Shown: in pieces, positions 1 through 64,000 of the stretch | Numbering within the stretch: the stretch's first letter is position 1 | How the letters are laid out: the number at the start of each line of letters is the position of its first letter | Source: a virus | Taxonomy: Duplodnaviria > Caudoviricetes | IMG/VR virus record: IMGVR_UViG_3300037400_002261 | Location: 43,286 to 107,285 of that record | Length of the DNA stretch: 64,000 bases | Reading direction: 5' to 3' (one strand) | Notes under the pieces: generated by a model | Told to the model about the DNA's origin: nothing | Seen by the model: only the letters and a program-made list of their open reading frames with translations | The model's database searches: none | Position numbers and translations under genes: made by a program

Positions 1-105
1 ATTGCACAAGAACTTGGTTTAAAACTTAGACCTAAACAATCATCTAATGATTTATTAAAATATATATCTATTACTCCACCTTGCCGTTCAAAAACTTATG
101 ATTAA
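1..105 (+). CDS. C-terminal fragment of upstream gene, probably terminase large subunit (partial)
   Basis: Frame 1 is open from the window edge to TAA at 103-105 (IAQELGLKLRPKQSSNDLLKYISITPPCRSKTYD). The call rests only on its position directly before the portal. Confidence 0.4.
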   Translation: MAQELGLKLRPKQSSNDLLKYISITPPCRSKTYD

Positions 106-124
106 TTAAGAAAGGAGGCGCTTC

Positions 125-1717
125 ATGCCCAGAAAACCTAAAGCGCAAGAGGCGCTTACTGATAGTCGTGAAGGTGTTATGAGCCAACAACTTGTTCCAA
201 AAAAGAAAAAGGATGAAGTTGAGGTTATAAATAGACCTACGGCTTTAGATTTTGAAAAAACCAAAAAACTGAAAGAGTTGATTTTGTAGGATGTTTCCAG
301 AGGTAGGACGCAGACTGCAATGCAATATACAAAAAGTTTGGTTTCTACTTATTTATAGAATCCATATAACTTCAGAAGTTAGATAATTGGTGTATCCAGA
401 TTTTTATGGAGAGTTAGTGCGATTTATCGTAAGATAATTTTTTATTATGCTACAATGCCTAAATATAATTATTGTATTGTTGAAAGACCAGAATTTACAA
501 AAACTCCTAATGTTAAAAAAATGTTGAATGATTATGAGACAGTTCTTCGCAGAGTACATCAATTTAATTTTAAAGAAGAATTTGCCACTGCTATTGCTCT
601 TGCAATACGTGATGGTTCATATGTTGGTTATATGTATGATAATGAAAATGAAGGGTCTTTTCTTCATATGCTACCAGTGGAGTATTATAAAATACGTGGT
701 AAGAATGAAGCTGGACAATGGGTGGTATTTTTTGATGCTACATATTTTGCAGTTGGTCAGAATAGAATATTTGTAGAAGGTATTGATGGTGACACTTCTG
801 GGTGTTGGGCAGATGAGTTTATACAAGGATGGAAAGATTATAATTCTAACAGGGATTTAAGATGGTTTATGTTAGATCCATCTAAGACTATAACTCTTCT
901 TGGTGGACTTCAAGATGAATTTGATAATCCATTACCTTTTTTTACTGGGTTGTTTCCGTCTATTCTTAATATGTTATCTGCTGAAGAACTGGTAGCTGAT
1001 AGAACAGAATTAGACAACTTCTATCTTCTTCTGTTAAAGATTGATACTTTTGATGAAAATACTGTTGATGATTTTGAAGTAAGCCTTGAATTGGCTAATG
1101 CTTATAAAGATGCTCTTGAGGGTATTATGCCGAAATTAAGTGGCGTAGGTCTGGCTCCAGGTATGGTGCCTGAACTTATTACGTTTAATAAGGCTAATTC
1201 AACTAATGACGAAAGTATTGTTCAGGAAAATATAAATAATATTTTTGCTCAATCTGGAGCAAGTCAAACAGTTGTTTCTTCTGGAGATTCACAAAGTGCA
1301 TTGAGTATTAAATATTCGCTAATTAATGATTTTAGCTATGTTGCTCTTCTTCTTTCTCGCCTTGAAAAAAATTATCAATATTATATTGATAAAAATATTT
1401 CCGAGAATACTATTTTCACCATTCATCATCAAACACATTATAATGAAGATGAATATCTTGAAAAGTTAAAAACTTCAGCGACTCTTGGTGGTTCTGCCAT
1501 GAAGTATGGCACAGCAATGAATATGACACCATATGAATTTTATTGCACTATAAAATTTGAGTCTGCAATTGGTTTAAAATCTATGATGGAGCCTCTTGAG
1601 TCTAGTTATCAAAAGTCAGCGAATGATAATGATGATGCAGGTAGACCAAGGGCTTCTGATGATGAGATATCTGGAAGCGCAGAGAGAACGAGAAATATAG
1701 TTGATGATAATGTATAA
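125..1717 (+). CDS. Portal protein (530 aa with TAG=Gln)
   Basis: AAGGAGG RBS, then ATG125 in frame with track ORF 455..1717. Three in-frame TAGs (287, 356, 380). C-terminal 'PLESSYQ...GRP' tail, size and position are typical of SPbeta YonE-like portals. Confidence 0.8.
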
Positions 1718-1739
1718 AAATATAAAGGAGTTGATGCAT

Positions 1740-1916
1740 ATGAAGAATGCCAACTTTATCAACACTACTGATGAACAGACTGCGGAGACTCTTAGGTCTT
1801 TAGGTTTTAAAGAATTGCCAAAGTCTGGAAATAGATATGTGTTTATTAATGACAATAAAATGATGTTTTCATCTGATGATATGAAAATTAATTTTACAGA
1901 TATTTTAACGTTTTAA
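1740..1916 (+). CDS. Small hypothetical protein (58 aa)
   Basis: AAGGAG RBS at 1725-1730, ATG1740, TAA stop; track ORF 1701..1916. Confidence 0.7.
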   Translation: MKNANFINTTDEQTAETLRSLGFKELPKSGNRYVFINDNKMMFSSDDMKINFTDILTF

Positions 1917-1952
1917 TTTTTTATCACGAAACGCCATACTTTTACATATTAA

Positions 1953-1981
1953 ATTATATACTATTGACAATCAAATGTCAA
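1953..1981 (-). promoter_or_regulatory. Perfect-consensus sigmaA/sigma70 promoter facing antisense to the portal operon
   Basis: Minus strand reads TTGACA (1981-1976), 17-nt spacer, TATAAT (1958-1953). Confidence 0.75.
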
Positions 1982-1987
1982 GCATTA

Positions 1988-2264
1988 CTCTCCTATCTTC
2001 AGGAGAGAATTTAGTTGCCATACTCATGTTGGGATTACGTCCCCAACTGGCAACAGAAGAATATGGTGGATAATTGCCACCCCTCTTTTATTTTATTTAA
2101 GAGACTGCGAAATGTGGTTTTTGTTTTGGTTTCTTTGGTCAACCTGTGGGTTGTTAATGAACATTATATTTAATGAGATAGTTCGCCATAATGAGGTCAG
2201 ATGGAGAATCTGATAAGGAGCTAAAGTGGGACGGCTACTGCTCTCCCATCTCTGCCTCTTATTA
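1988..2264 (+). other. Hairpin-rich intergenic region, possible structured RNA or leader
   Basis: Stems: CTCTCCT/AGGAGAG (1988-2007); GTTGCCA/TGGCAAC enclosing GTTGGGA/TCCCCAAC (2014-2054); long imperfect stem between 2189-2207 and 2242-2264. Confidence 0.4.
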
Positions 2265-2287
2265 ATTTATTAAAGGAGGAATTTGTT

Positions 2288-3463
2288 ATGGCTTATAATA
2301 AAGAAACTGGAATGTATGAAGGGTTTATATATAAAATAACAAATAATATTAATGGTCATTTTTATATTGGACAAACTCGTACAACTGTTGAAGAAAGATT
2401 TTATAATCATACAAAAGATTATTCAATAAGTAAATATCAAAAATACGGTTTATACAAAGCTTTTAAAAAGTATGGCGTTGATAATTTTAGTGTTGATACA
2501 ATAGAAACTCATCAAGCATTTACACTTACAGAATTAAATAATATATTAAATGAAAGGGAAATGTTGTTAATAGCAGAAAATCGTAATATATATGGTAAAG
2601 ATTTTTTATATAATCATTCTCGTGGTGGGGACTATGATGGTTGTGCAACTGAAAATATACCTGTGATACAATATAATTATATAGGTGAAGAAATTAATAG
2701 ATTTGATTCTATTGTTGATGCTAAAAGAATCACTGGGGTTTCTGGTATTAGTGGAGTTATTAATAAAAAACCATAGAATTTATCTTCTGGTGGATATATT
2801 TGGAGAAAACAAAATGATCCTTTGACAAATGAAGAAATTCGTTTTATTATGATTCATTTTAATACAATGCCGATTAGATAGTATGGATATAATAATACAT
2901 TTATTAAACAATATGATTCAGTTAAAGAAGCTTCTGAATCTATTGCCAATGATAGATACAATAATAATGATATTGTATCACATATAAAAATGTGTTGTGA
3001 ACATAAAAGTAAAACGGCATACGGATATATATGGAGATATGAATTTGATAATTCTTTTGATGATGTAGATTATAAAAACTGTCAATTTGCAATTGAACAA
3101 AGAGAAAACGGCACTGGTAAATTACTTAATACGTTTATCTCTACTATAGAAGCAGAAAAAATAACTGGTGTTGATGATAGTATTATTTCACAATGTTGTA
3201 ATCATAATTTAGATTCAGCGGGTGGTTATTTGTGGAATAAAGTAGGGGATTATAATCCGAATATTCTTAAAACTATAACAATTAAACCAGTTGTTCAATT
3301 ATCAAAACAAGGTGAATATATAGCCACTTACGATTCTCCGACTTGTGCTCAAAATGCAACTGGTATTTATTCTAAAAGTATTAGCAGAGTATGTAGAGGC
3401 TTTTTAAAATCTACTGGTGGATATAATTGGCAATATTTATATGATTATTTAAAAATATTATAA
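2288..3463 (+). CDS. Free-standing GIY-YIG homing endonuclease with repeated NUMOD1-like DNA-binding modules (391 aa)
   Basis: GFIYKITN...FYIGQT motif. Track ORFs 2288..2776 and 2990..3463 share a frame and are joined through TAGs. Four 'V.Q....G..I..F.S...A....G......C....S.GGY.W' type modules. AAGGAGG RBS. Confidence 0.88.
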
Positions 3464-3476
3464 TAGGGGGTGAAAT

Positions 3477-5267
3477 ATGCGTAAGAAAAAACTTTTATTT
3501 ATGGAAGATCTTTTACAACTCTTCCGTGAAAATAATCTTACAAAATTTTCCTCTTCTGATTCAGGTTATAGATTATGTGTGTAGGTTCCAGCAACTTTCG
3601 AAGTTGAGGACGAAGTTGATGATGATCATCGTGGAATGATGCGTTTAAAAATTAGGGTTTTCCATATAGATGCTAATCGTAATGGAAGTTTTGTATCCAA
3701 GAAAGCTGCGAAAGATGCAATGCCTACTATTAAAAATAGACCAGTTATGGCTTACATTCATTAGCGTGATGATGGTGAATGGGATTTTGAAGCACATAAT
3801 ATGACTATTGAAACAGATGAAAATGGAAATAATTATTTTGATTATTAGGAAAAATAGGTCGGTTCATTTGACGAAAGTGAACCGTTTTTTGAATATGATA
3901 AAGAGTTAGACAAAACGTATGTGTGTGCATATGCATACATAAGTGAGGATTATACTCGCGCCTGTGATATTATTCGCAGAAAAGGCGGGACGAAAAATTC
4001 AGTGGAATTGTCCATTGAGGAATTAGCATACAATGCTAAAGAAAATTATCTTGAACTTCAAAAATTCTACGTATCAGCTTCGACGTTGCTCGGATCTTAT
4101 AATGATGGTACAGAAGTAGCGGAGGGGATGATTGGCTCTCGTGCTGATATCGTAGATTTTAGCGAAAAGAATAATTCTGTTTTATCTGATAGACAAGAAT
4201 TAATTAATGAAGTAGCTACTGCTGTTATTAAACAGCTTAGTGATAAAAAGGCAAATTTTGCTGACTATAACTACGGAAAGGAGGAAATTCCAGTGGACAA
4301 AGAAAACGTAAATGTTGAATTTGAAGAGGCAAATACTGATGAAGTCGAAGTAAAAGAAGAAATGGCTGAAACAGTTGAAGTCGAAACCACTGAAGAGGAA
4401 ACTCTGGTACTTGAAGCAGAAACTTCTGATGAAGATTCTGTAAAGAATACTGACGAAACTCCCGAAGTGGTTAATGAATTTGCAGATGATGATCCTGCTG
4501 ACGATCTTGTCGATGAAGGTGGCTCTGAAAGTGATCCAACTGATAATCCAACCGAGGAAACAACTGAGGATGAGCATCAGTCTACTTCTGCTATTGAAGA
4601 TGAAGATTCTACGGGCACTAGAGTTGAGAATAGTTTAGAGTATTCCGCTACTTTTAATGGTAAAACACGTTCTTGTTTTGCAACATTAAATGAGCAGCTT
4701 GAAGCTCTTTGGGTTCTTGTTAATGATACGTATGGCGAATCTGATAATGAGTGGTACTCGATTGACGCAGATCCAGAAAAAAAGTTGGTATATATGCATG
4801 GATGGAATAATAATTATCGCCAGTCATACAAAGTTAAGAATGATGTGTTTAGTCTTACTGGGGACAGAGTTCGTATATATCCTATATGGGTTTCAGAAGA
4901 CGAGAAGAAAGAGATTGAAAACATGAAGTTTAATTACTCTTCTATCGAGTCTGAACTTAATTCTTATAAAGCTAAAGAACTTCATTCTGCTCGTGAAGCA
5001 GTACTTGCATCTGATGATTATTCTGTAATGGCAGATTTTGAAGAGTTTAAAGATCTTAAATCTCATATGGATGAGTATTCTGTCGAGGAACTTACAAATA
5101 AGGCTGACCTCGTTTATGCTAAGTTTATGAAATCCAACTACAGTACTTTTGCTGCTAATGAGCAATCAAAGAAACGTAGTATGGTATTTATGGCTTCAAG
5201 CGAAAATACAGAAGAAGAAAGACTTCCTTACGGTGGTCTTTTTAAAAATTTTAAAAGTAAAAAGTAA
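3477..5267 (+). CDS. Prohead protease/scaffold fusion (SPbeta YonD-like, 596 aa)
   Basis: ATG3477 after GGGGGTG, in frame with track ORF 3921..5267. N-terminal 'H...NRNGS...AMPTIKNRPV.AYI...DF.AH' protease-like segment, acidic linker, helical C-terminus. Lies between portal and capsid genes. Confidence 0.8.
4293..5267 (+). CDS. Putative nested scaffold protein from an internal start (324 aa)
   Basis: AAGGAGG at 4278-4284 followed by in-frame GTG at 4293, at the start of the acidic region. Confidence 0.55.
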   Translation: MDKENVNVEFEEANTDEVEVKEEMAETVEVETTEEETLVLEAETSDEDSVKNTDETPEVVNEFADDDPADDLVDEGGSESDPTDNPTEETTEDEHQSTSAIEDEDSTGTRVENSLEYSATFNGKTRSCFATLNEQLEALWVLVNDTYGESDNEWYSIDADPEKKLVYMHGWNNNYRQSYKVKNDVFSLTGDRVRIYPIWVSEDEKKEIENMKFNYSSIESELNSYKAKELHSAREAVLASDDYSVMADFEEFKDLKSHMDEYSVEELTNKADLVYAKFMKSNYSTFAANEQSKKRSMVFMASSENTEEERLPYGGLFKNFKSKK

Positions 5268-5352
5268 ATAATAATTACATAGTCTATTTTACTTGGCGGG
5301 GATAATATCCCTGTTATTTTTGCAAAAATTTAAGAAAGGAGAAATGATAGCT

Positions 5353-5874
5353 ATGATTAATGCATTTTTACAGGCTGTAAATAAGCACATTGTTGCTGAA
5401 AGTACTAATCTTCAGGCTACATATGATGCTAAACACATTTTCAATGTAAAAGCTGGTGCTGACATTGATAATGGTCGTGTTGTTAATCTGGATGATATGG
5501 CTTGGGAAGCTAATGAGTATTTTACCATGGTTGAGCCTACTGCTACTTCCAGAGTTGGTCTGGTACTGAGTGTACCGATTGGTTATGATGAAAGACCGAA
5601 AGCTGCTACTTATGAGCATAACTTCTATAATGGTCAGGGAGAGATCATGAGAGTTTATGATCTTCTGATTGGTGATAAGTTCACTGTTTCTGCTAATGGT
5701 ATTGACGGCGGTGACGCTGTTCAGAAGGGTGCTTATATTGTTGCAGATGGTTATAATCTGAAAGCATAGGCTGCAAAACCCGCTGCAAGTGCTGGTTTCG
5801 TTGGCGAAATCGTTGAGGAAATCAACCGCACCAATGGTAAGTTCTATAAGATTTTTGTTCGCAAGAATGGTTAA
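5353..5874 (+). CDS. Capsid decoration/cement protein (YonC-like)
   Basis: AAAGGAG RBS. Reads through one TAG (5767) to TAA 5872-5874. 'DIDNG.VV' and 'N..G...R.YDL..GD.F' motifs. Immediately before the major capsid gene. Confidence 0.7.
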
Positions 5875-5892
5875 TGAAAGGAGGGAAATGTA

Positions 5893-6996
5893 ATGAGTAA
5901 ATTTATGAATTTTGCTGCTAATACTAAAGCTGCATTTGATAATAACGAGTCTGCGTACATGAACTTCTCTCAGCTTCTTGCTGATTATAATCGTGGAGTA
6001 TTCCAGTCTGGAATTACCAAGGCTGATGCAGATGAAATGATTAAGGAAAAATTCCGTCTTATTATGGGTATTGACGAGACTGCTTCTAAGAAAGAAATTC
6101 GTAGAGCAATCAATCGTCATAAAAATGAGATTTTCGAAGTCATAGAAGATACTGTTGACAATATGTTGACATCTGGATGGACAGATAATGAATTTTTCAG
6201 GGACTTCGTGGAAACCAAAAATCTCGCTCTTGGTGATACCAACGAGTTTGAAACAGAAGATGAAACCGTTCTGACAGTTGGTAAACTTAGCGGCGATCAC
6301 TGGGATATTGATAGACAACGCCTCGGAATTGGAGAGGTGTTCCGTGTACCGACTTATTGGGTTGGTCTTGGTGTATACGAGGAATTCGAGCGTGTTATGC
6401 TCGGAAGAGCAGACTGGACTCGTCTTGTAAATGCTATCTATGAAGCTATGGATAAGTATGTTGATGAGGTTGTATATCAGGCCGTTATGGAAGCTGGACA
6501 GAAGGTTCTTCCTGGTTCTGAACAGTTCTATAAGACTGCTGCTCTTGATGCTGCTGCTCATGATGCCTTTATCACTATGGTAGAGGATGTGTAGGCCGCA
6601 AATAGGGGGACTGAGGTAGTTATTATGGGTACGAAGACTGCTCTTTCTAAGCTGAAGAATCTGGCTGATGTTAACTGGATTGCTAAGGAAGATCGTACAG
6701 ACCATAGAAACCTTGGTCATGTTGGTATCTTTGAGGGTACTCGTGTTGTTGAGATTCCGCAGGTATTTGCTAAGAATGATACTACTACAAAGATGGTAGA
6801 TCCTAACGTTCTGCTGATTATGCCTGTAGCTGATAATAAGTTCATCAAACTCGTTTATGAGGGTGATGCTATGATTAAAGAGGTTACTGATAATACTGTT
6901 AACCAAGATATGACTTATGAAGTTAAGTATATGACCAAGCTTGGTGTGAGCACCATCATTGGCAGATATTTTGGCACCTGGAATATCACGACCTAA
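5893..6996 (+). CDS. Major capsid protein (367 aa)
   Basis: Track ORFs 5893..6594 and 6625..6996 are joined by one TAG (6592). Strong RBS, high-expression codon bias, size and position of a YonB-like HK97-fold capsid protein. Confidence 0.85.
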
Positions 6997-7025
6997 TTTA
7001 TTAAATTTGAAAGGATTAAAAGGAT

Positions 7026-7613
7026 ATGGCTACGACCACAAAAAGGAGAGTTGTCAAGACTGCACCAAAGGAAACTGTTGATGAGAAAGTTACTTTGAAT
7101 GAAGAGCCTGTTGCCGAGAAAGTGGTTAAGAAAGAAGCAAAGAAAGAACCACGCCAGTTTAATCAGAACGATCTCATCCTTTGTCGTTCTGTAACTGCTG
7201 GTTGGCTTGGTTGCAGTGGTAAGTCTGGACAATATTATGTATTTGAAAACTTTGGAGATGAATGTGAAATCGAATATCAGGATTTGTTTGCGCTTAAAAG
7301 TAGGCATTCTAACTACATCTATGCACCCCATTTTGTAATTGAGGATGAAGAGTTGCTTGAAAATCCTCGCTGGGCAGATGTAGCTAAGTTCTATGATGAA
7401 AAAGTATATACTATGGAAGATGTTGAAGAGGTACTTAATCTTCCAATTAATAACTTTGAAGCTGCTCTTAAAAAGCTTCCAAAGGGATTGGCTAAATCTC
7501 TTCAAGTGCGTGTTGCGCAAAAAATTGAAGATGGAACATTTGATTCTCTCAAAAAAATAAAAATCATCGATGATGTTTATGGAACTGATTTCAGAAGTAT
7601 TATCGCTGATTAA
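7026..7613 (+). CDS. Hypothetical head-associated protein (YonA-like position)
   Basis: Intact 195-aa ORF after the capsid gene with AAAGGA RBS. Confidence 0.6.
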   Translation: MATTTKRRVVKTAPKETVDEKVTLNEEPVAEKVVKKEAKKEPRQFNQNDLILCRSVTAGWLGCSGKSGQYYVFENFGDECEIEYQDLFALKSRHSNYIYAPHFVIEDEELLENPRWADVAKFYDEKVYTMEDVEEVLNLPINNFEAALKKLPKGLAKSLQVRVAQKIEDGTFDSLKKIKIIDDVYGTDFRSIIAD

Positions 7614-7628
7614 GAGGAGGGTTGAATC

Positions 7629-8096
7629 ATGACCACCTCAGAATATGATGAAATCTACTCACGCTTTTATTTGCGTGTTAAAGATTATGAAATGTCTGGA
7701 TTAAAGGAAAGTTTAGTAAAGGAAATATTAAACGGATATTTGCGGTCTGTTATTTCCAAACCTATGGTTAGAAGATTATTCACTTCTATCTCAATGGACG
7801 ATGATATAGAAGAGATTGATTATGAACTCCGTGATTAGTTAGACGAAGAATCGGATAAAGATTTTGTTGAAGAAGTTTTGGCGGTTGGAATGGTTGAGAG
7901 ATGGGTTAATCCAAGATATCAATCAACTTTATTAACTAGTCAACTTCTTACAAATTCTGAGCAAAAATTTTATAGTTAGGCTCCTCACTTAGCTGAGATG
8001 CGAGAAATGTATAAAAAGGCTCAAACCGACCTTCGCAAACTTATCCGTGATAGAGCTTATTCTTTAAGTATTATTAATGGAGTTGAAACAACGTGA
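7629..8096 (+). CDS. Putative head-tail adaptor
   Basis: GAGGAGG RBS. Reads through TAGs to TGA 8094-8096. Helical ~155 aa; function from synteny. Confidence 0.6.
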
Positions 8097-8425
8097 AAAC
8101 AAAATATGGTTGTTATTCTTCTAACTAGATTCGTTCTACTAAACTTAATATTCGCAAATCTATCTATTTTTTATTGCTCTATGTTGACCCAAAAACTAGA
8201 GATGAATATTCAGGCGTAAATGTTGCAGACGCTTTTTATAGTTTGCAAAAAAAACTTAATGGGTTAAATAGTATTTTACTTGAGCCGATTGAACTTGTTG
8301 AGACAATGAGTTTATTAGAATCGGCATATATGGAATATAATAGTGATTGTTTTGATTTTTAGAAATATAGAAAATTAATATTAGATGCTGGGTCTAAGAT
8401 TATGAAAATAAAGGAAGGTGATTAA
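8093..8425 (+). CDS. Hypothetical protein (110 aa)
   Basis: GTG8093 overlaps the upstream stop (GTGA). In frame with track ORF 8174..8362. Ends TAA 8423-8425. Confidence 0.6.
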
Positions 8426-8426
8426 T

Positions 8427-9617
8427 ATGATTACCTTTAAAAATTTTCAAAGTCTTCATGAGTCTTCTCTCCCAGGAAGGGCGAGAAAAATGCAGAGTGA
8501 CTAGATAATGCTTAATACTTGGAATCAAGATATCCAAGCATAGACTGCTTATATTTATGATTATTATCATGATTAGCAATCAGATGAAGCATTACAATTA
8601 AATAATCTTCATCCGTATGATGACCCGCAAAAAACCGCATTGTCGATTAAATTTATACGTCATGAAAGTTAGACATATAATAAAGATCAAATTACATTTT
8701 GGTTACAAATGTAGCCAAATCAAGAATGCAATCAGGATTATTATGATGAAGTTCTTGGTAATCGTTATGGGGCAACTTTCCCAATTGGAAATTATGTTGA
8801 TATAATGCATGAGGATGGTTCTTATAATAAATGGCTTATTGTTGATAAGGCAAATTATAATGGTAATCAATTTCCAACGTTTGAGATATTAAGATGTGAT
8901 TATGTTATGTAGTGGATTTTTAATGGATATAAATATTAGTGTCCAGCTGTTTTAAGAAGCCAGAATTCGTATAATTCTGGAATTTGGTTGGATTATAAAA
9001 TTCAATCAGTAGAAGATTAGCAAAAATTCGCTGTTCCGATGACTAGAGATACTGAGACATTATTCTATAATATCAGAATGATTATTGATGCAAAGGTAGA
9101 AACAGAACCTCGTGCATGGCTTATATCAAAAATAAATCGAATATCTCCTAATGGAATATGTAGGGTAACACTTGCATAGGATACTTTTGATCAACACAAT
9201 GATTATATTGAGAAAGATGAAGATGGGAATATTGTTGGAATGTGGGCAAATTATTTCAATCATAATATTGAGCCAATACCAGCAGTTTAGGATGATGATA
9301 TAATAACATCTTCTATTAATGCTAAGATTATATGTTCTGGTCGTTAGCAAATTAAAGTTGGTGGTTCAGCTAAAACATTCACTGTTACTTATTATGATTA
9401 TAATAATGAAGAGTTACCAGATTATACAATTGGTAATTGGTCATTTGAAATTGATGGTACTGTTGTGCCTGATGATTTATTAACATTAACATCATCAGAA
9501 AATAAGATTAAAGTTAAATTTTTAGGTGACGATTCATATATAGGTAAAATACTTACTGTAAAAAACACATCGGAGAATGCAGTCGCAGAACTCCAAATTG
9601 AAATCATCGCATTATAA
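8427..9617 (+). CDS. Putative head-closure/neck protein with C-terminal Ig-like domain (396 aa)
   Basis: AAGGAAGGTG RBS, ATG8427. Frame interrupted only by TAGs until TAA 9615-9617. Missing from the ORF track because of many TAGs. Beta-rich C-terminus 'IKVGGSAKTFTV'. Confidence 0.65.
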
Positions 9618-9629
9618 GGAGGGATTTGT

Positions 9630-10196
9630 ATGGAACTTACGCAAGAACAATTACAAGAACTCCGACAGTACAAAGCTGTAATGGATGATGATAACATTAG
9701 GTTTAAAGAGATAATAAAGAGGAATTTAATAGAAGACCCTCTTATAATTTATCTTTTAAATAATAAAGAGTTGGAAGAATAGGATGCCGATCCAAGTGAT
9801 TATCTTGGAGTAAATATTCTTCCATAGTTTTTAATTCATCCTACTCAACACAATGTACAAAATTTTATTTGTTATGAAGTATCATTTAAAGAAACACCAA
9901 GATATAATGATGTTTTAAAATATATTAACGTTATTTTTTATATTCTTTGTGAAGAAAAAAATAATATTGAAAAGCAAACTGGTATTGCACGACATGATTT
10001 AATTGCTGCAAGAATTAAGCATATATTTAATTGGACAAATCTTTTTGGTACACAATGCCATATTGTTTCTAATATTCCATCTGTAACGGATAATGATTAT
10101 TCCACTCGTACTCTTACATTTGAATTAACAATGCCATTAGATGTTGTTAAAACAAAAGATGGTTCTTCTATGGTTATTAATAAATTAGGTGGTTGA
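9630..10196 (+). CDS. Putative tail terminator/completion protein
   Basis: AAGGAGG RBS, ATG9630, TAG read-through, TGA stop. 'RHDLIA..I..IFN' motif; synteny. Confidence 0.6.
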
Positions 10197-10205
10197 GTTA
10201 GCGAA

Positions 10206-10979
10206 GTGCAGTTTGACCGTTTAAAGATGTATTTTGGAGAACCATTTGATGTTGGTAATGGCATGAAAATATTAACTCCAACTGTTGGTGATATTCTAGA
10301 ACTCCCAAATTCTGATATAACTTTTTATCAGACACTTTATATATGGGTTGCAAACCCAACTACATATAGATTAATGCTTTGGGAAAATGGAATAGACTGG
10401 AATAAAATATCTAATTATGAGTTGTTTTTGATGATATATAAATCCGAGAATCCAGTAGTTAGTAAAATGATTTTTGGAGATGTTGATTTTCAAGGATTTT
10501 AGTTATACACAAAAACAATTCCAGATAAAGATGAAGATGGAAATGATATAGAAAAAACTGAAGTGACATTATATAATCCAGAAATTGATATTGAGATATC
10601 AAAAGATCATTATAATTTAATTTCAGAATATTTGAAGGCAGCATTCAATATATATCCAAAAGTAGAATTGGTAAGAGGTAAATCTGCTAAAGAATGGATA
10701 ATTGACGAAGAAAGACAAGCATTAAACAATAAGAAAGATGATGAAAATCATTCTACTCTTCTTCCTCTTGTTTCTAGCTGTATAAATCATCCTGGATTTA
10801 AATATAATCTTTAGGAACTAAAAAATGTCAATTTTGTTTAGTTTATGGATAGTGTTCAAAGATTGCAAATATATGAAAATAGTACTGCTTTATTAAAAGG
10901 ATCTATGAGTGGATTCGTTGATACTTCCAAGATAGATAAGGATGAATTTAATTTTATGAGAGAAATATCTCATAAATGA
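10206..10979 (+). CDS. Hypothetical tail-region protein (YomV-like position)
   Basis: Track ORFs 10206..10502 and 10563..10814 share a frame and continue through TAGs to TGA 10977-10979. Confidence 0.65.
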
Positions 10980-11043
10980 AACTGTATTTAAGCCCATAAT
11001 TGGCTTTTATATTAAAAAAATATTATGAAAGGAGAAAAATATT

Positions 11044-11820
11044 ATGGCATTTAAGTTAGATGATATTATTATTGATCGTATTTAGATGGCAATTGCTACT
11101 GATACTAATGATACTGAAATGTACTATGTTCTGACACAGCTTTCTGAGGCTAATATTGAGATTACTGCGGAGTCTAAAGAAGCTCGTGACAAAGACGGGA
11201 CACTGATTAAAAAGTTCTGGACGGGTAAGAGTGGTACGTTTACGGCTACTAATGCAATGATTAATCTGAATGTTATTGGTGAAGCTTCTGGTTCTAAGAA
11301 ACAGGCTCTTGCTGCTTCAGATCTTTTCCCAGCAATTAAGACTGGTAAGCCTGGTGAAGTTGTTGCAACTCCTTATCTGAGCGAAGGTACTCTTAAGGTT
11401 CACGTAATTGGTAATAATGGTACTATGGGTGATAATGTTACCTCTAAAGCTACTGCTACTGGTTATGGCACAGAAGGTGCAACTGTAACACTTCCGCAGG
11501 ATATTGAAGGTGCAACGAAGTTCGTTATGGAATATCAGAGAACTAATCCTAGCGCAGTTGTTATTAGAAATCAGGCCGACAAATTCCCTGGAACTGTTCG
11601 TCTTGTTATGAAGGTTCTGGCTATTGAGCCTTGCTCTCCTGATAAACTTCGTGCTGGTTATCTTGTTCTTCCGTCCTTCCAGGTTAGTCCTGAAGTAAAT
11701 GTTTCTCTGACTACTGATGCTACCCTTGATTATACTGGTGACCTTCAGGTTAATTATTGTGGTACTGAAAAGACTCTGTATGAGTTCTATTGGGCAGAGG
11801 ATGATATTGAGGAAGAGTAA
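11044..11820 (+). CDS. Major tail tube protein (258 aa)
   Basis: AAAGGAG RBS, ATG11044, one TAG (11083), high-expression codon bias, beta-rich sequence, followed by a terminator. Confidence 0.75.
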
Positions 11821-11847
11821 TTATTAAAATTATTCTAAATAAATATT

Positions 11848-11878
11848 GGTTGCCAGAGTAAAATCTGGCAACCTTTTT
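11848..11878 (+). terminator. Rho-independent terminator
   Basis: GGTTGCCAGA-gtaaaa-TCTGGCAACC followed by TTTTT. Confidence 0.85.
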
Positions 11879-11981
11879 ACTGTAACCAAATAACAATAGT
11901 TTCGTTTTATGAATTTGAAAATAATTGGATAATAGTCCGTTTATATAAATTAACTATATTCTAAAAAAGGAGGAAATATTT

Positions 11982-12401
11982 ATGAAGTATATTCCACACG
12001 AAAGAAAATGTTTAATATGTAGGGCATCTTATAGTTATTGCCCTCATTGTGCAGAATACTCAGACCAACCTTCGTGGAGAGCAGGTTTTGATACTGAATC
12101 ATGTAGATCTATTTATGATGTAATTAATAAATTTAGACTTCATATTTTGGATGCCAAGGATGCAAAAGCAATATTGGATACATGTGATCTTTCTGGTATA
12201 AATAATTTTGACCCAGTATATAAATCTGATATTGAAAATATTTTAAGTCAGGCTATTGTAACAGCAGATGTCATTGATGATGCGAAAGATGCAGAGATAG
12301 TCGAACCAGTAGAAGTAGAGGAAAAAGTTGTTAATGAAAAATCTTCTACTATTGAGCAAGCTGAAAGATTAATAGCTAATAAAAATAGAAAGAAAAAATA
12401 A
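11982..12401 (+). CDS. Hypothetical protein with N-terminal Cys motifs (CxxC...CxxC)
   Basis: Intact ORF with AAGGAGG RBS; 'RKCLIC...YSYCPHC'. Confidence 0.75.
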   Translation: MKYIPHERKCLICRASYSYCPHCAEYSDQPSWRAGFDTESCRSIYDVINKFRLHILDAKDAKAILDTCDLSGINNFDPVYKSDIENILSQAIVTADVIDDAKDAEIVEPVEVEEKVVNEKSSTIEQAERLIANKNRKKK

Positions 12402-12455
12402 TATTATGAATGTGATTAAAAAATACTATGCCGTAAATAGTTCGGCATTTTTATA

Positions 12456-12496
12456 AGGGGTTCAGACCACATTCACAGGTTTGAACCCCTTTTTTT
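12456..12496 (+). terminator. Rho-independent terminator whose loop is complementary to upstream RNA
   Basis: AGGGGTTCAGACC/GGTTTGAACCCCT stem followed by a T-run. Confidence 0.8.
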
Positions 12497-12608
12497 ACCA
12501 TTTTTTAATATTTCTATAAGTCTGTAACTATTTATTCAATTTCAACGGGCTTATTAAAAGTAATGATATTTTTATATTATTAAATATATAAAAGAAGGAG
12601 AATAACAT

Positions 12609-12833
12609 ATGAGAGATTTTTATAAAACAACTAGAAGCTGCATAGATAAATATAATGAAATATGTGATAAGGTAACAAATGGTTCTTAGGAGATATCAAA
12701 TGATGAAGATGAATATCTTACAAATTTTTGCCTATATCTTGCTCATGCATTAATTAAAGATACTGGTGAGGGACAATTAGCTCGTGAAGAACTTGAAAAA
12801 GTTGCGGATATTATAAATGATGTAATAAGATGA
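12609..12833 (+). CDS. Hypothetical protein (74 aa)
   Basis: AAGGAG RBS, ATG12609, one TAG, TGA stop. Confidence 0.6.
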
Positions 12834-12844
12834 GGGAAAGTAAT

Positions 12845-13123
12845 ATGGATAGAGTAGATTTGATACATTCGGATATTACTGGAAAAGATTATTACCCTAA
12901 AGATGTAGTAAGGTTAATTAATATTCGATAGATATGTAGTTATTTGCAGATGAATAAAAAGCCTGTTGATATATATGCTTCTATTGATTTCAAATCAAGT
13001 GATCCAGTTCTTGTGGTTTTATTTGATAGGGAAGATACTAAAGATGTATATAAGAGATGGTGTGAAAGCGAAAATTTATGGAAGGAAATACAAGATGAAA
13101 AAATCAATAGAGAAAATAAATAA
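12845..13123 (+). CDS. Hypothetical protein (92 aa)
   Basis: ATG12845 (MDRVDLIHSDITGKDYYP...), one TAG, TAA 13121-13123. Confidence 0.6.
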
Positions 13124-13349
13124 ATTATATGTGATATGTTCTATAGATTTATCTGGTAAGACAGTATATCTTAATTCACTTCATAACCATAAATGGGAAA
13201 TAACTCCAGATATTGAAAGAGCAAGTAAAACACTTTCAAGAAAAGTTGCAAATATGGTTCTTGAAGGATATTATCAAGATATGGGAAATGAAAGTGAATT
13301 TGTGATTATACCAATGGAAGTAGAATATAGATTAATAGATGAAAGTTAA
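13095..13349 (+). CDS. Hypothetical protein (84 aa)
   Basis: ATG13095 after GAAGGA; 3' part of track ORF 12966..13349. Confidence 0.55.
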   Translation: MKKSIEKINKLYVICSIDLSGKTVYLNSLHNHKWEITPDIERASKTLSRKVANMVLEGYYQDMGNESEFVIIPMEVEYRLIDES

Positions 13350-13374
13350 TTAATTATAGAAAGGAAGTGATTAG

Positions 13375-14379
13375 ATGGCTCGTAGCCGAGGAGTTTACAA
13401 CAGAATTTATAGTGACGAAAAATGGTTATAGGTTAATCCTGAAAATAAAGCCATAATGGATGACTTCCTCACAGAGTTGCGACAATAGAAAAAAAGTCCA
13501 AATACTATTGAAGCATATAGACATGATTTAAAATTAATATTTATAAAAATTCTTGAAGACTTTAATAATAAGTCAGTTTTAGAAATGACAAAGAAAGATT
13601 TTCGCCGTTTAAATATTTGGTTTGATGATTCTGGAATGTCTCCAGCGAGATGTAATAGGCTTCACTCTTCTATCAATTCAATGTTAACATTTTGCGAAGA
13701 AGATGATGATTATGATTATGAAGTTAATTATAGTAAGAAAGTGCGTGGAGTTCCTAACGAAAAAGTAAAAACAAATGATGATGATTTCTTCTTTACATTT
13801 GATGAATTTATTAAAACAAGGAATATTCTTGTAGAACAAGGTAGATTGTAGGATGCTGTGTTATGGTCTTTAATGTATGATTCTGGTGCGAGACGTAATG
13901 AAGTATATCAAGTAAAGAAACAAGGTCTTCTTGATGGTAACAAAACAAATATTGTTAGAGGTAAACGTGGAAAACAATTTCCACTTATTTATTTAAATGA
14001 TACGAAAGAACTTATTCGCCAATATCTTGAATGGCGTGGTGATGATGGAATTGATTCATTATGGATTAAAGGACATGGAGAAACTGCTTCTGAGATTGAT
14101 TGTTCTACATTATATGATCGTATTGTAAGTATTAGTAAAATACTTTCTGAGGTTCGTGGTGAAGAAGTTAATATTTTTCCGCATAGTTGCCGCCATAGTA
14201 GATTGCAAGCATTAAAAAAGGGATGGGATGACCGTCTTAAGGATGATGGAGGGAAAAATAAAGTATTTGAATTAGATCAAATATAGGCATTTGCACATCA
14301 TTCAGATTTAACAACTACTTCTGGGTATCTTAAAGATGAAACTGAAGACAAAATAAATGAAATGTTTGGAATTTCATAA
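13375..14379 (+). CDS. Tyrosine recombinase (XerC/D, integrase family; 334 aa)
   Basis: With TAG=Gln the full catalytic set is present: R (SGARRNE), K (GKRGK), HxxR (PHSCRH), H (FAHH), Y (TTSGY). TAGs at 13429, 13486, 13849, 14284. Confidence 0.9.
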
Positions 14380-14393
14380 AAGGAAGGTGACAT

Positions 14394-15365
14394 ATGAAAC
14401 GTGGAATAAAATTGATGATTGTATTAATGTTATTGATGTTGATATCTCCTGTTTGTGAAGCAAAAATTGTAATTAACAAGCAACCTAAATCTTAGTATTC
14501 TCGTATTTCTGGAGAAGTAACTTTTACTGTTGAAGCAACTGGTAAAAATTTAAAGTATCAATGGTATGTTAGTAAAGATAAAAAGAAGACTTGGAATAAG
14601 ATTAAATATCAAACATCTAGATCTATCATTATTAGATGTAAAAAATCAAATAGAGGATATTATTATCGTTGTCGTATGGTGGACACATCTGGTAGATATA
14701 AAACAACTAAACCAGTGCGAGTATATGTTACAGATATTGGTAAGAAATATTCATACTTAATTGATAAGAAAAGAGCTAAAAACCTTTTCTATCCGAAAGC
14801 TGCTGATGGTTATTGTTATGTGTATTGTCATGATAGAACCTATGAGCAGCAAGTGATTGATGCTATAAATATCATTAATAAAAAAATTGGAACTACTTTT
14901 ATATATACAAAAACGGGATGTATAGCAGATATTATCATATTCAACTTTTATGATTATTATGTGGAAGATAATATTTGGTTTAGAGAATTAGAGAGATATT
15001 ATATTTACATGGAAGGTTATGATTTAGCTGGAATTACTTTTAATGATGAAGGGATTCATTATCTTGTTGGATTAAACAGCAGTTATTTTGACTATATTAT
15101 GGATGATGCAATTCGTGGAGTAATTATACACGAACTAGGACATTGTATTGGAGTTGCACATTCAAATAATAGAAATGATATTATGTATTATATAAGTAAA
15201 TTTAATGATAAGATGTCAAAAAATGATATTAAAATGTTTAAAAAACAAAGAACAAAAATTAAGAATATTGGTTCTGTTAATGTTGTTTCTAAAAAATCTG
15301 GTATAACAGATAGTATTAGAAAAAGATGTTTGGATAATTATTAGAACTAGATTCGAGGTAGATAA
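14394..15365 (+). CDS. Secreted Ig-like domain plus matrixin-type (metzincin) zinc metalloprotease
   Basis: Signal peptide MKRGIKLMIVLMLLMLISPVCEA. Ig I-set-like 'KQP...VTFTVEATG..LKYQWY...YYYRC'. HELGHCIGVAH zinc motif with Met-turn 'DIMY'. Ends TAA 15363-15365. Confidence 0.82.
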
Positions 15366-15368
15366 TAT

Positions 15369-15806
15369 ATGGAATATAAATTTATATTGGATTAGGATTT
15401 GGTTGATGAATATAACAAAATATATTTTAAACAAAATCCTAGAGCCAAAAAACCGTTTTTAACTAAACCTCGTCATCCAACACTTAATGAATGGACAATA
15501 ATGAAAAGACCATATGCTAATGCTCTAAAATAGAAATGGAAAACATTCGGAGTATGGTGGTGTAAAAAATTAGGATATGATGGTTTGATGTTGGAAAAAG
15601 TAAAAGTAGATATTACTGTATATCAACCACATCACAGGCGTGGAGATATTGATAATTTTTGCACTCAGAAATTTCTTTGGGATGCGTTTACTGAAGCCAG
15701 ATTTTGGGTAGATGATGATTACACTCATGTTACTGAGATTACATCTAGAATGGGTTATGATAAAGATAATCCACGAACTGAAATAATTATTAAAACAGTT
15801 GATTAA
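15369..15806 (+). CDS. rusA: RusA-like Holliday junction resolvase
   Basis: 'RRGDIDN...K...DA......WVDDD...V...........PRTEI.I' RusA signature. ATG15369 is in frame with track ORF 15585..15806. Confidence 0.75.
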
Positions 15807-15834
15807 TCTAAATACTTCTTTGGAGGTGATTCTA

Positions 15835-16215
15835 TTGGGATATGTATATTATAATCCAAATCCAGCTGGAAAAATGGTTGGAGATTGTGTTATAAGAGCT
15901 ATTTCAAAAGTAGAAAACAAATCGTGGGAAGATGTCTTTGTTGAATTAATGACTACTGCATATAGTTTGTCGGACATGCCGTCTTCAAATTATGTAGTAG
16001 ATTAGTATTTAAAATCAAAAGGATTTGTTCATCGTAATCTTCCGAATACTTGTCCTGATTGTTATACGGTTAGAGATTTTGTTAATGAACATTAGGATAA
16101 ACCGTATATAGTTGCCACTGGATCTCATATGATTGGTGTAAATAAAAATATATATGATTCGTGGGATTCAAGTGATGAGATTGTAACTTATTATTATGAA
16201 AAGGAGGAATCTTAA
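15835..16215 (+). CDS. Cassette gene 1: small papain-like (C39-type) cysteine peptidase-like protein
   Basis: GGAGGTG RBS, TTG start. 'NPNP...VGDCVIRAI', 'GSHM' and 'YDSWDS' give a Cys-His-Asp order. Confidence 0.55.
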
Positions 16216-16216
16216 A

Positions 16217-16789
16217 ATGGATAATTTTTATGGATATCCAATTGGCTATCAACCAGTAAATCAAAATATTACATACCCAAATGTGCCTACAACTTATCGT
16301 GGTTGGCAAAATAGTACTACTGCTCTTCCATCTTATACTCCTAATACTCAGAATGTAAGTGGAAATATTATTTGGATTTAGGGCGGGTTGGCTGGAGCAA
16401 AAGCATATTCTAATCTTCAACCTGGAATTCCAGTTGCTCTTTGGGATTCTGATGAGAAGGTTATTTATATAAAATCTCTTGACCAAACTGGGAAACCAAG
16501 TATCACTATTATTGATTATACTGAGAGAGATTCTGACGAACAAGATAATAAGCAATCATCGGTTGAATATGCAACTAAAGATTAGATTAATGAATTAACA
16601 AAGTAGTTTAAGTCTTTTGGTGAAAAGTTGAACTCATTAAATAAGTATGTTACAAAAGATTAGTTTGATACTCTTAATGGACATCTTGATGACCTTAGTG
16701 GTCAAATTGAAGATATTGAAGATAGGATTACAAGTTTTGGCAAACCATAGCAAAACTCAAATTCTAATAATAGACGAGGTGGTAAATAA
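16217..16789 (+). CDS. Cassette gene 2: Y/P/Q/N-rich N-terminus, 'WIQG..GAKAY...LWDSD...YIKS.D..G.P' domain, coiled-coil tail
   Basis: AAGGAGG RBS. Track ORFs 16196..16381 and 16388..16585 are joined by TAG. Ends TAA 16787-16789. Confidence 0.75.
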
Positions 16790-17082
16790 TGCCTAATAAT
16801 TTGTTTAATAGATTTGGTAATATGAATTCAAATCAAAATTATGCAAATACTGGTAATAACATTATATCTCAATTAGCACAGTTACGGAGAAATCCTAGTG
16901 CTATTTTAGATATATTATTTTAGAATGGTAAAATAAATCAGTAGCAATACTCTGATTTACAACAATATAGAAATAATCCTGAAATGATTGGTAGATATTT
17001 GATTAATAATGGTAAAGCCAGTGAAATTAGTCAAGCACAACAAGTTGCTAATCAGATTGGAAATAATAGTAACTTTAGATAA
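16789..17082 (+). CDS. Cassette gene 3: N/Q-rich small helical protein (97 aa)
   Basis: ATG overlaps the upstream stop (TAATG), GAGGTGG RBS; 'NP......LFQNGKINQQQY'. Confidence 0.7.
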
Positions 17083-17197
17083 TAATTAAAATGCGAACAT
17101 AATATATTTAATTCTCCGTATCTGAGAAAAAGGAATAAATGGATAATAACATTATATAACTTTAAATTATTTTTATTCCAATAAGGAGGATATTATT

Positions 17198-17968
17198 ATG
17201 ATGAATTCAGAAGGTTTTAGTGCAGCTGATCTTGCGGCGGTAGTTGGAAATAATAATGATGGTTTTGGTAATGGTGGAAATGGAGCCTGGTGGTTACTTA
17301 TTCTTCTCCTCTTCGCAAATAATGGATGAGGAAATGGATGGGGTGGAAATAACGGTTCTGCTATGATGGGATATGCTACATAGCAAGATGTTTAGAACGG
17401 TTTTGATCAGGCAGCAGTTATGAGTGGCATTAATGGTATTAATAATGTCCTGAGCAATGGATTTGCAAATGCAGAAATATCTCGTGCCAATACTCTTGCA
17501 AGTATTACCAGTATGATGAATACCATTGCTATGAATCAGCAACAGGCTTCTTGTAATAATCAATTACAGGTTGCCAATCTTGGAGCGCAGATTGCTTCGG
17601 AAGCATGTGCTGACCGCCAGTCTGTAAATGATGGTGTTCGTGATATTATGGCTGCTAACACTGCTAATACTCAAGCTCTTCTTAATACTATTAATGGTGG
17701 AATTCAGTCTATTCAAGATAAATTATGCCAGCAAGAAATCAATGCACTTAAAACTCAGAATGAAAATCTTCAGACTCAACTCAATCTTGCAAATCTTCGT
17801 GGTTCTCAGGATGCTCAGACAGCGGCTATCTTAGCTAGTAATGAAGCGCAGACGGCTGCCATTGAAAGGTATCTTGCCCCGAATCCAGTTCCCGCATATA
17901 TCGTACCTCAGCCATTTGGGTGTAATTGCAACAATAATTATGGTTGCGGTTGTGGAATGAATGGTTGA
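17198..17968 (+). CDS. Cassette gene 4: Gly-rich hydrophobic N-terminus, long N/Q/A heptad region, Cys/Gly tail; one in-frame TGA at 17327
   Basis: AAGGAGG RBS, ATG17198 in frame with track ORF 17420..17968. Reads 'GGNGAWWLLILLLFANNG*GNGWGG' and ends 'GCNCNNNYGCGCGMNG'. Confidence 0.7.
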
Positions 17969-17983
17969 TTGGAGGTGGTGTAT

Positions 17984-18457
17984 ATGGCTGAATACTCAGC
18001 AAACACTGTACAGACAGTAAATCCAGGTGAAACTATAATTTTCACCGAATCTCCTGTTCCATGTACTCGTGGTTTTGTTCGTCATCGTGATGATACTGGA
18101 AATTTTCTTTTGAGCGGTTATGTACCGAATAGTTTTAATAGAGGATGTTGCTGTAATAGAAAAAATAGTGCTACTTATTTAGTTGATTTTGGAGCAAATA
18201 TAGCTATTCCTACTGGTGGTACTCCAGAAGCAATATCTGTTGCTATAACTATTGATGGCTCTACTATACCAGCCTCTACAATGATTGTGACTCCAGCTGC
18301 TGTTGAATAGTTTTTCAATGTATCTTGTGCAATTAATGCATAGATTTGGCGTGGATGCTGTGAGACAATCGCTATAAGAAATACGAGTGATTAGCCAATA
18401 TTAGTCCAGAATGCGAATGTGATTTTTTCGCGTCCTGACTTAAATGTTACACGGTAA
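17984..18457 (+). CDS. Cassette gene 5: all-beta protein, possibly BclA-C/C1q/TNF-like
   Basis: GGAGGTGG RBS; TAG read-through to TAA 18455-18457. 'QTV.PG..I.F...Y.V.FGANI...I.IDG' pattern with a CCC motif. Confidence 0.65.
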
Positions 18458-18465
18458 GGAGGGAA

Positions 18466-18894
18466 ATGGTAATGCAAGAGTTTGATAATATTAAAGATAT
18501 GGTTTATTGTGAACTTGATGAAATTTCTCGCCAAGGTAAAATGGATATGAACACTGTTAAAGTGCTCGGCGAGTTGACAGATATACTTAAAGATATCGGC
18601 AGTATAGAAATGTTCGAAGAAGGTATTAATATTCAGGAAGATGATTTTATGTAGACTAATGGATATAGTCGTAATGGCGGTTATTCATAGAGAAGAATGC
18701 CAGTTTATTATGATGGTAACAGTTATAACTCTCGTGGTATGAGTAATGGTGGCTATTCTCGCAGAAGTCGTGGTTATAGTTACGATGATAGTAAATCTCA
18801 TATGATCGAAAAGTTAAATCATCTTATGATGGAAGCTTCTGATCAATAGGATAAAGATGCTATTCAGCGTCTTATTGATTAGATGTAGAGATAA
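18466..18894 (+). CDS. Cassette gene 6: helical N-terminus with GYS/R-rich low-complexity region
   Basis: AAGGAGG RBS; 'NGYSRNGGYSQRR...NGGYSRRSRGYSYDD'. Ends TAA 18892-18894. Confidence 0.7.
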
Positions 18895-18943
18895 TAGATA
18901 TTGAGATGAATTAAATATATGGTTCGTATTTTGATTAATATAA

Positions 18944-18974
18944 GGGGAACAAGATTTTTTGTTCCCCATTTTTT
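18944..18974 (+). terminator. Rho-independent terminator closing the cassette
   Basis: GGGGAACAA/TTGTTCCCC stem followed by ATTTTTT. Confidence 0.8.
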
Positions 18975-19007
18975 ACGATTTATGATTTTGAAAAGGAGAA
19001 AAAGAAT

Positions 19008-19523
19008 ATGGAAAATAATAAAATCTCAGCAATAGAATATATAAATAATAATGAGTTACTCGAAGTAAGTTATATACCATTTGATCAAAAAATGCAAGTG
19101 GTTAGTGATGTTTTGTCTGAAGTTATTAATTCTGTGGGTGGATTAAATACTACTCTTTTGCGTAGAGTTTCTACTGAAGTCTTTATTGAAACTATTACTA
19201 ATATTGATATGGGAATTGTTGATGAAAATGGTTTAAGCGGTTTTGATCAATTGTGTTATTATAATCAACTTAATACACTTAAAACAGTTATTGGTAATGA
19301 ATATATTGAATTTGAAACTATTTTAAAAGAAAGAATATCTGACTATATTCGTATTGAAACAAATCCAGCTGTTACTATTAGTTCTATATATAATCAACTT
19401 AAAAATAATACGGATAAAGTTTTAGATTATGTTAGTAACCAAATTCAAAATTTAGATATTGATGATTTTGTTAATAGGATTTCAGAAACTGCTACTGCTT
19501 TGAACGGTGGTGGTGATGAATGA
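19008..19523 (+). CDS. Putative tail assembly chaperone
   Basis: Intact helical 171-aa ORF with AAAGGAG RBS, upstream of the tape measure gene. Confidence 0.5.
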   Translation: MENNKISAIEYINNNELLEVSYIPFDQKMQVVSDVLSEVINSVGGLNTTLLRRVSTEVFIETITNIDMGIVDENGLSGFDQLCYYNQLNTLKTVIGNEYIEFETILKERISDYIRIETNPAVTISSIYNQLKNNTDKVLDYVSNQIQNLDIDDFVNRISETATALNGGGDE

Positions 19524-19894
19524 AACCTAGTTCATTTTTAACTTTATATAATTCAAGAGTAAAGAATGATTCTTTGGATAGAGATAAAATTATTTCGACA
19601 ATTACAGAGTTGATAAAACCTGTTGATTATATACCGTATGATGATAAAGTCAAATTAGTAAGCACTACTATTTTGTAGTCAAAAGACTCAGACTATCCAA
19701 CAGCAACTCTTCATAGAAATTTTATTATTAATATAATTTCTGCTTATACTATTTTGGAAATGGATAAAGAAGGGTTTGACTTGTTAAGTAAAACTAAAAT
19801 GATTGATTTGATCTTATCATTGTTTTAGTCTGAGTTTACTATATGTGATAGCTTGTTGAATATGTGTCTTAATGACCTTGGAAAGAAGGTGTAA
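19520..19894 (+). CDS. Hypothetical protein, apparent paralog of 19008..19523
   Basis: ATGA overlap with the upstream gene. Shares YIP(F/Y)D.K, 'L.R.F/S..I..(Y/I)T', and 'GFD.L' motifs with it. Confidence 0.6.
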
Positions 19895-19895
19895 T

Positions 19896-20468
19896 ATGGC
19901 ATATACGAGTTTTTATTAGTTGATACAAGATATTAAACGTGATATTGGTAAAATTGGAAATAAGATAGCAAGGGGTGTTGCAGAAATTGCTCATGAAGAT
20001 ATGTGTGAGGCACACTCTTCTATTATTGAAAGTTATTATGGTGGCTATACTCCAGTTAGTAGTTATACTTACTATTATTATTCTCCAAGTGGAAAATTTT
20101 ATTCTGGTCGTTCTCATGGATATAGACGAACTGGAAATTTGAAAAATAGTATTATTCCACAGGGTGTAACAGGTAGTGGTCATTCTTTTACTGCACGAAT
20201 ACAAGTTGGTCCAATGTAGATGGATGGATATATTAATTCTACTGGGAGAGTTTTTCCAGCTGAAGGTGTTTTTGATTTGATTTGGGATCAAGGAATTCGT
20301 GGTTTACCAGAAGGTTATAGAGGGCATATAGGTAATGTAAGTATATCTGCTGCGCCAGTTGGAATTGGAATATCTGGAAAACCAGATGAAGCTATGAATG
20401 AATTTATGGATAATTGGTGGGCATAGCGTGGACAACAAATGGCTGATATGATTGCAGGAAGTGTATGA
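19896..20468 (+). CDS. HK97 gp10-like tail completion protein
   Basis: 'YRRTGNLKNSI' motif. Track ORFs 19920..20219 and 20220..20426 are joined by TAG. Ends TGA 20466-20468. Confidence 0.6.
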
Positions 20469-20469
20469 T

Positions 20470-20500
20470 GGGAAGTGCAATATTGTACTTCCTATTTTTT
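20470..20500 (+). terminator. Terminator-like hairpin before the tape measure gene
   Basis: GGAAGTGCAA/TTGTACTTCC stem followed by a T-run. Confidence 0.6.
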
Positions 20501-20529
20501 ACTTTTTATTATAAAAAGGGAGGTATAAT

Positions 20530-23500
20530 ATGGCCGATATTAAAGAATATATTATAAAAATAACGGCGAATGTTGATGATGCCAAATAGAAGTTAGATAG
20601 TTTGGCAAATTCTATGTCAAAAGTAAATCTTAATAATGGACTTGATTTAGATTTAAAAAAGTCTACAAGCGAAATTACTGGTTCTATAGGAAAAGTTGCT
20701 GAAGAAGTAGGAAAATTATAGAAAGCATTTGATAAACTAAATGCTGATAAAATTACTAGTGAAGTAAAAGATCTTTCAAATGATTTAAAAAGTTCTATTG
20801 ATTCAATGAAATCTTCATTCGAGGGTTTTCAAAAAACATTTGAAGGTTTAAGTGGTGCTGGAGATAAAGGTTTTGGTCAGATATTTAAAGATTTTTCTGA
20901 ACAAATGAAAGAAATGATAGATTCGTATAGAGAAGCTATTAGGGTTATTGATGGACTTAATAATGGAACTATTGCACCCAATCTTTAGGAAAAGGTAGAA
21001 GATGCTGTATAGAAAAATAATAATAGAACGAAGCAAAATGTGTAGAAATAGACCAATGCAATAACAGAAGCATTAAGAGAAAGTAGAACAAAAATAAATA
21101 ATGCTATTAAAGATTTTAATGATAATATTGATAGTATAACAGTTGCCCAAATTGGTTCATTTACTGATGAAAATGGTAAGCAAAAATTTGTTCCTGAAGA
21201 AGAATTAAGAAGAATGGAATTATATGTTTCCAATTTAATTGGAATAATTAAAAAAACAAAACATATCAAAGGTGTTGATCTTAATAAATTAATTTTTTCA
21301 AAAATTGGGATGTCTGAAGATAGCTTAAACGATATTAGAGATGACATACAGAGTAAAATCACCGCTTCTATTGAAAGACGGGAAACAAAAGCTGAATCTA
21401 TAATCAAAGAACAAAATGCAAAAGATAAAGGTGTTAAATAGCCAGTATCAGTCAATATTGATGTTGTTTTAGATGAGGCTTCTATATCAAATGATTCAAT
21501 AGATGCTATGGTTAATAGAATTCGTGAAGAAGTAGTATTTAGAGTTAATGAAAGAATCAAGAATCATCCAATAAAAATACCTATTAGCTTATCAACAGAA
21601 GAAGAAATAGTTAATGACGAAAAATTAACTGATAAACAACTTGAAAAAAAGACTGAAGAAAAATAGAACAAAAAGTTTGTTAAACAATTAACTGTTGAGG
21701 TTAGAGCTATTACTGATGGAATGCTCGATGATATTAACACAAAAATAAAAGAACTTAATAAAAAAATAACTTAGACAATTGATATTAAACTTCGACCAGT
21801 TTTATTTAGTGAATAGGAATTGGAAGATGTTGTGTTGCAAACAGAAGAAGATATTAGTGGTATTATTGACGGAAAACATGGTAAACGTGGTATACCAACT
21901 GATGCATCAAAATTAATATTATCTTCAAATACTTTTGATGAACAATCTCATGCTGTATTAGTTGATATTAGAGATATCGTAGGTAGAATTCTTGCTGCAA
22001 TAAGTGGAAACATTCCACCATCTGGTGGTCATCCGATGTCACCGACATCAAATATTCCTCCTACTCCACCTACTCCTCCTACTCCACCATCTGGTGGCGG
22101 TGGTACACCTCCAGTATCTCAACAGAAACCAATTAAAACTGTAACTATTAATAAACCAAATGTTGTGATGTAGAATTCTGGAAATGTTAATACTGGTAGA
22201 ACAATTGGTGTTACACCAAATTAGACACCATAGCAAGAAATTCCAAAAGGTGGTTCATCTTCTACTCCTACTCCAGTAACGGTTGTAGATAATGAGCCAA
22301 AGTAGAAAAAACCATTTTCGTTTGAAAAATATGCAAGATATTTAACAATTGGTAGATTATTAAATAAAGAAAGGGCTGGAGAATTAACTCAAAATGAAAT
22401 TGAATATGCAAAAAGTTATGGAAGGGAATTATTACAAAGAGCCGCAAATGCATTAGTATCTGATATAAAAGGGAAATCTATAGGCAATGAAAAAAATATA
22501 GTTGTTGGAGCTGCCAAAAGAAATTATGATAGATTTACTATTGCAAGAAATAATTTAATCGAAAGAGAAAATAAAAGAGAAGATTTATCAAATAAATTAT
22601 CATCGATTGGTTATTCTCCAAAACCTGTGATTAAAAGTTCTTCAGTAAAAGCGTTGGATTTTATTTTATCGAAACTCAATAATATAAAAAAAACGACAGA
22701 ACCATTATCTGAATCTTATAGAACTGGATTAAGTGATAGAAATTATTTTACTCAAACTGTTGGTGATAGTAATTTAGCATTTTGGGGAAGAGCAAATCAA
22801 AATATTGAGGATTTTCAAAATGAAGTATTTGATGTCTTTGTAAAAGGAAAAGATTCAATAGCAAAAATGAATACTAGAATTAATAAGCAATTTGAACGTG
22901 AAATGAATGCTACTTATCTTGTAAATTCTGGCATTGGCGGCGAAAAGGTTACACCATAGATAAAACGTCTTATTGATTATGATATTATAAATGAAGGTAG
23001 AGATCTTAAAGGGCAAAGATTAGCACAAAGACTTGCTGAAGAACATGAAACCCCAACAAGAATATCTGAAATGCGGGCAAATTTTATTAGAAAAAGAATG
23101 AGCGAATTATAGATGACACCATAGCAATTGGATGCCTTGAAAAAAGAAAAAGAAGAATTGTCAGCTATATATATGCCTGCTATTCTTGGTTCTAATGATG
23201 AAAAGTCTCCATTAAGTATGGAACTTTTAGCAATTGAGCAACGCTTAAAATATCTTAATGATACAATTGATAAAGTTGAAAATGACGCTGAAATAGTACG
23301 TTATAGAGGAAGTTCTGATGAAGATATAGTTAAAGAACAAATTCGTAGAGAACATATGGCTAGGAGAGTTTCATTAGTAAGGCAAACTTCTCCGTTAACA
23401 GATGATCAAAAAGGTGAACTTGATAAATATAGAAAAGAATTAATTGAAAAAGAAGCTGAAAAGATTGCTATGTCTGTTGTAAAAGAAGGTTTTGGAAATA

Positions 23501-26500
23501 ATATTTTCAAAACGTTTAATTATGGAACTGCAAAGTCTGATGTTAAAAAAGGCGGTAATAATAGTGATCAAAAGCGTATAAGAAAACTTGAAAGTTATGG
23601 TCTTGAAGTTGATGAAAAAACTGGAAGATTAATTTCATTTAAAACACCAGAAATTGCGAAAAAATGGGGTGTTGATGATTTAGAAGAAAGGCTTCTTGAA
23701 GTTGGTTCATATGGTGAGGAATAGTTAAAAAAACAACGTGATATTACTGAAGTGCTTTCTGAAAATGAAGAAGATTATAGGAAGTATATAGCTGCTTATG
23801 ATCGTCATAGGGCTGGAGAAGCAACCAAAGAAGATGAAGAAACTATTAAAATCTTAAAAGGTAAATTAGCCGAACACGCATTATATTTTGATAATCAAGA
23901 AAGAATAGATTAGATTATTTCAGAAAATATGGAATTAGAAAAAAGATTGAACAAAAAAGGAGCTACTAAAAAAGATAGAGATAAGTACAATCAAAATAAT
24001 TTAGAACTTAAATAGATTGCTCGAATTACTCCAGATAGGTTCTCAGAATTTGATGTATATCAAATGGCTCAACGACAAATTGGTAGAATTGATCATTCAA
24101 GAGATTTAGAAAAAGATATTATGGAAACTTATAGGAATGCTATGATATCAATGGTTAGTGGTGATACTATAAGAAAGATGAGTAAAAGCACATATAAAAA
24201 ACATTTATTAGCCATTTCTGAATCTGGCAAAGAAATAGGAAAATTAAGTAGTACATTACCAACTGTAATGGGTTCAAGAGATAGAAAAGGTATTTTTGTT
24301 TAGAGATTCGATACTGGATTGCCAGATTGGAGTTATTAGACAGATATTGAAAAAGAATAGCGTTCAAAAGCTTATAACAGATTGCAATATGCAAAGCGAC
24401 ATGCATTGGGATATGAAATAGGTAATGGTATTCGTGATATTAGTGGTAGATTAGTAAATAAAACAGAAATCCCAGTTGAAAATATGAAAGTCGCAAATCT
24501 TGGATTATCTCCTAAAACTGCTAGAGCATATGCTTCTTTACCAGCAATTCAAGATATCTCTGCTCCATATAAAGATGAACATGGAAGACCTATTTATGGG
24601 AAGAATGGCGAGACATTGTACAAACCAACGAATACAACCCCTGAATAGCTTAGAATGTTTTCTGATGTCCTTGGCAATGTTATTTCTGAATTAAATACTA
24701 CTATTGCTTCTCTTCCAACTGACGAAGCTGAAATTGCTAAATTAGCTGAAGATAGACTTAGTAAAGCTACTGTAGTTCCATGGTTAGAACGTATTGAGTT
24801 ATTAGATAAAGAAATCGATGAAAGGGAAGAATATAATAAAAAACTTGAAAGTGGAGAAATTCAGGGACAAAAACGTGCTACATATAGTCTTAAAAAAGAA
24901 AGAGATGCATTACAAAGATCAGTTGAACAATTAGAAGGAGGTGCTTATAGTTCTAAGTATAAAAAAGATAAAAAAACTGGCGAATGGGTTTTAACTGGTG
25001 GTGAAAAATTAATACAAGATAGAGAAGAACTTGCTAAATCTATATAGGATGAGTAGAAATTAATAACAGCTGTTTAGAAAGCAACTGGTATAAATGATGA
25101 AGCAGTTAGATTAATAGAAACCATAAAATGGGCCAGAGAAGAAAAACGAAAACTTGGATTACATACTATAAGTAAAGGTGAAGATAGTTAGTATGCTATT
25201 GCAAAATAGGATTATGACACAAAGAAAGGAATTTATGATAGAGCATAGACTACTATTAGAAATGGTGGAAGTGTTCCTGATATAAAAAATATTGAAGCGG
25301 AATATAAATAGGCAGAGGCTGCATATCAAAAGATATTAGGTGTTAGATTAATTGAAGCATGGGTGGAAAAAAATCTTGGTGGCAAAATATCAGAATTTAC
25401 ACCAGATAGTAATTATGCTGTTAGTACATTAGATGATGCTAATGCGTTATATGAGCAGTACGATGATATTATAAGAGAATCTACAGAAGCGTTAAGAAAA
25501 ATAATATCTAAAAAATCAATCAATGATTTATTATAGGATCTTGATGTTCTAACTGCTGACAAATATGGAGAAAAAATTAAAGCGAATCCTATTAGTGATA
25601 TGCTTGAAGAATTAAGGGAAATAAGAGAAAGACAAGAAGTTCTCCGTGGAGAAATAAGAGAACAGGAATATCAAATGTCAAGAACTGGAGAAGAATTACA
25701 GCCCATTAAAGAAGCTCGTCTTAAAAAGATTAGAGAAGATATTAAGAAGAAACGCACAGATGCAATTTCTATAAGAGATACTAATGTAAGATCAAAACAA
25801 ATTATTGATAGTATGATAAATGTATCTGATGTTATTGCTGCTGATGAGTAGATAAGAGCACAAGAAAAGGCTAATATAGAAGAAAAACAAAAAGAAATTG
25901 ATAGTATAATGGCAAAATCTACTGATGATAGAATTGCTGATATAACTGAAAGTTTTGCTAATCAAACTTCTGAAATATAGACATAGTTATCTGAAGAAAA
26001 CAAATTGTTAATTGAACAACGGAATGCAATTGTTAATGAATATGTCGAAAGTACAAGAGAATTAAAACAAAGAAGAACTGCATTTAATCAAGCTGATTTG
26101 GAATTAGAAGAAGCAGTTGATGAAAGAGATAAATTATTATCTGTAAAATCTAGAGAGGAAATATTAAGTGAAGATTCTGAATATCAAAGAATTCAGAATG
26201 ACATTAGTCAACTTGAAGAAGAAATTGCTAAATCTCCTGCTTCTGAAAGAAAAAAATTAAGATTAGAAAAATTAGGACCTTTAAAAGAACAACTTCAACA
26301 AAGAATTGAAGATATTAGATATGGTTATATTGACCCAATACAAGAATCCTTTGATGAGTTAAAAGATGCATTCGAAGTAAAGGGTATAAGAGGTGAAGAG
26401 CTTAGAAGAAAAGCAATTGCTTTTAAACAATTAGAGGGAGAAGGAAGAAATATTGGTGCAAGAGTTGATTGGTATGAAGAAGATACGATAAATGGTGCTT

Positions 26501-29500
26501 CTCCAATAGATTTTGCTGATTCTGTTATTAATGAGGAAGTAAATGCAAAACAAGAAGTTGTTGATCTTGCAAAAGAAGAATTGGAAATTGCTGCTCAAAG
26601 ATAGGAAATCGCAAGAAAAGCTTTAACTATTGCTTCAACAAGCACACCAGAACGTACTGAAATTGAAGCTGATTATAATGCTGCTACTAATAGGTATATT
26701 TCTTCAAAAACAAGATATGAATCAGTTGAAGAAAAATATTTAAAAGCTAAGAATAATTATGATAATGCATTAGAAAAGATTGCAAAAGGTGAAAACGTTG
26801 CAAAATTTGATAAAATAAAAATGGAATTTGAAAAAATATCTCCTGAGTATGACAGAGTTAAAGCACTTTATGAATCTTCTAAAGAAGCATATTTTAGATT
26901 TGGTGGATTATTAGATGCTATTAATGGGTCAAATATTGTACCAGAAATTGATGAAGCTGCTTCTCAATTTATGAGAACTCAGAGTTCGATTGAAAATCTT
27001 GAAAATGCATAGCATAGATTAATTGAAACTAGAAAAAGAGAAATAGAATTAGCAAAAAACGATAATAAATATATGGAATATTTGTATAATCAAGCTGGTA
27101 TTCCAGTACCTAAAGGAGCAAGAGTATATGATGAAAAAACAAAAGAAGCAATAAGAAGAAGAGATGCTGAAGAAAGAGAAAGAAAAAAAAGACAAGCTAA
27201 AGAACAAGAATAGATTGATACAGCAGCAATTAGTAGATGGCGTTTTGGACTTGGTGGTGTTGAAGAAGAAAAAATGAATGCAAGAAGAAAAGCTAGAGCT
27301 AATATAAAAGCTTCATCAACATAGAATAAGCCGAGAGAAATGTTCGATTGGCGTTTTGCAGATATGAACAAAGATCAAGCCGTTATTGCAAAATTAATTC
27401 AACGATTTGCTGTAAAAAAATATAGGACTGAAAGATAGGATAGATATTTAAAATCTCTTCAAATTCAGGCATAGAACATTGGCTTGAAAATTAATGCAAA
27501 AGGATATGTAGAGCCACTCGTTTCTAAAGAAGAATATGAAGCTAATACAGAAGCTCATCCTATTCCTAAATTTACTTAGCAAGAACTTATACAACGTGGG
27601 TTATTAACGGCAAGTAACAAATATAATTCGCAAAGCAGTTAGCAATCACAGCAATCTGGAAATCAACCTGATAATGTTTTTGAACCTGAAAAGAAACGTC
27701 AACAAGCACCAATGGAAGGTGTAGTTGATTATGGAACGGAAGAAGAATATTATCGTCAGATGGGAATGCAAGTACAAGATATTGAAAGTGAAGTAGATAA
27801 TATTGGTGAAAATATCAATGCAAACACAAGAAAAGGAAATACTCAACAAGGAAATGATTTTATAAGTTATGCTACTGGTAAATTAAATAAATTGAATCTT
27901 GGAGCACATAAGAATGAAGCTGTAGCATTATGGAATTCATTAAAGCCTACAATATCAAGTCGTGAAACTGCTGATACAGTTATTGCTACTATTACTTCAA
28001 AACTCAAGGAATGGAGTTCAAAAGATAATCAATCACAAAAAGAAACTTCTGCTTAGAAAAGACAAGAAAATGATTTTGTAAATCAGGCTGCTATAAAATT
28101 AAATAAATTATAGCTTGGTGGGTTTAAAGAACAAGCTGTTGCGCTTTGGAATTCTTTAAAACCGTCTATTATAGATCAGGAATCTGCGGATAATGTTGTT
28201 GCTGTTATTTCAAATCAATTAAAAGAATTTAATGAAAAAAATGGCCCACAAGGGTTTGTTGAATATGCTAAAGGTAAATTAAATAAATTAGATTTAGGTA
28301 ATTATAAGGAACAAGCTGTTGGTATATGGAATTCTTTAAAACCATCTATTATAGACTAGCAGTCAGCAGATAATGTGATATCAGCTATTACTTCTAAATT
28401 GTAGGAATGGAAATCGAATGATGAAAAAGCACCTCAAGCCACTCCTGGATCTGGTCAAGCAAGCGATTCTTTGGAAAATGTTGCAACAGAAGGTCAAGCC
28501 GCTGCTTCTGCTGAATCTCAAGTAGCAGAAAATGGATAGGCTGCTGCATAGGCATTGGAAAATATTGCATCTATGGGTGATCGTTTTAAATCTTTAAAAG
28601 ATCAATAGGTTGAAAATGAAGTTCTTACAATGGAAGAAACGCCAAATAACAATAGTGTAGATCAATAGTCAGACACTATTGAAAATCAAATTAAATTATA
28701 TGATAACCTTGGTAGAAAAATTGATGATAATAAAGCCAAAGTGTTATAGGGAACGAAAGCTATAGATGCATAGAATCAAGGCATTCTTACATTATTCCAT
28801 TCGTCAGATGATGTTTTTGATAAATTTGATCCATAGAAAATGGGTGTATCTGGTGCTAAGTTTGGTAAAGGTGCATATTTTAGTACAACTCCCCAAAAAA
28901 TATATGGCAATAAAATGACAGAATGGTATGCATATGTAAATAAAATATTTGACATAATGTATACTTAGCTGAATAATGAAGAAATCGAAAATATAATTTC
29001 AACTTGGTATAAAAATTTTTCAGAAGAAATAATTGCAAATGCAAGAAAAGCTTTATCAACAAGGGATTATAAATCATTATATAGCGATGAATTACCCAAA
29101 AGAGATAATGAAGTGTTATTACGAGATAAGAAAATTAAATATATAGCTGGTTCGCCATTTTATGATGATTAGGATTTTATTGACAAAGCAATTAAAGGTC
29201 TTGGATATGATGCTCTTCAAGTACCAGGTGGAGGTATTGTTGTTTTTAATTTAGACAATATTATTCGTGCAAACAATTTAGTACATGATACAATTGATGA
29301 ATTATAGTAGTTAGTAGAAAATCGTCCTATTAATAGTAAAAGTGGCATGTATATGATTCCTGCAACGATTGATGTAAATGATTTATCAAATGAAAGTCCG
29401 ATTTCATCGGGTACTGTGCCACAAAATGTTGGTTCTATTACAGATAGTTTACACGATATGTAGATGGCTGGAAGTAGTGCTACAGAATCTATTGTTTCAG

Positions 29501-32500
29501 GTATGTCTGATATTAGTGATAATTCTGAACAAGCTATTACATCAGTTAAACGTGTAGTAGAAGCATTTAGAGGAGTAAATGAAGCTAGTGATTCTAATGG
29601 GTATTGGTCATCTGATTACGATGAGGCAAAATGGTATGCAGAATATGGCGAAAATGTTAAAGAATTATATAAAGGTAAAATCAAATTTGATAAAGCTTAC
29701 TATACAGATAATTTAGGTAGAGATAATAATAATGTGAGATATTTAGGTGCTGGTTTTGATGATATATCCAAATAGTTAATAGAATAGGATAGAATATAGA
29801 AAGAAGCACATGATATAATACAATCTGCATTTTAGAAACATGGTATTGATATTGATTTTGGTACATTTACTAGTGGTTTATCTGGAGATCTTGAAGATAG
29901 TTTAAGAAGTGTTGAAGATTTATTCTAGGGTTAGTTAGACACTATATTAAATGAATGTAAAGAATAGATTAAAATATTTAATGAAGCTGGTTTAAAAATA
30001 TAGCAATTATTCACTGAAAGTAATGGGCGATATTTTCAAGGATAGACAGATGATGTTAGTAAGGCAATTTTAGAATCTGGGTTATTTGACGGGGAAATAT
30101 TTGATAGAATATAGGATACTACAAATGGACTTACAACTCATTATAGACCAATTGATGAAAGTCAAATTTTTGATAAGATTTTGTTAGAATCAAATCAAAA
30201 TCCTGTTTTATCGGATGATATTGTAACATTGTATCGTGGAGTAGGTGCAAAAGGTACAAATGGTGCGAAGTCATTGTATCATGATGAAGCGGGGACATTC
30301 TTTACTGATAATTTTGAAGCCGCATTATAGTATGCAGAAGAACTTGAAAATGATATTTATAAGCTGTAGATATCAAGGTCAAAATTAAATGAGATGCTGA
30401 ATGTTGATGCTTTAGGATCTTAGTATACAGATATATCATTAGATGGTGTAATATAGACAACCGATGAAATTGCAGAAAAAACAAAAGCGGATGGATAGAA
30501 ATTAGGCGTTGTATTCTCTAATGTTAGAGATGGAATAGAGTCAGCTATAACAAGCGTTTCTATCTTTTCAGAGGAGTTGTTGGACTCCGCTCAAAAAATG
30601 TCTGATACAGAAATATTATATTAGCTTGAAAAAATAGATCCAGAGTTAGCTAAATAGTATCGAGATGAAGGTGGTATCTCCGATAAAACTCCAGTTTCAA
30701 CTACTACTCTTCCACTCCAAGAACAAGACGAAAAACAACAAGAAATTGGTTCTTCTGCTGAATAGTCAGCTTCTTAGGTTCAAGCTGCCGAATCAAAAAA
30801 ACAATCTGCAATTGAACAAACAACAGAAAAGTTAAAAGAACAATCTTAGGTTGAAAGCCAAGTAGTAAAAAATGCTAATCGTCCAGAAAAATATCGTGAA
30901 TATGATTTAAGTACTCTTCCAGAGAAAGACTTATATAAGCATTTAGGGTATTCTCGTACTGCATTACGTTCAAACAGATCTAAAGAAAAAGATGCACAAT
31001 GGAGATATTATAAGAGTGAGTTAGAGCAAGAATTAACACGTAGAGAATTACCATTAGAAAGAGGTAAATCAAAACCAGAATATTCAGATAGAGATATATC
31101 ATTAGAAGCAGATAGTGTTGTTCGATTAGCTGCATCTGAAAGTAATTTAAGTGATCAAACACAAATTGCTAATCAAGAATTATCAAGGTAGGGAGAATTA
31201 CTTGCAGAAAATTCATCAATACAACAACAATAGCCAGAGCAAGATCAAAGTCATATTGTTGAAGGTTTATAGTAGAAAACAAAAGCATAGAGAGAATATA
31301 ATGATGCGATAGCCGCATAGCCATCTGCTCCAGATAACGAATATGGTCCAGAAGCAGCTGCTATTGCAAAAGAAGTTGAAAAAAGCAAGTATAAAAGTTA
31401 GTCTTAGAGGGCAATTCCTGTTATAAATCCAGAAGAAATAGCAATGCCTATGTCTTCTCCTGTTGTTAGTGGAATAGCTGCCCAAGAATCTTCAACAGAA
31501 TAGATTGCTCAAAATATGTCTGAAGCTACTGCTAGTGCTAGTAGTCTTGCTGGTGCATTAGGCGATGTTGCGCAAAAATCAAGTGAAGTAGCCAATAATA
31601 CTGCATAGGCAAAAGATAATATTGCATTGACAGATGCTCAGAAATCTTCCGCAGAAAATGCAACTTAGTTTACAGGTGAAGAACAAGGTTCATTTAGTAG
31701 TTTAGCGAGTGAAATTAGAACAGATGTTATTGCAGCTATTGAAGAAAAGAATAGAGCATTATAGGAAGAAGCAAATCTTGTTGCAAAATTAACATCGGGC
31801 GAAGGAAATGATTTTACTACTCTTGCTAGTAAAATAAAGGAAATAGCTGAATAGGCTGAGAGAATAAAGATTGAATTTGATTTTAGCAATATTGATAAAC
31901 TTGATAAAAACTTTATTTAGCAATTTAAAGAACTTGCTAAAATTATTAGTGAAGTCGATCCTAGTAAATTTATTGCTGTTGGTGAAGCGTTTAAAGGACT
32001 TAATATTGATAAAAGTCTTGGTGATAGTTTTGCTTCTCTTGCTGATGGTATTACCGCTTTTAATGAAAAAGTTTCTGATGAGGGAATTGGTGGTAATAAT
32101 TTTAATGATTTAATGAATTTAATTAATCGTATTTCTGATGCTGGCAAACATATTTCTGACATGGCAGAAGTTTTAAAGGCAAGCGGAAAAGCTGGTCGTG
32201 GCGTATTTGGAATGAAATATTCCAAAGATTTCGATACAGAAGAATAGATGCGTGAATATATGGATTTAATGAAATATCTTTCTAATCCAAGCAATATGGT
32301 TAAATCATAGAAATTAACACTTCAAGGATTAGAAGGTGGTAGCATTTAGGCTAAAGATATGATATGGGCGCAGGATTATTTGCAAAAATTAGATCAAGCA
32401 AGAGAACTTCATAGAATATTAGAAGAAAATAATCAATTAGAAGAATCTGGAAGAAAAGCACTTGATAGAACGTGGGAAAATTTTGGTATCAATCAAGCGT

Positions 32501-35500
32501 CTTCTTTGGATGCTGCCAGAAGAGAGATTAATGATGCAATAGATGAAACGTTAAATAATTACAATAAGCTTGCGAAAAATAATCCAGTATTAGTAGAAGA
32601 ATTTTCAAAAGGTTATGACCAATTAGGTGAAGCTATAAAATCAGCAAATGCCGAACTTAGAAATGATGCAGATATAAAAAAATATAAATAGAATATTAGA
32701 AGCGCATATGATGAATTTAATAAATTTAGCAAAATGAATCGTGTAGCTTTTGGAAAAGATTAGAGCATGAAGATTTTAGATACTGAGGGGCAGAGTTTCA
32801 ACTCTGATAGTGCGAAAGAATTTATATCTAACTATGTAAAAGATAATTATAAAAAAGTATTAAAAGATGTAACACAATCCACCAAGGTTGTAGATGGTGA
32901 TGAGATGTCTGTATTTACTGCGCAAGTACAAGATGCTAATGGGGTTGTTCAGACATTAAAATTCTCATGGTCTGAAGTAACAGAATAGATTCGTATGTCT
33001 GCTAATGAAGTAGATTAGAGCAAAACTGGTATTGGTGGTATTATTGATTCTATTACTGGAAAAGTAAAACAACTTTCAACATATTGGACTGCTCAGTTAT
33101 TTAATCCATATAGACTTATTGGATATGTAAAACAAATAATGAACGTGGTAAAAGAATATGATACAGCAATGATGGAAATTAGAAAAGTATCAACAGAATC
33201 TGCTAAGTCTTTAGATAACCTTAGATTAGATAGTTTTTCGATGGGAGAACAAGTCGGTTCTACTGGGAAAGATATACTTAGCAGTGTTGCTGCTTGGAAA
33301 CGTCTCGGTAAAACATTTGAAGAAGCACAAGAAGCTGCGGTAGCATCCAACTGGTTATTAAATGTTTCTGAATTTACTAATATAGATGATGCTACAAAAT
33401 CTCTTGTATCAATGACATAGGCTTTTGATGATTTAAGTTATGAAAGTGCTATTGATAAATTAAATGGTGTTGGTGATGCATTTAGTTCATCAACAGACCA
33501 AATTGCTTCTGGTATGTAGAATGTTGCTTCTGTATTACAAGTTGCTGGAAATGATGTAGATCAAAGTATTGCATTATTAGCGGCGGCTAATGACGTTACA
33601 TAGGATATGAGTAAAGCATCTATGGGTGTTCGTACAGTTGCTCTTCGAATGGCTGGTACACAAGAAGCAAAATAGCAATTGGAAGAATTGGGTGAAGATA
33701 CTAGTGATTTTATTGTTCAAACTCAATCAAAAGTTGATGCTCAAGTAAGAAAATATACTGCTACTGCTGCTAATCCAAATGGTATTAGTGTACTTGAAGA
33801 TAATGGAAGATTAAGAGATACTTATTCAGTATTGCTTGATATAGCAAAAGTTTGGGATTAGATTGTAGAAAAAGATAATAAGTCTGGAACAAATACATCA
33901 AATGCTTTACTTGAATTGCTTGCAGGTAAAACTCGTTCTAATGTCCTTGCTTCTATTCTTCAAGCTCCAGATATTTTAGAGAGTGCATATGAAACTTCAA
34001 AAAATTCAGCTGGTATTGGATAGAAAGAGCTTGACATTTATCTTGATTCTGTCGAAGCAAAGTCAAAACAATTAACTAATAATTTTCATGAATTGGCAAA
34101 TATTACAATTAATTCAGATGGTCTTAAAACAATGCTCGATATAATTAACTCTATTCTTTCGGCTGTTAATTCTCTTGCAAAATCATTTGGAGCGTTAAAA
34201 ACTGTAATTGGTGGAATTGCTAGTTTTGCTTTATAGAAAAACGGTTTAGGTATTTTAAATTATGATATAAAAAAGGGTGCAGCAATAAATGGTTAGAGTT
34301 TCGTTAGTACTTTTATAAAATCAATTAAAACTGGTTTTGTTAAAGATGAAACAAGTTATTTATTTAAAGACATTTTAAAACCAGATTAGGGATTTGAGGA
34401 TCAAATTAGGACAATATGGGGAGGAAGTATAGATTCATTTACTAAATCATTTAGTGATGCTAATTTTGCCAATTTTATTAATAATTATGATAAAGCGAAA
34501 TTAGCTACAATGTCAGCGCAACAAGTATAGACTGAATATAATGCTGCACTTACGGCAACAGGCAATACATTAGGCAAAGTTGGGACAAATCTTGTATCAT
34601 TTGTAGGAAACATGTTAACTGTAATGGCTGTTGTAAAAGGTATTGAATTATTATTTAAAGGTATTTATACAATAGCTACATGGGATGAGAATTTAATCAA
34701 AAAAGGACAAGAAGCAAAGAAAAATATTGACGATATAAATAAATCATATACAGAAGCTAACAAATTAGTGGAAGATTTTGATGAAAAAGAGTATCGTAAG
34801 CTACAATCAAAAAAAGATAATGAAACTATTTCAACAGAAGAATATGAAAGATTGGCATCTATCAATAATCGACTTGCTGAAACGTTTCCGTCTCTAGTAT
34901 CTGGTTTTGATGAACAAGGTAATGCAATTATTAACATGGGGGATAAAGCTGGTGACGCTTCAAACAAATTAAACGAACTATTAGAACAAGAAAGAGAACT
35001 TGCTAATTTCCAAGTATCTTAGAATTTAAAAGATGTTGCTGCTGGAGTGAAAACTAGATCAAAATAGATAGCTAATGATATTATAAAATAGAATAATGTA
35101 ATAGATTCATTAGGTCCAATATCTGAATAGATTGGGAATATAAAAGATGAATTATCTGGCAGTCTTAGTGCATTCAATGTTCAACTTGGAAGTAATGCTG
35201 ATGATTTATTAAAATATGATATGAGTACAGCAGCCATGTTATATCAAACAGCTTTAAACGATGCTGGAATTTTTACAAAGACACCAATAATTGAACCAGA
35301 AGTTGGGAAATATTATATAGAACCAGTTCTTGATGATGTAACAAATGAGTAGATCGAAGATGCACAAGGAAGATTTCTTAATATGCTAGAAAAAGCTAAT
35401 TTGGATAGTACAATATCTGAAAAATATTTGGATGCATTAAAAATTAAGGCGATAGATGAAAAAGAATTAAAAGCAGAATGGAATTCAATTGTTCCATCAA

Positions 35501-38500
35501 TTATATCATCTATGGAACTTTATGATGAATTCGATAATATTGGCGAAGATTTTCAGAAGGTTATTAGAGATGGTATAGCTAAATTAGATATTACTAGTCT
35601 TTCAACTGATAGACAAAATGAATTTGCGAGTGATCCAAGAGCGTTTATAAGAAAAATGTTTTTAGATCCTATTTCTGATGGTATGTTGAATTCTAAAGGT
35701 ACTATAAAATAGGAAAAACTAAAACTTTTTAATTAGCTTTTATCTTTTGATGGTAATGATTTAAAAAATAGTGATTATACTAATCAAATAAATCAAATTA
35801 TATCTCAAATTACAGATATTCCAAATAAATAGGCTGAAATTCGTATTGCATTAGGATTTACATATGAAGATAAATAGGGGAACGAGATTTGGAATGTAGA
35901 CGATGCTAGAGAAAAATTATTTGAAAATATTGGTGGTTCGATTGATTATGTAGATGGCATCAAAAGAATTAATAATACTATTGGAGGTATTTCATTTGAA
36001 GATTTTTCAACATTAGGTCAATCTGATTTTGAAGCCATTGATTATGCTTTAAAAAATATGAAAATACCTGATGATATTGAACTTTCGTGGGAAAAGCTCC
36101 TTAATATTATATAGAAAGCAAAAGAGGAAATGAAAAATTCTCCGAAGGTTGAAAAAGATGGAAGCCTTGCATCACTTTTTAATGATGATAAATACCAATC
36201 AGATAGTGAAAAGTATGAAAAATCTCTTTCTTCACTTACTTCTGCCCTTGAAACATTACGTACAGAGGGTGAATTAAGTAAAGATGCTACCAAAGAATTA
36301 ATAGAGCAATTTCCAGAGTTGGCTTCAAAAATAGATGATACTGGAAGAATTACAGAAGATTTATTGAGTAATGCTATGGCAGATGAACTTGCTAATTGGG
36401 TTAAATTAATAAAAGATGCAATGAAAGAAGCATCACCAGAAGAGTAGAAAGGTATGCAAAAATATATAGATACATTAATAGCAAGTTATGGAGAATTGGG
36501 AATATCTGCTGAAAAAGCAAAAGAACAAGTATACAAATCGCTTGTAGATACTGATGCTTTAGGTGGCACAACTAATTAGATGGCATAGGTACAAGATATA
36601 ATATCTGCGCTTGAAGGAAAATATAGAAAAGATTTAAATTGGGAAATTGTATGGACACTTGCAGTAAATGATATGTTATCTCCAGATCTTGAATCTACAT
36701 TTAATGCATATGATGGTTTAGAACTTGAATGGAATATAAATATTAATGAAAGAAAGTTATAGGATATTCAAAGAAAATTAGGTTTAGGTCAAGCAACCAA
36801 AGGTCGAATATAGGCTGATTAGTCAAAAAAAGATGCATCTGGTCATATTCTTACTGAATAGGATTATGCTACTCTTGGAAGGAATCTAGCATAGGAAGTT
36901 AAATATAATAAGGATGCAGAAAAAATTGCATTTGATGAATTTACTGAAGCTGAAAGAAAAGCTAATGAAAATCCTTTACTCAATGAAAACCTAGTTAATT
37001 ATCAAAATAAGATGAAAGCATATGAAGAATCAAGAACAGCTACTGCTAATGCTGAAACAGAAGAACTTCAAAACACTGTAAAACAATATCAGTCTGAATC
37101 TGAAATATTACAAAACGCATATCAGAATTTACAAAATGAATCTAAAGAACTTGATAATGAAATAACTGAACGTACTAATCTTGGTCTTGAAGCGACTGCT
37201 AATCAAATTCAAAACAGAATCCAAGGTTCGCAAGCGCAAATTGAATCTCTTGATGCTCAAATTCTCGCAAAGCAAGAAGAAGCTAATAAATTTGCAAGTG
37301 ATACCAGATTTGGAACTGATAGTCAGTTTTATAAAGATGCTGTTTCTGCCCAAGATGATCTTCGTAGTCAACAAATAGAACTTGAAAATAAAATTCTTGA
37401 TGACAATCTTCTTCTTAATGGTGGAATGAGAATTAATGAACTTTCAGCCGAACTTACTGATTTACAATCGGTTGCAACAGATGTTCAAGATGCAATGTCG
37501 TTTAGAGAGGCTCGTGGAATAAAACCAACTGTAAAAGATTATCAGAAACTTACTAAGAATAGTAAAGATTAGATTAAGAATATTAAAGAACAAAATGATA
37601 AATTAAAAGACCAACAAAGATATCTTGTTGATAATTATGGAGAAGTTGCTAGAACATCTTAGAGATATCGTGATATTCAATCACAAATTGATAGTAACAA
37701 TGCTTCTCTCCGTTCTCTCGCATAGAGTCAATTCGAATGGGGAAATCAAATGGCACTTGGTTCTATTTAGAATATTATGGATTCTTTCAGTGCTGCACAG
37801 TCTGCTATGGGTAAAGGTCATTTAGATGATACTTCTACATTATTGAGTCTTATTGATGCAAATCGTAATTATGCAGAAGCATTAATGACAACTACAACTG
37901 GCACATATGTTGATGCATAGGCTATGGCTGAATTAGCGCAAGAACAAGGTGAGCTTACTATCTCGATGATTGATGCCGAAAAAGCCGCTGAAGCTATGAA
38001 CTATCAAAAGAATGAAAGTGAAATTTTATCACTTGCTAAATCTATTGATCCAACTATCAATTCTATTGAAGACCTTAATAGAGAAATTGCACAAAATCCA
38101 GATTCACCACAATGGTCTGAGATACTCAACCTTCAAGATGCTAATAAAGATATTCAAAGTACAATTGATAATCTCCAAGCAATGAAAGAGCAAATGCTTG
38201 CTACTACTTCTGCTCTTGGAAGATATCAAATGGCACAATCTACAGCAAATATGTCAGACCCAATGCAGACTATTCGTAATGGAATGGAAAATGCTTAGAA
38301 ACTTTATGATTAGGGTTGGTGGGGAATGGATGATTTCACTACCTATGCTGATTTATTGGCAACTAATGAATAGCTTGCTAATGGTACTGCTGTTGATTTC
38401 TTTGAAGAGAATAAGAAAGCGAGAAGTAAATATCTTACAGAAGATCGAAAAGGTGTTGATAAATGGGTCGATGATATGATCGCTAAATCAGAAGAACTTG

Positions 38501-41500
38501 GAACTAGCTGGGCAAAATTGACTGATAAAGGATACAAATTTGACATAGATAGTATGGAAGAGTTTGCTGATGCTATGGGTACTTCGACTGAGTTTGCTGA
38601 ATATATGCTTATGGCGATGAAGGATGCTGCTTATGATGTTGATATATCTCGTATTGGTGATCGTTATGCAGAAACATTTGATAAAATTGTTGGAACAGAA
38701 GCTAATGCTGGATAGCAAATTTCGAATTTATTAAATGATATGGAAGCTACTGCTTCTGCTGGTGGAGATATTACTCAAGCTGCTGAATCTGCTGGATAGG
38801 CTATTTAGAGGATGCATGATGCAGGAGCAAGTGATGCTACAATTAATAAACTTGTTGAAACATATAATGAACTTGGTGAATTGAATGGTTTCCGTATTGA
38901 CCCGAAAACATTAGAGATTACCACTAATGTGGATAAATCTGAATTAGAAGTAACTGAAAAAGAAGCTGAGAAACCTATTGATAAATGGATTAAGATTAAA
39001 ACTAAATATGATATTTCCGAAGAAGATATCACAAACACAAATAATGCAATTCAAAGGGCATTTTAGGGAAATAAAGCAAATGCTGAATAGTATTTAAAAG
39101 ATTCTGGTATAAGTGATAATACTGCTGCTGAGTTATTTGAGATTGATTTTGAAGATGGGGAATATAAAATTGAAACAGCTGATGCAGAAGCAGCTATTGA
39201 AAATCTTGCAGTTAAAATTGGATTAATAAATGATAAATCTGAAATTACAAATGAGACTGCCCAAGCACTTATTGCTACTCTTGCTGAACTTGGTCTTATT
39301 GATATTGAAACAGATGTTGATATAAATGATATTAAAGAAGCTGAAGAAAATATTGATAATCTTCACAAGAAGTCTGAGAAACCAGTTAAAATTAAAACTG
39401 AAATAGAAAGTGAATAGAATCGTGATACAAGTGCTTATTATTCTTCTATTGAACCATTATCTCGCAGAGTTCAATCTGAGCATCAATAGAATTTAGATAC
39501 GAGTGCTCACTATACTATGCCAGAAGCTGGTGAATTAGAACAACATCGTAGAATTGTTTATCAAATTCAAACAGAACTTGCAGACGGTGGAACTACGATT
39601 AATAAACTTGAGAATTTAACTGACCAAGAAATTGTGGAACGTTTTAATGTCGAAGGTGCTGAAGAAATTCAAATGGTTCGTGATACTATATCTGAAATAT
39701 CATCATCTGAGGGTTATGATCTTGTTGTGAAAATAGATCAAGAATAGCTTGATTCTATAACAGAAGCATTAAACCCAACTGAACAAGAACCAATTATTCC
39801 AGAAGTTGATAATACTCAAGCACTTGATGCTATAGAAGAAGTGTCTGAAAAAGTAGAAGAACTTGCTTAGAGAATGTCTGAGTTGAAACTTACAGTAGAT
39901 AATGGTAATGGTATAGAAGAAGGTGGGTCTGCATCAATAGAATTAGAAACACCAGATAAAACAACATCATCTGGTTCATCGACTTAGGAATAGGTTGTAA
40001 CTCCTACTGCTATTAACTATGCTGATAATATGGTTATTAGTGCTCAAGCCGTAGTAGATAATGTTGATACTTCACAATATGATGGTATACAACTTGATGA
40101 TAAAGAAGCACAAGTAAATGTAAAAGCTGATACATCTGAAGCTGAAGGTGAAATTAATACGTTTACAAGTAATCCATTTACTGCAATTGTTAATTTTATC
40201 ACTGGTAAAAAAGCCGATACTCCCGAAGAATCATCACAAAGTTCAGAAACAATTACTATGAATTATGAACCTGGTTCAACTGGTGAAGTTGAAGGTGCAA
40301 TAGATAACGTTAAGGGTTATGCAGAAAGTAATCCAGCAGAAATACCAATAAATGGAAATAATGATGATGCAAAAGCAAGTGCTGATGAAGCTGAATCATA
40401 TGCTAGTGGCAAAACTCCGCAAATGAGAATTACTGGTAATGCTTCGGCTGCATTAGGTTCAGCTGATGCTGCTGTAAGTGTAATTAATGCTAAAACAGCA
40501 CAAATTAAAGTATCTGCTGATACATCTACGCTTGTGAATAGTGTTAGTAATGCTCTTTCTAATAGGACATTTACTGCTAATGTAGTAGCAAATATAACTG
40601 GTACGCTGATGAATGTTGCTGTTTAGAAACCAAGTGCTTCTGCTCCAGTTAAAGGTGATTCTGGAGCAAAAGATGCGCCATTTTATACTGGTACTCTCCT
40701 CTCTCATGCTCGTGCAACTGGTACATTAAAAGATTTTGATGATTATATTATTGGTGGTAAAGCACACGCAAATGGTGATGTTACTATTCCTCAAGATGAA
40801 GATTCATTAGTAAATGAACTCGGTACAGAATCAATTATAAGGGATGGTATTTGGAGATTAATTCCAGGTGGAATGCATGTAGAACATTTGAAAAAGGGAG
40901 ATATTGTTCTGAACCATTTGTAGACTCGTGATCTTATTGAAGACGGGAAAGCATTTGGTAATGGTAAACTTATAGGTAATGCATTTGCTAAAGGTACTGC
41001 ATTTAATGGAATGCCAGCACATGCTACTAAACGAGACTCAGAAGCTCATAGCAATGGCGATAGTTCAAGAGTAAATCCTGCTCGTCAACATGTTGGAACT
41101 TTACCTCAATCTACTGGTACTGGAAATCTTGGTAAAACAATAGGAGATGCTGGCAATCAAGCACAGGGTGCTGGTCAAGATATTAAAGACGCAGCTGAAA
41201 ACACTGAAACCGCTCTTGATAGATTCAAGAAATGGGCAGACTCACTCTTCGACTGGATTGAAGTCCGTATGGAACGTCTGCAACATTCTATTGATAAGTC
41301 AACAGCATAGGCTGAACTTGCAAGAACATTCTAGAAGAAGAATTCACATATTGAAGACGCAATGACAGTTCTTCAAGGTCGCAATACTAAAGCTGAACAG
41401 AAACAAGTCACGAAAGAAATAAAAGAAGAAAAAGCTGCTGCAAAGAAAGCGGGAGCAAATCTTAAAAAGACCACTTATGGTAATATAGATATGAATAATC

Positions 41501-44500
41501 GCCAGACGATTACTTGGGATAATAAGAGTCTTAAGAAGAATAAGAAAGCACTTCAATCTCTCGATCCAGATGCAAAGAAGAATTGGAAACAATATTCTAA
41601 AGACCTTAAGGGTACTACTTCTACTGTATTTGGTGCGTCAAGTACATATAAGTTTGACGGCAAATCTATAGATATTGCTTTTAGTCCGATGCTTCAAACA
41701 GATAAGGGTGCTGAGATGTTAACTCAAGATACCATAGATAAATACATTAGCACTCTTATTAAAAATGCAAATGGAGATACTTCTAAACTGATAGAACTCG
41801 ATGTTGAGGGTGCTGATGTCGGCGGTAAGAGAATTAAAGGTATTCTTGCCGATGTTGGTAAGTCTGCACGAAAAACAGCTGAACAAATGCATTATGTTGG
41901 ATCTTTTGGCTCTATAGAAATGGCTAAACAAGAACGTCAATCTCTCAAGGATCAAATGACTGGTAAGGTTAAACAAGATGAGCAAGGTGCTACTCGTTAT
42001 TATAAACAAGCTAATAATGTACAGAATAAAGCAATAAATGAGGGTGTTCTTTCTGCTGACAAGATTGCTGAACTTGTTAAGTTAATAAAGAATGGTAAAA
42101 TTGATATTGAAGAATATAAAGCTATAAAACATACTGAAAATGGAAAAGAAGTTGAAGAAACTCCAGAATCTGAATTTATTGCAGCTTATAAAAACTGGTA
42201 TGATAAAGCTCAAGAAATGGAACTTCAATATTATGAAGACCGTCAGTCTCTTATTGAGATGGAGCAAACTCAGCTTGATAATATTACTGAAGAGTTTGAT
42301 AGTCGTAGTGATTTATTTGAATCAAGGTAGTCAAGGATTGATTCTGAAAAACAATTAAGTCTTGCTAATGGAGAAGATCCGAGATCTAAATCAATTAAAC
42401 AAAATGTAAGCAAATAGTTAGCACAACAAGACTTTTTGAGAAATAATCTTGATGAGGAAGCTTATGCTTATAAACAAGAAATGGAAGATGCGATAAAAGC
42501 ATTTGGAAAAGATAGTAATCAATATCGTTAGGCATAGGCTCAGTATAATGAAATTATTTAGCGTAAAAATGAAGCTGATTTAAAATATATTGAAATGCAA
42601 AAAGATTATGAAAAAGAACGCCTTGACTTTATTCAAAAAAGATATGAAACTGATGTGAATTATGCTGAATCTGTAAAAGCAACATCAGAATCTCTTACTT
42701 CTTTATATAGAGCACAGGGTAAGGCAGAAGACAGTAAAGATATAAAAAAGACTTATAATAAATAGATAGATTAGCAGGAAAAAGTCACTAGTCTTCTTTC
42801 AGAAGAAATGGAAAATTATAGAACTGAATTAAAACGTGCTAAAAAGATTTATGGCGAAGGTAGTGACGAATATAAAGAAGCACTTACAACATATAAGGGA
42901 ATGAGTAAGGCTTTAAATGAAAGCAAAGAAGCTACCATTCAATTAAAGCGTGACCTTATGGAACTTGATATTACTGTTATTGGATATGGTATTGATAGAC
43001 TTCAGCATAAAGTTGGATAGATGGGTTCTATAACAGATCTTATTGCAAAACGTGGAAAACGAGCCAACGATTCTACTTCTGGTGTAAAAGAATCGGATTA
43101 TACAAATCAAATTAGTATTAATAATGACATCAAAAAGAAATTACAAGAAAGAATTGATGCATTACGAGAAGAACAAAAAGGTTTAGATGAAAATAGTCAA
43201 GCATATATGGATCTTGAAAATAGAATTTGGGCTGATAGTGACGCAATGATTGACCTTATGTCTCGTAATGAAGATTTGGCTCAACAAGTCCGAGAACTTC
43301 GTTGGAAACCGTTTAATGAACTTTCTGATAAAATCGATGACGCTATTGGTGACTATGACCACCTTATATCTCTTATGAACGAACAATCATTCTTTGATGA
43401 TTTTGGTGATGGATATAAATTAACAATTGATGGTCTTAGCGCACTTGCTCTGTATGGCGAATAGATTGATGCTAATGAAAGAAAGATTGCTCTGTATCGG
43501 GAAGGTTTAAAAGCACTTTCTGAAGAATATAAGAATCGTAATATTGGCGAAGAACAATATATTCAGTAGTCAAGAGAATTTAAGGGAGTTATTCAAAGTT
43601 CTGCTTCTGCTATTAAACAGGAACGTGAGCAAATAATAGCACTTTATAAGACTCAAATGACCAATGAAGCTAATGCTCTTAAGAAAAATATTGATGCTTA
43701 TAAGGAATTGCTAAATCGTAAAAAGGGGTACTACGATTATGATAGACAATTAAGTGATAAGAATAAGAATATCCAAATGCTTGAACGTGAACTTCGTGCA
43801 TTAGAAGGTGTTGCTGGTGCTGAAGCTGCCGCTGAAAGAGCTAAAATTGAAGCAGATCTTTATGAAGCAAAACGTGATAGAGATGATACTGTACAAGAGC
43901 ATACATATAATCTTCGCACACAAGGTCTTGATGATTTAGAGAAAGATATTGATGAAACGCTTGATAGAAATCTGAGAGCAGTTGAAGCAAGCACATCTGT
44001 TTAGGATTAGGTTGTATCTGATATGTTAGGCAAAGTATTACTTAATTACAATACCGCTTACGAAGGTGCTGGTGGCATAAATGAAGTGATTGGTTCTGCT
44101 GGGACAAAGACAACTGAAACTACTACAAAACAAACGGAAGACAATAATAAGATGCTTAATGAAACTCGTAAAAAATATGCAACAGATGTTCAATTAATGA
44201 AAAACGAACTTGACTCATTGATGGCTAAAAATGCCGCCAATAATACTGAGCAATATAAAGCTACCGATAAAATGCTAACAGATACAAAAACTGATTATAA
44301 TACTGTCTATGGCAATATTCAACAATTAATAACAGAGACTGGAACTAAAGTGGGTACGGAAGCGGAAACTTCTATGGGAAAAATGAAAGAAACTATTTCC
44401 ACTGCCATGAAAACAACAGAAGAAGGTATTGATAAGTGGATTGAAAAGAATAAAGATAAAGGATTTACAATTGAAACTAAACTTATAGAAACTGGAAACG

Positions 44501-45462
44501 AAGGTAAAACAGACGGAGAAACAGACAGATGGCGTAATGCCGCTAATCCAGATAATGGCGGTGGAACTAAAAGTGCTAGCGGTGGAGGTACTAAAGGCGG
44601 TTCTACTGGAGGTGGTACTAAAGCTAGTGCTAATGCTGGTGGTGGTGCTAAAAAGGATACTAAAGATACTAAGAATGCTGGAGGTGCTAAACCTGCTGCA
44701 ACTGGTGGTGGTGATAAAAAAGATACGGAAGTTAAAACTGTTGCGAGTAATACAAAATCCGTTGATGCTGTTATTAAATCTTTATCTAGTAGAAGCAAAA
44801 CATTAACAGAAGCAGAAAAGAAAGCACATTCTGGTTTATGGGAATATGTCGCAAAGAATTATGGAAAATCAATCACTGGTAAAGGAATTATTGAATTAGC
44901 TGATGCGCTTGGTGTATATGTTTCTGCTACTTCTAGAAAAGCAAATAAACCTACTAGTGTAGAAAAGATTACAGTATTAGATGCTTTAAAACGTTATGAT
45001 AAGACTACATTAAAGACTGGTATTTCATCTGCGATTGGCATTGGTTTAAAGACTGGTGTTTCATCTGCTATTAATAAGAAAGGTTATGCAAAAGGAACTC
45101 TTGGTACTAAGCAAGATGAACTTAACTGGACTCATGATGGTGAAATCATCCGCATGGCAGATGGGGCAATTCTCAGACAGTTACCGCAAGGTACGCAAGT
45201 AATACCAAGACTTGAAAGTCAGAACCTTATGAAGTGGGCATAGATGGACCCGAATAAGTGGACACATGAAGGAATTAATTTGGAAGTAGTTAAGTCAACT
45301 CCGAATCAGGAAATTAATCCTGTGCTTAACTATTCTCCGACTATAAACGGAACTGGATTAAACGAACAACAAGTATTAGATCTTCTTAAGAAAGATCGTG
45401 AAGATGCATTCAGAGACTTTACTAATCGTATTAGAAAAGACCTTAGAATGTCAGGTAGGTAA
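20530..45462 (+). CDS. Giant tape measure/polyvalent protein (~8,310 aa)
   Basis: GGGAGG RBS, ATG20530. More than 30 track ORFs from 20806 to 45244 share frame +1 and end in TAG; gaps spot-checked show no TAA/TGA. TP901-type tape measure core at ~33100-34100 ('YDTAMMEIRKVS...IDKLNGVG...AGNDVDQSIALL'). C-terminal 'GYAKGT...GE.I...G..VIP' motif. Directly before Dit. Confidence 0.88.
27847..28422 (+). repeat. Three tandem ~60-aa helical repeats in the giant protein
   Basis: 'F..YA.GKLNKL.LG..K..AVA(L/I)WNSLKP(T/S)I.....AD.V...I...L.E(W/F)' three times; TGGAATTC(A/T)TTAAA(A/G)CC recurs in the DNA. Confidence 0.85.
28780..30600 (+). other. Three tandem ADP-ribosyltransferase-like (ART-PolyVal-type) domains inside the tape measure protein
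   Basis: Domain 1: 'TLFHSS...FDKFD...GAKFGKGAYFST....YG...GYDAL....IVVFN..NI'. Domain 2: 'AFRG...YWSSD...A..YA...TDDV...FDG.IF..I.D...ESQI'. Domain 3: 'TLYRG...GTFFTDN...A..YA...TTDEI...GVVF.NVRDG'. Confidence 0.7.
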
Positions 45463-45470
45463 CTATTGTT

Positions 45471-45505
45471 TAGGGTGGGAGATATACTCTCCCATCCTAT
45501 TTTAT
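45471..45505 (+). terminator. Terminator-like hairpin after the tape measure gene
   Basis: TAGGGTGGGAGA/TCTCCCATCCTA stem followed by TTTTATT. Confidence 0.7.
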
Positions 45506-45523
45506 TAAACGAGGTGCCATGAT

Positions 45524-46366
45524 ATGAGTGGATTTATATATAGAAATCAATCTACTGAAAATATTATTGGACGTAGATTAATATTATGCAGTTTTGACGG
45601 TGCGGTCAGCTCTATCACTGGTGTACAGCGTCAAAACCAAATTGGGGAAGTGACTATCACTCGGCATATCCCCAATGAATATGGTGTGATTAATTCAAAT
45701 CTTCAATTTCAATACTCTCTCACTCTCGACCCTTGCTATAAGGACGCAGCACCGTTTATTACAAACGAAGAACAAATTGTAATTGAAAGGTGGTTAACTT
45801 CACCAAAATTTTCGAGTGATTTATATATTATTAATGACAACGATGAAATAACATGTACATATTGCGGGAAATTTACTGAAACAACTTGGATACCTAGTCG
45901 TGAAGGATTTTCGGGTGTAACTTTTACATTTGAAAATAATTCCGCTTACGCAAAGGAACATAGAGAATTTACATTTAGTAGTGATACAAACAATTGGAGT
46001 TTTGTATTAGATTGTGATTCGGATGAACTGGAAGAATATGTTTATCCTGTTATTACATTTATAAATCCTAATAGTACAACAGAAATAAAAATTACAAATC
46101 ATACAGACATTGGTGAAATAAATAATAACACTCTTAACGTTGAAAAAGATATTCCTCTTATTATGGATTGCCGACATTGTATTTTAACAAATGGTGTGAC
46201 AAATGGTACGTTTTCATTTGATGATGTTGGTTGGGCTGATGTTGGAAATATCTATTGGCCCAGATTGATACCTGGGGAAAATGAAATCTGGATTGATAAA
46301 CCATGCACAATAAAAGTCTCGTATGATGTAGTAAGAAAGAAAGTGGGTGGATGGTTAAATGATTGA
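45524..46366 (+). CDS. Distal tail protein (Dit)
   Basis: Intact 280-aa ORF after the tape measure gene; 'I.RWLT', 'YPVI.F' and 'WPRLIPGENEI' motifs typical of Siphoviridae Dit. Confidence 0.8.
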   Translation: MSGFIYRNQSTENIIGRRLILCSFDGAVSSITGVQRQNQIGEVTITRHIPNEYGVINSNLQFQYSLTLDPCYKDAAPFITNEEQIVIERWLTSPKFSSDLYIINDNDEITCTYCGKFTETTWIPSREGFSGVTFTFENNSAYAKEHREFTFSSDTNNWSFVLDCDSDELEEYVYPVITFINPNSTTEIKITNHTDIGEINNNTLNVEKDIPLIMDCRHCILTNGVTNGTFSFDDVGWADVGNIYWPRLIPGENEIWIDKPCTIKVSYDVVRKKVGGWLND

Positions 46367-49300
46367 AGCCCAAAAGAAAATATATTTATGTAGACCAAAT
46401 GGTAAAATACTTACATAGCTTAATGGTGTTGATACTGAATCGGTTGAATACGGTGTTCATGTAAAAGATTTTAATGATATATCATTTACTGTGTAGAGAT
46501 ATATTCTTGTTGATGGTGAACAAGTTGAAACTAATGGCTATAATGATCTTCATGTTGGAATGAATATTCTTCTTGAAGGAAAAGATATGTTTTAGATACA
46601 AGAGCCTACTATTTCTAATGATGGTGTTAAAGAATATAAAACTGTAAAAGGTTATTCTCTTGAACATGAATTTATGGAGAAAAGTTGGATTGGATTAAAA
46701 GTTAATACTGGCGAAGACGGTTCACTTGAATATCAATCAAAATCTAATCTTGATGATTTTGGATTTTCAAAACAGTACGTCACATTTTATAAGCCTAATA
46801 ATTCTGGACAAACGGAATATTCGCTTATTCACCGTATTCTTGAGAAAGTACCAGGCTGGTCTGTAGACGATAAGGATATAGATGGTGTTCTTTATGATAA
46901 GAAGATTAAGATTGATGAAGAGAATATAAATCTTTATGCTTTATTAACATCAGTGATTGCACCAAAGGCAGAATGTATATTCTTGTTTGATACTATTAAT
47001 AAAAAGATAAAAGCTGTTGCTAAAGAAAGTCTTGATGCTACGTATTATGATACTAATATATTTGTTTCAATGAGAAACTTAGTCAGAACTTTAGATGTTT
47101 AGACAAATGAAGATTCGGTATATACTGTATTTAATGTTTCTGGTGAAGATGATTTAAATATCAGATATGTAAATTATAATGATAGATATATTTATGACTT
47201 ATCTTATTTTATGGCTGAACCGTGGATGAACCAAACACTCATTGATAAAATAGCGGCTTGGTAGCAATGGCGAGAAGATAATCATGATTTATATATTTAG
47301 AAATCAAAGCAAGTCGAAGAACTGAATGATCGAATTTATATGATTACCTATCAAACTCCCAATGATGGTGATGATTGGTAGCAATGGGATACAATGAGTT
47401 TGGAAGGATTGAATGGAGCATATAGAATGTTCTATGCATATTTAGTTGCTATTCTTGCAAGTGCTGATGGTGACCCATCTTATGATGAAAATGGTGATTA
47501 TATTATTCGCCGTAACGGTGCTGGCGAAATAGATGATGATTATTATAAACCGAGATTATTATCTGACTCTCTTGGATACTACACATATTATGAAATAAAA
47601 ACTTATATTCTTCCAAATATTCAAATAGCAGTTGATAATAAGGCTAAGGTAGAAGATAAAAAAACTGATTATGTTAAAGAATATGAAACTAATTGGGAAT
47701 TATATGGGTTGAATCTTCTTGACGAAAAGAAGAAACAAATTTCAGATTAGATATTAAATTTAGCTGATTATGAAAAAAATTGGGATGATATGACTAATCA
47801 AGAAAAAGCACAATATAATGAGATGTCATACAAAACACATCATCAATAGCTTATGGAACGTATTGAATGGTATGATGGTTTGGTTGAGAGGGAAGATGAA
47901 CTTAATGAAGAAAAGGCATCTATTTAGAATTAGATTGATGCCCTTAAACCCGAACTTGAAGAGTTTAGAAACAAGGCTTTAATCACACACAGTGATTGGG
48001 GTCTTACCGAGGATGAACTTGAATTATTTAATATCCTTTGTAAATATACTGATTACACAAATAGTAATATAGTGACTACTTCTCTCACAACAACTACGAG
48101 TAAGTTTGAGAACCAAGAGGAATTATATAAAGACTCTGTATCAAAACTTTCTGAAGTTTCTTAGCCACAATATAGTTTTAATGTAGATATTGATAATTTC
48201 TTTGATATACCTGAGTTCGCAGCTTGGAAAGAAAAATTCCATCTATTGAGATTTATGAGAGTTGGAATTCGTGATGATTATTCTGTTAAGTTGAGACTTA
48301 TTGGATATACTACAAATCCTTGTGAAATTGACCCGATGTTAACTGTAGAATTCTCTAACTTTATTACATCAAAATCTGGAAGAAGTGATCTTACAGAATT
48401 GTTATAGTTGGAAAGTGGTTCTTCAAGTCCAAACTCTATATCAATTGGTAAAGGTAATGCTAGTGATGCCGAAGAATATGCCACAAATTTATTTTATATG
48501 TTATCTAAAAGCGGAATGTTTAAATCTGGTGCTAGTAATACTGCAAGTGGAACTACTAATTCTACATTCTCTGGTGTTAGTACTGCTAATCTTATTAATC
48601 TTTATACAACAACTGGATATATTACTGATGCTGTTATGAGTGAAGCTAAAGTAACTGACTATCTTGATGCTGTTAAAGTTAATGCCGCCACGGTTTAGGC
48701 GGGAACTGTTATTGCCGACAGAATTCTTCTTAAAGGTAATGGGAGTGGAATCCTTTATTAGTTAAATAATCTTGGTGGTCTTGAGAGCGAAAATATGAGT
48801 ACGCTTGATGGATTTATATTAACTGATCGTACTATTCTTGCTGATAAGATTGTTGCGGATACTATTACGGCACGAGAAATTACAACTGACAAGTTACGTG
48901 GTACTGGTGGATGGATTAATCTTAGAGATGGTTCATTTTGGTATGGGCGAGGTGCTTATACTAATAATGATAATTTTGTAAGTTATAAAGAAGATCCAGT
49001 TGAAAAAGCTGCCGAGGAAGCATTAGCCGCACAGATAAATAATAGTGATAATTCTATTTCTTGGATAAACGGTGTTTTAAATATTGATGGTATTATTACT
49101 GCTAGGGATGGTGGAGATATTGGTGGTTTCAAGGTTTCAACTACTGCCAATATTGGCACTACTGCATAGGGTGGGCATCGATTCCCGAAATCTCTCTATC
49201 ACCAAACAAGTGATAATACTTATGAATATGAGACTGGTATTACTGATGGATTAATTAGCGGAAACCTTCTCCCAACTCAAAAGGCATTTTATATTAAGAG

Positions 49301-50651
49301 AATTGCTAAAGGTGCTGCTTGGTCAACTGCTACCGATTCAGCTGATGCTGCTACAAATTCTGATATGTTTTATGTAAGACATGACGGTAAATTATATGCT
49401 AAAGATGCAGATATAGAGGGTAAAATAACAGCCACATCTGGTAGTTTTTCTGGTACTATTACAGCTAAGTCTGGATATATTGGGTATCTAAATGAATCGA
49501 ATAAAGGTTGGTATATTAGTACTGGTGCAATATATTCTGGCCCAACATCTGTTACTGATGCTAAAGCTGGAACATATATTGGTACAGGTGGTATATAGAA
49601 TTATTAGAGTAGTACATCTTATGTAAGAATAACTGGTGGTAAAATTACTGCTAATAATGCAGATATAAAAGGAACTATTGATTCAATTAATGGAAATATA
49701 GGTGGTTTTAAAATAGAAGAAAAATCTTTAAGTAATGGCAACATTAGAATATAGACTGTTAATACTACCGATCATAAAATTGGTATTTGGTAGTATTAGG
49801 ATGGATATGCGACTGAAAATCCACCTGAACATTACTCTAATTTATATTACGGTGGATTAATAGTTGAAAATGGAACTAATAATTGGATGGAAATAAATGG
49901 CATGACAGGAACTATAAATTGTAGTAGTTAGATTTTATGTGGCTCAATTTTATGTACTGGTGAAGCAAGTATTGGTGGTAGTATAAAAGAAGGAGGAACT
50001 GCTCTTTCAGATAAGTATGCTCCAAAATCCCATACACATCCTTACGTTTCAACCAGTGGTAATGGTACTATTAATGGCAATTTAACTATTAATAATACAC
50101 TATAGTCTAATGGTACATTAAAACTTACTGCGGACGCTGATAATACAAAATGTACAATTAATTATAGTGGTAATGGTAATTTTTATACTGTTATTCCTGG
50201 TACTCAAAATAATCTTGGAGTGCCAGATTATAGATGGAATATTGTATATACAAATAATGGTGTTAATAGTGATTCAGATAAAAAACTTAAAGATAATATA
50301 AATGAACTATCATTTGCTACGGATTTGATTATGTCACTTAATCCAATAACATTTATGTGGAAAAAAGGCGATCACCGAAGAAAGCGAATGGGATTTATAG
50401 CTCAAGATGTAGCAATTGTTTGTAATAATATAGGAGAAAATTTATCTTTAGTAACTGCCTCATATAAAGATAAACCAGAGGGCGAAGACGGGTATTTTGG
50501 TGAAAGTGTCGATGATGAATTACTTAATTGGAGTCTTTCATATGAGTAGTTAATAGCCCCTACAATAAAGGTCGTACAAGACCTTTATAACCAAGTCCAA
50601 CAACTTAACCAAGAAATTAAACAACTCAAACAACAATTACAAGAGAGATAA
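46359..50651 (+). CDS. Tail tip/Tal-like spike protein with C-terminal peptidase S74 intramolecular chaperone (1,430 aa)
   Basis: ATG46359. Track ORFs 46674, 47394, 48408, 48795, 49365 and 50220 share a frame. Beta-helix-like 'G.I.A..G.IGG(F/W).I' repeats, then 'SDKKLKDNI...L.P..F.W....GFIAQDV...YEQLIAP' and a terminal coiled coil. Confidence 0.8.
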
Positions 50652-50694
50652 CTCTCTTATTATAAATATTATGATTAAAAGGAGATATTAAATT

Positions 50695-51198
50695 ATGAAG
50701 AAAGAATTATTTTTAATTGAAGCGATCAATATTACAAGTTTTTATAACAATATGGCAGAAGAGAAAAAGAATGCTCTTCCACTTAAAGTATATTATGGAT
50801 TAAAGAAAGTCGTAAACAAACTTCAAGGTGATGTTAAACAATTTGAAGAAGTTCGTGACGAAGAAATCAAGAAAATCCGTGATATCTATTTCTCAGAAGA
50901 AAAGAGCGAAGAAACTGCTATTCCGAGAGTGGACGAAAATGGCGAACCTGTTCTGGATGAAAACGGCAATCAGTTAACAGATACTGGTCGCAAGGTTAAA
51001 GATGAATACATTGATGAATACAAAATCGCAATGGACACATTAAATGAGAAGCTTCAAGAAATCGCAATGGAGAAAAATACATATGAATATAATTGGGTAG
51101 ATATTGGTGAGATGGTCGAGAATCTCCCAGATGATACCCCGCTTGAAAGGAGCGATATTGATATATTAGATGCTATATTCGAAGAAACTGCTGACTAA
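50695..51198 (+). CDS. Hypothetical acidic helical protein
   Basis: Intact 167-aa ORF with AAAGGAG RBS. Confidence 0.75.
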   Translation: MKKELFLIEAINITSFYNNMAEEKKNALPLKVYYGLKKVVNKLQGDVKQFEEVRDEEIKKIRDIYFSEEKSEETAIPRVDENGEPVLDENGNQLTDTGRKVKDEYIDEYKIAMDTLNEKLQEIAMEKNTYEYNWVDIGEMVENLPDDTPLERSDIDILDAIFEETAD

Positions 51199-51226
51199 GA
51201 CTGAGAACTTCTCGGTCTTCTTTTTA
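51197..51226 (+). terminator. Rho-independent terminator
   Basis: AAGACTGAGA/TCTCGGTCTT stem followed by CTTTTT. Confidence 0.65.
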
Positions 51227-51244
51227 TGAGAAAGGAAAAAACGA

Positions 51245-54200
51245 ATGGATATTAATGTTAACTTATCTCATCAAACAATGAGGGTTGCAACAGATCTTAA
51301 AAAGTTAGTCGCTGGTACTTAGAAGTTTGTCCGTTTCGTTTTCAAACTGCCTAGTGAGTGGGATGATTTTGATGTTATAACTGCATAGTTTGCCCAGAAT
51401 GGAAAAGCAAAATATGATTAGCTTGATGAAAACCATGCAGTTTATCTCCCATCTGAACTTAAACCTGGCGATTTTACTTTGTTAATATATGGCACAAAAA
51501 ACAATGGTGAAATTCGTGCAACGGTAAATGCTCTCTAGCTTACTCTTACTCCAGATGCTTATATCTCTAACGCTAGTGAAGTCACATTCACCGAGAATAT
51601 GTATGATTAGCTGGTTCAGATTATTTCTGGTATTGTTGATCATGAGAATCCGATTACAAAGGGTGAAATCTAGGGATGGGTATATGATGATGCTGTTGCG
51701 ATTCTGCACGATTTTCTTGAAAGCGGAGATTTGACTGGATTGACTATTTTGCCGAAGACAATTGAGAAACAGCATCTTAATGATGAACTTCAAGCATCTA
51801 TTGATCGTGCCGACTCTGCACTTTAGTATATTCCAGATGGTAGTATTACAAGGTCTAAAGTAGATTCCGAGATTGAGGGTATTTTCACTAAAGTTGAAAA
51901 CCTTGAAATGGTTATTCCAGACGCTTCTGTGCCGAGGTCTAAAGTAGACGCAGATTTTGAAGCTACTCTAGTAAAAGCTGATTCTGCGATGCAACCAAGT
52001 ATATATGATCCAAACAATCATGCTACGGATGTTTTTGCTTATACCGATTCAAAGATAGATACTGTTATTACTCCAATTCAGACTACGGTTTCTGGAATGC
52101 GTTCTGAGATTTCTAGTGCATATGTTGTTGATGGAACTACGTATGATAATCTTAGCGGTTCTGTTAATGGTGCGCTCACTAAAGCAAAATCATATACGGA
52201 TATTAAACTGGCTGATTATACTCCATATGATGTTTCTATCATTTCTACTCTTCCACCAGTTAATCTTGGAAAAGATAGAACTTTCTATTTAATTCCTAAA
52301 GATTCTGGAAATGGATATGATAAATGGTGGTTGGTAGAAAGACAAGACCATACGAAAGTCTGGGATAATTGGGGCGGTTCTGCAACTTTGATTGTAGATG
52401 AACTTCCGCAAGAGGGAGATGTAGATGCCGACTACATTCTTGTAGCAAATGGTGAATATAAATATTATAAATATATTGACGGCGAATGGGCAATGATTGC
52501 TGGTGGTAGTGCTGAGATATTAACTATACCACTTGAAGGCGATCATATTATTATGTTAAGACATGGCGAACCAACTGACGAAGTTAGTGAAGATGATGTT
52601 ACTAATGGATTAGTATATCTTGATATTGATACTATGGATTACTATATTGCTGATGAAACTACTGATTAGGAAACGGAATAGGTTGTTCGTTCTTGGAATA
52701 AAGAAGGAAATCTTGTAGAAAATCCGAGTGAAAACAAAGATTATTATTACGATAATAATGGCACTTATATTCATTTTAGATATTCTGAAGATACATTCCA
52801 TCAGGTTGGTAGTCCATCAACTCTTATTGTTACTGAACTTCCGACTACTGGAGATTCGGATGTTGATTATATTTTAAACAAAAATGGTGAATATCAATAT
52901 TATAAATATATTGATAATGAATGGAGAATGATTTCTGGCGGTAGTGCCGAGGTAATTGTGAATGAACATTCTATTGATTACTACTCTCTCCCACCACTTT
53001 CTGATGAAAACATTGATAGTTATGCTGGAAAATATTATTTAGATACTGCGAACCTTAAACTGTATACTGTTATTTAGAATATAGATGAAGAGTATGAATG
53101 GCAAGAAACAACACTTGTGAATCAGCCAAGTGATAATAAAGATTATTATTTATAGTTTGGGTCTGGAAGTATTCTACACTTTAGATATATCGACAATATA
53201 TTTGTTCAGGTTGGATTTACTAAAAATGAAATTGATTCGATTATTAATCCTATTAATACAAGAGTAACAACATTAACGAATAGAATAGATGGGTATGATA
53301 CGCAAATCACTCAAAACCAAAGTAATATTACATCATTAAATAATACTGTTTCATCTCTGTAGCAAGCTGTGAGCGAAATTGATACAGAGGGTTATGAGTA
53401 TTTTGCTGATTACGGAAAATATGAAATTGGTGGTAAAGAAACTGACAATGTTTATAGACTTCGTAGAGTAAAAGATGATGTCGAGGAGGTTGTTAGTCAG
53501 TTTGTAATTCAAGGTGGTGGTGGCGGTGGATAGCAAACTTCTACCAACTTAGTTGTAGAACGTATTACAAGATCTCCGCTTATTATTACTCCGAATGATA
53601 CGGTAATTTTGGAATTTAATTATTCTTCTGTTACAAACGATGATTAGAAAGAAGAAATAGATGGTACTTATACATTAAAACTTGGTTCTTCATTGGTAGC
53701 AAGTGGTTCTTGTAATCAAGGAAGAAACTCGATTGATGTTACATCATATTGTAAAATCGGAACGCAAAAATTCACACTTACTGTTGTAGATGAAGGTGGA
53801 AGTAGTGCAGTAAGAACATTTACCGTTCAAAAAGTTGATGTACGTATTGAGTCTGAATACAATGACAGATATGTTGTTGAAGCTGGAAAAGCTGTACAAT
53901 TTACTTATACTCCGTATGGTGCTATTAGTAAAACAATCCATTTTAAATTAAACGGTGTTGAAGATACTATTACTACTGCTGCTTCTGGCGTTTTACAATC
54001 ATATTCTATTTCTGGGCAACCGCATGGTACATATTTATTGGAAGTATGGGCTACGGCTGTTGTTAATAATACAGATGTAGAAACCAACCATATTTATAGA
54101 GATATTATCTGGTATGACCCAGAAGCCGACTCTCAAGGAAATTATAAAAATCCTGTAATTGGTTGTATTTATAGAAATGATTATTATGGGAAAGTATCAG

Positions 54201-56766
54201 TAAGACAATATGATACTCTTCCAATTGTTTATAATGTATTTGACCCAACTACCAATTATCCAGTTGTGAGAAGGTATGTAGATAATGTTCTTATTGGCAC
54301 TGATACTATGTAGACCTCTCAGGGAATTTGGAATTTTAAATCTGATGTAGTTGGTGATCATACGCTTCGTATTGAATGTAGAAATACGGTTGTAACTATT
54401 GTTGTTACTGTAACAGAACTTGGAATTGATGTAGACCCCATTACTGGCGGTCTTGAATTAGATTTTAATCCTGTTGGAATTACTAATAACTCAGAAAATA
54501 GAATCTGGGAAAATGATAATTATCATATGACAGTTTCTGATAATTTTGACTGGGCAAACGGCGGTTATAAAATAGATGAGAATGGAGATTCATATTTCTT
54601 AATTAAATCTGGAACTAGTGCGACTTTTGATTATACAATGTTTACTGGTGGTGTTGATGGAAATCCATCCAGAACTGGTTCTGAGATGAAGATTATATTT
54701 ATGACGGAAAATGTTCAAAATCCAGAAGCTGTTTGGTTTACCAATGTAGAAACAAGAACTCAGACGGTTGATGATGTTTCTGTAACTATAAATATGGGTA
54801 TTCAGATGAGTGCTCATAATGGTTGGTTAAAAACCAATAAAGCAAGCGATGTAAATGTTTAGGATGGAGATGATTCCGTAGCTGCTTCTAACACATATCT
54901 TTATATGCCGTATAGCGAAGAAGATATTATTGAAATGGATATAAATATTGACCCGATAGATCTTGATGATGAGACATCTACTGCTTTTGTAATGTCGTAT
55001 GAGGATGGTGTTCCATCAAAAGCTTATGTATATGATAGAAGTGATAGATTTTACCAGTACGAACCAAAACCAATCGTGATTGGTTCTAATGAATGTGATG
55101 TTAGAATTTATAGATTAAAAATTTATTCTACATCTTTAAATTCAGAAAGCGTAATGAAAAACTTTATTGCTGATTCTAGGAACTCTACAACTATGCTTGA
55201 TAGATATGATAGAAACAGTATTTATTATAATTCTGAAACTGGTGAATATTCTCCGTATAGTTCTAATGGGTCTCTTGAACCAGAACGACTTGCTCCGATA
55301 ATTCCAAATGTAAAAGTATTGATGTTGGAAACAGACCATTTTACTACTAGTAAAAAGACATTTGTTAAATCTAACCTGAGATGTATTCATGCTCCAGGCG
55401 GTGATGTTTATTCTGGCGATGAATATTATGATAACTGGTATTTTGAGAATGGATGGCATTCAGGACAAGGAACGACATCTGATAACTATGGTAACTCTGG
55501 TAGAAATGTTGATTTCTTATTTAACTGTGATGGTGTTCATAAACCAAGTGATAAGATTAAAGATCCAGAACCAGATTATATTTCAAGAGTAACACTTGGC
55601 TATAATACTGAAAATGCACATACCGAGTCTGTTACTGATTGGAAAGGTGATACTGGTAAGATTAGTCTTACTCGTACTTCAATTCCAAATAATTTCTTTA
55701 ATTTAAAGGTAAATATAGCTTCTAGTGAAAATGCTAATAATGCTTTAATGCAAAAGAGATACTCAGATTTTCTGCCATATATTTCACCTGCAAAACGGAG
55801 AGATTCAAGAATTAAGAATGATATGGAATTTGTACCAGCGGTTTTATTTATTAAGGAAACAAACCCAGATGTTTCTACTCATAATGAATTCCAAGATAAT
55901 GAGTGGCATTTCTATGCTCTTGGTAATCTTGGCGATTCTAAAAAGACGGACTATACTCGTGCATATGACCCAACTGATATGAATGAATTTACAATAGAAA
56001 TTTCTGACAATACTAAGAATAATGCTACTTTCCAAACTGGTGTTTATAAAAAACAAGATGGTTCATATGGATACGAAACATTCCATCTTATTAAAACACT
56101 TGATAAAGAAGGTGAACTTGTTGTTACTCCAGTGTCAGAAGTATCTATTTCAGAACACATAAATCCTGTTCCAGTTGATTAGATTGATGAGCTTTTATTC
56201 CAACAAGGAACAATCAGAGTTATTAATGAAACAGGATTATCTGAGCATGATGGTGACGAAGAAGGATATCTCAATATGAGAATCTGGTGTTTATATAATG
56301 AAGGGTTTGATGGAGACCATTCATTCGAACCTAGATATGCTTGTTGTGGAGATTATCGAGATGGTAAATTAGTCAATGATTATTCTGGGTATGGTAAGCA
56401 ACAAGTAAAAACAAATGAGAAAGTTTGGAGAGCATTTTATAAATGGGTTATCACTTCTACCAATCAATAGTTTGTATAGGAACTTGACCAATGGTGTGTA
56501 AGAAGTGCAGTAGAATTTTTCTATGCATATACTCTTTATTATACAATGATGGATAATAGAGCAAAGAATACATTCTGGCATTTTGCTAAGACTGGAGTAT
56601 ATAGGGCAATTACAAGACCAGTGCCTGAACTTCTCCATATTTATTGTGAGTTGGTAGATGATGAATATGTTCCAACTGAAGATACGGAAATTAATCCTGA
56701 AAAAACTTATTATACATAGTATGCGTTTGATTTATGGTGTTACGATACTGATACTGGACTTGGCAT
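51245..56766 (+). CDS. Exon 1 of ~2,908-aa tail fibre/baseplate protein (BppU-like N-terminus, repeats, Ig/LamG-like domains, CotH-kinase-like domain)
   Basis: ATG51245. Track ORFs 51908, 53693, 54527, 54905 and 56276 share a frame. CotH-like motifs 'QGTTS', 'LKVNIASSE', 'MDNRAKNTF', 'YDTDTGLG'. Confidence 0.8.
52376..53215 (+). repeat. Two tandem ~145-aa repeats in the fibre protein
   Basis: 'TLIV.ELP..GD.D.DYIL..NGEY.YYKYID.EW.MI.GGSAE', 'YLD...' and 'PS.NKDYY......HFRY....F.QVG' each occur twice. Confidence 0.8.
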
Positions 56767-57827
56767 TAAATGTTGGTGCCAAGTATAAAAAATTTCTACT
56801 AATATACGGCGAAAACCAGACCTGAACTGGCAACGCCTTCCAACCATATATTCTTTTATTATTATAATATAAAGGAGGTGAAATGATGACGAAAGAATTA
56901 AATGTATATGGAATAATATATAAAATTACAAATTTGATTGACGATAAATCATATATAGGATAGACAACTGAAAAAAGAGGTTTTAATGGTAGATATTCTA
57001 GAAAGGGGACAGGGATAGAAAGAGTATATAATTATTATTATAATCATAGTAAGCTTGGTATTGGATATAATAAAGATTTATTGGAGGATATAGAAAAATA
57101 TGGGTTTGATGCATTTAGCGTAACTGAAGTTTTAGACGTAGCACAAAATTAGAAAGAATTGGATGAAAAAGAAATTTATTATATTGATAAATATGATAGC
57201 TATAATAATGGATATAATATGACAAAAGGCGGTTAGGGGTCTGTGCCATTTGACAATGATTATTATGCAAATTTAGGAGTTTGTCAATTAACTCTTGATG
57301 GTAAATTAGTTAAGGTTTGGGATTGTGTTGCTGATATTAGAAAATACACATCTTTTAACACACCAAATATTATAATGACATGTAAAGGTATAAATTCAAA
57401 TTCATATGGCTATTTATGGGTGTTTAAGGATGAATATGATGAAAATACAGAATATAAATGGCAACCTAGTAATAATTATAAGAATGTTTTATGGTTAGAT
57501 GAAAAAGATAATATTATAAAAGAATTTATATCTATAAAAGAAGCAGCTGAATATTTACATATTGATAGAACTACTGTAAGAGCGACATGTAATCATAAAT
57601 GGAAAAATCCTAAGTTTAAATTAATATTTAAAAAAGAATATATGGGGGAACAACGACTGAACGTAGAAACGCCGATAGCTATCGGTGATGCAACAGTCTG
57701 AACTCATGCAATATTTCAGGTTTATTAAGAAACATGAGAGGGACGATCAGGTGTAAAGACACCTTAAAGAAGAACCGTCCCCGCCTATAGTAATATTTAT
57801 AGGTCATAAAAGTAACAGAATTTTAAG
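56767..57827 (+). mobile_element. Group I intron (1,061 nt)
   Basis: P1: exon ACTTGGCAT pairs with GTGCCAAGT, terminal U.G at 56766. P10: TGTTG pairs with exon-2 CAACA. P7 core elements CAACGACTG (~57651) and ACAGTCTGAACT (~57692). Terminal G at 57827. Splicing restores 'DTGLGI-NNNGEL' and fixes the frame +2 to +1 shift. Confidence 0.9.
56883..57701 (+). CDS. Intron-encoded GIY-YIG homing endonuclease with NUMOD1-like modules (272 aa)
   Basis: AAAGGAGGTG RBS. 'GIIYKITN...SYIG(TAG)T', 'ELDEKEIYYI', 'NGYN...GG'. The 3' end overlaps the intron core. Confidence 0.88.
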
Positions 57828-60800
57828 CAACAATAATGGAGAACTTATATTCCCATATGGTAAAGAAGATACGGATTATAATATTGATGGAGATGCATCT
57901 TCTGGTTGGGTATTTAATGGTGCAACATCAGTTTTCTGGTGTAGATTAAGAGATTTATTATCTAACGAAATAACTGAAACATTTAATACGGTTTCCGCAG
58001 AATGTTTCAATGCTACTAATTTAATCAATCAATTTGATAGATTTCAAGGTTGTTATCCAGAAGAAATCTGGAGACTTGATGTAGAGCGAAAATATGTGAG
58101 AACTTATACTGGCAAATCTGTTGATAATTCTATACCAAAACATGATACTTAGTATCTTAGAGATATGATGCAAGGTAGAAAAAAATATCAGAGAAGACAA
58201 TGGGTAAGAGATCAAGAGATGTATTTTGGAACAAAATATCTTATGAATAGTGTTGTTGGTGATAATAACCGTATTACATTTAGATGTTATGACCCCGGCA
58301 ATGATGTTGTAGTTCCGAAAGATTATTCTTTAAGTATTACTCCATTCCAAGACATGTATGTTTCTGCAATGTTTGGTAACGGTGATCAAAGATAGATTAG
58401 GGCAAAAGCTGGTGAAACTGTAGTTTTGAATTTTAGTGTTAGTACTACCACTGATACTCAGGTAACTATTTATGGTGCAAATAGAATCTCAGCACTTAAT
58501 GACCTTTCTGCTTGTTATATTGCTGCTAATAACTTTTCTATGGCAACGAAACTCAGAAAATTAGTTCTTGGTAATACAACGCCTGGATATTCCAATTCGA
58601 GATTAACATCTCTCACTCTTGGCTCTAATAAATTACTTGAGGAACTTGATTTAAGGAATTGTAATAATTTAACTGGTACACTTAATCTTGCAGAATGTAG
58701 TAATCTTCTCAAACTATATGCTGATGGTACGAAGATTAGTAGTGTAACTTTTGCTACAAATGGTAAAGTATAGATTGCTCATCTTCCATCTACTCTTAAT
58801 GCATTAGTAATGAGAAATCTTAATGATCTTACGGATTTCCAATGTCAGATGAATTATCTTGAGCAATTAACATTGCAAGGTGGAACATTAAATAGTCTTG
58901 ATATTATTAATGATGTAATCGATACTTTGCAAGAAGCGAGACTTTATGATTTGGATTGGATTACTCCAGATTCTACAATTTTAAATCAATTATTAAAAAT
59001 CAATTCTGCTATACTTACTGGTAAAGCGTATATCAACGGTGCAGTAAGATATCGTGAGTTAGATTCTTATGAAACAAAATGGCCTGATTTTGTAGTAACA
59101 TATAATCCAAATAATATAATCGAACAGTATGCAGCCACTTACGTTAATGATGATGATACTCAATTAGGAGTATTCTATGTTGACCGTGGTGCTTTACCAC
59201 CAGATCCTGTTGAAGATGGTGAAATGGAAACTCCCACTAAAGCAAGTGATGCTCAGTATACTTATACCTTTAGTGGATGGGATGAGATTGAAACTGTAAT
59301 GCTTGCCCCAAGAACTATTAAGGCACAATACACTTCGACTATCAGAACATACACAGTAACGTGGTATTCTCGTTCTGGTGTTCCGATTAAGAGTGTTCAA
59401 GCTGAATATGGTTCTGAAGTTGTATATGATGGTGAGATTCCGACTCGTGTTGATGAAGAAGTAGCTTATGTATATAACATCTTTATGGGTTGGGATAAAT
59501 CTACTGGATATATTACTGGGGATACAGATGTTTATGCTATTTGGGATAGAAAAGTTCTCCCATTATAGACTATTAGCGGAGATTCTTATTTAACCAAAGA
59601 ACTTAATGAAATGTCTCCAGCAGAAATATATGGTCTTGGTAATGCACAATCTATAGAAGTGTCAAGTATTAAAAATCTTGAAGCTAAAGATTATAAAGAT
59701 ATTGTTGTTGGTAATGACTTTGATTTCAATAATGTTGAGTCTGAAGTACTTCTTGAAAATCAATGGTTTGATGGAAGAACTCATATTGATACTGATGTTT
59801 AGTTATTCAGTGAAAATTCAGATGATTTTACTCTTGCTATTGACTTTGAGTTTTATCAACCTACTTCTAATGCTACACTTGTTTCTTGTTTCGAGGAAGA
59901 AGGTAGTGAGGGATTCCGTCTGAGGTATAGTTCTGGTTCTAGTTCTGGTTCTTAGATTCAGTGGGGTGATAAATCTTGTAGTGCTGGACCAGATAGACAA
60001 CGTAGTATTTGTGTATTACGTCATAAGAAAGGCTCTGACAAGTTATTTGTTTATGTTTATAATACAAATAGCTATCAGTATGATTATTCAACTACTAAAT
60101 TTGAATTAACAAGAACAAGATCTACTTCTACCAATTCTGTTATTACATTTGGTGCTTTTAAACATACAGATGGTGGTTATCTTTATTCTGCAAAAGGATG
60201 GATTCATTGGTGTAAAATATGGTATGCGGATCTTGGAGACGCTAACGCCACTGAACTTGCTCAATGGCCTCATGAAACTTGGAGGGCTGAATATACATCT
60301 TTACAATCTTATAGATTAGCTGGAACAAGTAGATATGCAAAGCTTTCATTCTCTCTTAACAACCTTTTATCTAATGGATACATTATGTCGAGTAGTGGTT
60401 CAAATGCTGGCGGTTGGCCCGCAACATCATTACGCACATGGTTAAATGATAGGATTTATAAAGCACTTCCTGTTTCTTATCGGGCTATTTTGAAACGTGT
60501 AAGGGTTTGTTCAAGTGCTGGTAATTTAAGTAACGAAATTGTATATTCAGATGATTTACTTTATGTACCAGCTCTTGCTGAATTAAATGCATATATGGGT
60601 TAGCAAAAACCTTTTGAGGATGAAATTTAGTCTGATACGAATAAACTAATCCCTTGGTATAGTACAGATACACAAAGAATTAAGTTTTATGGTCAAATAA
60701 CTCCTGATAATCCGAGAGTGTTTACCTCTTCAGAAGACCCAACAGTTAATGAATCTAATAATGTTCAAGTTGGAGATATTTGGTATAGAAATACATATGG

Positions 60801-61032
60801 TACATATTACATGTATATTTCTAAATCTGAATATGAAAAGCATGATTTTAGTGGTGATAATATTGTAGCATCTAATGGTGGGTTGTGGTATCAAAGTGCA
60901 TATTCTTGGTGGACTAGATCTCCCGATACTTCTTATGATGTGTATTATAGAGTAGTTGGAAATAGCGGAAATACTTATTCTTATGGGTATTCGAGTACTT
61001 CTCTTGGTGTTAATATCAATTTCTCAGTATAA
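57828..61032 (+). CDS. Exon 2 of fibre protein (kinase C-lobe, leucine-rich repeats, Listeria/Bacteroides-type repeats, LamG-like, C-terminal DUF6273/lectin-like domain)
   Basis: Track ORFs 58165, 58426, 58810, 59611, 60385 and 60718 share a frame. LRR 'LEELDLRNCNNLTGTLNLAECSNLLKL'; 'YTFSGWD' and 'F.GWDK' repeats; 'NAGGWPATSLRTWLN' and 'WWTRSP...GV...F'. Confidence 0.8.
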
Positions 61033-61049
61033 GAAAGGGGTGAGCATAT

Positions 61050-61787
61050 ATGAAATATTATAAAATATTAGTAAACTCAAATTATATTGGGGTTGGTACT
61101 TCATTAGATTTCCGCAGATATCAAAAGAAACATGATATTATTATTGTTAGTGATGATGTCAATGTTTAGTATATTAGTTGCAAAGAAATATTATACCATG
61201 ATACTTGGATGAAACCGCTTGATGAGAATAGTTATAAATATGAGATTGCGGATGTAATTGAAATAGACGAGGAAGAATATCAGATATTAAAAAATGCCGA
61301 GGAAAATAAAGGTATAGTAATTCCAGAATTAGAAACAAAAAAAGCTAATGAACAAGTTGATAATGTTGATATTAATCAACTTACTTATGTGAAAGAAGCT
61401 AAAATTAATGAACTTCGTGCTGATTGTCAGAATGCAATAGTATCTGGATTCGATCTTGAACTATCAGATGGTGTTCATCATTTTTCGATGGAAACTACTG
61501 ATTAGATGGAAATATCTAGATTGATTGCAGACGGAGATAATGGCGAAGTTCCATATCATGCAGATGGGGAGAAATTTAAATATTATCCATTTGCTGACAT
61601 ATTAAAAATATACGAGATGATGAATGATTGGAAATTATATAACACTTCATATTTTAGTGATTTGAAGAGTTATGTAAATTCATTACGTTCAATAAAGAAG
61701 ATTGATGCTGTTAAGTATGGAGATGATATCCCAGAAAAATATCAATCTGAAGTATATAAGAATATAAAGGATAAAATGGATTTTTAA
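61050..61787 (+). CDS. Tail fibre-associated protein (DUF4376-like C-terminus)
   Basis: ATG61050 joins track ORFs 61209 and 61506; 'K..KI.EL...C...I..GF.......HFS...DQ...YHADGE'. Confidence 0.65.
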
Positions 61788-61840
61788 CTATTAACCGAGG
61801 GTGGCTAAATGCCACTCTCTTTCTGTAAAGGAGGAATAAC

Positions 61841-62641
61841 ATGGCTAATAAATTTTTAGATGATAATGGTTTGCTATATTTTTGGCAAAAAATAAAAAAC
61901 TATGTTACAAGTGTAGTTCCTACCAAACAGTCTGATTTGACAAACGATGACTATACAGTAAAAGATCCAGATTATTCGACTGTTAAAGGGAAAGTTGCGA
62001 CTCTTGAGGGAAGAGTTGATGATATTGTTACACAGGGTGGTGAACCTAATGTACTTGAATCGGTAAAGATAAATGGTGCTGCTCTTCCTATAAATTAGAA
62101 AGCTGTTAATATTACGGCTGCAAGTGGTACTACAAATGGTTCTATAGCTATTAATGGTACTGACGTTGCTGTAACTGGTCTTGGTTCTGCTGCATATGTT
62201 AATACTACTCAGTTTGATTTGGCGGGGTCGGCAAATTCAGTTCGTGGTTCTGAACTTGATGCTGCTGGAACTGCAACGGTTTATGGCGCATTAGCTTCTG
62301 CTTAGGCAGCGCAGAACGGAGTTAATGCTATTAACAATGCGGGATATCAAACACAAGCACAAGTCACTCAGGCTATTAATGATGCACTTGCAGATGTAAC
62401 TGGTATTTCATATGAAGTTATTACAGATTTTCCACAGACTGGGCAAGCTGGAGTTATTTATTTGAAATCAAATAGTGGTCTTGCTCCGAATGTTTATGAT
62501 GAATATATTTGGTATAATAATGCTTATGAAAAGATTGGCACTACTGATGTTGACCTTTCTGGTTATATGTTGACCACAGATATGGTTGCTATTACTAATA
62601 GTGAAATTGATACTATTACTGCTCCATCTTCTGGGTCTTAA
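61841..62641 (+). CDS. Tail fibre/appendage protein (266 aa)
   Basis: AAGGAGG RBS. 'KFLD.NGL.YFW.KIK' N-terminus, 'NV.ESVKING', 'P.TG..GVIYL...YDEYIW....EKIG...VDLSGY', C-terminal 'AITNSEIDTI'. Confidence 0.7.
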
Positions 62642-62656
62642 TGAGAGGAATATTAT

Positions 62657-62818
62657 ATGAATAAAGAAAGCAAATATTTACCCATATTTAGTCAAAGATT
62701 GGCTGGATATTTAATGTATAAAGGTTTTGTATTAGGAAATATGCGACCAGACTATAAAGGTTCTGGAAAAAACGTATTCTTTTTTATGAAATCAAATCAG
62801 ATATTATTTGCTTCTTAA
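62657..62818 (+). CDS. Small DUF5659-like protein
   Basis: GAGGA RBS; 'IFSQRLAGYLM..GF.L....PD......NVFFF'. Confidence 0.55.
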   Translation: MNKESKYLPIFSQRLAGYLMYKGFVLGNMRPDYKGSGKNVFFFMKSNQILFAS

Positions 62819-62833
62819 CTAAGGAGGTGGAAT

Positions 62834-63166
62834 ATGGCTTGTACAATTAAAAATAATTTAATCAAACTTACGAAGGGAGATTCATTAACAACTAAAGTAT
62901 CTATTACTGATGCTGATGGTAATGAGTATATTCCAACCGAAGATGATAAAATAAGGTTTGCATTAAAAAAGGAATATAATGATAAAAAGACGTTGATAGT
63001 AAAAGATATTCCTTATGATACTCTTATCTTACGTCTTGAATCTGAAGATACGAAAAAATTAGAACCTGGAGATTATAGGTATGATATAGAGATAACATTA
63101 TCAGATGGTACTGTTGATACTTTTATAGATCGGCAAAAGTTTGTTATTACTGAAGAAGTATTTTGA
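62834..63166 (+). CDS. BppU-N/Ig-like baseplate-associated protein
   Basis: 'I.LT.GD......I....G..Y......I.FA.K...DT..L..G.Y.YDI....DG.VDT'. Confidence 0.65.
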   Translation: MACTIKNNLIKLTKGDSLTTKVSITDADGNEYIPTEDDKIRFALKKEYNDKKTLIVKDIPYDTLILRLESEDTKKLEPGDYRYDIEITLSDGTVDTFIDRQKFVITEEVF

Positions 63167-63181
63167 GTGAGGTGATAGCAA

Positions 63182-63634
63182 ATGCCAAACGAAAGTATTT
63201 ATTTAAATGGACAATTGAGTTCTGGTGCTAAACTTTCTGGTTCATTATCAGAGCCAATAAGATTTTTATCTGGAATGTTGTCTAATCCAGACACTTTAGC
63301 TGGTAAATTATCAAATGCTGCTTTACGTGGCTACAGTGCATACGATATAGCAGTATTGGGTGGATATACTGGCACAGAAGAAGAATGGTTGGAAACTCTT
63401 AAAGGTGAGAGAATTGAACTTCGTAATAATAATGGAACACTTCAGTGGAAGTATGAAACTGAAACAGATTGGATAGATCTTATTGATTTGGTAGCAATGA
63501 ATGATTATGAAATGTTAATCAATAAACCAATGATAGATAGTATTGTACTTTCTGGTAATAGAGATTTAAGTTTAAGTTATGTGCGAAATACTAATGCACT
63601 AACTAATATGGAAATAGAGAGCTTGTTAAGTTAA
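63182..63634 (+). CDS. Tail fibre-associated protein
   Basis: 'GYSAYDIAV..GY.GTEEEWL..LKG', 'DY..L.NKP.I....L.GN' motifs; C-terminal 'ALTNMEIESLL'. Confidence 0.65.
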   Translation: MPNESIYLNGQLSSGAKLSGSLSEPIRFLSGMLSNPDTLAGKLSNAALRGYSAYDIAVLGGYTGTEEEWLETLKGERIELRNNNGTLQWKYETETDWIDLIDLVAMNDYEMLINKPMIDSIVLSGNRDLSLSYVRNTNALTNMEIESLLS

Positions 63635-63648
63635 GGGGGTGAACTGTT

Positions 63649-64000
63649 ATGGCAAACTCTTATTTAGACTTACAAGGTTTGTAGAGATTTTATAACATCA
63701 TTTCGGGAAGGATAAATCAAAAACTCACGGTAGTTGCTATGACAAAACAACAATGGGAAGCTGAAAACAGACAAACATCATAGTCTGGAGTTCTATATGT
63801 TACTACTGATTATAAAACTGTAACGAAAGATGGTACGACATATAATATTCCAGCATTTAAACTTGGTGACGGAAATGGATATATTGTTGATTTACCATAT
63901 GCTACAGTAGATGAGGAAACTTTTTTCAACCATGTAAATGATCATGTTGTTCATATAACTTAGGCTGAACGTGATTTTTACATGGTTGAAAAAAGTTTCC
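63649..64000 (+). CDS. Tail fibre-associated protein (partial, runs off the window)
   Basis: GGGGGTG RBS, ATG63649. 'YLDLQGL..F' N-terminus and 'W...N.....G.....D...KLGDG.....DLPY' motif; TAG read-through. Confidence 0.65.

What the first reader, a model, noticed from the sequence alone, without database searches (positions are those of the whole stretch)
125..64000. Stop-codon reassignment: TAG encodes Gln throughout the morphogenesis region
Seen: consecutive ORF fragments share a frame and are separated only by TAG, while RBS-defined genes end in TAA or TGA. TAG falls at conserved Gln positions. The intron endonuclease reads YIG-TAG-T where the other GIY-YIG in this window reads YIG-CAA-T. 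Known: code-15 gut phages exist and often carry a suppressor tRNA. No such tRNA or release factor is visible in this window.
Basis: partly seen in the sequence, partly recalled or inferred. Interest (0 to 1): 0.75.

Follow-up and report, generated by a model that had tools for sequence, protein, structure and literature searches.

The report
Phage late genes read TAG as glutamine

Summary
Confirmed. Reading TAG as sense raises plus-strand ORF coverage from 57% to 97%. TGA-sense or TAA-sense give no such gain. The 37 plus-strand ORFs hold 289 in-frame TAGs, 31% of all Gln codons. All 36 complete ORFs end in TAA or TGA.

TAG means Gln. Against two recoded relatives, 239 TAG positions align mostly to Gln or TAG (log-likelihood -467 for Gln, -664 for Lys, the next best). 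Against three standard-code relatives Gln also wins, and four TAGs sit in columns where every aligned relative has Gln. The YIG-TAG-T versus YIG-CAA-T detail is exact.

Genes before it have no in-frame TAG. No release factor or GlnRS/GluRS is found here or in two complete relatives.

This is the late-gene code switch described by Borges et al. and shown by proteomics in crAss-like phages, here in a roughly 200-kb siphovirus with Lactococcus 949/WRP3, Bacillus Kirov/Tsamsa-like and SPbeta-type relatives. It is a new member of a known kind. This scan has noted TAG recoding in at least 33 other genomes.

The striking side observation is one 8,310-aa tape-measure ORF carrying 164 TAGs.

The parts
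125..64000 (+). Recoded late (virion) gene block. It holds 37 plus-strand ORFs, 29 of which contain in-frame TAG. The block begins upstream of the window and runs to the contig end.
125..1717 (+). Portal protein gene with 3 TAG.
   Evidence: phrog_2739, E 4e-62. TAGs at 287 and 380 align with Gln in G001 and G002.
2288..3463 (+). Free-standing GIY-YIG/NUMOD homing endonuclease with 2 TAG. Its motif reads YIG-CAA-T, with CAA at 2372-2374.
5893..6996 (+). Major capsid protein gene with 1 TAG among 9 Gln codons and strong codon bias.
11044..11820 (+). Probable tail tube protein, assigned by gene order with Bacillus phage Kirov. It has 1 TAG among 8 Gln codons.
   Evidence: The assignment is an inference from synteny.
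13375..14379 (+). Tyrosine-recombinase-like gene upstream of the tape measure gene. TAG at 13849 aligns with Gln in all five relatives, and TAG at 14284 aligns with Gln in all four that cover it. Three of these relatives use the standard code.
15369..15806 (+). Conserved virion-module gene. TAGs at 15393 and 15531 align with Gln in G001, G002 and standard-code G003.
20530..45462 (+). Giant tape-measure-protein ORF of 8,310 aa with 164 in-frame TAG (two TAG-TAG pairs, at 29305 and 31270) and no TAA or TGA.
   Evidence: PF10145 at aa 4237-4448. phrog_4211. tblastn hits in 85 phage records, most listed ones annotated as tape measure protein. The gene order recombinase, TMP, Dit, Tal matches WRP3 and Kirov.
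45524..46366 (+). Distal tail protein-like gene (DUF6558) with no TAG.
46359..50651 (+). Tail-tip or fibre protein with a Peptidase_S74 chaperone domain and 24 TAG.
51245..56766 (+). Exon 1 of a large tail gene (phrog_14959), which carries 20 TAG.
56767..57827 (+). Intervening sequence of 1,061 nt, absent from the uninterrupted homologs in G002 and G003. It shows a U.G pair at the 5' splice site and a terminal G, as in group I introns.
   Evidence: There is no Rfam group I match at E<=1.
56883..57701 (+). Intron-borne GIY-YIG homing endonuclease with 3 TAG. Its motif reads YIG-TAG-T, with TAG at 56961-56963.
57828..61032 (+). Exon 2 of the same tail gene. The mechanical ORF 58096-61029 holds 8 TAG.

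Best explanation
The window is the late, virion-building half of an incomplete 107-kb contig from a phage of about 200 kb. The phage is a long-tailed siphovirus related to Lactococcus 949/WRP3, Bacillus Kirov/Tsamsa-like and SPbeta-type phages. Its late genes use UAG as a glutamine codon (genetic code 15) and terminate only at UAA or UGA.

Proposed mechanism:
- The first 39 kb of the contig (early and middle genes) contain no in-frame TAG, so the host's standard-code machinery can translate them. This is shown.
- A phage tRNA with anticodon CUA lies at contig 39098-39172, about 0.6 kb upstream of the first in-frame TAG. It has a tRNA-Gln-type body and A1.C72, G2:C71, G3:C70 and G73. This is shown.
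- A host enzyme, most simply GlnRS, charges this tRNA with glutamine, and it then inserts Gln at UAG in late mRNAs. This is inferred.
- UAA and UGA are both read by RF2, so RF1 becomes dispensable. This is established knowledge.
- Late proteins therefore cannot be completed until the tRNA has accumulated, which amounts to a translational late-gene gate. This is inferred, following Borges et al.

The essential tape measure gene carries 164 UAGs, and TAG is not depleted in it. Decoding must therefore be near-complete, at least about 99% per codon, rather than leaky. This too is inferred.
For: - Coding density: 57% rises to 97%. Across the contig, the gain is confined to positions from 40 kb to the end.
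- Codon counts: 289 in-frame TAG and no in-frame TAA or TGA. Terminators are TAA 27 and TGA 9.
- Amino-acid identity against relatives: the partner profile of TAG matches that of CAA and CAG. It does not match TAT, AAG, GAG, TGG, TTG or TCG.
- Likelihood tests give Gln by about 200 nats against recoded relatives and about 20 nats against standard-code relatives.
- Columns where every aligned relative has Gln occur at 13849, 14284, 15393 and 15531.
- The tRNA(CUA) is found by ARAGORN and by Rfam at 57.5 bits.
- Of the 19 annotated hits to that tRNA in the phage collection, 18 are labelled tRNA-Gln. They include crAss-like phage tRNAs; the one read here (cr53_1) also carries a CTA anticodon, and a Streptomyces phage hit is tRNA-Gln(CTG).
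- Early genes use TAG as terminator in only 1 of about 55 cases and never in frame.
- Two complete relatives (185 and 205 kb) show the same late-module recoding.
- TAG share of Gln codons is 34% in the tape measure gene and 28% elsewhere. It is only 9% in the most codon-biased abundant genes (Fisher p = 4.5e-4).
- Published precedent: Borges et al. (bioRxiv 10.1101/2021.08.26.457843), Peters et al. (PMC9523058) and Babkin et al. (PMC10607447).
Against: - There is no peptide-level evidence.
- Charging of the tRNA by GlnRS is inferred, and the host is unknown.
- The only host lead is a standard-code relative in a Lachnospiraceae MAG contig.
- The two complete recoded relatives lack this Gln-type tRNA. 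They carry a different tRNA(CUA) with a long variable arm, so the decoding agent is not conserved in the clade.
- No RF2, RF1 inhibitor or synthetase was found that would explain near-complete read-through.
- The contig is only about 54% complete.
Confidence: 0.93

Rival explanations
1. TAG is a sense codon but stands for an amino acid other than Gln, such as Glu, Lys, Trp, Leu, Tyr or pyrrolysine. Other reports in this scan claim such variants for some related gut or rumen phages.
For: The acceptor stem (AGGGG..., G73) also resembles bacterial tRNA-Trp; that comparison rests on my own knowledge. Other scan notes report TAG as Glu, Leu or Trp in similar phages (unchecked). In some Bacillota, Gln-tRNA is made through Glu-tRNA(Gln), so Glu mis-insertion is conceivable.
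Against: Log-likelihoods against recoded relatives are -467 for Gln, -664 for Lys and -671 for Glu. Against standard-code relatives they are -221 for Gln, -241 for Lys, -257 for Glu and -319 for Trp. Several TAG columns have Gln in every aligned relative. The tRNA body matches tRNA-Gln genes. The tRNA is an ordinary 75-nt cloverleaf that scores as a standard tRNA in Rfam. A pyrrolysine tRNA would look different; that judgement rests on my own knowledge.
Confidence: 0.03
2. TAG is only partly suppressed. It keeps real stop activity, so each recoded gene yields mostly truncated products plus a minority of full-length protein. This would be leaky read-through used as an attenuator, not a true reassignment.
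For: No RF2 gene and no known RF1 antagonist were found in the contig or in complete relatives. The most abundant virion genes avoid TAG, with 4 of 46 Gln codons, as expected if TAG is decoded less well than CAA or CAG. Only a few tape measure copies are needed per virion (established knowledge).
Against: The tape measure gene has 164 TAGs, so 95% read-through per codon would yield 0.02% full-length protein and 97% would yield 0.7%. TAG is not depleted in that gene (34% against 28%). No gene boundary coincides with a TAG.
Confidence: 0.12
3. The in-frame TAGs are not translated at all. The genes are pseudogenes, or the TAGs are assembly or sequencing errors.
For: None beyond the fragmented appearance of the genes under table 11.
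Against: Only TAG interrupts the frames, never TAA or TGA, across 20,212 codons. Independent contigs from other samples share the pattern, and often the same TAG positions. A matching tRNA(CUA) is encoded.
Confidence: 0.01
4. The host bacterium itself uses code 15, and the phage simply mirrors it.
For: The host is unknown.
Against: The phage's own early 39 kb avoid in-frame TAG entirely, which makes sense only if TAG is a stop when those genes are expressed. The related phage in a Lachnospiraceae MAG contig uses the standard code. To my knowledge, no bacterium with TAG read as Gln has been described.
Confidence: 0.02

Closest known systems
Alternatively coded (code 15, TAG to Gln) gut phages with a late-gene code switch: crAss-like, Lak, Sapphire, Agate, Garnet, Amethyst and Topaz clades (Borges et al., bioRxiv 10.1101/2021.08.26.457843). 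Proteomic proof exists for crAss-like phages (Peters et al., PMC9523058).
   Same: In-frame TAG is confined to structural and late genes. Early genes are compatible with the standard code. The phage encodes a tRNA(CUA). Stops are TAA or TGA. The suppressor tRNA body is about 86% identical over 58 nt to the tRNA(CUA) of crAss-like phage cr53_1.
   Different: The virus lineage differs: a siphovirus of about 200 kb with Bacillota-phage relatives. I could not test whether it falls inside one of the named large clades, such as Sapphire at about 200 kb. No RF2 is present, unlike some Lak and Agate genomes.
phAss-1 / 'Phassvirus' group (Babkin et al., PMC10607447)
   Same: These are TAG-recoded siphoviruses with suppressor tRNAs, recoded TerL and tape measure genes, very long tape measure proteins, and a predicted Clostridia host.
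   Different: phAss-1 genomes are 133-136 kb with tape measure proteins of about 3,150 aa. Here the complete relatives are 185-205 kb and the tape measure ORF is 8,310 aa. No phAss-1-group (BK-accession) record appeared among the listed hits of my phage searches (about 60 further records per search were not listed).
E. coli supE-type amber suppressor (tRNA-Gln with anticodon CUA)
   Same: A Gln-type tRNA whose anticodon reads UAG, charged by the cell's own enzyme. It shares G2:C71, G3:C70, G73 and a weak 1:72 pair. The list of identity elements comes from my own knowledge.
   Different: supE is a weak chromosomal suppressor that competes with RF1. Here the tRNA is phage-borne and must support hundreds of UAG codons, including 164 in one essential gene.
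Standard-code relatives: Lactococcus phage WRP3 (949 group) and Bacillus phage Kirov
   Same: Gene order is shared from portal through capsid, recombinase, tape measure and Dit to Tal. MCP identity is 28-32%.
   Different: These phages use the standard code, and their tape measure proteins are 3,334 and 3,055 aa.

Membership tests
Code-15 (TAG to Gln) recoded phages | In-frame TAG in conserved protein genes, with a large gain in coding density when TAG is read as sense. | tested here: met
   Coverage rises from 57% to 97%. There are 289 in-frame TAG.
Code-15 (TAG to Gln) recoded phages | TAG positions align with glutamine in homologs. | tested here: met
   Gln is best by about 200 nats against recoded relatives and about 20 nats against standard-code relatives. 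Several TAG columns have Gln in every aligned relative.
Code-15 (TAG to Gln) recoded phages | Genes terminate only at TAA or TGA. | tested here: met
   Terminators are TAA 27, TGA 9, TAG 0. The ORFs were defined with TAA and TGA as the only stops, so the independent test is whether any TAG marks a gene end. No gene boundary coincides with a TAG.
Code-15 (TAG to Gln) recoded phages | The phage encodes a suppressor tRNA with anticodon CUA. This is common in the group but not universal. | tested here: met
   Found at contig 39098-39172, 4.1 kb upstream of the window, by ARAGORN and by Rfam at 57.5 bits.
Code-15 (TAG to Gln) recoded phages | The suppressor tRNA has glutamine identity. | tested here: inconclusive
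   The body resembles annotated tRNA-Gln genes (18 of 19 annotated hits; alignment), with G2:C71, G3:C70 and G73. Sequence cannot prove charging, and the acceptor stem also resembles tRNA-Trp.
Code-15 (TAG to Gln) recoded phages | Early genes can be read in the host's standard code (a code switch). | tested here: met
   There is no density gain from TAG-sense in contig 1-39 kb. TAG is also nearly unused there as a terminator.
Code-15 (TAG to Gln) recoded phages | Gln-containing peptides spanning TAG codons. | not testable with these tools
   This needs proteomics of virions or infected cells.
Phage tape measure proteins (giant ORF 20530-45462) | PhageMin_Tail (PF10145) domain and a position between the tail chaperone genes and Dit/Tal. 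| tested here: met
   PF10145 scores 52.3 bits against a cut-off of 33.2. phrog_4211 gives E 5e-63. Synteny holds. tblastn hits lie in phage records, most listed ones annotated as tape measure protein.
Group I intron (56767-57827) | Precise absence from uninterrupted homologs; U.G at the 5' splice site in P1; terminal G; a conserved catalytic core. | tested here: inconclusive
   The exon junction is exact against G002 and G003. The U.G pair and terminal G are present. The Rfam group I model gives no match at E<=1.

The most novel reading that the evidence does not exclude
UAG decoding in this phage is a true, near-complete reassignment that a suppressor tRNA alone cannot achieve. A single essential tape measure ORF of 8,310 aa carries 164 UAGs with no depletion of TAG. 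The phage would therefore have to neutralise host RF1 late in infection through a factor that is still unidentified, since no RF2, synthetase or known antagonist is encoded in the complete relatives.

If the ORF is made full-length and measures the tail at about 1.5 A per residue, the tail would be about 1.2 um. [quoted passage not shown]
Probability: 0.3. Interest if true: 0.7.

Novelty: new member of a known kind. Interest (0 to 1): 0.3.

Why it matters
In practice, any table-11 annotation of this contig and its relatives shatters about 30 virion genes into fragments and hides an 8,310-aa protein, so these records need code 15.

Biologically, the finding adds a lineage of about 200-kb siphoviruses with Bacillota-phage relatives to the phages that gate late-gene translation by changing the meaning of UAG.

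The 164 UAGs in one essential gene set a quantitative bound of about 99% read-through per codon. That bound makes the open question of how these phages deal with RF1 sharper and open to experiment.

The core phenomenon itself is already published and has been validated by proteomics in other phages.

Tried and rejected
- My first guess, from size and GC content, was a crAss-like phage. I rejected it because the MCP and tape measure homologs are Bacillus, Lactococcus, Enterococcus and Clostridia siphoviruses.
- I looked for a release factor and for GlnRS/GluRS in the contig and in complete relatives and found none.
- I looked in the window for a tRNA, including intron-containing ones, and for a homolog of the relatives' long-arm tRNA(CUA). 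Neither was found.
- An Rfam search for a group I intron around both homing endonucleases gave nothing at E<=1.
- I checked whether any TAG inside the giant ORF marks a hidden gene boundary (a Shine-Dalgarno site plus a start codon). Only chance-level weak matches appeared.
- The 512-aa antisense ORF at 5368-6906 looked like a possible overlapping gene. I rejected it as a by-product of the capsid gene containing no TTA, CTA or TCA codons.
- The base after TAG shows only a mild excess of A (chi-square p = 0.016), which is not a clear anti-termination context.
- A host search in bacterial genomes gave a single, standard-code relative in a Lachnospiraceae MAG contig. This is a lead, not a host assignment.


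Full report
**What the window is.** The window is bases 43286-107285 of a single 107,285-bp viral contig. The contig is linear, has 32.8% G+C, and is rated about 54% complete by CheckV.

PHROG and Pfam scans of the plus-strand ORFs, read with TAG as Gln, give these genes:
- a portal (125-1717);
- a free-standing GIY-YIG/NUMOD homing endonuclease (2288-3463);
- a major capsid protein (5893-6996);
- a run of head and tail completion genes;
- a tyrosine-recombinase-like gene (13375-14379);
- a giant ORF (20530-45462);
- a Dit-like gene (45524-46366);
- a tail-tip or fibre gene with an endosialidase-chaperone domain (46359-50651);
- a large tail gene interrupted by an endonuclease-bearing insert (51245-61032).

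The capsid and tape measure homologs are siphoviruses of Bacillota, at 23-32% identity. They include Lactococcus 949/WRP3, Bacillus Kirov/Tsamsa/FADO and SPbeta-type phages, plus Enterococcus and Clostridia phages. These phages share the gene order recombinase, TMP, Dit, Tal. The phage is therefore not crAss-like, which was my first guess.

Under table 11, plus-strand ORFs of at least 100 aa cover 57% of the window. With TAG as sense they cover 97%. TGA-sense gives 60% and TAA-sense 66%.

The 37 plus-strand ORFs contain 20,212 codons with 289 in-frame TAG and, by construction, no TAA or TGA. In the two alternative frames of the same DNA, TAA plus TGA occur 846 and 2,829 times. The 36 complete ORFs end in TAA (27) or TGA (9).

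A Shine-Dalgarno match of at least 5 nt precedes 21 of 37 ORF starts. It precedes only 4 of 281 first start codons after an in-frame TAG, and no TAG coincides with a plausible gene boundary. TAG makes up 31% of all Gln-type codons (289 TAG, 518 CAA, 131 CAG), and 29 of 37 ORFs contain it.

The sequence is TAT ATT GGA CAA ACT at 2363-2377 and TAT ATA GGA TAG ACA at 56952-56966.

**Which amino acid.** I fetched three relatives through the capsid protein:
- G001: 185 kb, terminal repeats, complete, 88% MCP identity, also TAG-recoded in its late module.
- G002: 205 kb, terminal repeats, complete, 91% MCP identity, also TAG-recoded in its late module.
- G003: 110 kb, 39% MCP identity, standard code.

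Alignments were made with X at every TAG, so nothing was assumed about its meaning.

*Against G001 and G002.* The window's TAG codons pair with Gln codons in 36-37% of cases and with TAG in 8-14%. That is the same profile as CAA and CAG (Gln 30-45%, TAG 5-6%). It is unlike the profiles of TAT/TAC, AAG, GAG, TGG, TTG and TCG, each of which pairs mainly with its own residue.

I then ran a likelihood test using substitution tables estimated from the same alignments. Over 239 aligned TAG positions of the whole contig it gives Gln -467, Lys -664 and Glu -671.

*Against standard-code relatives.* Using only G003, WRP3 and Kirov (79 positions), Gln is the commonest partner at 18 of 79. Gln is also best by likelihood: -221, against -241 for Lys, -257 for Glu and -319 for Trp.

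*Individual columns.* Several columns are decisive:
- TAG at 13849 aligns with Gln in all five relatives.
- TAG at 14284 aligns with Gln in G002, G003, WRP3 and Kirov.
- TAGs at 15393 and 15531 align with Gln in G001, G002 and G003.

Other reports in this scan claim TAG as Glu, Leu or Trp in related phages. For that reason the explicit rejection of Glu, Leu and Trp here matters.

**The decoding agent and the switch.** ARAGORN finds four tRNAs in the contig, all upstream of the window. One of them, at 39098-39172, has anticodon CUA, and tRNA-Thr and tRNA-Asn follow it directly. Rfam scores it as a tRNA at 57.5 bits.

It has an A1.C72 mismatch, G2:C71, G3:C70 and G73. To my knowledge these fit the acceptor features GlnRS uses, although the acceptor stem also resembles tRNA-Trp.

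In the phage collection, 18 of its 19 annotated matches are tRNA-Gln. They include crAss-like phage tRNAs; the one I read (cr53_1, 86% identity over 58 nt) also carries CTA. Streptomyces phage tRNA-Gln(CTG) shares the D and anticodon arms.

Across the contig, the TAG-sense gain in coding density is zero from 1 to 39 kb and large from 40 kb to the end. The first ORF interrupted by TAG is at 39420-39809, about 0.6 kb downstream of the tRNA-CUA gene. The early genes also almost never use TAG as a terminator.

No release-factor or GlnRS/GluRS domain is found in the contig or in the complete relatives G001 and G002. The PCRF model gives a single chance-level hit inside the giant ORF.

**Mechanism.** The shown parts are the TAG-free early genes, the phage tRNA(CUA) at the junction, late genes full of TAG at Gln positions, and stops restricted to TAA and TGA. 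The inferred parts are charging by a host enzyme, competition with or loss of RF1, and use of the switch as a translational gate on late genes, as Borges et al. proposed.

Two quantitative observations bear on efficiency.
- The most codon-biased, most abundant virion genes use TAG for only 4 of 46 Gln codons, against 285 of 892 elsewhere (Fisher p = 4.5e-4). These genes are the capsid gene, the ORF at 7026, the probable tail tube gene at 11044, and the ORF at 17363. TAG therefore behaves like a non-preferred codon.
- The tape measure gene shows no depletion at all (164 of 489 against 125 of 449, p = 0.07). With 164 UAGs, full-length yield would be 0.7% at 97% read-through per codon and 19% at 99%.

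So either decoding is near-complete or the phage tolerates a very low yield of a protein needed in few copies. I favour near-complete decoding but cannot show it.

**Host lead.** One relative (74% MCP identity) lies in a 378-kb contig of a goat-caecum Lachnospiraceae MAG. That relative uses the standard code and shares only the head module. The MAG encodes a genuine GlnRS (TIGR00440, 717 bits). Direct charging would be possible in such a host, but the link to this phage is weak.

**The intron.** Exon 1 of the large tail gene ends at about 56766 and exon 2 starts at about 57828. The uninterrupted homologs in recoded G002 and in standard-code G003 are contiguous to the residue across this joint (...YDTDTGLGI | NNNGELIF...), and the two exons are in different frames.

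The exon end GGCAU can pair with GGUGCC just inside the insert, which puts a U.G pair at the splice site. The insert ends in G. These are group I hallmarks, although Rfam's model does not match.

The endonuclease inside the insert carries three TAGs, so the mobile element has itself adopted the phage's code.

**Comparison with what is known.** Late-gene-restricted TAG to Gln recoding with a phage suppressor tRNA is described for crAss-like, Lak and several other gut-phage clades (bioRxiv 10.1101/2021.08.26.457843). It has been confirmed by metaproteomics in crAss-like phages (PMC9523058) and found in jumbo phages (PMC13037316). It is also reported in the phAss-1 group of recoded siphoviruses, which have tape measure proteins of about 3,150 aa and a predicted Clostridia host (PMC10607447).

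This window meets every sequence-level criterion of that kind. It is a new member, and possibly belongs to one of the already named large clades, which I could not test. This scan has also noted TAG recoding in at least 33 other genomes and in neighbouring windows of this same contig.

**What is unusual.** The ORF at 20530-45462 is a single 8,310-aa frame with no internal repeats. Its tape measure core (PF10145 at aa 4237-4448) aligns with WRP3 TMP residues 659-1212 and Kirov TMP residues 444-1185. About 4,000 residues lie before the core, with no detectable similarity even to the corresponding 2,200-2,800 residues of G001 and G002.

At the usual figure of about 1.5 A per residue (my own knowledge), the tail would be about 1.2 um. 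[quoted passage not shown] This is a prediction only.

**Verdict.** The finding is ordinary as a phenomenon, sound as an annotation correction, and carries one notable side observation.

Noticed in passing
window 20530-45462: This is a single 8,310-aa tape measure ORF with 164 TAG, no internal repeats and a PF10145 core in the middle. Homologs in WRP3 and Kirov are 3,334 and 3,055 aa. At about 1.5 A per residue it predicts a tail of about 1.2 um, longer than the roughly 1 um record cited for P74-26. The N-terminal 4,000 aa or so show no detectable similarity even to the closest relatives.
   Followed up: partly
G001 c159771-159866 (L047:19771-19866, minus strand); G002 c102434-102723 (within L034): The two complete recoded relatives lack the Gln-type tRNA(CUA) of this contig. 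They carry a different tRNA(CUA), 96 nt in G001 and about 94 nt after splicing in G002, with a long variable arm. In G002 it is split in the anticodon loop by an insert of about 194 nt. Their TAG codons still align best with Gln. It is unexplained how a long-arm tRNA would be charged with Gln. It has no match in the phage collection.
   Followed up: partly
window 56767-57827: A 1,061-nt intron-like insert carries a recoded GIY-YIG endonuclease and splits a large tail gene next to a YDTDTG motif. It is absent from G002 and G003. Relatives carry similar inserts in other genes: the homolog of 8418-9617 is split in G001 and G002, and the tape measure gene is split in both.
   Followed up: partly
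window 5368-6906 (minus strand): A 512-aa antisense ORF lies opposite the capsid gene and its upstream neighbour. It arises because the capsid gene has no TTA, CTA or TCA codons in 367 codons, against 4.6% overall. The same is true of the capsid genes of G001 and G002. It is a codon-bias artefact, not a gene.
   Followed up: yes
window 14394-15365: A zinc-metallopeptidase-like protein (Peptidase_M10/Astacin, with a HEXXH-type match) is encoded among the tail genes, just after the recombinase-like gene.
   Followed up: no
window 1718-2287 and 16790-17362: These apparent non-coding gaps contain short conserved ORFs. One of them holds in-frame TAGs, and both are similar at DNA level to G001 and G002. 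The mechanical 100-aa ORF list misses them.
   Followed up: partly
L063-L081 (G004 contig C13, about 109-124 kb): A 378-kb contig of a goat-caecum Lachnospiraceae MAG carries a standard-code head module with 30-73% identity to this phage's portal through neck genes. The region at 160-180 kb of the same contig gains 20-26 points of ORF coverage with TAG as sense. I did not examine that region.
   Followed up: partly

What the first reader, a model, noticed from the sequence alone, without database searches (positions are those of the whole stretch)
15835..18974. Six-gene cassette of unknown function: protease-like gene, Gly/hydrophobic coiled-coil precursor, BclA/C1q-like beta protein and prion-like proteins
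Seen: a compact block with strong RBSs and a closing terminator, inserted among tail genes. It encodes (1) a Cys-His-Asp peptidase-like protein, (2,3) N/Q/Y/P-rich proteins, (4) a protein with a Gly-flanked hydrophobic helix, a long N/Q/A heptad stretch and a Cys-Gly tail, (5) a Cys-containing all-beta domain, and (6) a GYSR low-complexity protein. From memory, similar unannotated clusters recur in gut Bacillota phages. Inference: a dedicated self-assembling system, such as a protease-matured, membrane-anchored trimeric fibre with a beta cap, disulfide-linked like spore exosporium proteins. It could remodel the host spore or cell surface, or form a condensate or amyloid. This is the best candidate here for an undescribed system.
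Basis: partly seen in the sequence, partly recalled or inferred. Interest (0 to 1): 0.85.

Follow-up and report, generated by a model that had tools for sequence, protein, structure and literature searches.

The report
Portable six-gene phage stalk-and-knob module
The six genes are one copy of a widespread, movable and still uncharacterised phage gene module (a small protease, a cysteine-rich rod with a greasy head, a spore-surface-like knob protein and three low-complexity partners) that this phage can make only late in infection; what it does is unknown.

Summary
Read with TAG as Gln, 15835-18974 holds six co-oriented genes, four with strong ribosome-binding sites, closed by a strong terminator.

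The unit is real. All six genes are colinear in 24 of 25 viral loci and 42 of 63 genome loci that had room. They also occur in Butyrivibrio phage Ceridwen and in a prophage of cultured Vescimonas fastidiosa.

Folds:
- g1 is a minimal papain-fold Cys/His/Asp peptidase.
- g5 is a TNF/C1q jelly roll, closest to Bacillus F-BclA, ExsF/BxpB and BclA.
- g4 has a Gly/Trp-flanked 12-residue apolar stretch, a coiled coil and conserved Cys clusters.
- g2, g3 and g6 have no known relatives.

New here: a divergent version drops g1 and carries a small HExxH metallopeptidase instead (71 loci with g1, 10 with the metallopeptidase, none with both). Some small protease accompanies nearly every copy.

The phage has a CUA tRNA and TAG-free upstream genes, so the module is late-only. 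The spore or lysogeny reading is therefore weak.

In this window g4 is broken by an in-frame TGA where every relative has Trp.

Function is unknown. My best guess is a protease-matured stalk-and-knob assembly built in the cytoplasm. The scan had already met this cassette on other DNA.

The parts
15835..16215 (+). g1: 126-aa minimal papain-fold cysteine peptidase (invariant Cys-His-Asp; conserved CPxC)
   Evidence: Starts at TTG 15835 behind GGAGGTG. phrog_3754 E 3e-24. 1228 homologous clusters. Invariant C30/H110/D120, numbered from the 15799 ORF. AF2 pLDDT 90.8. All top-50 structural neighbours are clan-CA peptidases, Z 5-7. The Foldseek top ranks are double-glycine C39 peptidases, but E >= 0.07. 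Two in-frame TAGs.
16196..16789 (+). g2: 197 aa; Q/N/P/Y-rich N-terminus, conserved ~55-aa beta-rich core (..VQGxxGAKAYxVxPG..YIKSxDxxGKP..), C-terminal amphipathic helix and basic tail
   Evidence: phrog_21718 E 1e-19. The same architecture appears in nearly all loci. The profile has no PDB relative. Five TAGs. Its start overlaps the end of g1.
16789..17082 (+). g3: 97-aa Q/N-rich helical protein (..NPxxILDxLLxNGKIxQQQY..)
   Evidence: No Pfam or PHROG match. Positional and sequence homologues occur in most loci. Two TAGs. Its ATG overlaps the g2 stop.
17198..17968 (+). g4: 256-codon rod protein. N-terminal 'FSAADLAAVVGN' motif, G/N/W-flanked apolar stretch, coiled-coil-like body with CCC/CADR/DKLC motifs, C-terminal PAY..NPNCC..GCGC tail. 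Interrupted here at codon 44.
   Evidence: phrog_16490 E 9e-25 spans residues 10-253, across the TGA. At least 8000 homologous clusters, none named. Conserved columns. Apolar run median 12 aa; 19-residue Kyte-Doolittle (KD-19) hydropathy maximum, median 1.53; no K/R in the first 60 aa. Strong RBS AAGGAGG. Only coiled-coil noise against PDB.
17327..17329 (+). In-frame TGA in g4 at a column that is Trp (TGG) in every relative
   Evidence: TGA ends 9 of 36 ORFs, including g4 itself, and occurs in frame nowhere else in 20,101 codons, against 212 TGG. It is therefore a nonsense change, an assembly error or a low-level read-through site.
17984..18457 (+). g5: 157-aa stand-alone TNF/C1q-type jelly-roll protein with Cys-rich loop and near-invariant GCC; the most conserved member of the module
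   Evidence: phrog_20016 E 8e-40; Pfam BclA_C only 13.8 bits. 6228 clusters at 90% identity and 510 representatives at 50%. AF2 pLDDT 94. Foldseek: F-BclA CTD 9h38 E 1e-7, ExsF 9h3d, BxpB 8d02, ExsFA 7r1m, EDA, BclA, C1q-likes. 80-85% identical to relatives, where the other genes are 37-77%. Three TAGs.
18466..18894 (+). g6: 142 aa; acidic N-terminal helix, G/Y/S/R-rich middle, conserved C-terminal helix
   Evidence: No family reaches significance; phrog_28802 is only E 0.002. Positional homologues share the same three-part build and motifs (..TGRYVSRD....GHSIKDRMV..LE..). No PDB relative. Five TAGs.
18944..18974 (+). Intrinsic terminator closing the module
   Evidence: GGGGAACAAGATTTTTTGTTCCCC followed by ATTTTTT. 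8 terminator-like sites were found against 1.9 expected in the scanned region.

Best explanation
This is one copy of an autonomous, horizontally portable phage module. In this phage it is expressed with the late genes.

Shown:
- Six genes travel together in a fixed order.
- g1 is a small papain-fold cysteine peptidase.
- g5 is a free-standing TNF/C1q-type jelly-roll protein of the kind that forms the knobs and anchors of the Bacillus exosporium nap.
- g4 is a long, largely helical, Cys-rich protein. A conserved N-terminal peptide is followed by a 12-residue apolar stretch flanked by Gly/Asn/Trp.
- g2, g3 and g6 are low-complexity proteins with short conserved cores.
- No member other than g4 has an apolar N-terminus.
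- A divergent version replaces the Cys peptidase with a small HExxH metallopeptidase.

Inferred:
- The products assemble in the cytoplasm late in infection into a stalk (g4 coiled coil) and knob or base (g5 trimer) structure.
- The small protease matures one or more members, most likely the N-terminus of g4.
- The apolar stretch buries itself in lipid or in an oligomer core.
- The Cys clusters and the low-complexity partners hold or organise the assembly.
- It is released at lysis.

The logic resembles BclA or F-Anchor docking on ExsF, where a leader is trimmed and an N-terminal peptide sits in the clefts of a TNF-fold trimer. The module is not a member of that system. The biological purpose (adhesion or clumping, protection of virions, membrane action) is not known.
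For: Unit and order:
- All six genes are colinear in 24/25 IMG/VR loci and 42/63 species-representative genome loci with room.
- The unit also occurs in Ceridwen, Dulem virus 33 and Vescimonas fastidiosa MM35.

Folds:
- g5.
- g1.

Protease as a constant:
- 71 loci carry g1 only, 10 carry the SprT/M78-like HExxH protein only, none carry both and 4 carry neither. The HExxH loci have divergent but recognisable g2, g3, g4, g5 and g6.

Late expression:
- Every gene has 2-5 in-frame TAGs.
- A CUA tRNA lies 4.1 kb before the window, and the nine ORFs ahead of it are TAG-free.

Cytoplasmic assembly:
- g2, g3, g5 and g6 have no signal peptides.

g4-g5 core:
- g4 and g5 are adjacent in nearly every locus, and g5 is the most conserved member.

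g4 N-terminal motif:
- It is conserved in two classes. One has the L(-12) S(-11) D(-8) V(-7) V(-4) G(-2) spacing of double-glycine leaders.

Analogue:
- The ExsF-peptide docking and BclA leader trimming are described in PMC12357932.
Against:
- The g4 N-terminal motif is kept in loci with either protease. Its class switches at least 16 times on the g5 tree, against about 26 for shuffled labels. It is therefore tied neither to g1 nor to a g5 lineage.
- g4 does not match the exosporium-leader model TIGR03720.
- g1 relatives occur alone in early regions of Tsamsa-like Bacillus phages and Geobacillus GBK2, and also in Lak phages, whose context was not examined. g1 may therefore act on host proteins.
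- The ten metallopeptidase loci are probably one clade, which would make this one replacement event.
- The apolar stretch is short for a membrane span: median 12 residues, with the KD-19 hydropathy maximum (median 1.53) below the 1.6 cut-off.
- In this window g4 is itself interrupted.
Confidence: 0.4

Rival explanations
1. Lysis or egress accessory. Protease trimming exposes the Gly/Trp-flanked apolar peptide of g4. The coiled-coil rod then acts on the cytoplasmic membrane with g5 as its head, timing or completing cell rupture. The build loosely resembles a cleaved fusion protein or a spanin.
For: The module directly follows holin and endolysin in Ceridwen, Dulem virus 33 and the Vescimonas prophage. 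GH25, amidase and holin families recur among upstream neighbours. Expression is late. g4 has an apolar segment and a coiled coil.
Against: In this phage and its nearest relatives the module is far from any lysis gene. In other loci it precedes the terminase or follows structural genes. The carriers whose flanks were examined keep a holin-endolysin pair, and none of those scans named a lipoprotein partner of the spanin kind. g2, g3, g5 and g6 have no obvious membrane role. The very strong conservation of g5 is unexplained.
Confidence: 0.18
2. Virion appendage. g4 and g5 form a head or tail fibre with a C1q-like knob, and the others act as assembly factors.
For: The module is late-expressed and lies inside the structural operon here. 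TNF/C1q-like knobs end many phage and giant-virus fibres (cyanophage A-1(L) fibre domain 8ke9).
Against: The same module sits in unrelated phages of 40 kb and of more than 100 kb, at different genome positions and often outside the structural genes. That is hard to reconcile with a specific docking site on a virion. g5 is the most conserved gene, whereas receptor-binding tips usually diversify. g4 has an apolar segment. No virion proteome is available.
Confidence: 0.15
3. Matrix or condensate. The low-complexity proteins g2, g3 and g6, together with the Cys-rich g4 and g5, form a cross-linked material that organises assembly in the cell or embeds released virions.
For: Q/N/P/Y-rich, G/Y/S/R-rich and G/N/W-rich tracts, plus many conserved Cys. 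The chemistry resembles spore coat and exosporium (general knowledge). The related BclA-type tips promote spore clustering (PMC12357932).
Against: The case rests purely on composition. The low-complexity tracts vary while the short cores are conserved. There is no evidence of cross-linking. The peptidase being replaced by a metalloprotease argues against g1 being a transglutaminase-type cross-linker.
Confidence: 0.1
4. One reading: a lysogenic-conversion or spore and cell-surface remodelling system made by the prophage for the host.
For: In temperate relatives the module lies at the prophage end next to the integrase or att site, a classical moron position. g5 is closest in fold to exosporium proteins.
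Against: All six genes need TAG suppression here and in other recoded relatives, so a lysogen using the standard code cannot make them. The module is present in Ceridwen, which has been seen only lytic. Butyrivibrio and Selenomonadaceae do not sporulate (general knowledge). g2, g3, g5 and g6 have no export signals.
Confidence: 0.06
5. Host takeover or counter-defence. The small protease is the effector and cleaves a host protein, and the other five are unrelated passengers or regulators.
For: g1 relatives stand alone among early genes of Tsamsa-like Bacillus phages and GBK2, next to an ocr-like gene and a kinase in Tsamsa; they also occur in Lak phages, where the neighbouring genes were not examined.
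Against: This does not explain the fixed six-gene order, the late expression, or why a different protease comes with the same five partners.
Confidence: 0.08

Closest known systems
Exosporium nap and appendage anchoring of the Bacillus cereus group: BclA / F-BclA C-terminal domains and the ExsF (BxpB, ExsFA) trimer that binds N-terminal leader peptides (PMC12357932)
   Same: g5 has the same TNF/C1q jelly-roll fold, and these proteins are its best solved matches. Like ExsF it is a small free-standing protein. Both systems are built in the cytoplasm without export signals. Its neighbour g4 is a long rod with a conserved N-terminal peptide. Proteolytic trimming of the leader is part of the known system, and a protease accompanies the module in 81 of 85 loci.
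   Different: Sequence identity is 13-15%, and Pfam BclA_C scores 13.8 bits against a cut-off of 38. The stalk is helical, not collagen. There is no TIGR03720 leader. The module is encoded by phages, including phages of non-sporulating hosts, and is expressed late in lytic growth. It has five partner genes with no exosporium counterpart.
Double-glycine leader peptidases (Peptidase C39: ComA, PCAT1, LahT150)
   Same: g1 has the same size (about 125 aa), a papain fold and the Cys...His...Asp order. These enzymes rank first in Foldseek and sit among the top VIA rows. Class-A g4 N-termini have the leader's hydrophobic and acidic spacing.
   Different: There is no Pfam C39 match, and structural scores are modest (E >= 0.07, Z about 6). 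No ABC transporter is present. The residue at -1 is usually Asn. Class-B N-termini lack the motif, and the motif persists where g1 is replaced by a metalloprotease.
Stop-codon-recoded (TAG to Gln) gut and rumen phages with a standard-to-recoded switch at late genes
   Same: The module lies in the recoded part. A CUA tRNA and TAG-free upstream genes are on the same contig.
   Different: Recoding is a property of this host phage, not of the module. By the + strand coding test, 26 of the 33 IMG/VR carriers use the standard code.
Spanins (Rz/Rz1) and other coiled-coil lysis proteins
   Same: An N-terminal apolar segment, a coiled coil and conserved Cys. The module is often next to holin and endolysin.
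   Different: No lipoprotein partner was found. Most of the module has no membrane features. It is found in phages labelled to both monoderm and diderm Bacillota and is often far from the lysis genes.

Membership tests
TNF/C1q superfamily, BclA_C-type domain (g5) | Compact jelly-roll fold superposable on BclA/C1q/TNF domains | tested here: met
   AF2 pLDDT 94. Foldseek E 1e-7 to 5e-5 and TM 0.6-0.77 to 9h38, 9h3d, 8d02, 7r1m, 1rj7 and 1wck.
TNF/C1q superfamily, BclA_C-type domain (g5) | Sequence match to Pfam PF18573 above its gathering score | tested here: not met
   13.8 bits, E 0.055, against a cut-off of 38. phmmer against PDB found nothing.
TNF/C1q superfamily, BclA_C-type domain (g5) | Homotrimer | not testable with these tools
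   Only monomer prediction was on offer.
BclA/F-Anchor-ExsF exosporium anchoring system | Partner protein carries the exosporium leader peptide (TIGR03720) | tested here: not met
   No NCBIfam hit to TIGR03720 in eleven g4 proteins of both N-terminal classes at E <= 10 (E <= 1 for the window's own g4).
BclA/F-Anchor-ExsF exosporium anchoring system | Collagen-like (GXY) stalk | tested here: not met
   The g4 sequences show a helical, coiled-coil-like body and no GXY repeats.
BclA/F-Anchor-ExsF exosporium anchoring system | Encoded by a spore former and part of the spore surface | tested here: not met
   The context is always phage or prophage. Ceridwen infects Butyrivibrio. The nearest relatives are labelled Selenomonadaceae.
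Peptidase C39 (double-glycine leader peptidase) (g1) | Papain fold with catalytic Cys, His and Asp in that order | tested here: met
   Invariant C30, H110 and D120. All top-50 VIA rows are clan-CA peptidases.
Peptidase C39 (double-glycine leader peptidase) (g1) | Sequence match to PF03412 | tested here: not met
   No Pfam hit at E <= 0.1. The only trace is an atlas neighbour cluster in which 11% of members carry C39.
Peptidase C39 (double-glycine leader peptidase) (g1) | Substrate with a Gly-Gly type leader; coupling to an ABC exporter | tested here: inconclusive
   The leader-like spacing occurs only in class-A g4 N-termini, with Asn or Gly at -1. No ABC transporter family appears among the 25 commonest Pfam families of the ORFs flanking the module on either side.
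Spanin (two-component) | i-spanin with N-terminal TM helix plus an o-spanin lipoprotein gene embedded or adjacent | tested here: not met
   None of the six products begins with a signal peptide plus Cys (lipobox-like) N-terminus. The g4 apolar run has a median of 12 aa.
TAG-recoded late-gene set of a code-switching phage | In-frame TAGs in the genes, a phage CUA tRNA, and TAG-free genes before it | tested here: met

The most novel reading that the evidence does not exclude
The module builds a previously undescribed phage-made structure in the cytoplasm late in infection. A dedicated protease trims g4. This frees a Gly/Trp-flanked apolar peptide on a Cys-linked coiled-coil stalk capped by an exosporium-type TNF-fold trimer, with three low-complexity proteins as matrix. 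The product would be either a membrane-active egress device or a coat or clumping matrix released with the virions. In effect it would be a spore-surface-like assembly co-opted by phages of non-sporulating gut anaerobes.
Probability: 0.22. Interest if true: 0.85.

Novelty: categorically new. Interest (0 to 1): 0.66.

Why it matters
Thousands of sequence clusters of g4 and g5 in gut and rumen data show that this is one of the commoner accessory modules of Bacillota phages. Even so, every member is annotated as hypothetical and no paper was found that describes it.

It combines a fold otherwise known from spore surfaces with a dedicated protease that has been swapped for another catalytic class. 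That swap is the signature of a working machine rather than a chance neighbourhood.

Because it moves between unrelated phages, its function should be self-contained and general. Solving it would annotate a large block of viral dark matter and could reveal a new late-infection process such as egress, virion protection or clumping.

Two cultured systems make it testable: Ceridwen on Butyrivibrio fibrisolvens DSM 3071, and the Vescimonas fastidiosa MM35 prophage.

Tried and rejected
- TGA=W recoding as the explanation for the g4 stop. Rejected: TGA ends 9 of 36 ORFs and occurs in frame nowhere else.
- g1 as a transglutaminase-like cross-linker of the Gln-rich g2 and g3. This was considered on composition alone. 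It became less likely because the alternative version carries a metalloprotease.
- The g4 N-terminal motif as a g1-specific cleavage site. Weakened, because both motif classes occur with either protease.
- Co-inheritance of the N-terminal class with g5 lineages. Not seen: at least 16 switches on a quick tree. Weak branches may inflate this count.
- Exosporium leader (TIGR03720) in g4. No hit.
- Profile searches of g2, g4 and g6 against PDB, and phmmer of g1 and g5. Nothing beyond coiled-coil noise.
- Longer g5 relatives as informative fusions. They are deletion chimeras, g1-g5 and g5-g6.
- DUF7211, the commonest downstream neighbour family. It is not the g6-position gene and no paper was found on it.
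- Plasmids. The only hit is a prophage on the Vescimonas secondary replicon.
The first genome scan with the wide alignment failed and was repeated with a tighter one.
- The upstream M10/astacin-like protease and RusA are not part of the module. The protease is absent from all the IMG/VR and annotated phage loci searched with it.
Full report
**1. What is in the sequence**

Under the standard code the region is a litter of short ORFs. Reading TAG as a sense codon raises the + strand coding sum from 7,435 to 19,607 residues and opens an 8,310-codon ORF. No other reassignment does this.

With TAG=Q the stretch 15835-18974 holds six co-oriented genes:
- g1: 15835-16215
- g2: 16196-16789
- g3: 16789-17082
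- g4: 17198-17968
- g5: 17984-18457
- g6: 18466-18894

g1 starts at a TTG six bases after GGAGGTG, in register with the 'MGY..NPNP' start of its homologues. g4, g5 and g6 have AAGGAGG-type sites. g1/g2 and g2/g3 overlap.

A ten-pair hairpin with a T-tract at 18944-18974 closes the block. The scan found 8 terminator-like sites against 1.9 expected.

**2. Code and timing**

Each of the six genes carries 2-5 in-frame TAGs. On the same 107-kb viral contig a tRNA with anticodon CUA lies about 4.1 kb before the window. The nine long + strand ORFs ahead of it have no in-frame TAG, while those after it do.

The module therefore belongs to the recoded, tRNA-dependent part, together with the portal, capsid and tail genes.

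TGA is a normal stop in this phage. It ends 9 of 36 ORFs, and there is no other in-frame TGA in 20,101 codons, against 212 TGG.

**3. The unit recurs**

- g4 and g5 are adjacent in 9 of the 15 public phage records that hold g5.
- In Butyrivibrio virus Ceridwen and Dulem virus 33, g1, g2, g4 and g5 lie in the same order (g6 also in Dulem virus 33), just after the endolysin.
- I fetched 33 IMG/VR loci and 80 loci from species-representative genomes and scored them with HMMs built from the viral loci.
- All six genes are colinear in 24 of 25 viral loci and 42 of 63 genome loci that had room for them.
- g2, g3 and g6 diverge fast but keep their build.
- By the + strand coding test, 26 of the 33 IMG/VR carriers use the standard code and 7 are recoded.

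Neighbours are always phage genes, but of many kinds:
- Upstream: connector, capsid and tail genes, GH25 and amidase lysins, holins, integrases and sigma-70 region-4 regulators.
- Downstream: integrase, large terminase and DUF7211.

The module is therefore portable and sits at module boundaries.

MAG labels place the nearest relatives in rumen Selenomonadaceae. The rest fall in Lachnospiraceae, Oscillospiraceae and Acutalibacteraceae. These labels are only as good as the binning.

A cultured isolate, Vescimonas fastidiosa MM35, has the complete set after holin-amidase at a prophage end. Every listed gene there is annotated 'hypothetical protein'; g1 is not in the gene table at hand.

**4. The parts**

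*g5*
- It is a free-standing family of 135-165 residues, with 6,228 clusters at 90% identity and 510 representatives at 50%.
- The model is confident (pLDDT 94).
- It is a TNF/C1q jelly roll. The best solved matches are the F-BclA C-terminal domain, ExsF, BxpB/ExsFA, EDA, BclA and C1q-like proteins (E 1e-7 to 5e-5, TM 0.6-0.77, 13-15% identity).
- In the viral structure library it matches only uncharacterised gut-phage proteins, a few of them auto-named 'BclA protein'.
- It is the most conserved member: 80-85% identity to the SPbeta-like relatives, where the other five genes are 37-77%.

*g1*
- It has an invariant Cys, His and Asp plus a conserved CPxC and a confident model (pLDDT 90.8).
- Foldseek gives no significant hit. 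Its first ranks are the double-glycine C39 peptidases LahT150, PCAT1 and ComA.
- The exhaustive aligner lists only clan-CA cysteine peptidases in its top 50, at Z 5-7.
- I read it as a minimal papain-fold peptidase. Membership of C39 is not shown.
- Relatives of g1 stand alone among early genes in Tsamsa-like Bacillus phages and Geobacillus GBK2. They also occur in Lak phages, whose surroundings I did not examine.

*g4*
- At least 8,000 homologous clusters, none named.
- The layout is a conserved N-terminal peptide, a G/N-rich linker, an apolar run, then a long helical body.
- The apolar run has a median of 12 residues. The maximum 19-residue Kyte-Doolittle (KD-19) hydropathy has a median of 1.53. 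There is no Lys or Arg in the first 60 residues.
- The body carries near-invariant CCC, CADR and DKLC motifs, and the tail reads P.PAY..NPNCC..GCGC.

*g2, g3 and g6*
- None has a Pfam, NCBIfam or PDB relative.

**5. New evidence on the protease**

Ten genome loci seemed to lack g1, g3 and g6. They are in fact a divergent full version of the module:
- a g2-like protein;
- a g3-like protein;
- g4 and g5;
- a g6-like protein, with helix, Y/G/S/R-rich tract, 'RDSREGRSP' motif and helix;
- directly after it, a protein of about 105 residues with an HExxH motif.

The HExxH protein scores as SprT-like, DUF6782 or M78, just under Pfam's cut-offs. It also matches PHROG families annotated 'metallo-protease' and 'peptidase'.

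Over 85 loci with room, 71 have g1 only, 10 have the HExxH protein only, none have both and 4 have neither. The ten are probably one clade, so this is likely one event. Still, the same five partners travel with a small protease of either catalytic class. That makes proteolysis part of the module's working and argues against g1 being a cross-linking enzyme.

**6. What the protease might cut**

g4 N-termini fall into two conserved classes:
- Class A, for example LSAADVAAVMGN, has the hydrophobic and acidic spacing of double-glycine leaders.
- Class B, for example MVMPVAPMYGGG, is Pro-rich. This recalls the exosporium leader peptides that dock in ExsF clefts and are trimmed in BclA (PMC12357932).

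Three results count against a simple story:
- Both classes occur with either protease.
- The class switches at least 16 times on a g5 tree, against about 26 for shuffled labels.
- No g4 matches the leader model TIGR03720.

A docking or trimming role for this peptide is therefore only a hypothesis.

**7. Reading**

Shown:
- a portable six-gene unit;
- late-only expression here;
- the two folds;
- the protease, of one class or the other, in 81 of 85 loci;
- no export signals on four of the six products.

Inferred, at about 0.4:
- a protease-matured stalk (g4) and knob or base (g5) assembly made in the cytoplasm;
- the apolar stretch buried in lipid or in an oligomer core;
- the low-complexity proteins acting as organisers;
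- release at lysis.

Rivals:
- A lysis or egress device. It is often adjacent to lysis genes, but not here.
- A virion fibre. Portability and g5 conservation argue against it.
- A matrix or condensate. The case rests on composition only.
- A lysogenic or spore-surface function. This is contradicted by recoding, by a carrier seen only lytic and by non-sporulating hosts.
- A host-directed protease with passengers. This does not explain the fixed order.

**8. This copy**

Codon 44 of g4 is TGA where every relative has Trp. Given point 2, this is a nonsense change, an assembly error or low-level read-through. The next in-frame ATG, at 17363, would give a product without the apolar head.

**9. Novelty**

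No paper describing such a module was found. RefSeq and GenBank call the genes hypothetical.

The scan itself had already met the cassette in at least eight other windows. Two follow-ups there reached the same 'portable, function unknown' view.

- the protease replacement;
- the motif-class tests;
- the interrupted g4;
- a cultured carrier with the complete module.

Noticed in passing
window 20530-45462 (+): A single 8,310-codon ORF with 164 in-frame TAGs, directly after the module and a second terminator-like hairpin (20467-20496). Its first 280 residues weakly match a PHROG annotated 'baseplate hub' (E 3e-6). If it is a tape-measure-type protein, it is extraordinarily long.
   Followed up: partly
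window 14394-15365 (+): A signal-peptide protein with an Ig-like domain and an M10/astacin-type HExxH protease domain, carrying 3 TAGs. It was absent from all 35 related loci searched with it (2 annotated phage records and 33 IMG/VR loci), so it is a private addition of this phage and not part of the module.
   Followed up: partly
window 13375-14379 and 15369-15806 (+): A tyrosine recombinase (4 TAGs) and a RusA resolvase (2 TAGs) sit inside the recoded late operon just before the module. RusA precedes the module in five relatives (L003-L006, L008), and L003 also carries the same recombinase at 93% identity.
   Followed up: partly
L120 15099-15334 (contig 39098-39333, about 4.1 kb before the window): A tRNA cluster of CUA-anticodon (TAG-reading), Thr and Asn tRNAs marks the boundary between TAG-free and TAG-containing genes.
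   Followed up: yes
L117 (Tsamsa gp15), L118 (GBK2_35), Lak phage records: Relatives of the small peptidase g1 stand alone in the early regions of Tsamsa and GBK2, next to a kinase and an ocr-like gene in Tsamsa. Some records annotate them as 'putative peptidase'. g1 matches in Lak phage records were listed but their context was not examined.
   Followed up: partly
P0206, P0184 (database proteins): These are deletion chimeras of the module. One has a g1 N-terminus fused to g5 and the other has g5 fused to the g6 C-terminus. They show that decayed copies exist.
   Followed up: no
window 17083-17197: A 115-nt AT-rich gap between g3 and g4 recurs, at 60-120 nt, in many loci. It may hold an internal promoter or a processing site ahead of the strongly translated g4-g5-g6 half. 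The promoter scan was no better than chance.
   Followed up: no

Follow-up and report, generated by a model that had tools for sequence, protein, structure and literature searches.

T4 Alt, an ADP-ribosyltransferase (ART) of the R-S-E clade, is packaged in the head and injected, and tape measure proteins with embedded enzymes are exemplified by the peptidoglycan hydrolase motifs of mycobacteriophage, lactococcal and T5 tape measures. The ART-PolyVal family (PF18760; Tox-ART-HYD2 clade) is found in polyvalent proteins of phages and conjugative elements (Iyer et al. 2017, PMC5512222). A polyvalent protein is a single polypeptide, delivered with the virion, that unites several effector domains and in most cases also a zincin-like peptidase for processing. 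AcrIF11 (PDB 6KYF), an ART of phages and plasmids, ADP-ribosylates Csy1 (bioRxiv 10.1101/2024.08.26.609590).

The locus described here lies in a window of 64,000 nt, the whole stretch of viral DNA that was analysed, and centers on a giant ORF in the tape-measure position. The ORF, its tape-measure core and the downstream tail genes are arranged as follows:

20530..45462, + strand: giant ORF in the tape-measure position, 8,310 aa with TAG read as Gln (reading-frame analysis)
32491..37173, + strand: tape-measure core of the giant ORF (PF10145 and phrog_4211)
33238-33873, + strand: PhageMin_Tail (PF10145) within the tape-measure core, 57.7 bits
45524..46366, + strand: tail protein encoded after the giant ORF, DUF6558 (N-terminal domain of phage tail proteins), 26 bits, exceeding the cutoff of 24.1
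46359-50651: minor tail/fibre gene of 1,430 aa after the DUF6558 gene (phrog_6211, minor tail protein)

With TAG read as Gln, the frame is open over 8,310 codons; it contains 164 in-frame TAG codons, no TGA, and TAA only as the terminal codon. The two off-frames over the same interval contain 257-499 TAA and 81-650 TGA. Division of the ORF into several genes by true TAG stops was considered and rejected, because the virus record encodes a tRNA(CUA) upstream of where the window starts, homolog alignments span the TAG positions, and ART and tape-measure domains share one ORF in standard-code relatives. The residue facing the TAG positions in homologs is most often Gln.

The giant protein is identified as a tape measure by family domain and by position. 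The PF10145 match exceeds the Pfam cutoff of 33.2 bits, phrog_4211 ('tail length tape measure protein', PHROGs) matches from aa 3988 with E=5e-63, and the gene's position agrees with that expected of a tape measure (after genes the size of tail chaperones, before those of the distal tail), with the DUF6558 and minor tail/fibre genes downstream. Members of the YomU, YomW and YomO families flank relatives of this ORF.

The first-pass annotation had placed three ART-like domains in tandem within this protein. All the motifs that it quoted were recovered in place once TAG was read as Gln, and the island spans residues 2751-3351 of the giant ORF:

28780..29274, + strand: d1, ART-PolyVal domain, aa 2751-2915 (profile, profile-profile and fold comparison); His2757 at nt 28798-28800, Tyr2783 at nt 28876-28878, Asp2894 at nt 29209-29211
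29551..30180, + strand: d2, probable divergent ART-PolyVal-derived domain, aa 3008-3217 (hhalign); Arg3014 at nt 29569, Tyr3025/Ser3027, Asp3187 at nt 30088
30217..30582, + strand: d3, short module akin to the N-terminal half of d2, aa 3230-3351 (hhalign); Arg3236, Phe3257/Thr3259, Leu3325 at the Asp position

Domain d1 is a genuine ART-PolyVal domain of the H-Y-D, Tox-ART-HYD2 type, with an intact His-Tyr-Asp configuration. It carries the motifs FH, YFST, YG and GYD, and its strand-1 His, strand-2 Tyr and strand-5 Asp align with conserved ART-PolyVal columns. The direct match to Pfam PF18760 (E=0.0016, 19.6 bits) is below the curated cutoff of 31.2. A jackhmmer search seeded with the bona fide family member P0021 (66.5 bits) recruits d1 over its full length, and hhalign matches d1 to the ART-PolyVal profile at 99.8%, or at 97.6% (E 3.5e-12) when only canonical rows are used. 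The fold comparison proposed in the annotation gave the same answer: matches of the AlphaFold (AF2) model of d1 (pLDDT 76.4) in the PDB and BFVD are almost exclusively ART folds, dominated by PARP, diphtheria toxin, ParT, AcrIF11 and PolyVal ARTs. The catalytic residues are conserved across the tape-measure-borne relatives. Two members of the d1 family, P0006 and P0015, have Gln in place of Asp, so this subfamily does not strictly depend on the acid. Domain d1 is predicted to modify a host macromolecule using NAD+.

The fusion of ART-PolyVal and tape-measure domains recurs in other phages, including single ORFs of standard-code gut phages, one of which (L007) passes both Pfam cutoffs, for ART-PolyVal and for the tape measure. 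The proposal that an ART-PolyVal domain is embedded in a tape measure is therefore upheld, since d1 lies in one ORF with PF10145 and phrog_4211 and this architecture is found again elsewhere. The closest relative, L005, has d1 and lacks d2 and d3, which identifies the latter two as variable cargo. Candidates P0017, P0018 and P0022-P0036 from the A1 profile search were dropped, as they matched the flanks of P0006 and not the domain. An IMG/VR scan with the three-domain region returned no relatives, a PDB sequence search at E<=10 returned no match, tblastn of d1 and of the d2 relative against 50,697 deposited phages returned none, and no prophage relative turned up when GTDB genomes were scanned with the d1 family. 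The searchable literature yielded no mention of an ART-PolyVal domain carried by the tape measure itself.

Domain d1 thus shares with described ART-PolyVal domains the motif series of the family, the His/Tyr/Asp configuration and the ART fold, and both reside in very large, virion-associated multidomain proteins; multiple copies per protein are known in the family. Counted as effector domains, the giant ORF contains one clear and one probable example. The locus differs in that the tape measure itself is the carrier, and no processing peptidase, zincin-like or other, was detected by Pfam and PHROGs in the 8,310-aa protein; the same searches detected no known effector family beyond the ART domains. 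It also differs in the replacement of His by Arg in d2 and the further loss of Asp in d3. AcrIF11 is a free, expressed protein, whereas d1 is part of a virion protein, and no sequence similarity between the two was detected. With T4 Alt the locus shares the concept of a virion-delivered ART acting before phage gene expression, but the ART clade is another and the route is the tape measure rather than the head. The hydrolase-bearing tape measures offer the likeness of a globular enzymatic module within a helical ruler, presumably co-ejected; the target of those modules is the cell wall, whereas dependence on NAD+ implies that an ART acts in the cytoplasm.

Domain d2 is probably a divergent ART-PolyVal derivative with Arg for His and the Asp kept, an assignment that rests on profile-profile evidence from a two-sequence family. 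It carries FRG, YWSS, an A..YA-like motif and FDG, together with a helical insert of ~125 aa. The only relative found is L001:4537-5271, in which YRG, YWTD and YDG are conserved; a search for more, seeded with P0005, returned P0005 only. In hhalign, the d2 family (d2 and L001h) matches ART-PolyVal at 74-75% (E about 2.5e-5) with a score of 36-37, where the null reaches at most 16.8; the match lies in the C-terminal strands, for which it is 75-89%. This signal appears only with the 58-65-row ART-PolyVal profile and is owed mostly to L001h, as d2 alone scores 22. A single-sequence AF2 model of the d2 relative reached a pLDDT of 41.8 and was discarded. The His-Tyr-Asp configuration is absent from d2 and d3, so that both are at most derivatives of ART-PolyVal and not typical members. 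Judged from its residues and its insert, d2 may be either an enzyme of altered specificity or a pseudo-enzyme.

A competing explanation holds that d1 is the sole ART, and that d2 and d3 are unrelated accessory modules of the tape measure that serve as spacers or bind chaperones or the wall, and resemble ARTs in their motifs by chance. Neither domain is detected by the d1-family HMM or by the deep ART-PolyVal HMM, neither matches any ART family at E<=10 in Pfam or PHROGs, and shallow-profile hhalign gives no match (2.4% and 0.1%). Furthermore, the most conserved block of d2, GRDNN..RYLG.G, has no ART counterpart. Against this explanation stands the deep profile, with which the C-terminal block of the d2 family aligns to the catalytic strands at 75-89%, a value that no control approaches. 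The N-terminal half of d2 matches weakly (score 19-22, 6-12%), but does so collinearly and where it should, at profile positions 39-75. Coincidence is thus unlikely, although it retains appreciable weight.

The identity of d3 as an ART is doubtful, and the domain is probably non-catalytic, because Leu3325 stands where d2 and L001h have Asp in their alignment. Its motifs are YRG, FFTD, A..YA and GVVF. It matches the d2 family at 23% (E 9e-4) in hhalign and ART-PolyVal at 2.7-4.9% (with a score of 18-20, where the null reaches at most 16.6), and no relatives were found among 1.84 billion representatives. The strand-1/strand-2/helix motif series common to d2 and d3, a pattern defined post hoc, occurs at those two sites only in the 8,310 aa, with 0.001 expected in shuffles. 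Of the three ART-like domains first proposed, d1 is solid, d2 draws its support mainly from the C-terminal block, and d3 is marginal.

The first-pass annotation had further envisaged a battery of three working ARTs delivered together, d1 of His type and d2 and d3 of Arg type, possibly directed against release factor 1 (RF1). All three domains do have His or Arg in strand 1 and, in the proper order, an aromatic-Ser/Thr motif in strand 2; d1 is intact as the His-type member, and d2 looks like an Arg-for-His form that keeps Asp. The proposal finds no support at d3, which has Leu at the Asp position and no significant ART match. Membership of the R-S-E clade (Alt/VIP2/C3-like), implied by 'Arg-type', is not supported. 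That clade combines the strand-1 Arg with S-T-S in strand 2 and Q/E-x-E before strand 5. Domains d2 and d3 do have the Arg, but their strand-2 motifs read YWSS and FFTD, no R-S-E Pfam family matched either domain at E<=10, and no conserved Q/E-x-E motif was detected: d2 has D-G-E and its relative D-G-I, so the Glu is not conserved. The only significant similarity of d2 is to the C-terminus of the H-Y-D ART-PolyVal family. In addition, L005 manages without d2 and d3, and the phage tRNA(CUA) explains the recoding. A battery of three active enzymes is accordingly quite improbable, and RF1 was dropped as a target, being unsupported by the data.

The reading that we favor, with roughly even confidence, is that the tape measure of this SPbeta-like, long-tailed recoded phage carries an effector island delivered to the host, with d1 as an H-Y-D ART, d2 as a divergent descendant of the same fold and d3 as a shortened, probably non-catalytic copy. 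The island sits ~700-1,250 residues upstream of the ruler core. Its intact d1 would perform an NAD+-dependent modification of a host macromolecule; d2 would descend from the same fold, with the strand-1 His changed to Arg, the strand-5 Asp kept and a large helical insert; and d3 would be a shortened copy of the d2 template that lost the Asp. Tape measures exit the tail before the DNA, and the island would therefore enter the cell envelope or cytoplasm before phage gene expression. It is reasonable to infer that the tape measure delivers the island. The comparisons establish which domains are present, their fusion to the tape measure, the recurrence of that fusion and the variability of d2 and d3; ejection into the cell, enzymatic activity and host targets are predictions.

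Three folded domains of 20-25 kDa are, from what is established for siphovirus tails, hard to fit inside the tail-tube lumen. This would agree with an island that is real but not an injected effector, whether because it is cleaved off while the tail is assembled, because its substrates are parts of the phage or the envelope outside the cytoplasm, or because it persists as an evolutionary relic. Such a fate is improbable given that the catalytic residues of d1 are intact and conserved among tape-measure-borne relatives, that cyanophage A4 has the same fold in an ejection protein packaged in its virion (9k3a_B residues 1418-1613; fold comparison), and that NAD+ is cytoplasmic. A bolder extension of the effector-island reading, tentative and on balance unlikely, is that d2 and its single metagenomic relative represent an undescribed Arg-Ser/Thr-Asp branch of ART-PolyVal, active on a substrate unlike that of d1, with the tape measure serving as a swappable vehicle for enzymes that act in the cytoplasm ahead of the DNA.

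ART-PolyVal domains are predicted to be injected with the phage DNA, and their carriers have been seen as head-packaged or N4-type virion proteins. Their repeated occurrence in tape measures, those of standard-code gut phages included, suggests that the ruler itself carries NAD+-dependent, cytoplasm-acting enzymes; some portion of the tape measure, at the least, would then have to enter the cytoplasm. The combination of one conserved module with a variable pair of modules provides a testable system for asking which host process may be disabled in the first seconds of infection.

Under the standard code, only short ORFs are found across the region, whereas reading TAG as Gln yields one giant frame. 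The window belongs to a 107-kb virus record (G000), which also encodes a tRNA with the matching anticodon:

20530..45462, + strand: giant ORF, 8,310 codons in a single frame when TAG is read as Gln
G000 39098-39172, ~4.1 kb upstream of the window: tRNA with anticodon CUA, labelled tRNA-Pyl by ARAGORN

The giant frame contains 164 in-frame TAG codons, no TGA, and TAA at its terminus only, while the two off-frames carry 257-499 TAA and 81-650 TGA. In standard-code homologs, Gln is the commonest residue opposite the TAG codons (13/55), and the overall residue profile at these positions is similar to that opposite CAA/CAG. The tRNA(CUA) is the likely suppressor behind the recoding; it adjoins tRNA-Thr and tRNA-Asn.

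The giant ORF scores 57.7 bits with PhageMin_Tail (PF10145; Pfam cutoff 33.2), and its residues 3988-5548 match phrog_4211, 'tail length tape measure protein' (E 5e-63). Portal and head genes lie upstream; downstream come a gene for a tail protein with DUF6558 and a minor tail/fibre gene of 1,430 aa. In relatives, the flanking genes belong to the SPbeta families YomU, YomW and YomO. These matches and the gene position place residues 2751-3351 within a giant tape-measure protein, as the first-pass annotation had proposed for the ADP-ribosyltransferase (ART)-like motifs found there, and N-terminal to its ruler core. At 8,310 aa, the product is extraordinarily long for a protein in the tape-measure position. 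Pfam and PHROGs returned only this core and, for aa 20-249, a weak match to 'baseplate hub'; the ~6,000 residues without a family assignment may hold more cargo. The portal gene is separated from the head gene that follows it by a further gene:

2288-3463: homing endonuclease gene, with GIY-YIG/HNH-type PHROG matches

Three modules had been read as ART-like:

28780-29274: domain 1, ART-PolyVal
29551-30180: domain 2, probable ART-PolyVal derivative
30217-30582: domain 3, N-terminal half like that of domain 2

The first of these is an intact ART-PolyVal (PF18760) domain that forms a covalent part of the tape measure. Pfam scores it below the cutoff (E 0.0016, 19.6 bits; cutoff 31.2), but its relatives from an exhaustive HMMER search themselves match PF18760 (P0016 at 42 bits). 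The domain 1 subfamily profile reaches P0021, a bona fide ART-PolyVal member, over its full length (66.5 bits) and P0037 (54.9 bits), and jackhmmer seeded with P0021 takes in domain 1 over residues 3-177. By hhalign, domain 1 matches the ART-PolyVal profile at 99.8% (E 7e-28), and at 97.6% (E 3.5e-12) with its own subfamily removed. The His-Tyr-Asp columns that define the family (PMC5512222) are filled by His2757, Tyr2783 and Asp2894. The top structural match of domain 1 is residues 1418-1613 of PDB 9k3a chain B, a domain of a cyanophage A4 pre-ejectosome protein. No ART domain is named in the searched passages of the structure paper (PMC12002296), and this packaged ejection protein may bear an unremarked ART-like domain.

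Profile similarity suggests that domain 2, also covalently part of the tape measure, is probably an ART-PolyVal derivative. Among 1.84 billion representatives, P0005 alone is related to it. This protein also carries PhageMin_Tail, and its frame directly upstream of the called start reads LYRG...SYWTD...AEYFA; a search seeded with P0005 found no further domain 2 relatives. Shallow profiles gave no link to ART-PolyVal. Against a 65-row ART-PolyVal profile, the domain 2 family reached 73.9% (E 2.8e-5, score 36.4) on the G-Y-D-G...N-Q-I strands, against a canonical-only profile 75.1%, and with its merged C-terminal block 88-89%. Null scores were at most 16.7 for 33 other windows of the giant protein, 16.8 for 60 column shuffles (mean 12.1, SD 1.9) and 13.5 for reversed sequences. 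The stronger family score is owed to the relative (34-37), because the window's domain 2 by itself scores 22. The N-terminal block matches weakly (score 19-22, 6-12%), yet its match is collinear and lies where it should in the profile (positions 39-75). In place of the His, domain 2 has Arg3014, and it keeps Asp3187; the relative conserves both residues at ~30% overall identity. A helical insert (29755-30080) matches phrog_25038, of unknown function (E 3.5e-5), and the most conserved block of the family, GRDNN..RYLG.G, has no counterpart in ART-PolyVal.

Domain 3 has no relatives among the 1.84 billion representatives. Its N-terminal half aligns with domain 2 (hhalign 23%, E 9e-4), and the motif series common to both occurs at only those two sites in the giant protein. 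Its match to ART-PolyVal lies at the strand-2 motif and has a score of 18-20 (2.7-4.9%), compared with a length-matched null maximum of 16.6. Aligned to domain 2 and the relative of domain 2, it has Leu3325 in the Asp column. We regard domain 3 as a degenerate copy and its assignment as an ART as doubtful. The earlier reading of three ART-like domains thus stands for domain 1 (97.6-99.8%), becomes a probable derivative for domain 2 (73.9-89%) and is doubtful for domain 3.

The pairing of cargo and ruler recurs. The standard-code proteins P0010 and P0011 combine a domain 1-type module with PhageMin_Tail. A 1,901-aa standard-code ORF from a human-gut metagenome (L007) carries both ART-PolyVal and PhageMin_Tail, each above its Pfam cutoff, and L006 shows this pair too. 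The closest relative, L005, is likewise a giant frame recoded at TAG, with a tape-measure core 70% identical to the window's and a domain 1 at 70% identity by tblastn (56% by blastp, over a longer segment of 318 aa). Where the window has a 1,106-aa segment with domains 2 and 3, L005 has 655 aa of low-complexity helix; the pair is therefore an insertion dispensable to the ruler. All three modules occur together only in this window, within the sample compared.

Group I introns were found in two relatives:

L006:5449-5833: group I intron, Rfam 63.4 bits
L002:8265-8566: second group I intron, 77.2 bits

The L006 intron lies exactly at the end of the tape-measure ORF, at PhageMin_Tail profile position ~123/201. 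P0005 and P0010 stop at the same profile position (compare L001:7101 and L002:14932), which suggests an intron site common to the three tape-measure genes; no intron above threshold was found at the corresponding site of L001 or L002. The second intron adjoins the end of a tyrosine-integrase gene that L002, a standard-code relative, has in its tail module.

L011 encodes a classical polyvalent protein (GNAT, ART-PolyVal and LPD38). The searchable literature describes ART-PolyVal in polyvalent proteins, and we found no paper in it placing the domain in a tape measure. Tape measures leave the tail before the DNA does; the effector island (residues 2751-3351) would reach the cell with the tape-measure protein, and could therefore act there before phage transcription. 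No result connected the island with release factor 1 (RF1), the speculative target named by the first-pass annotation. T4 Alt likewise acts before phage transcription, by a route other than the tape-measure carriage proposed here.
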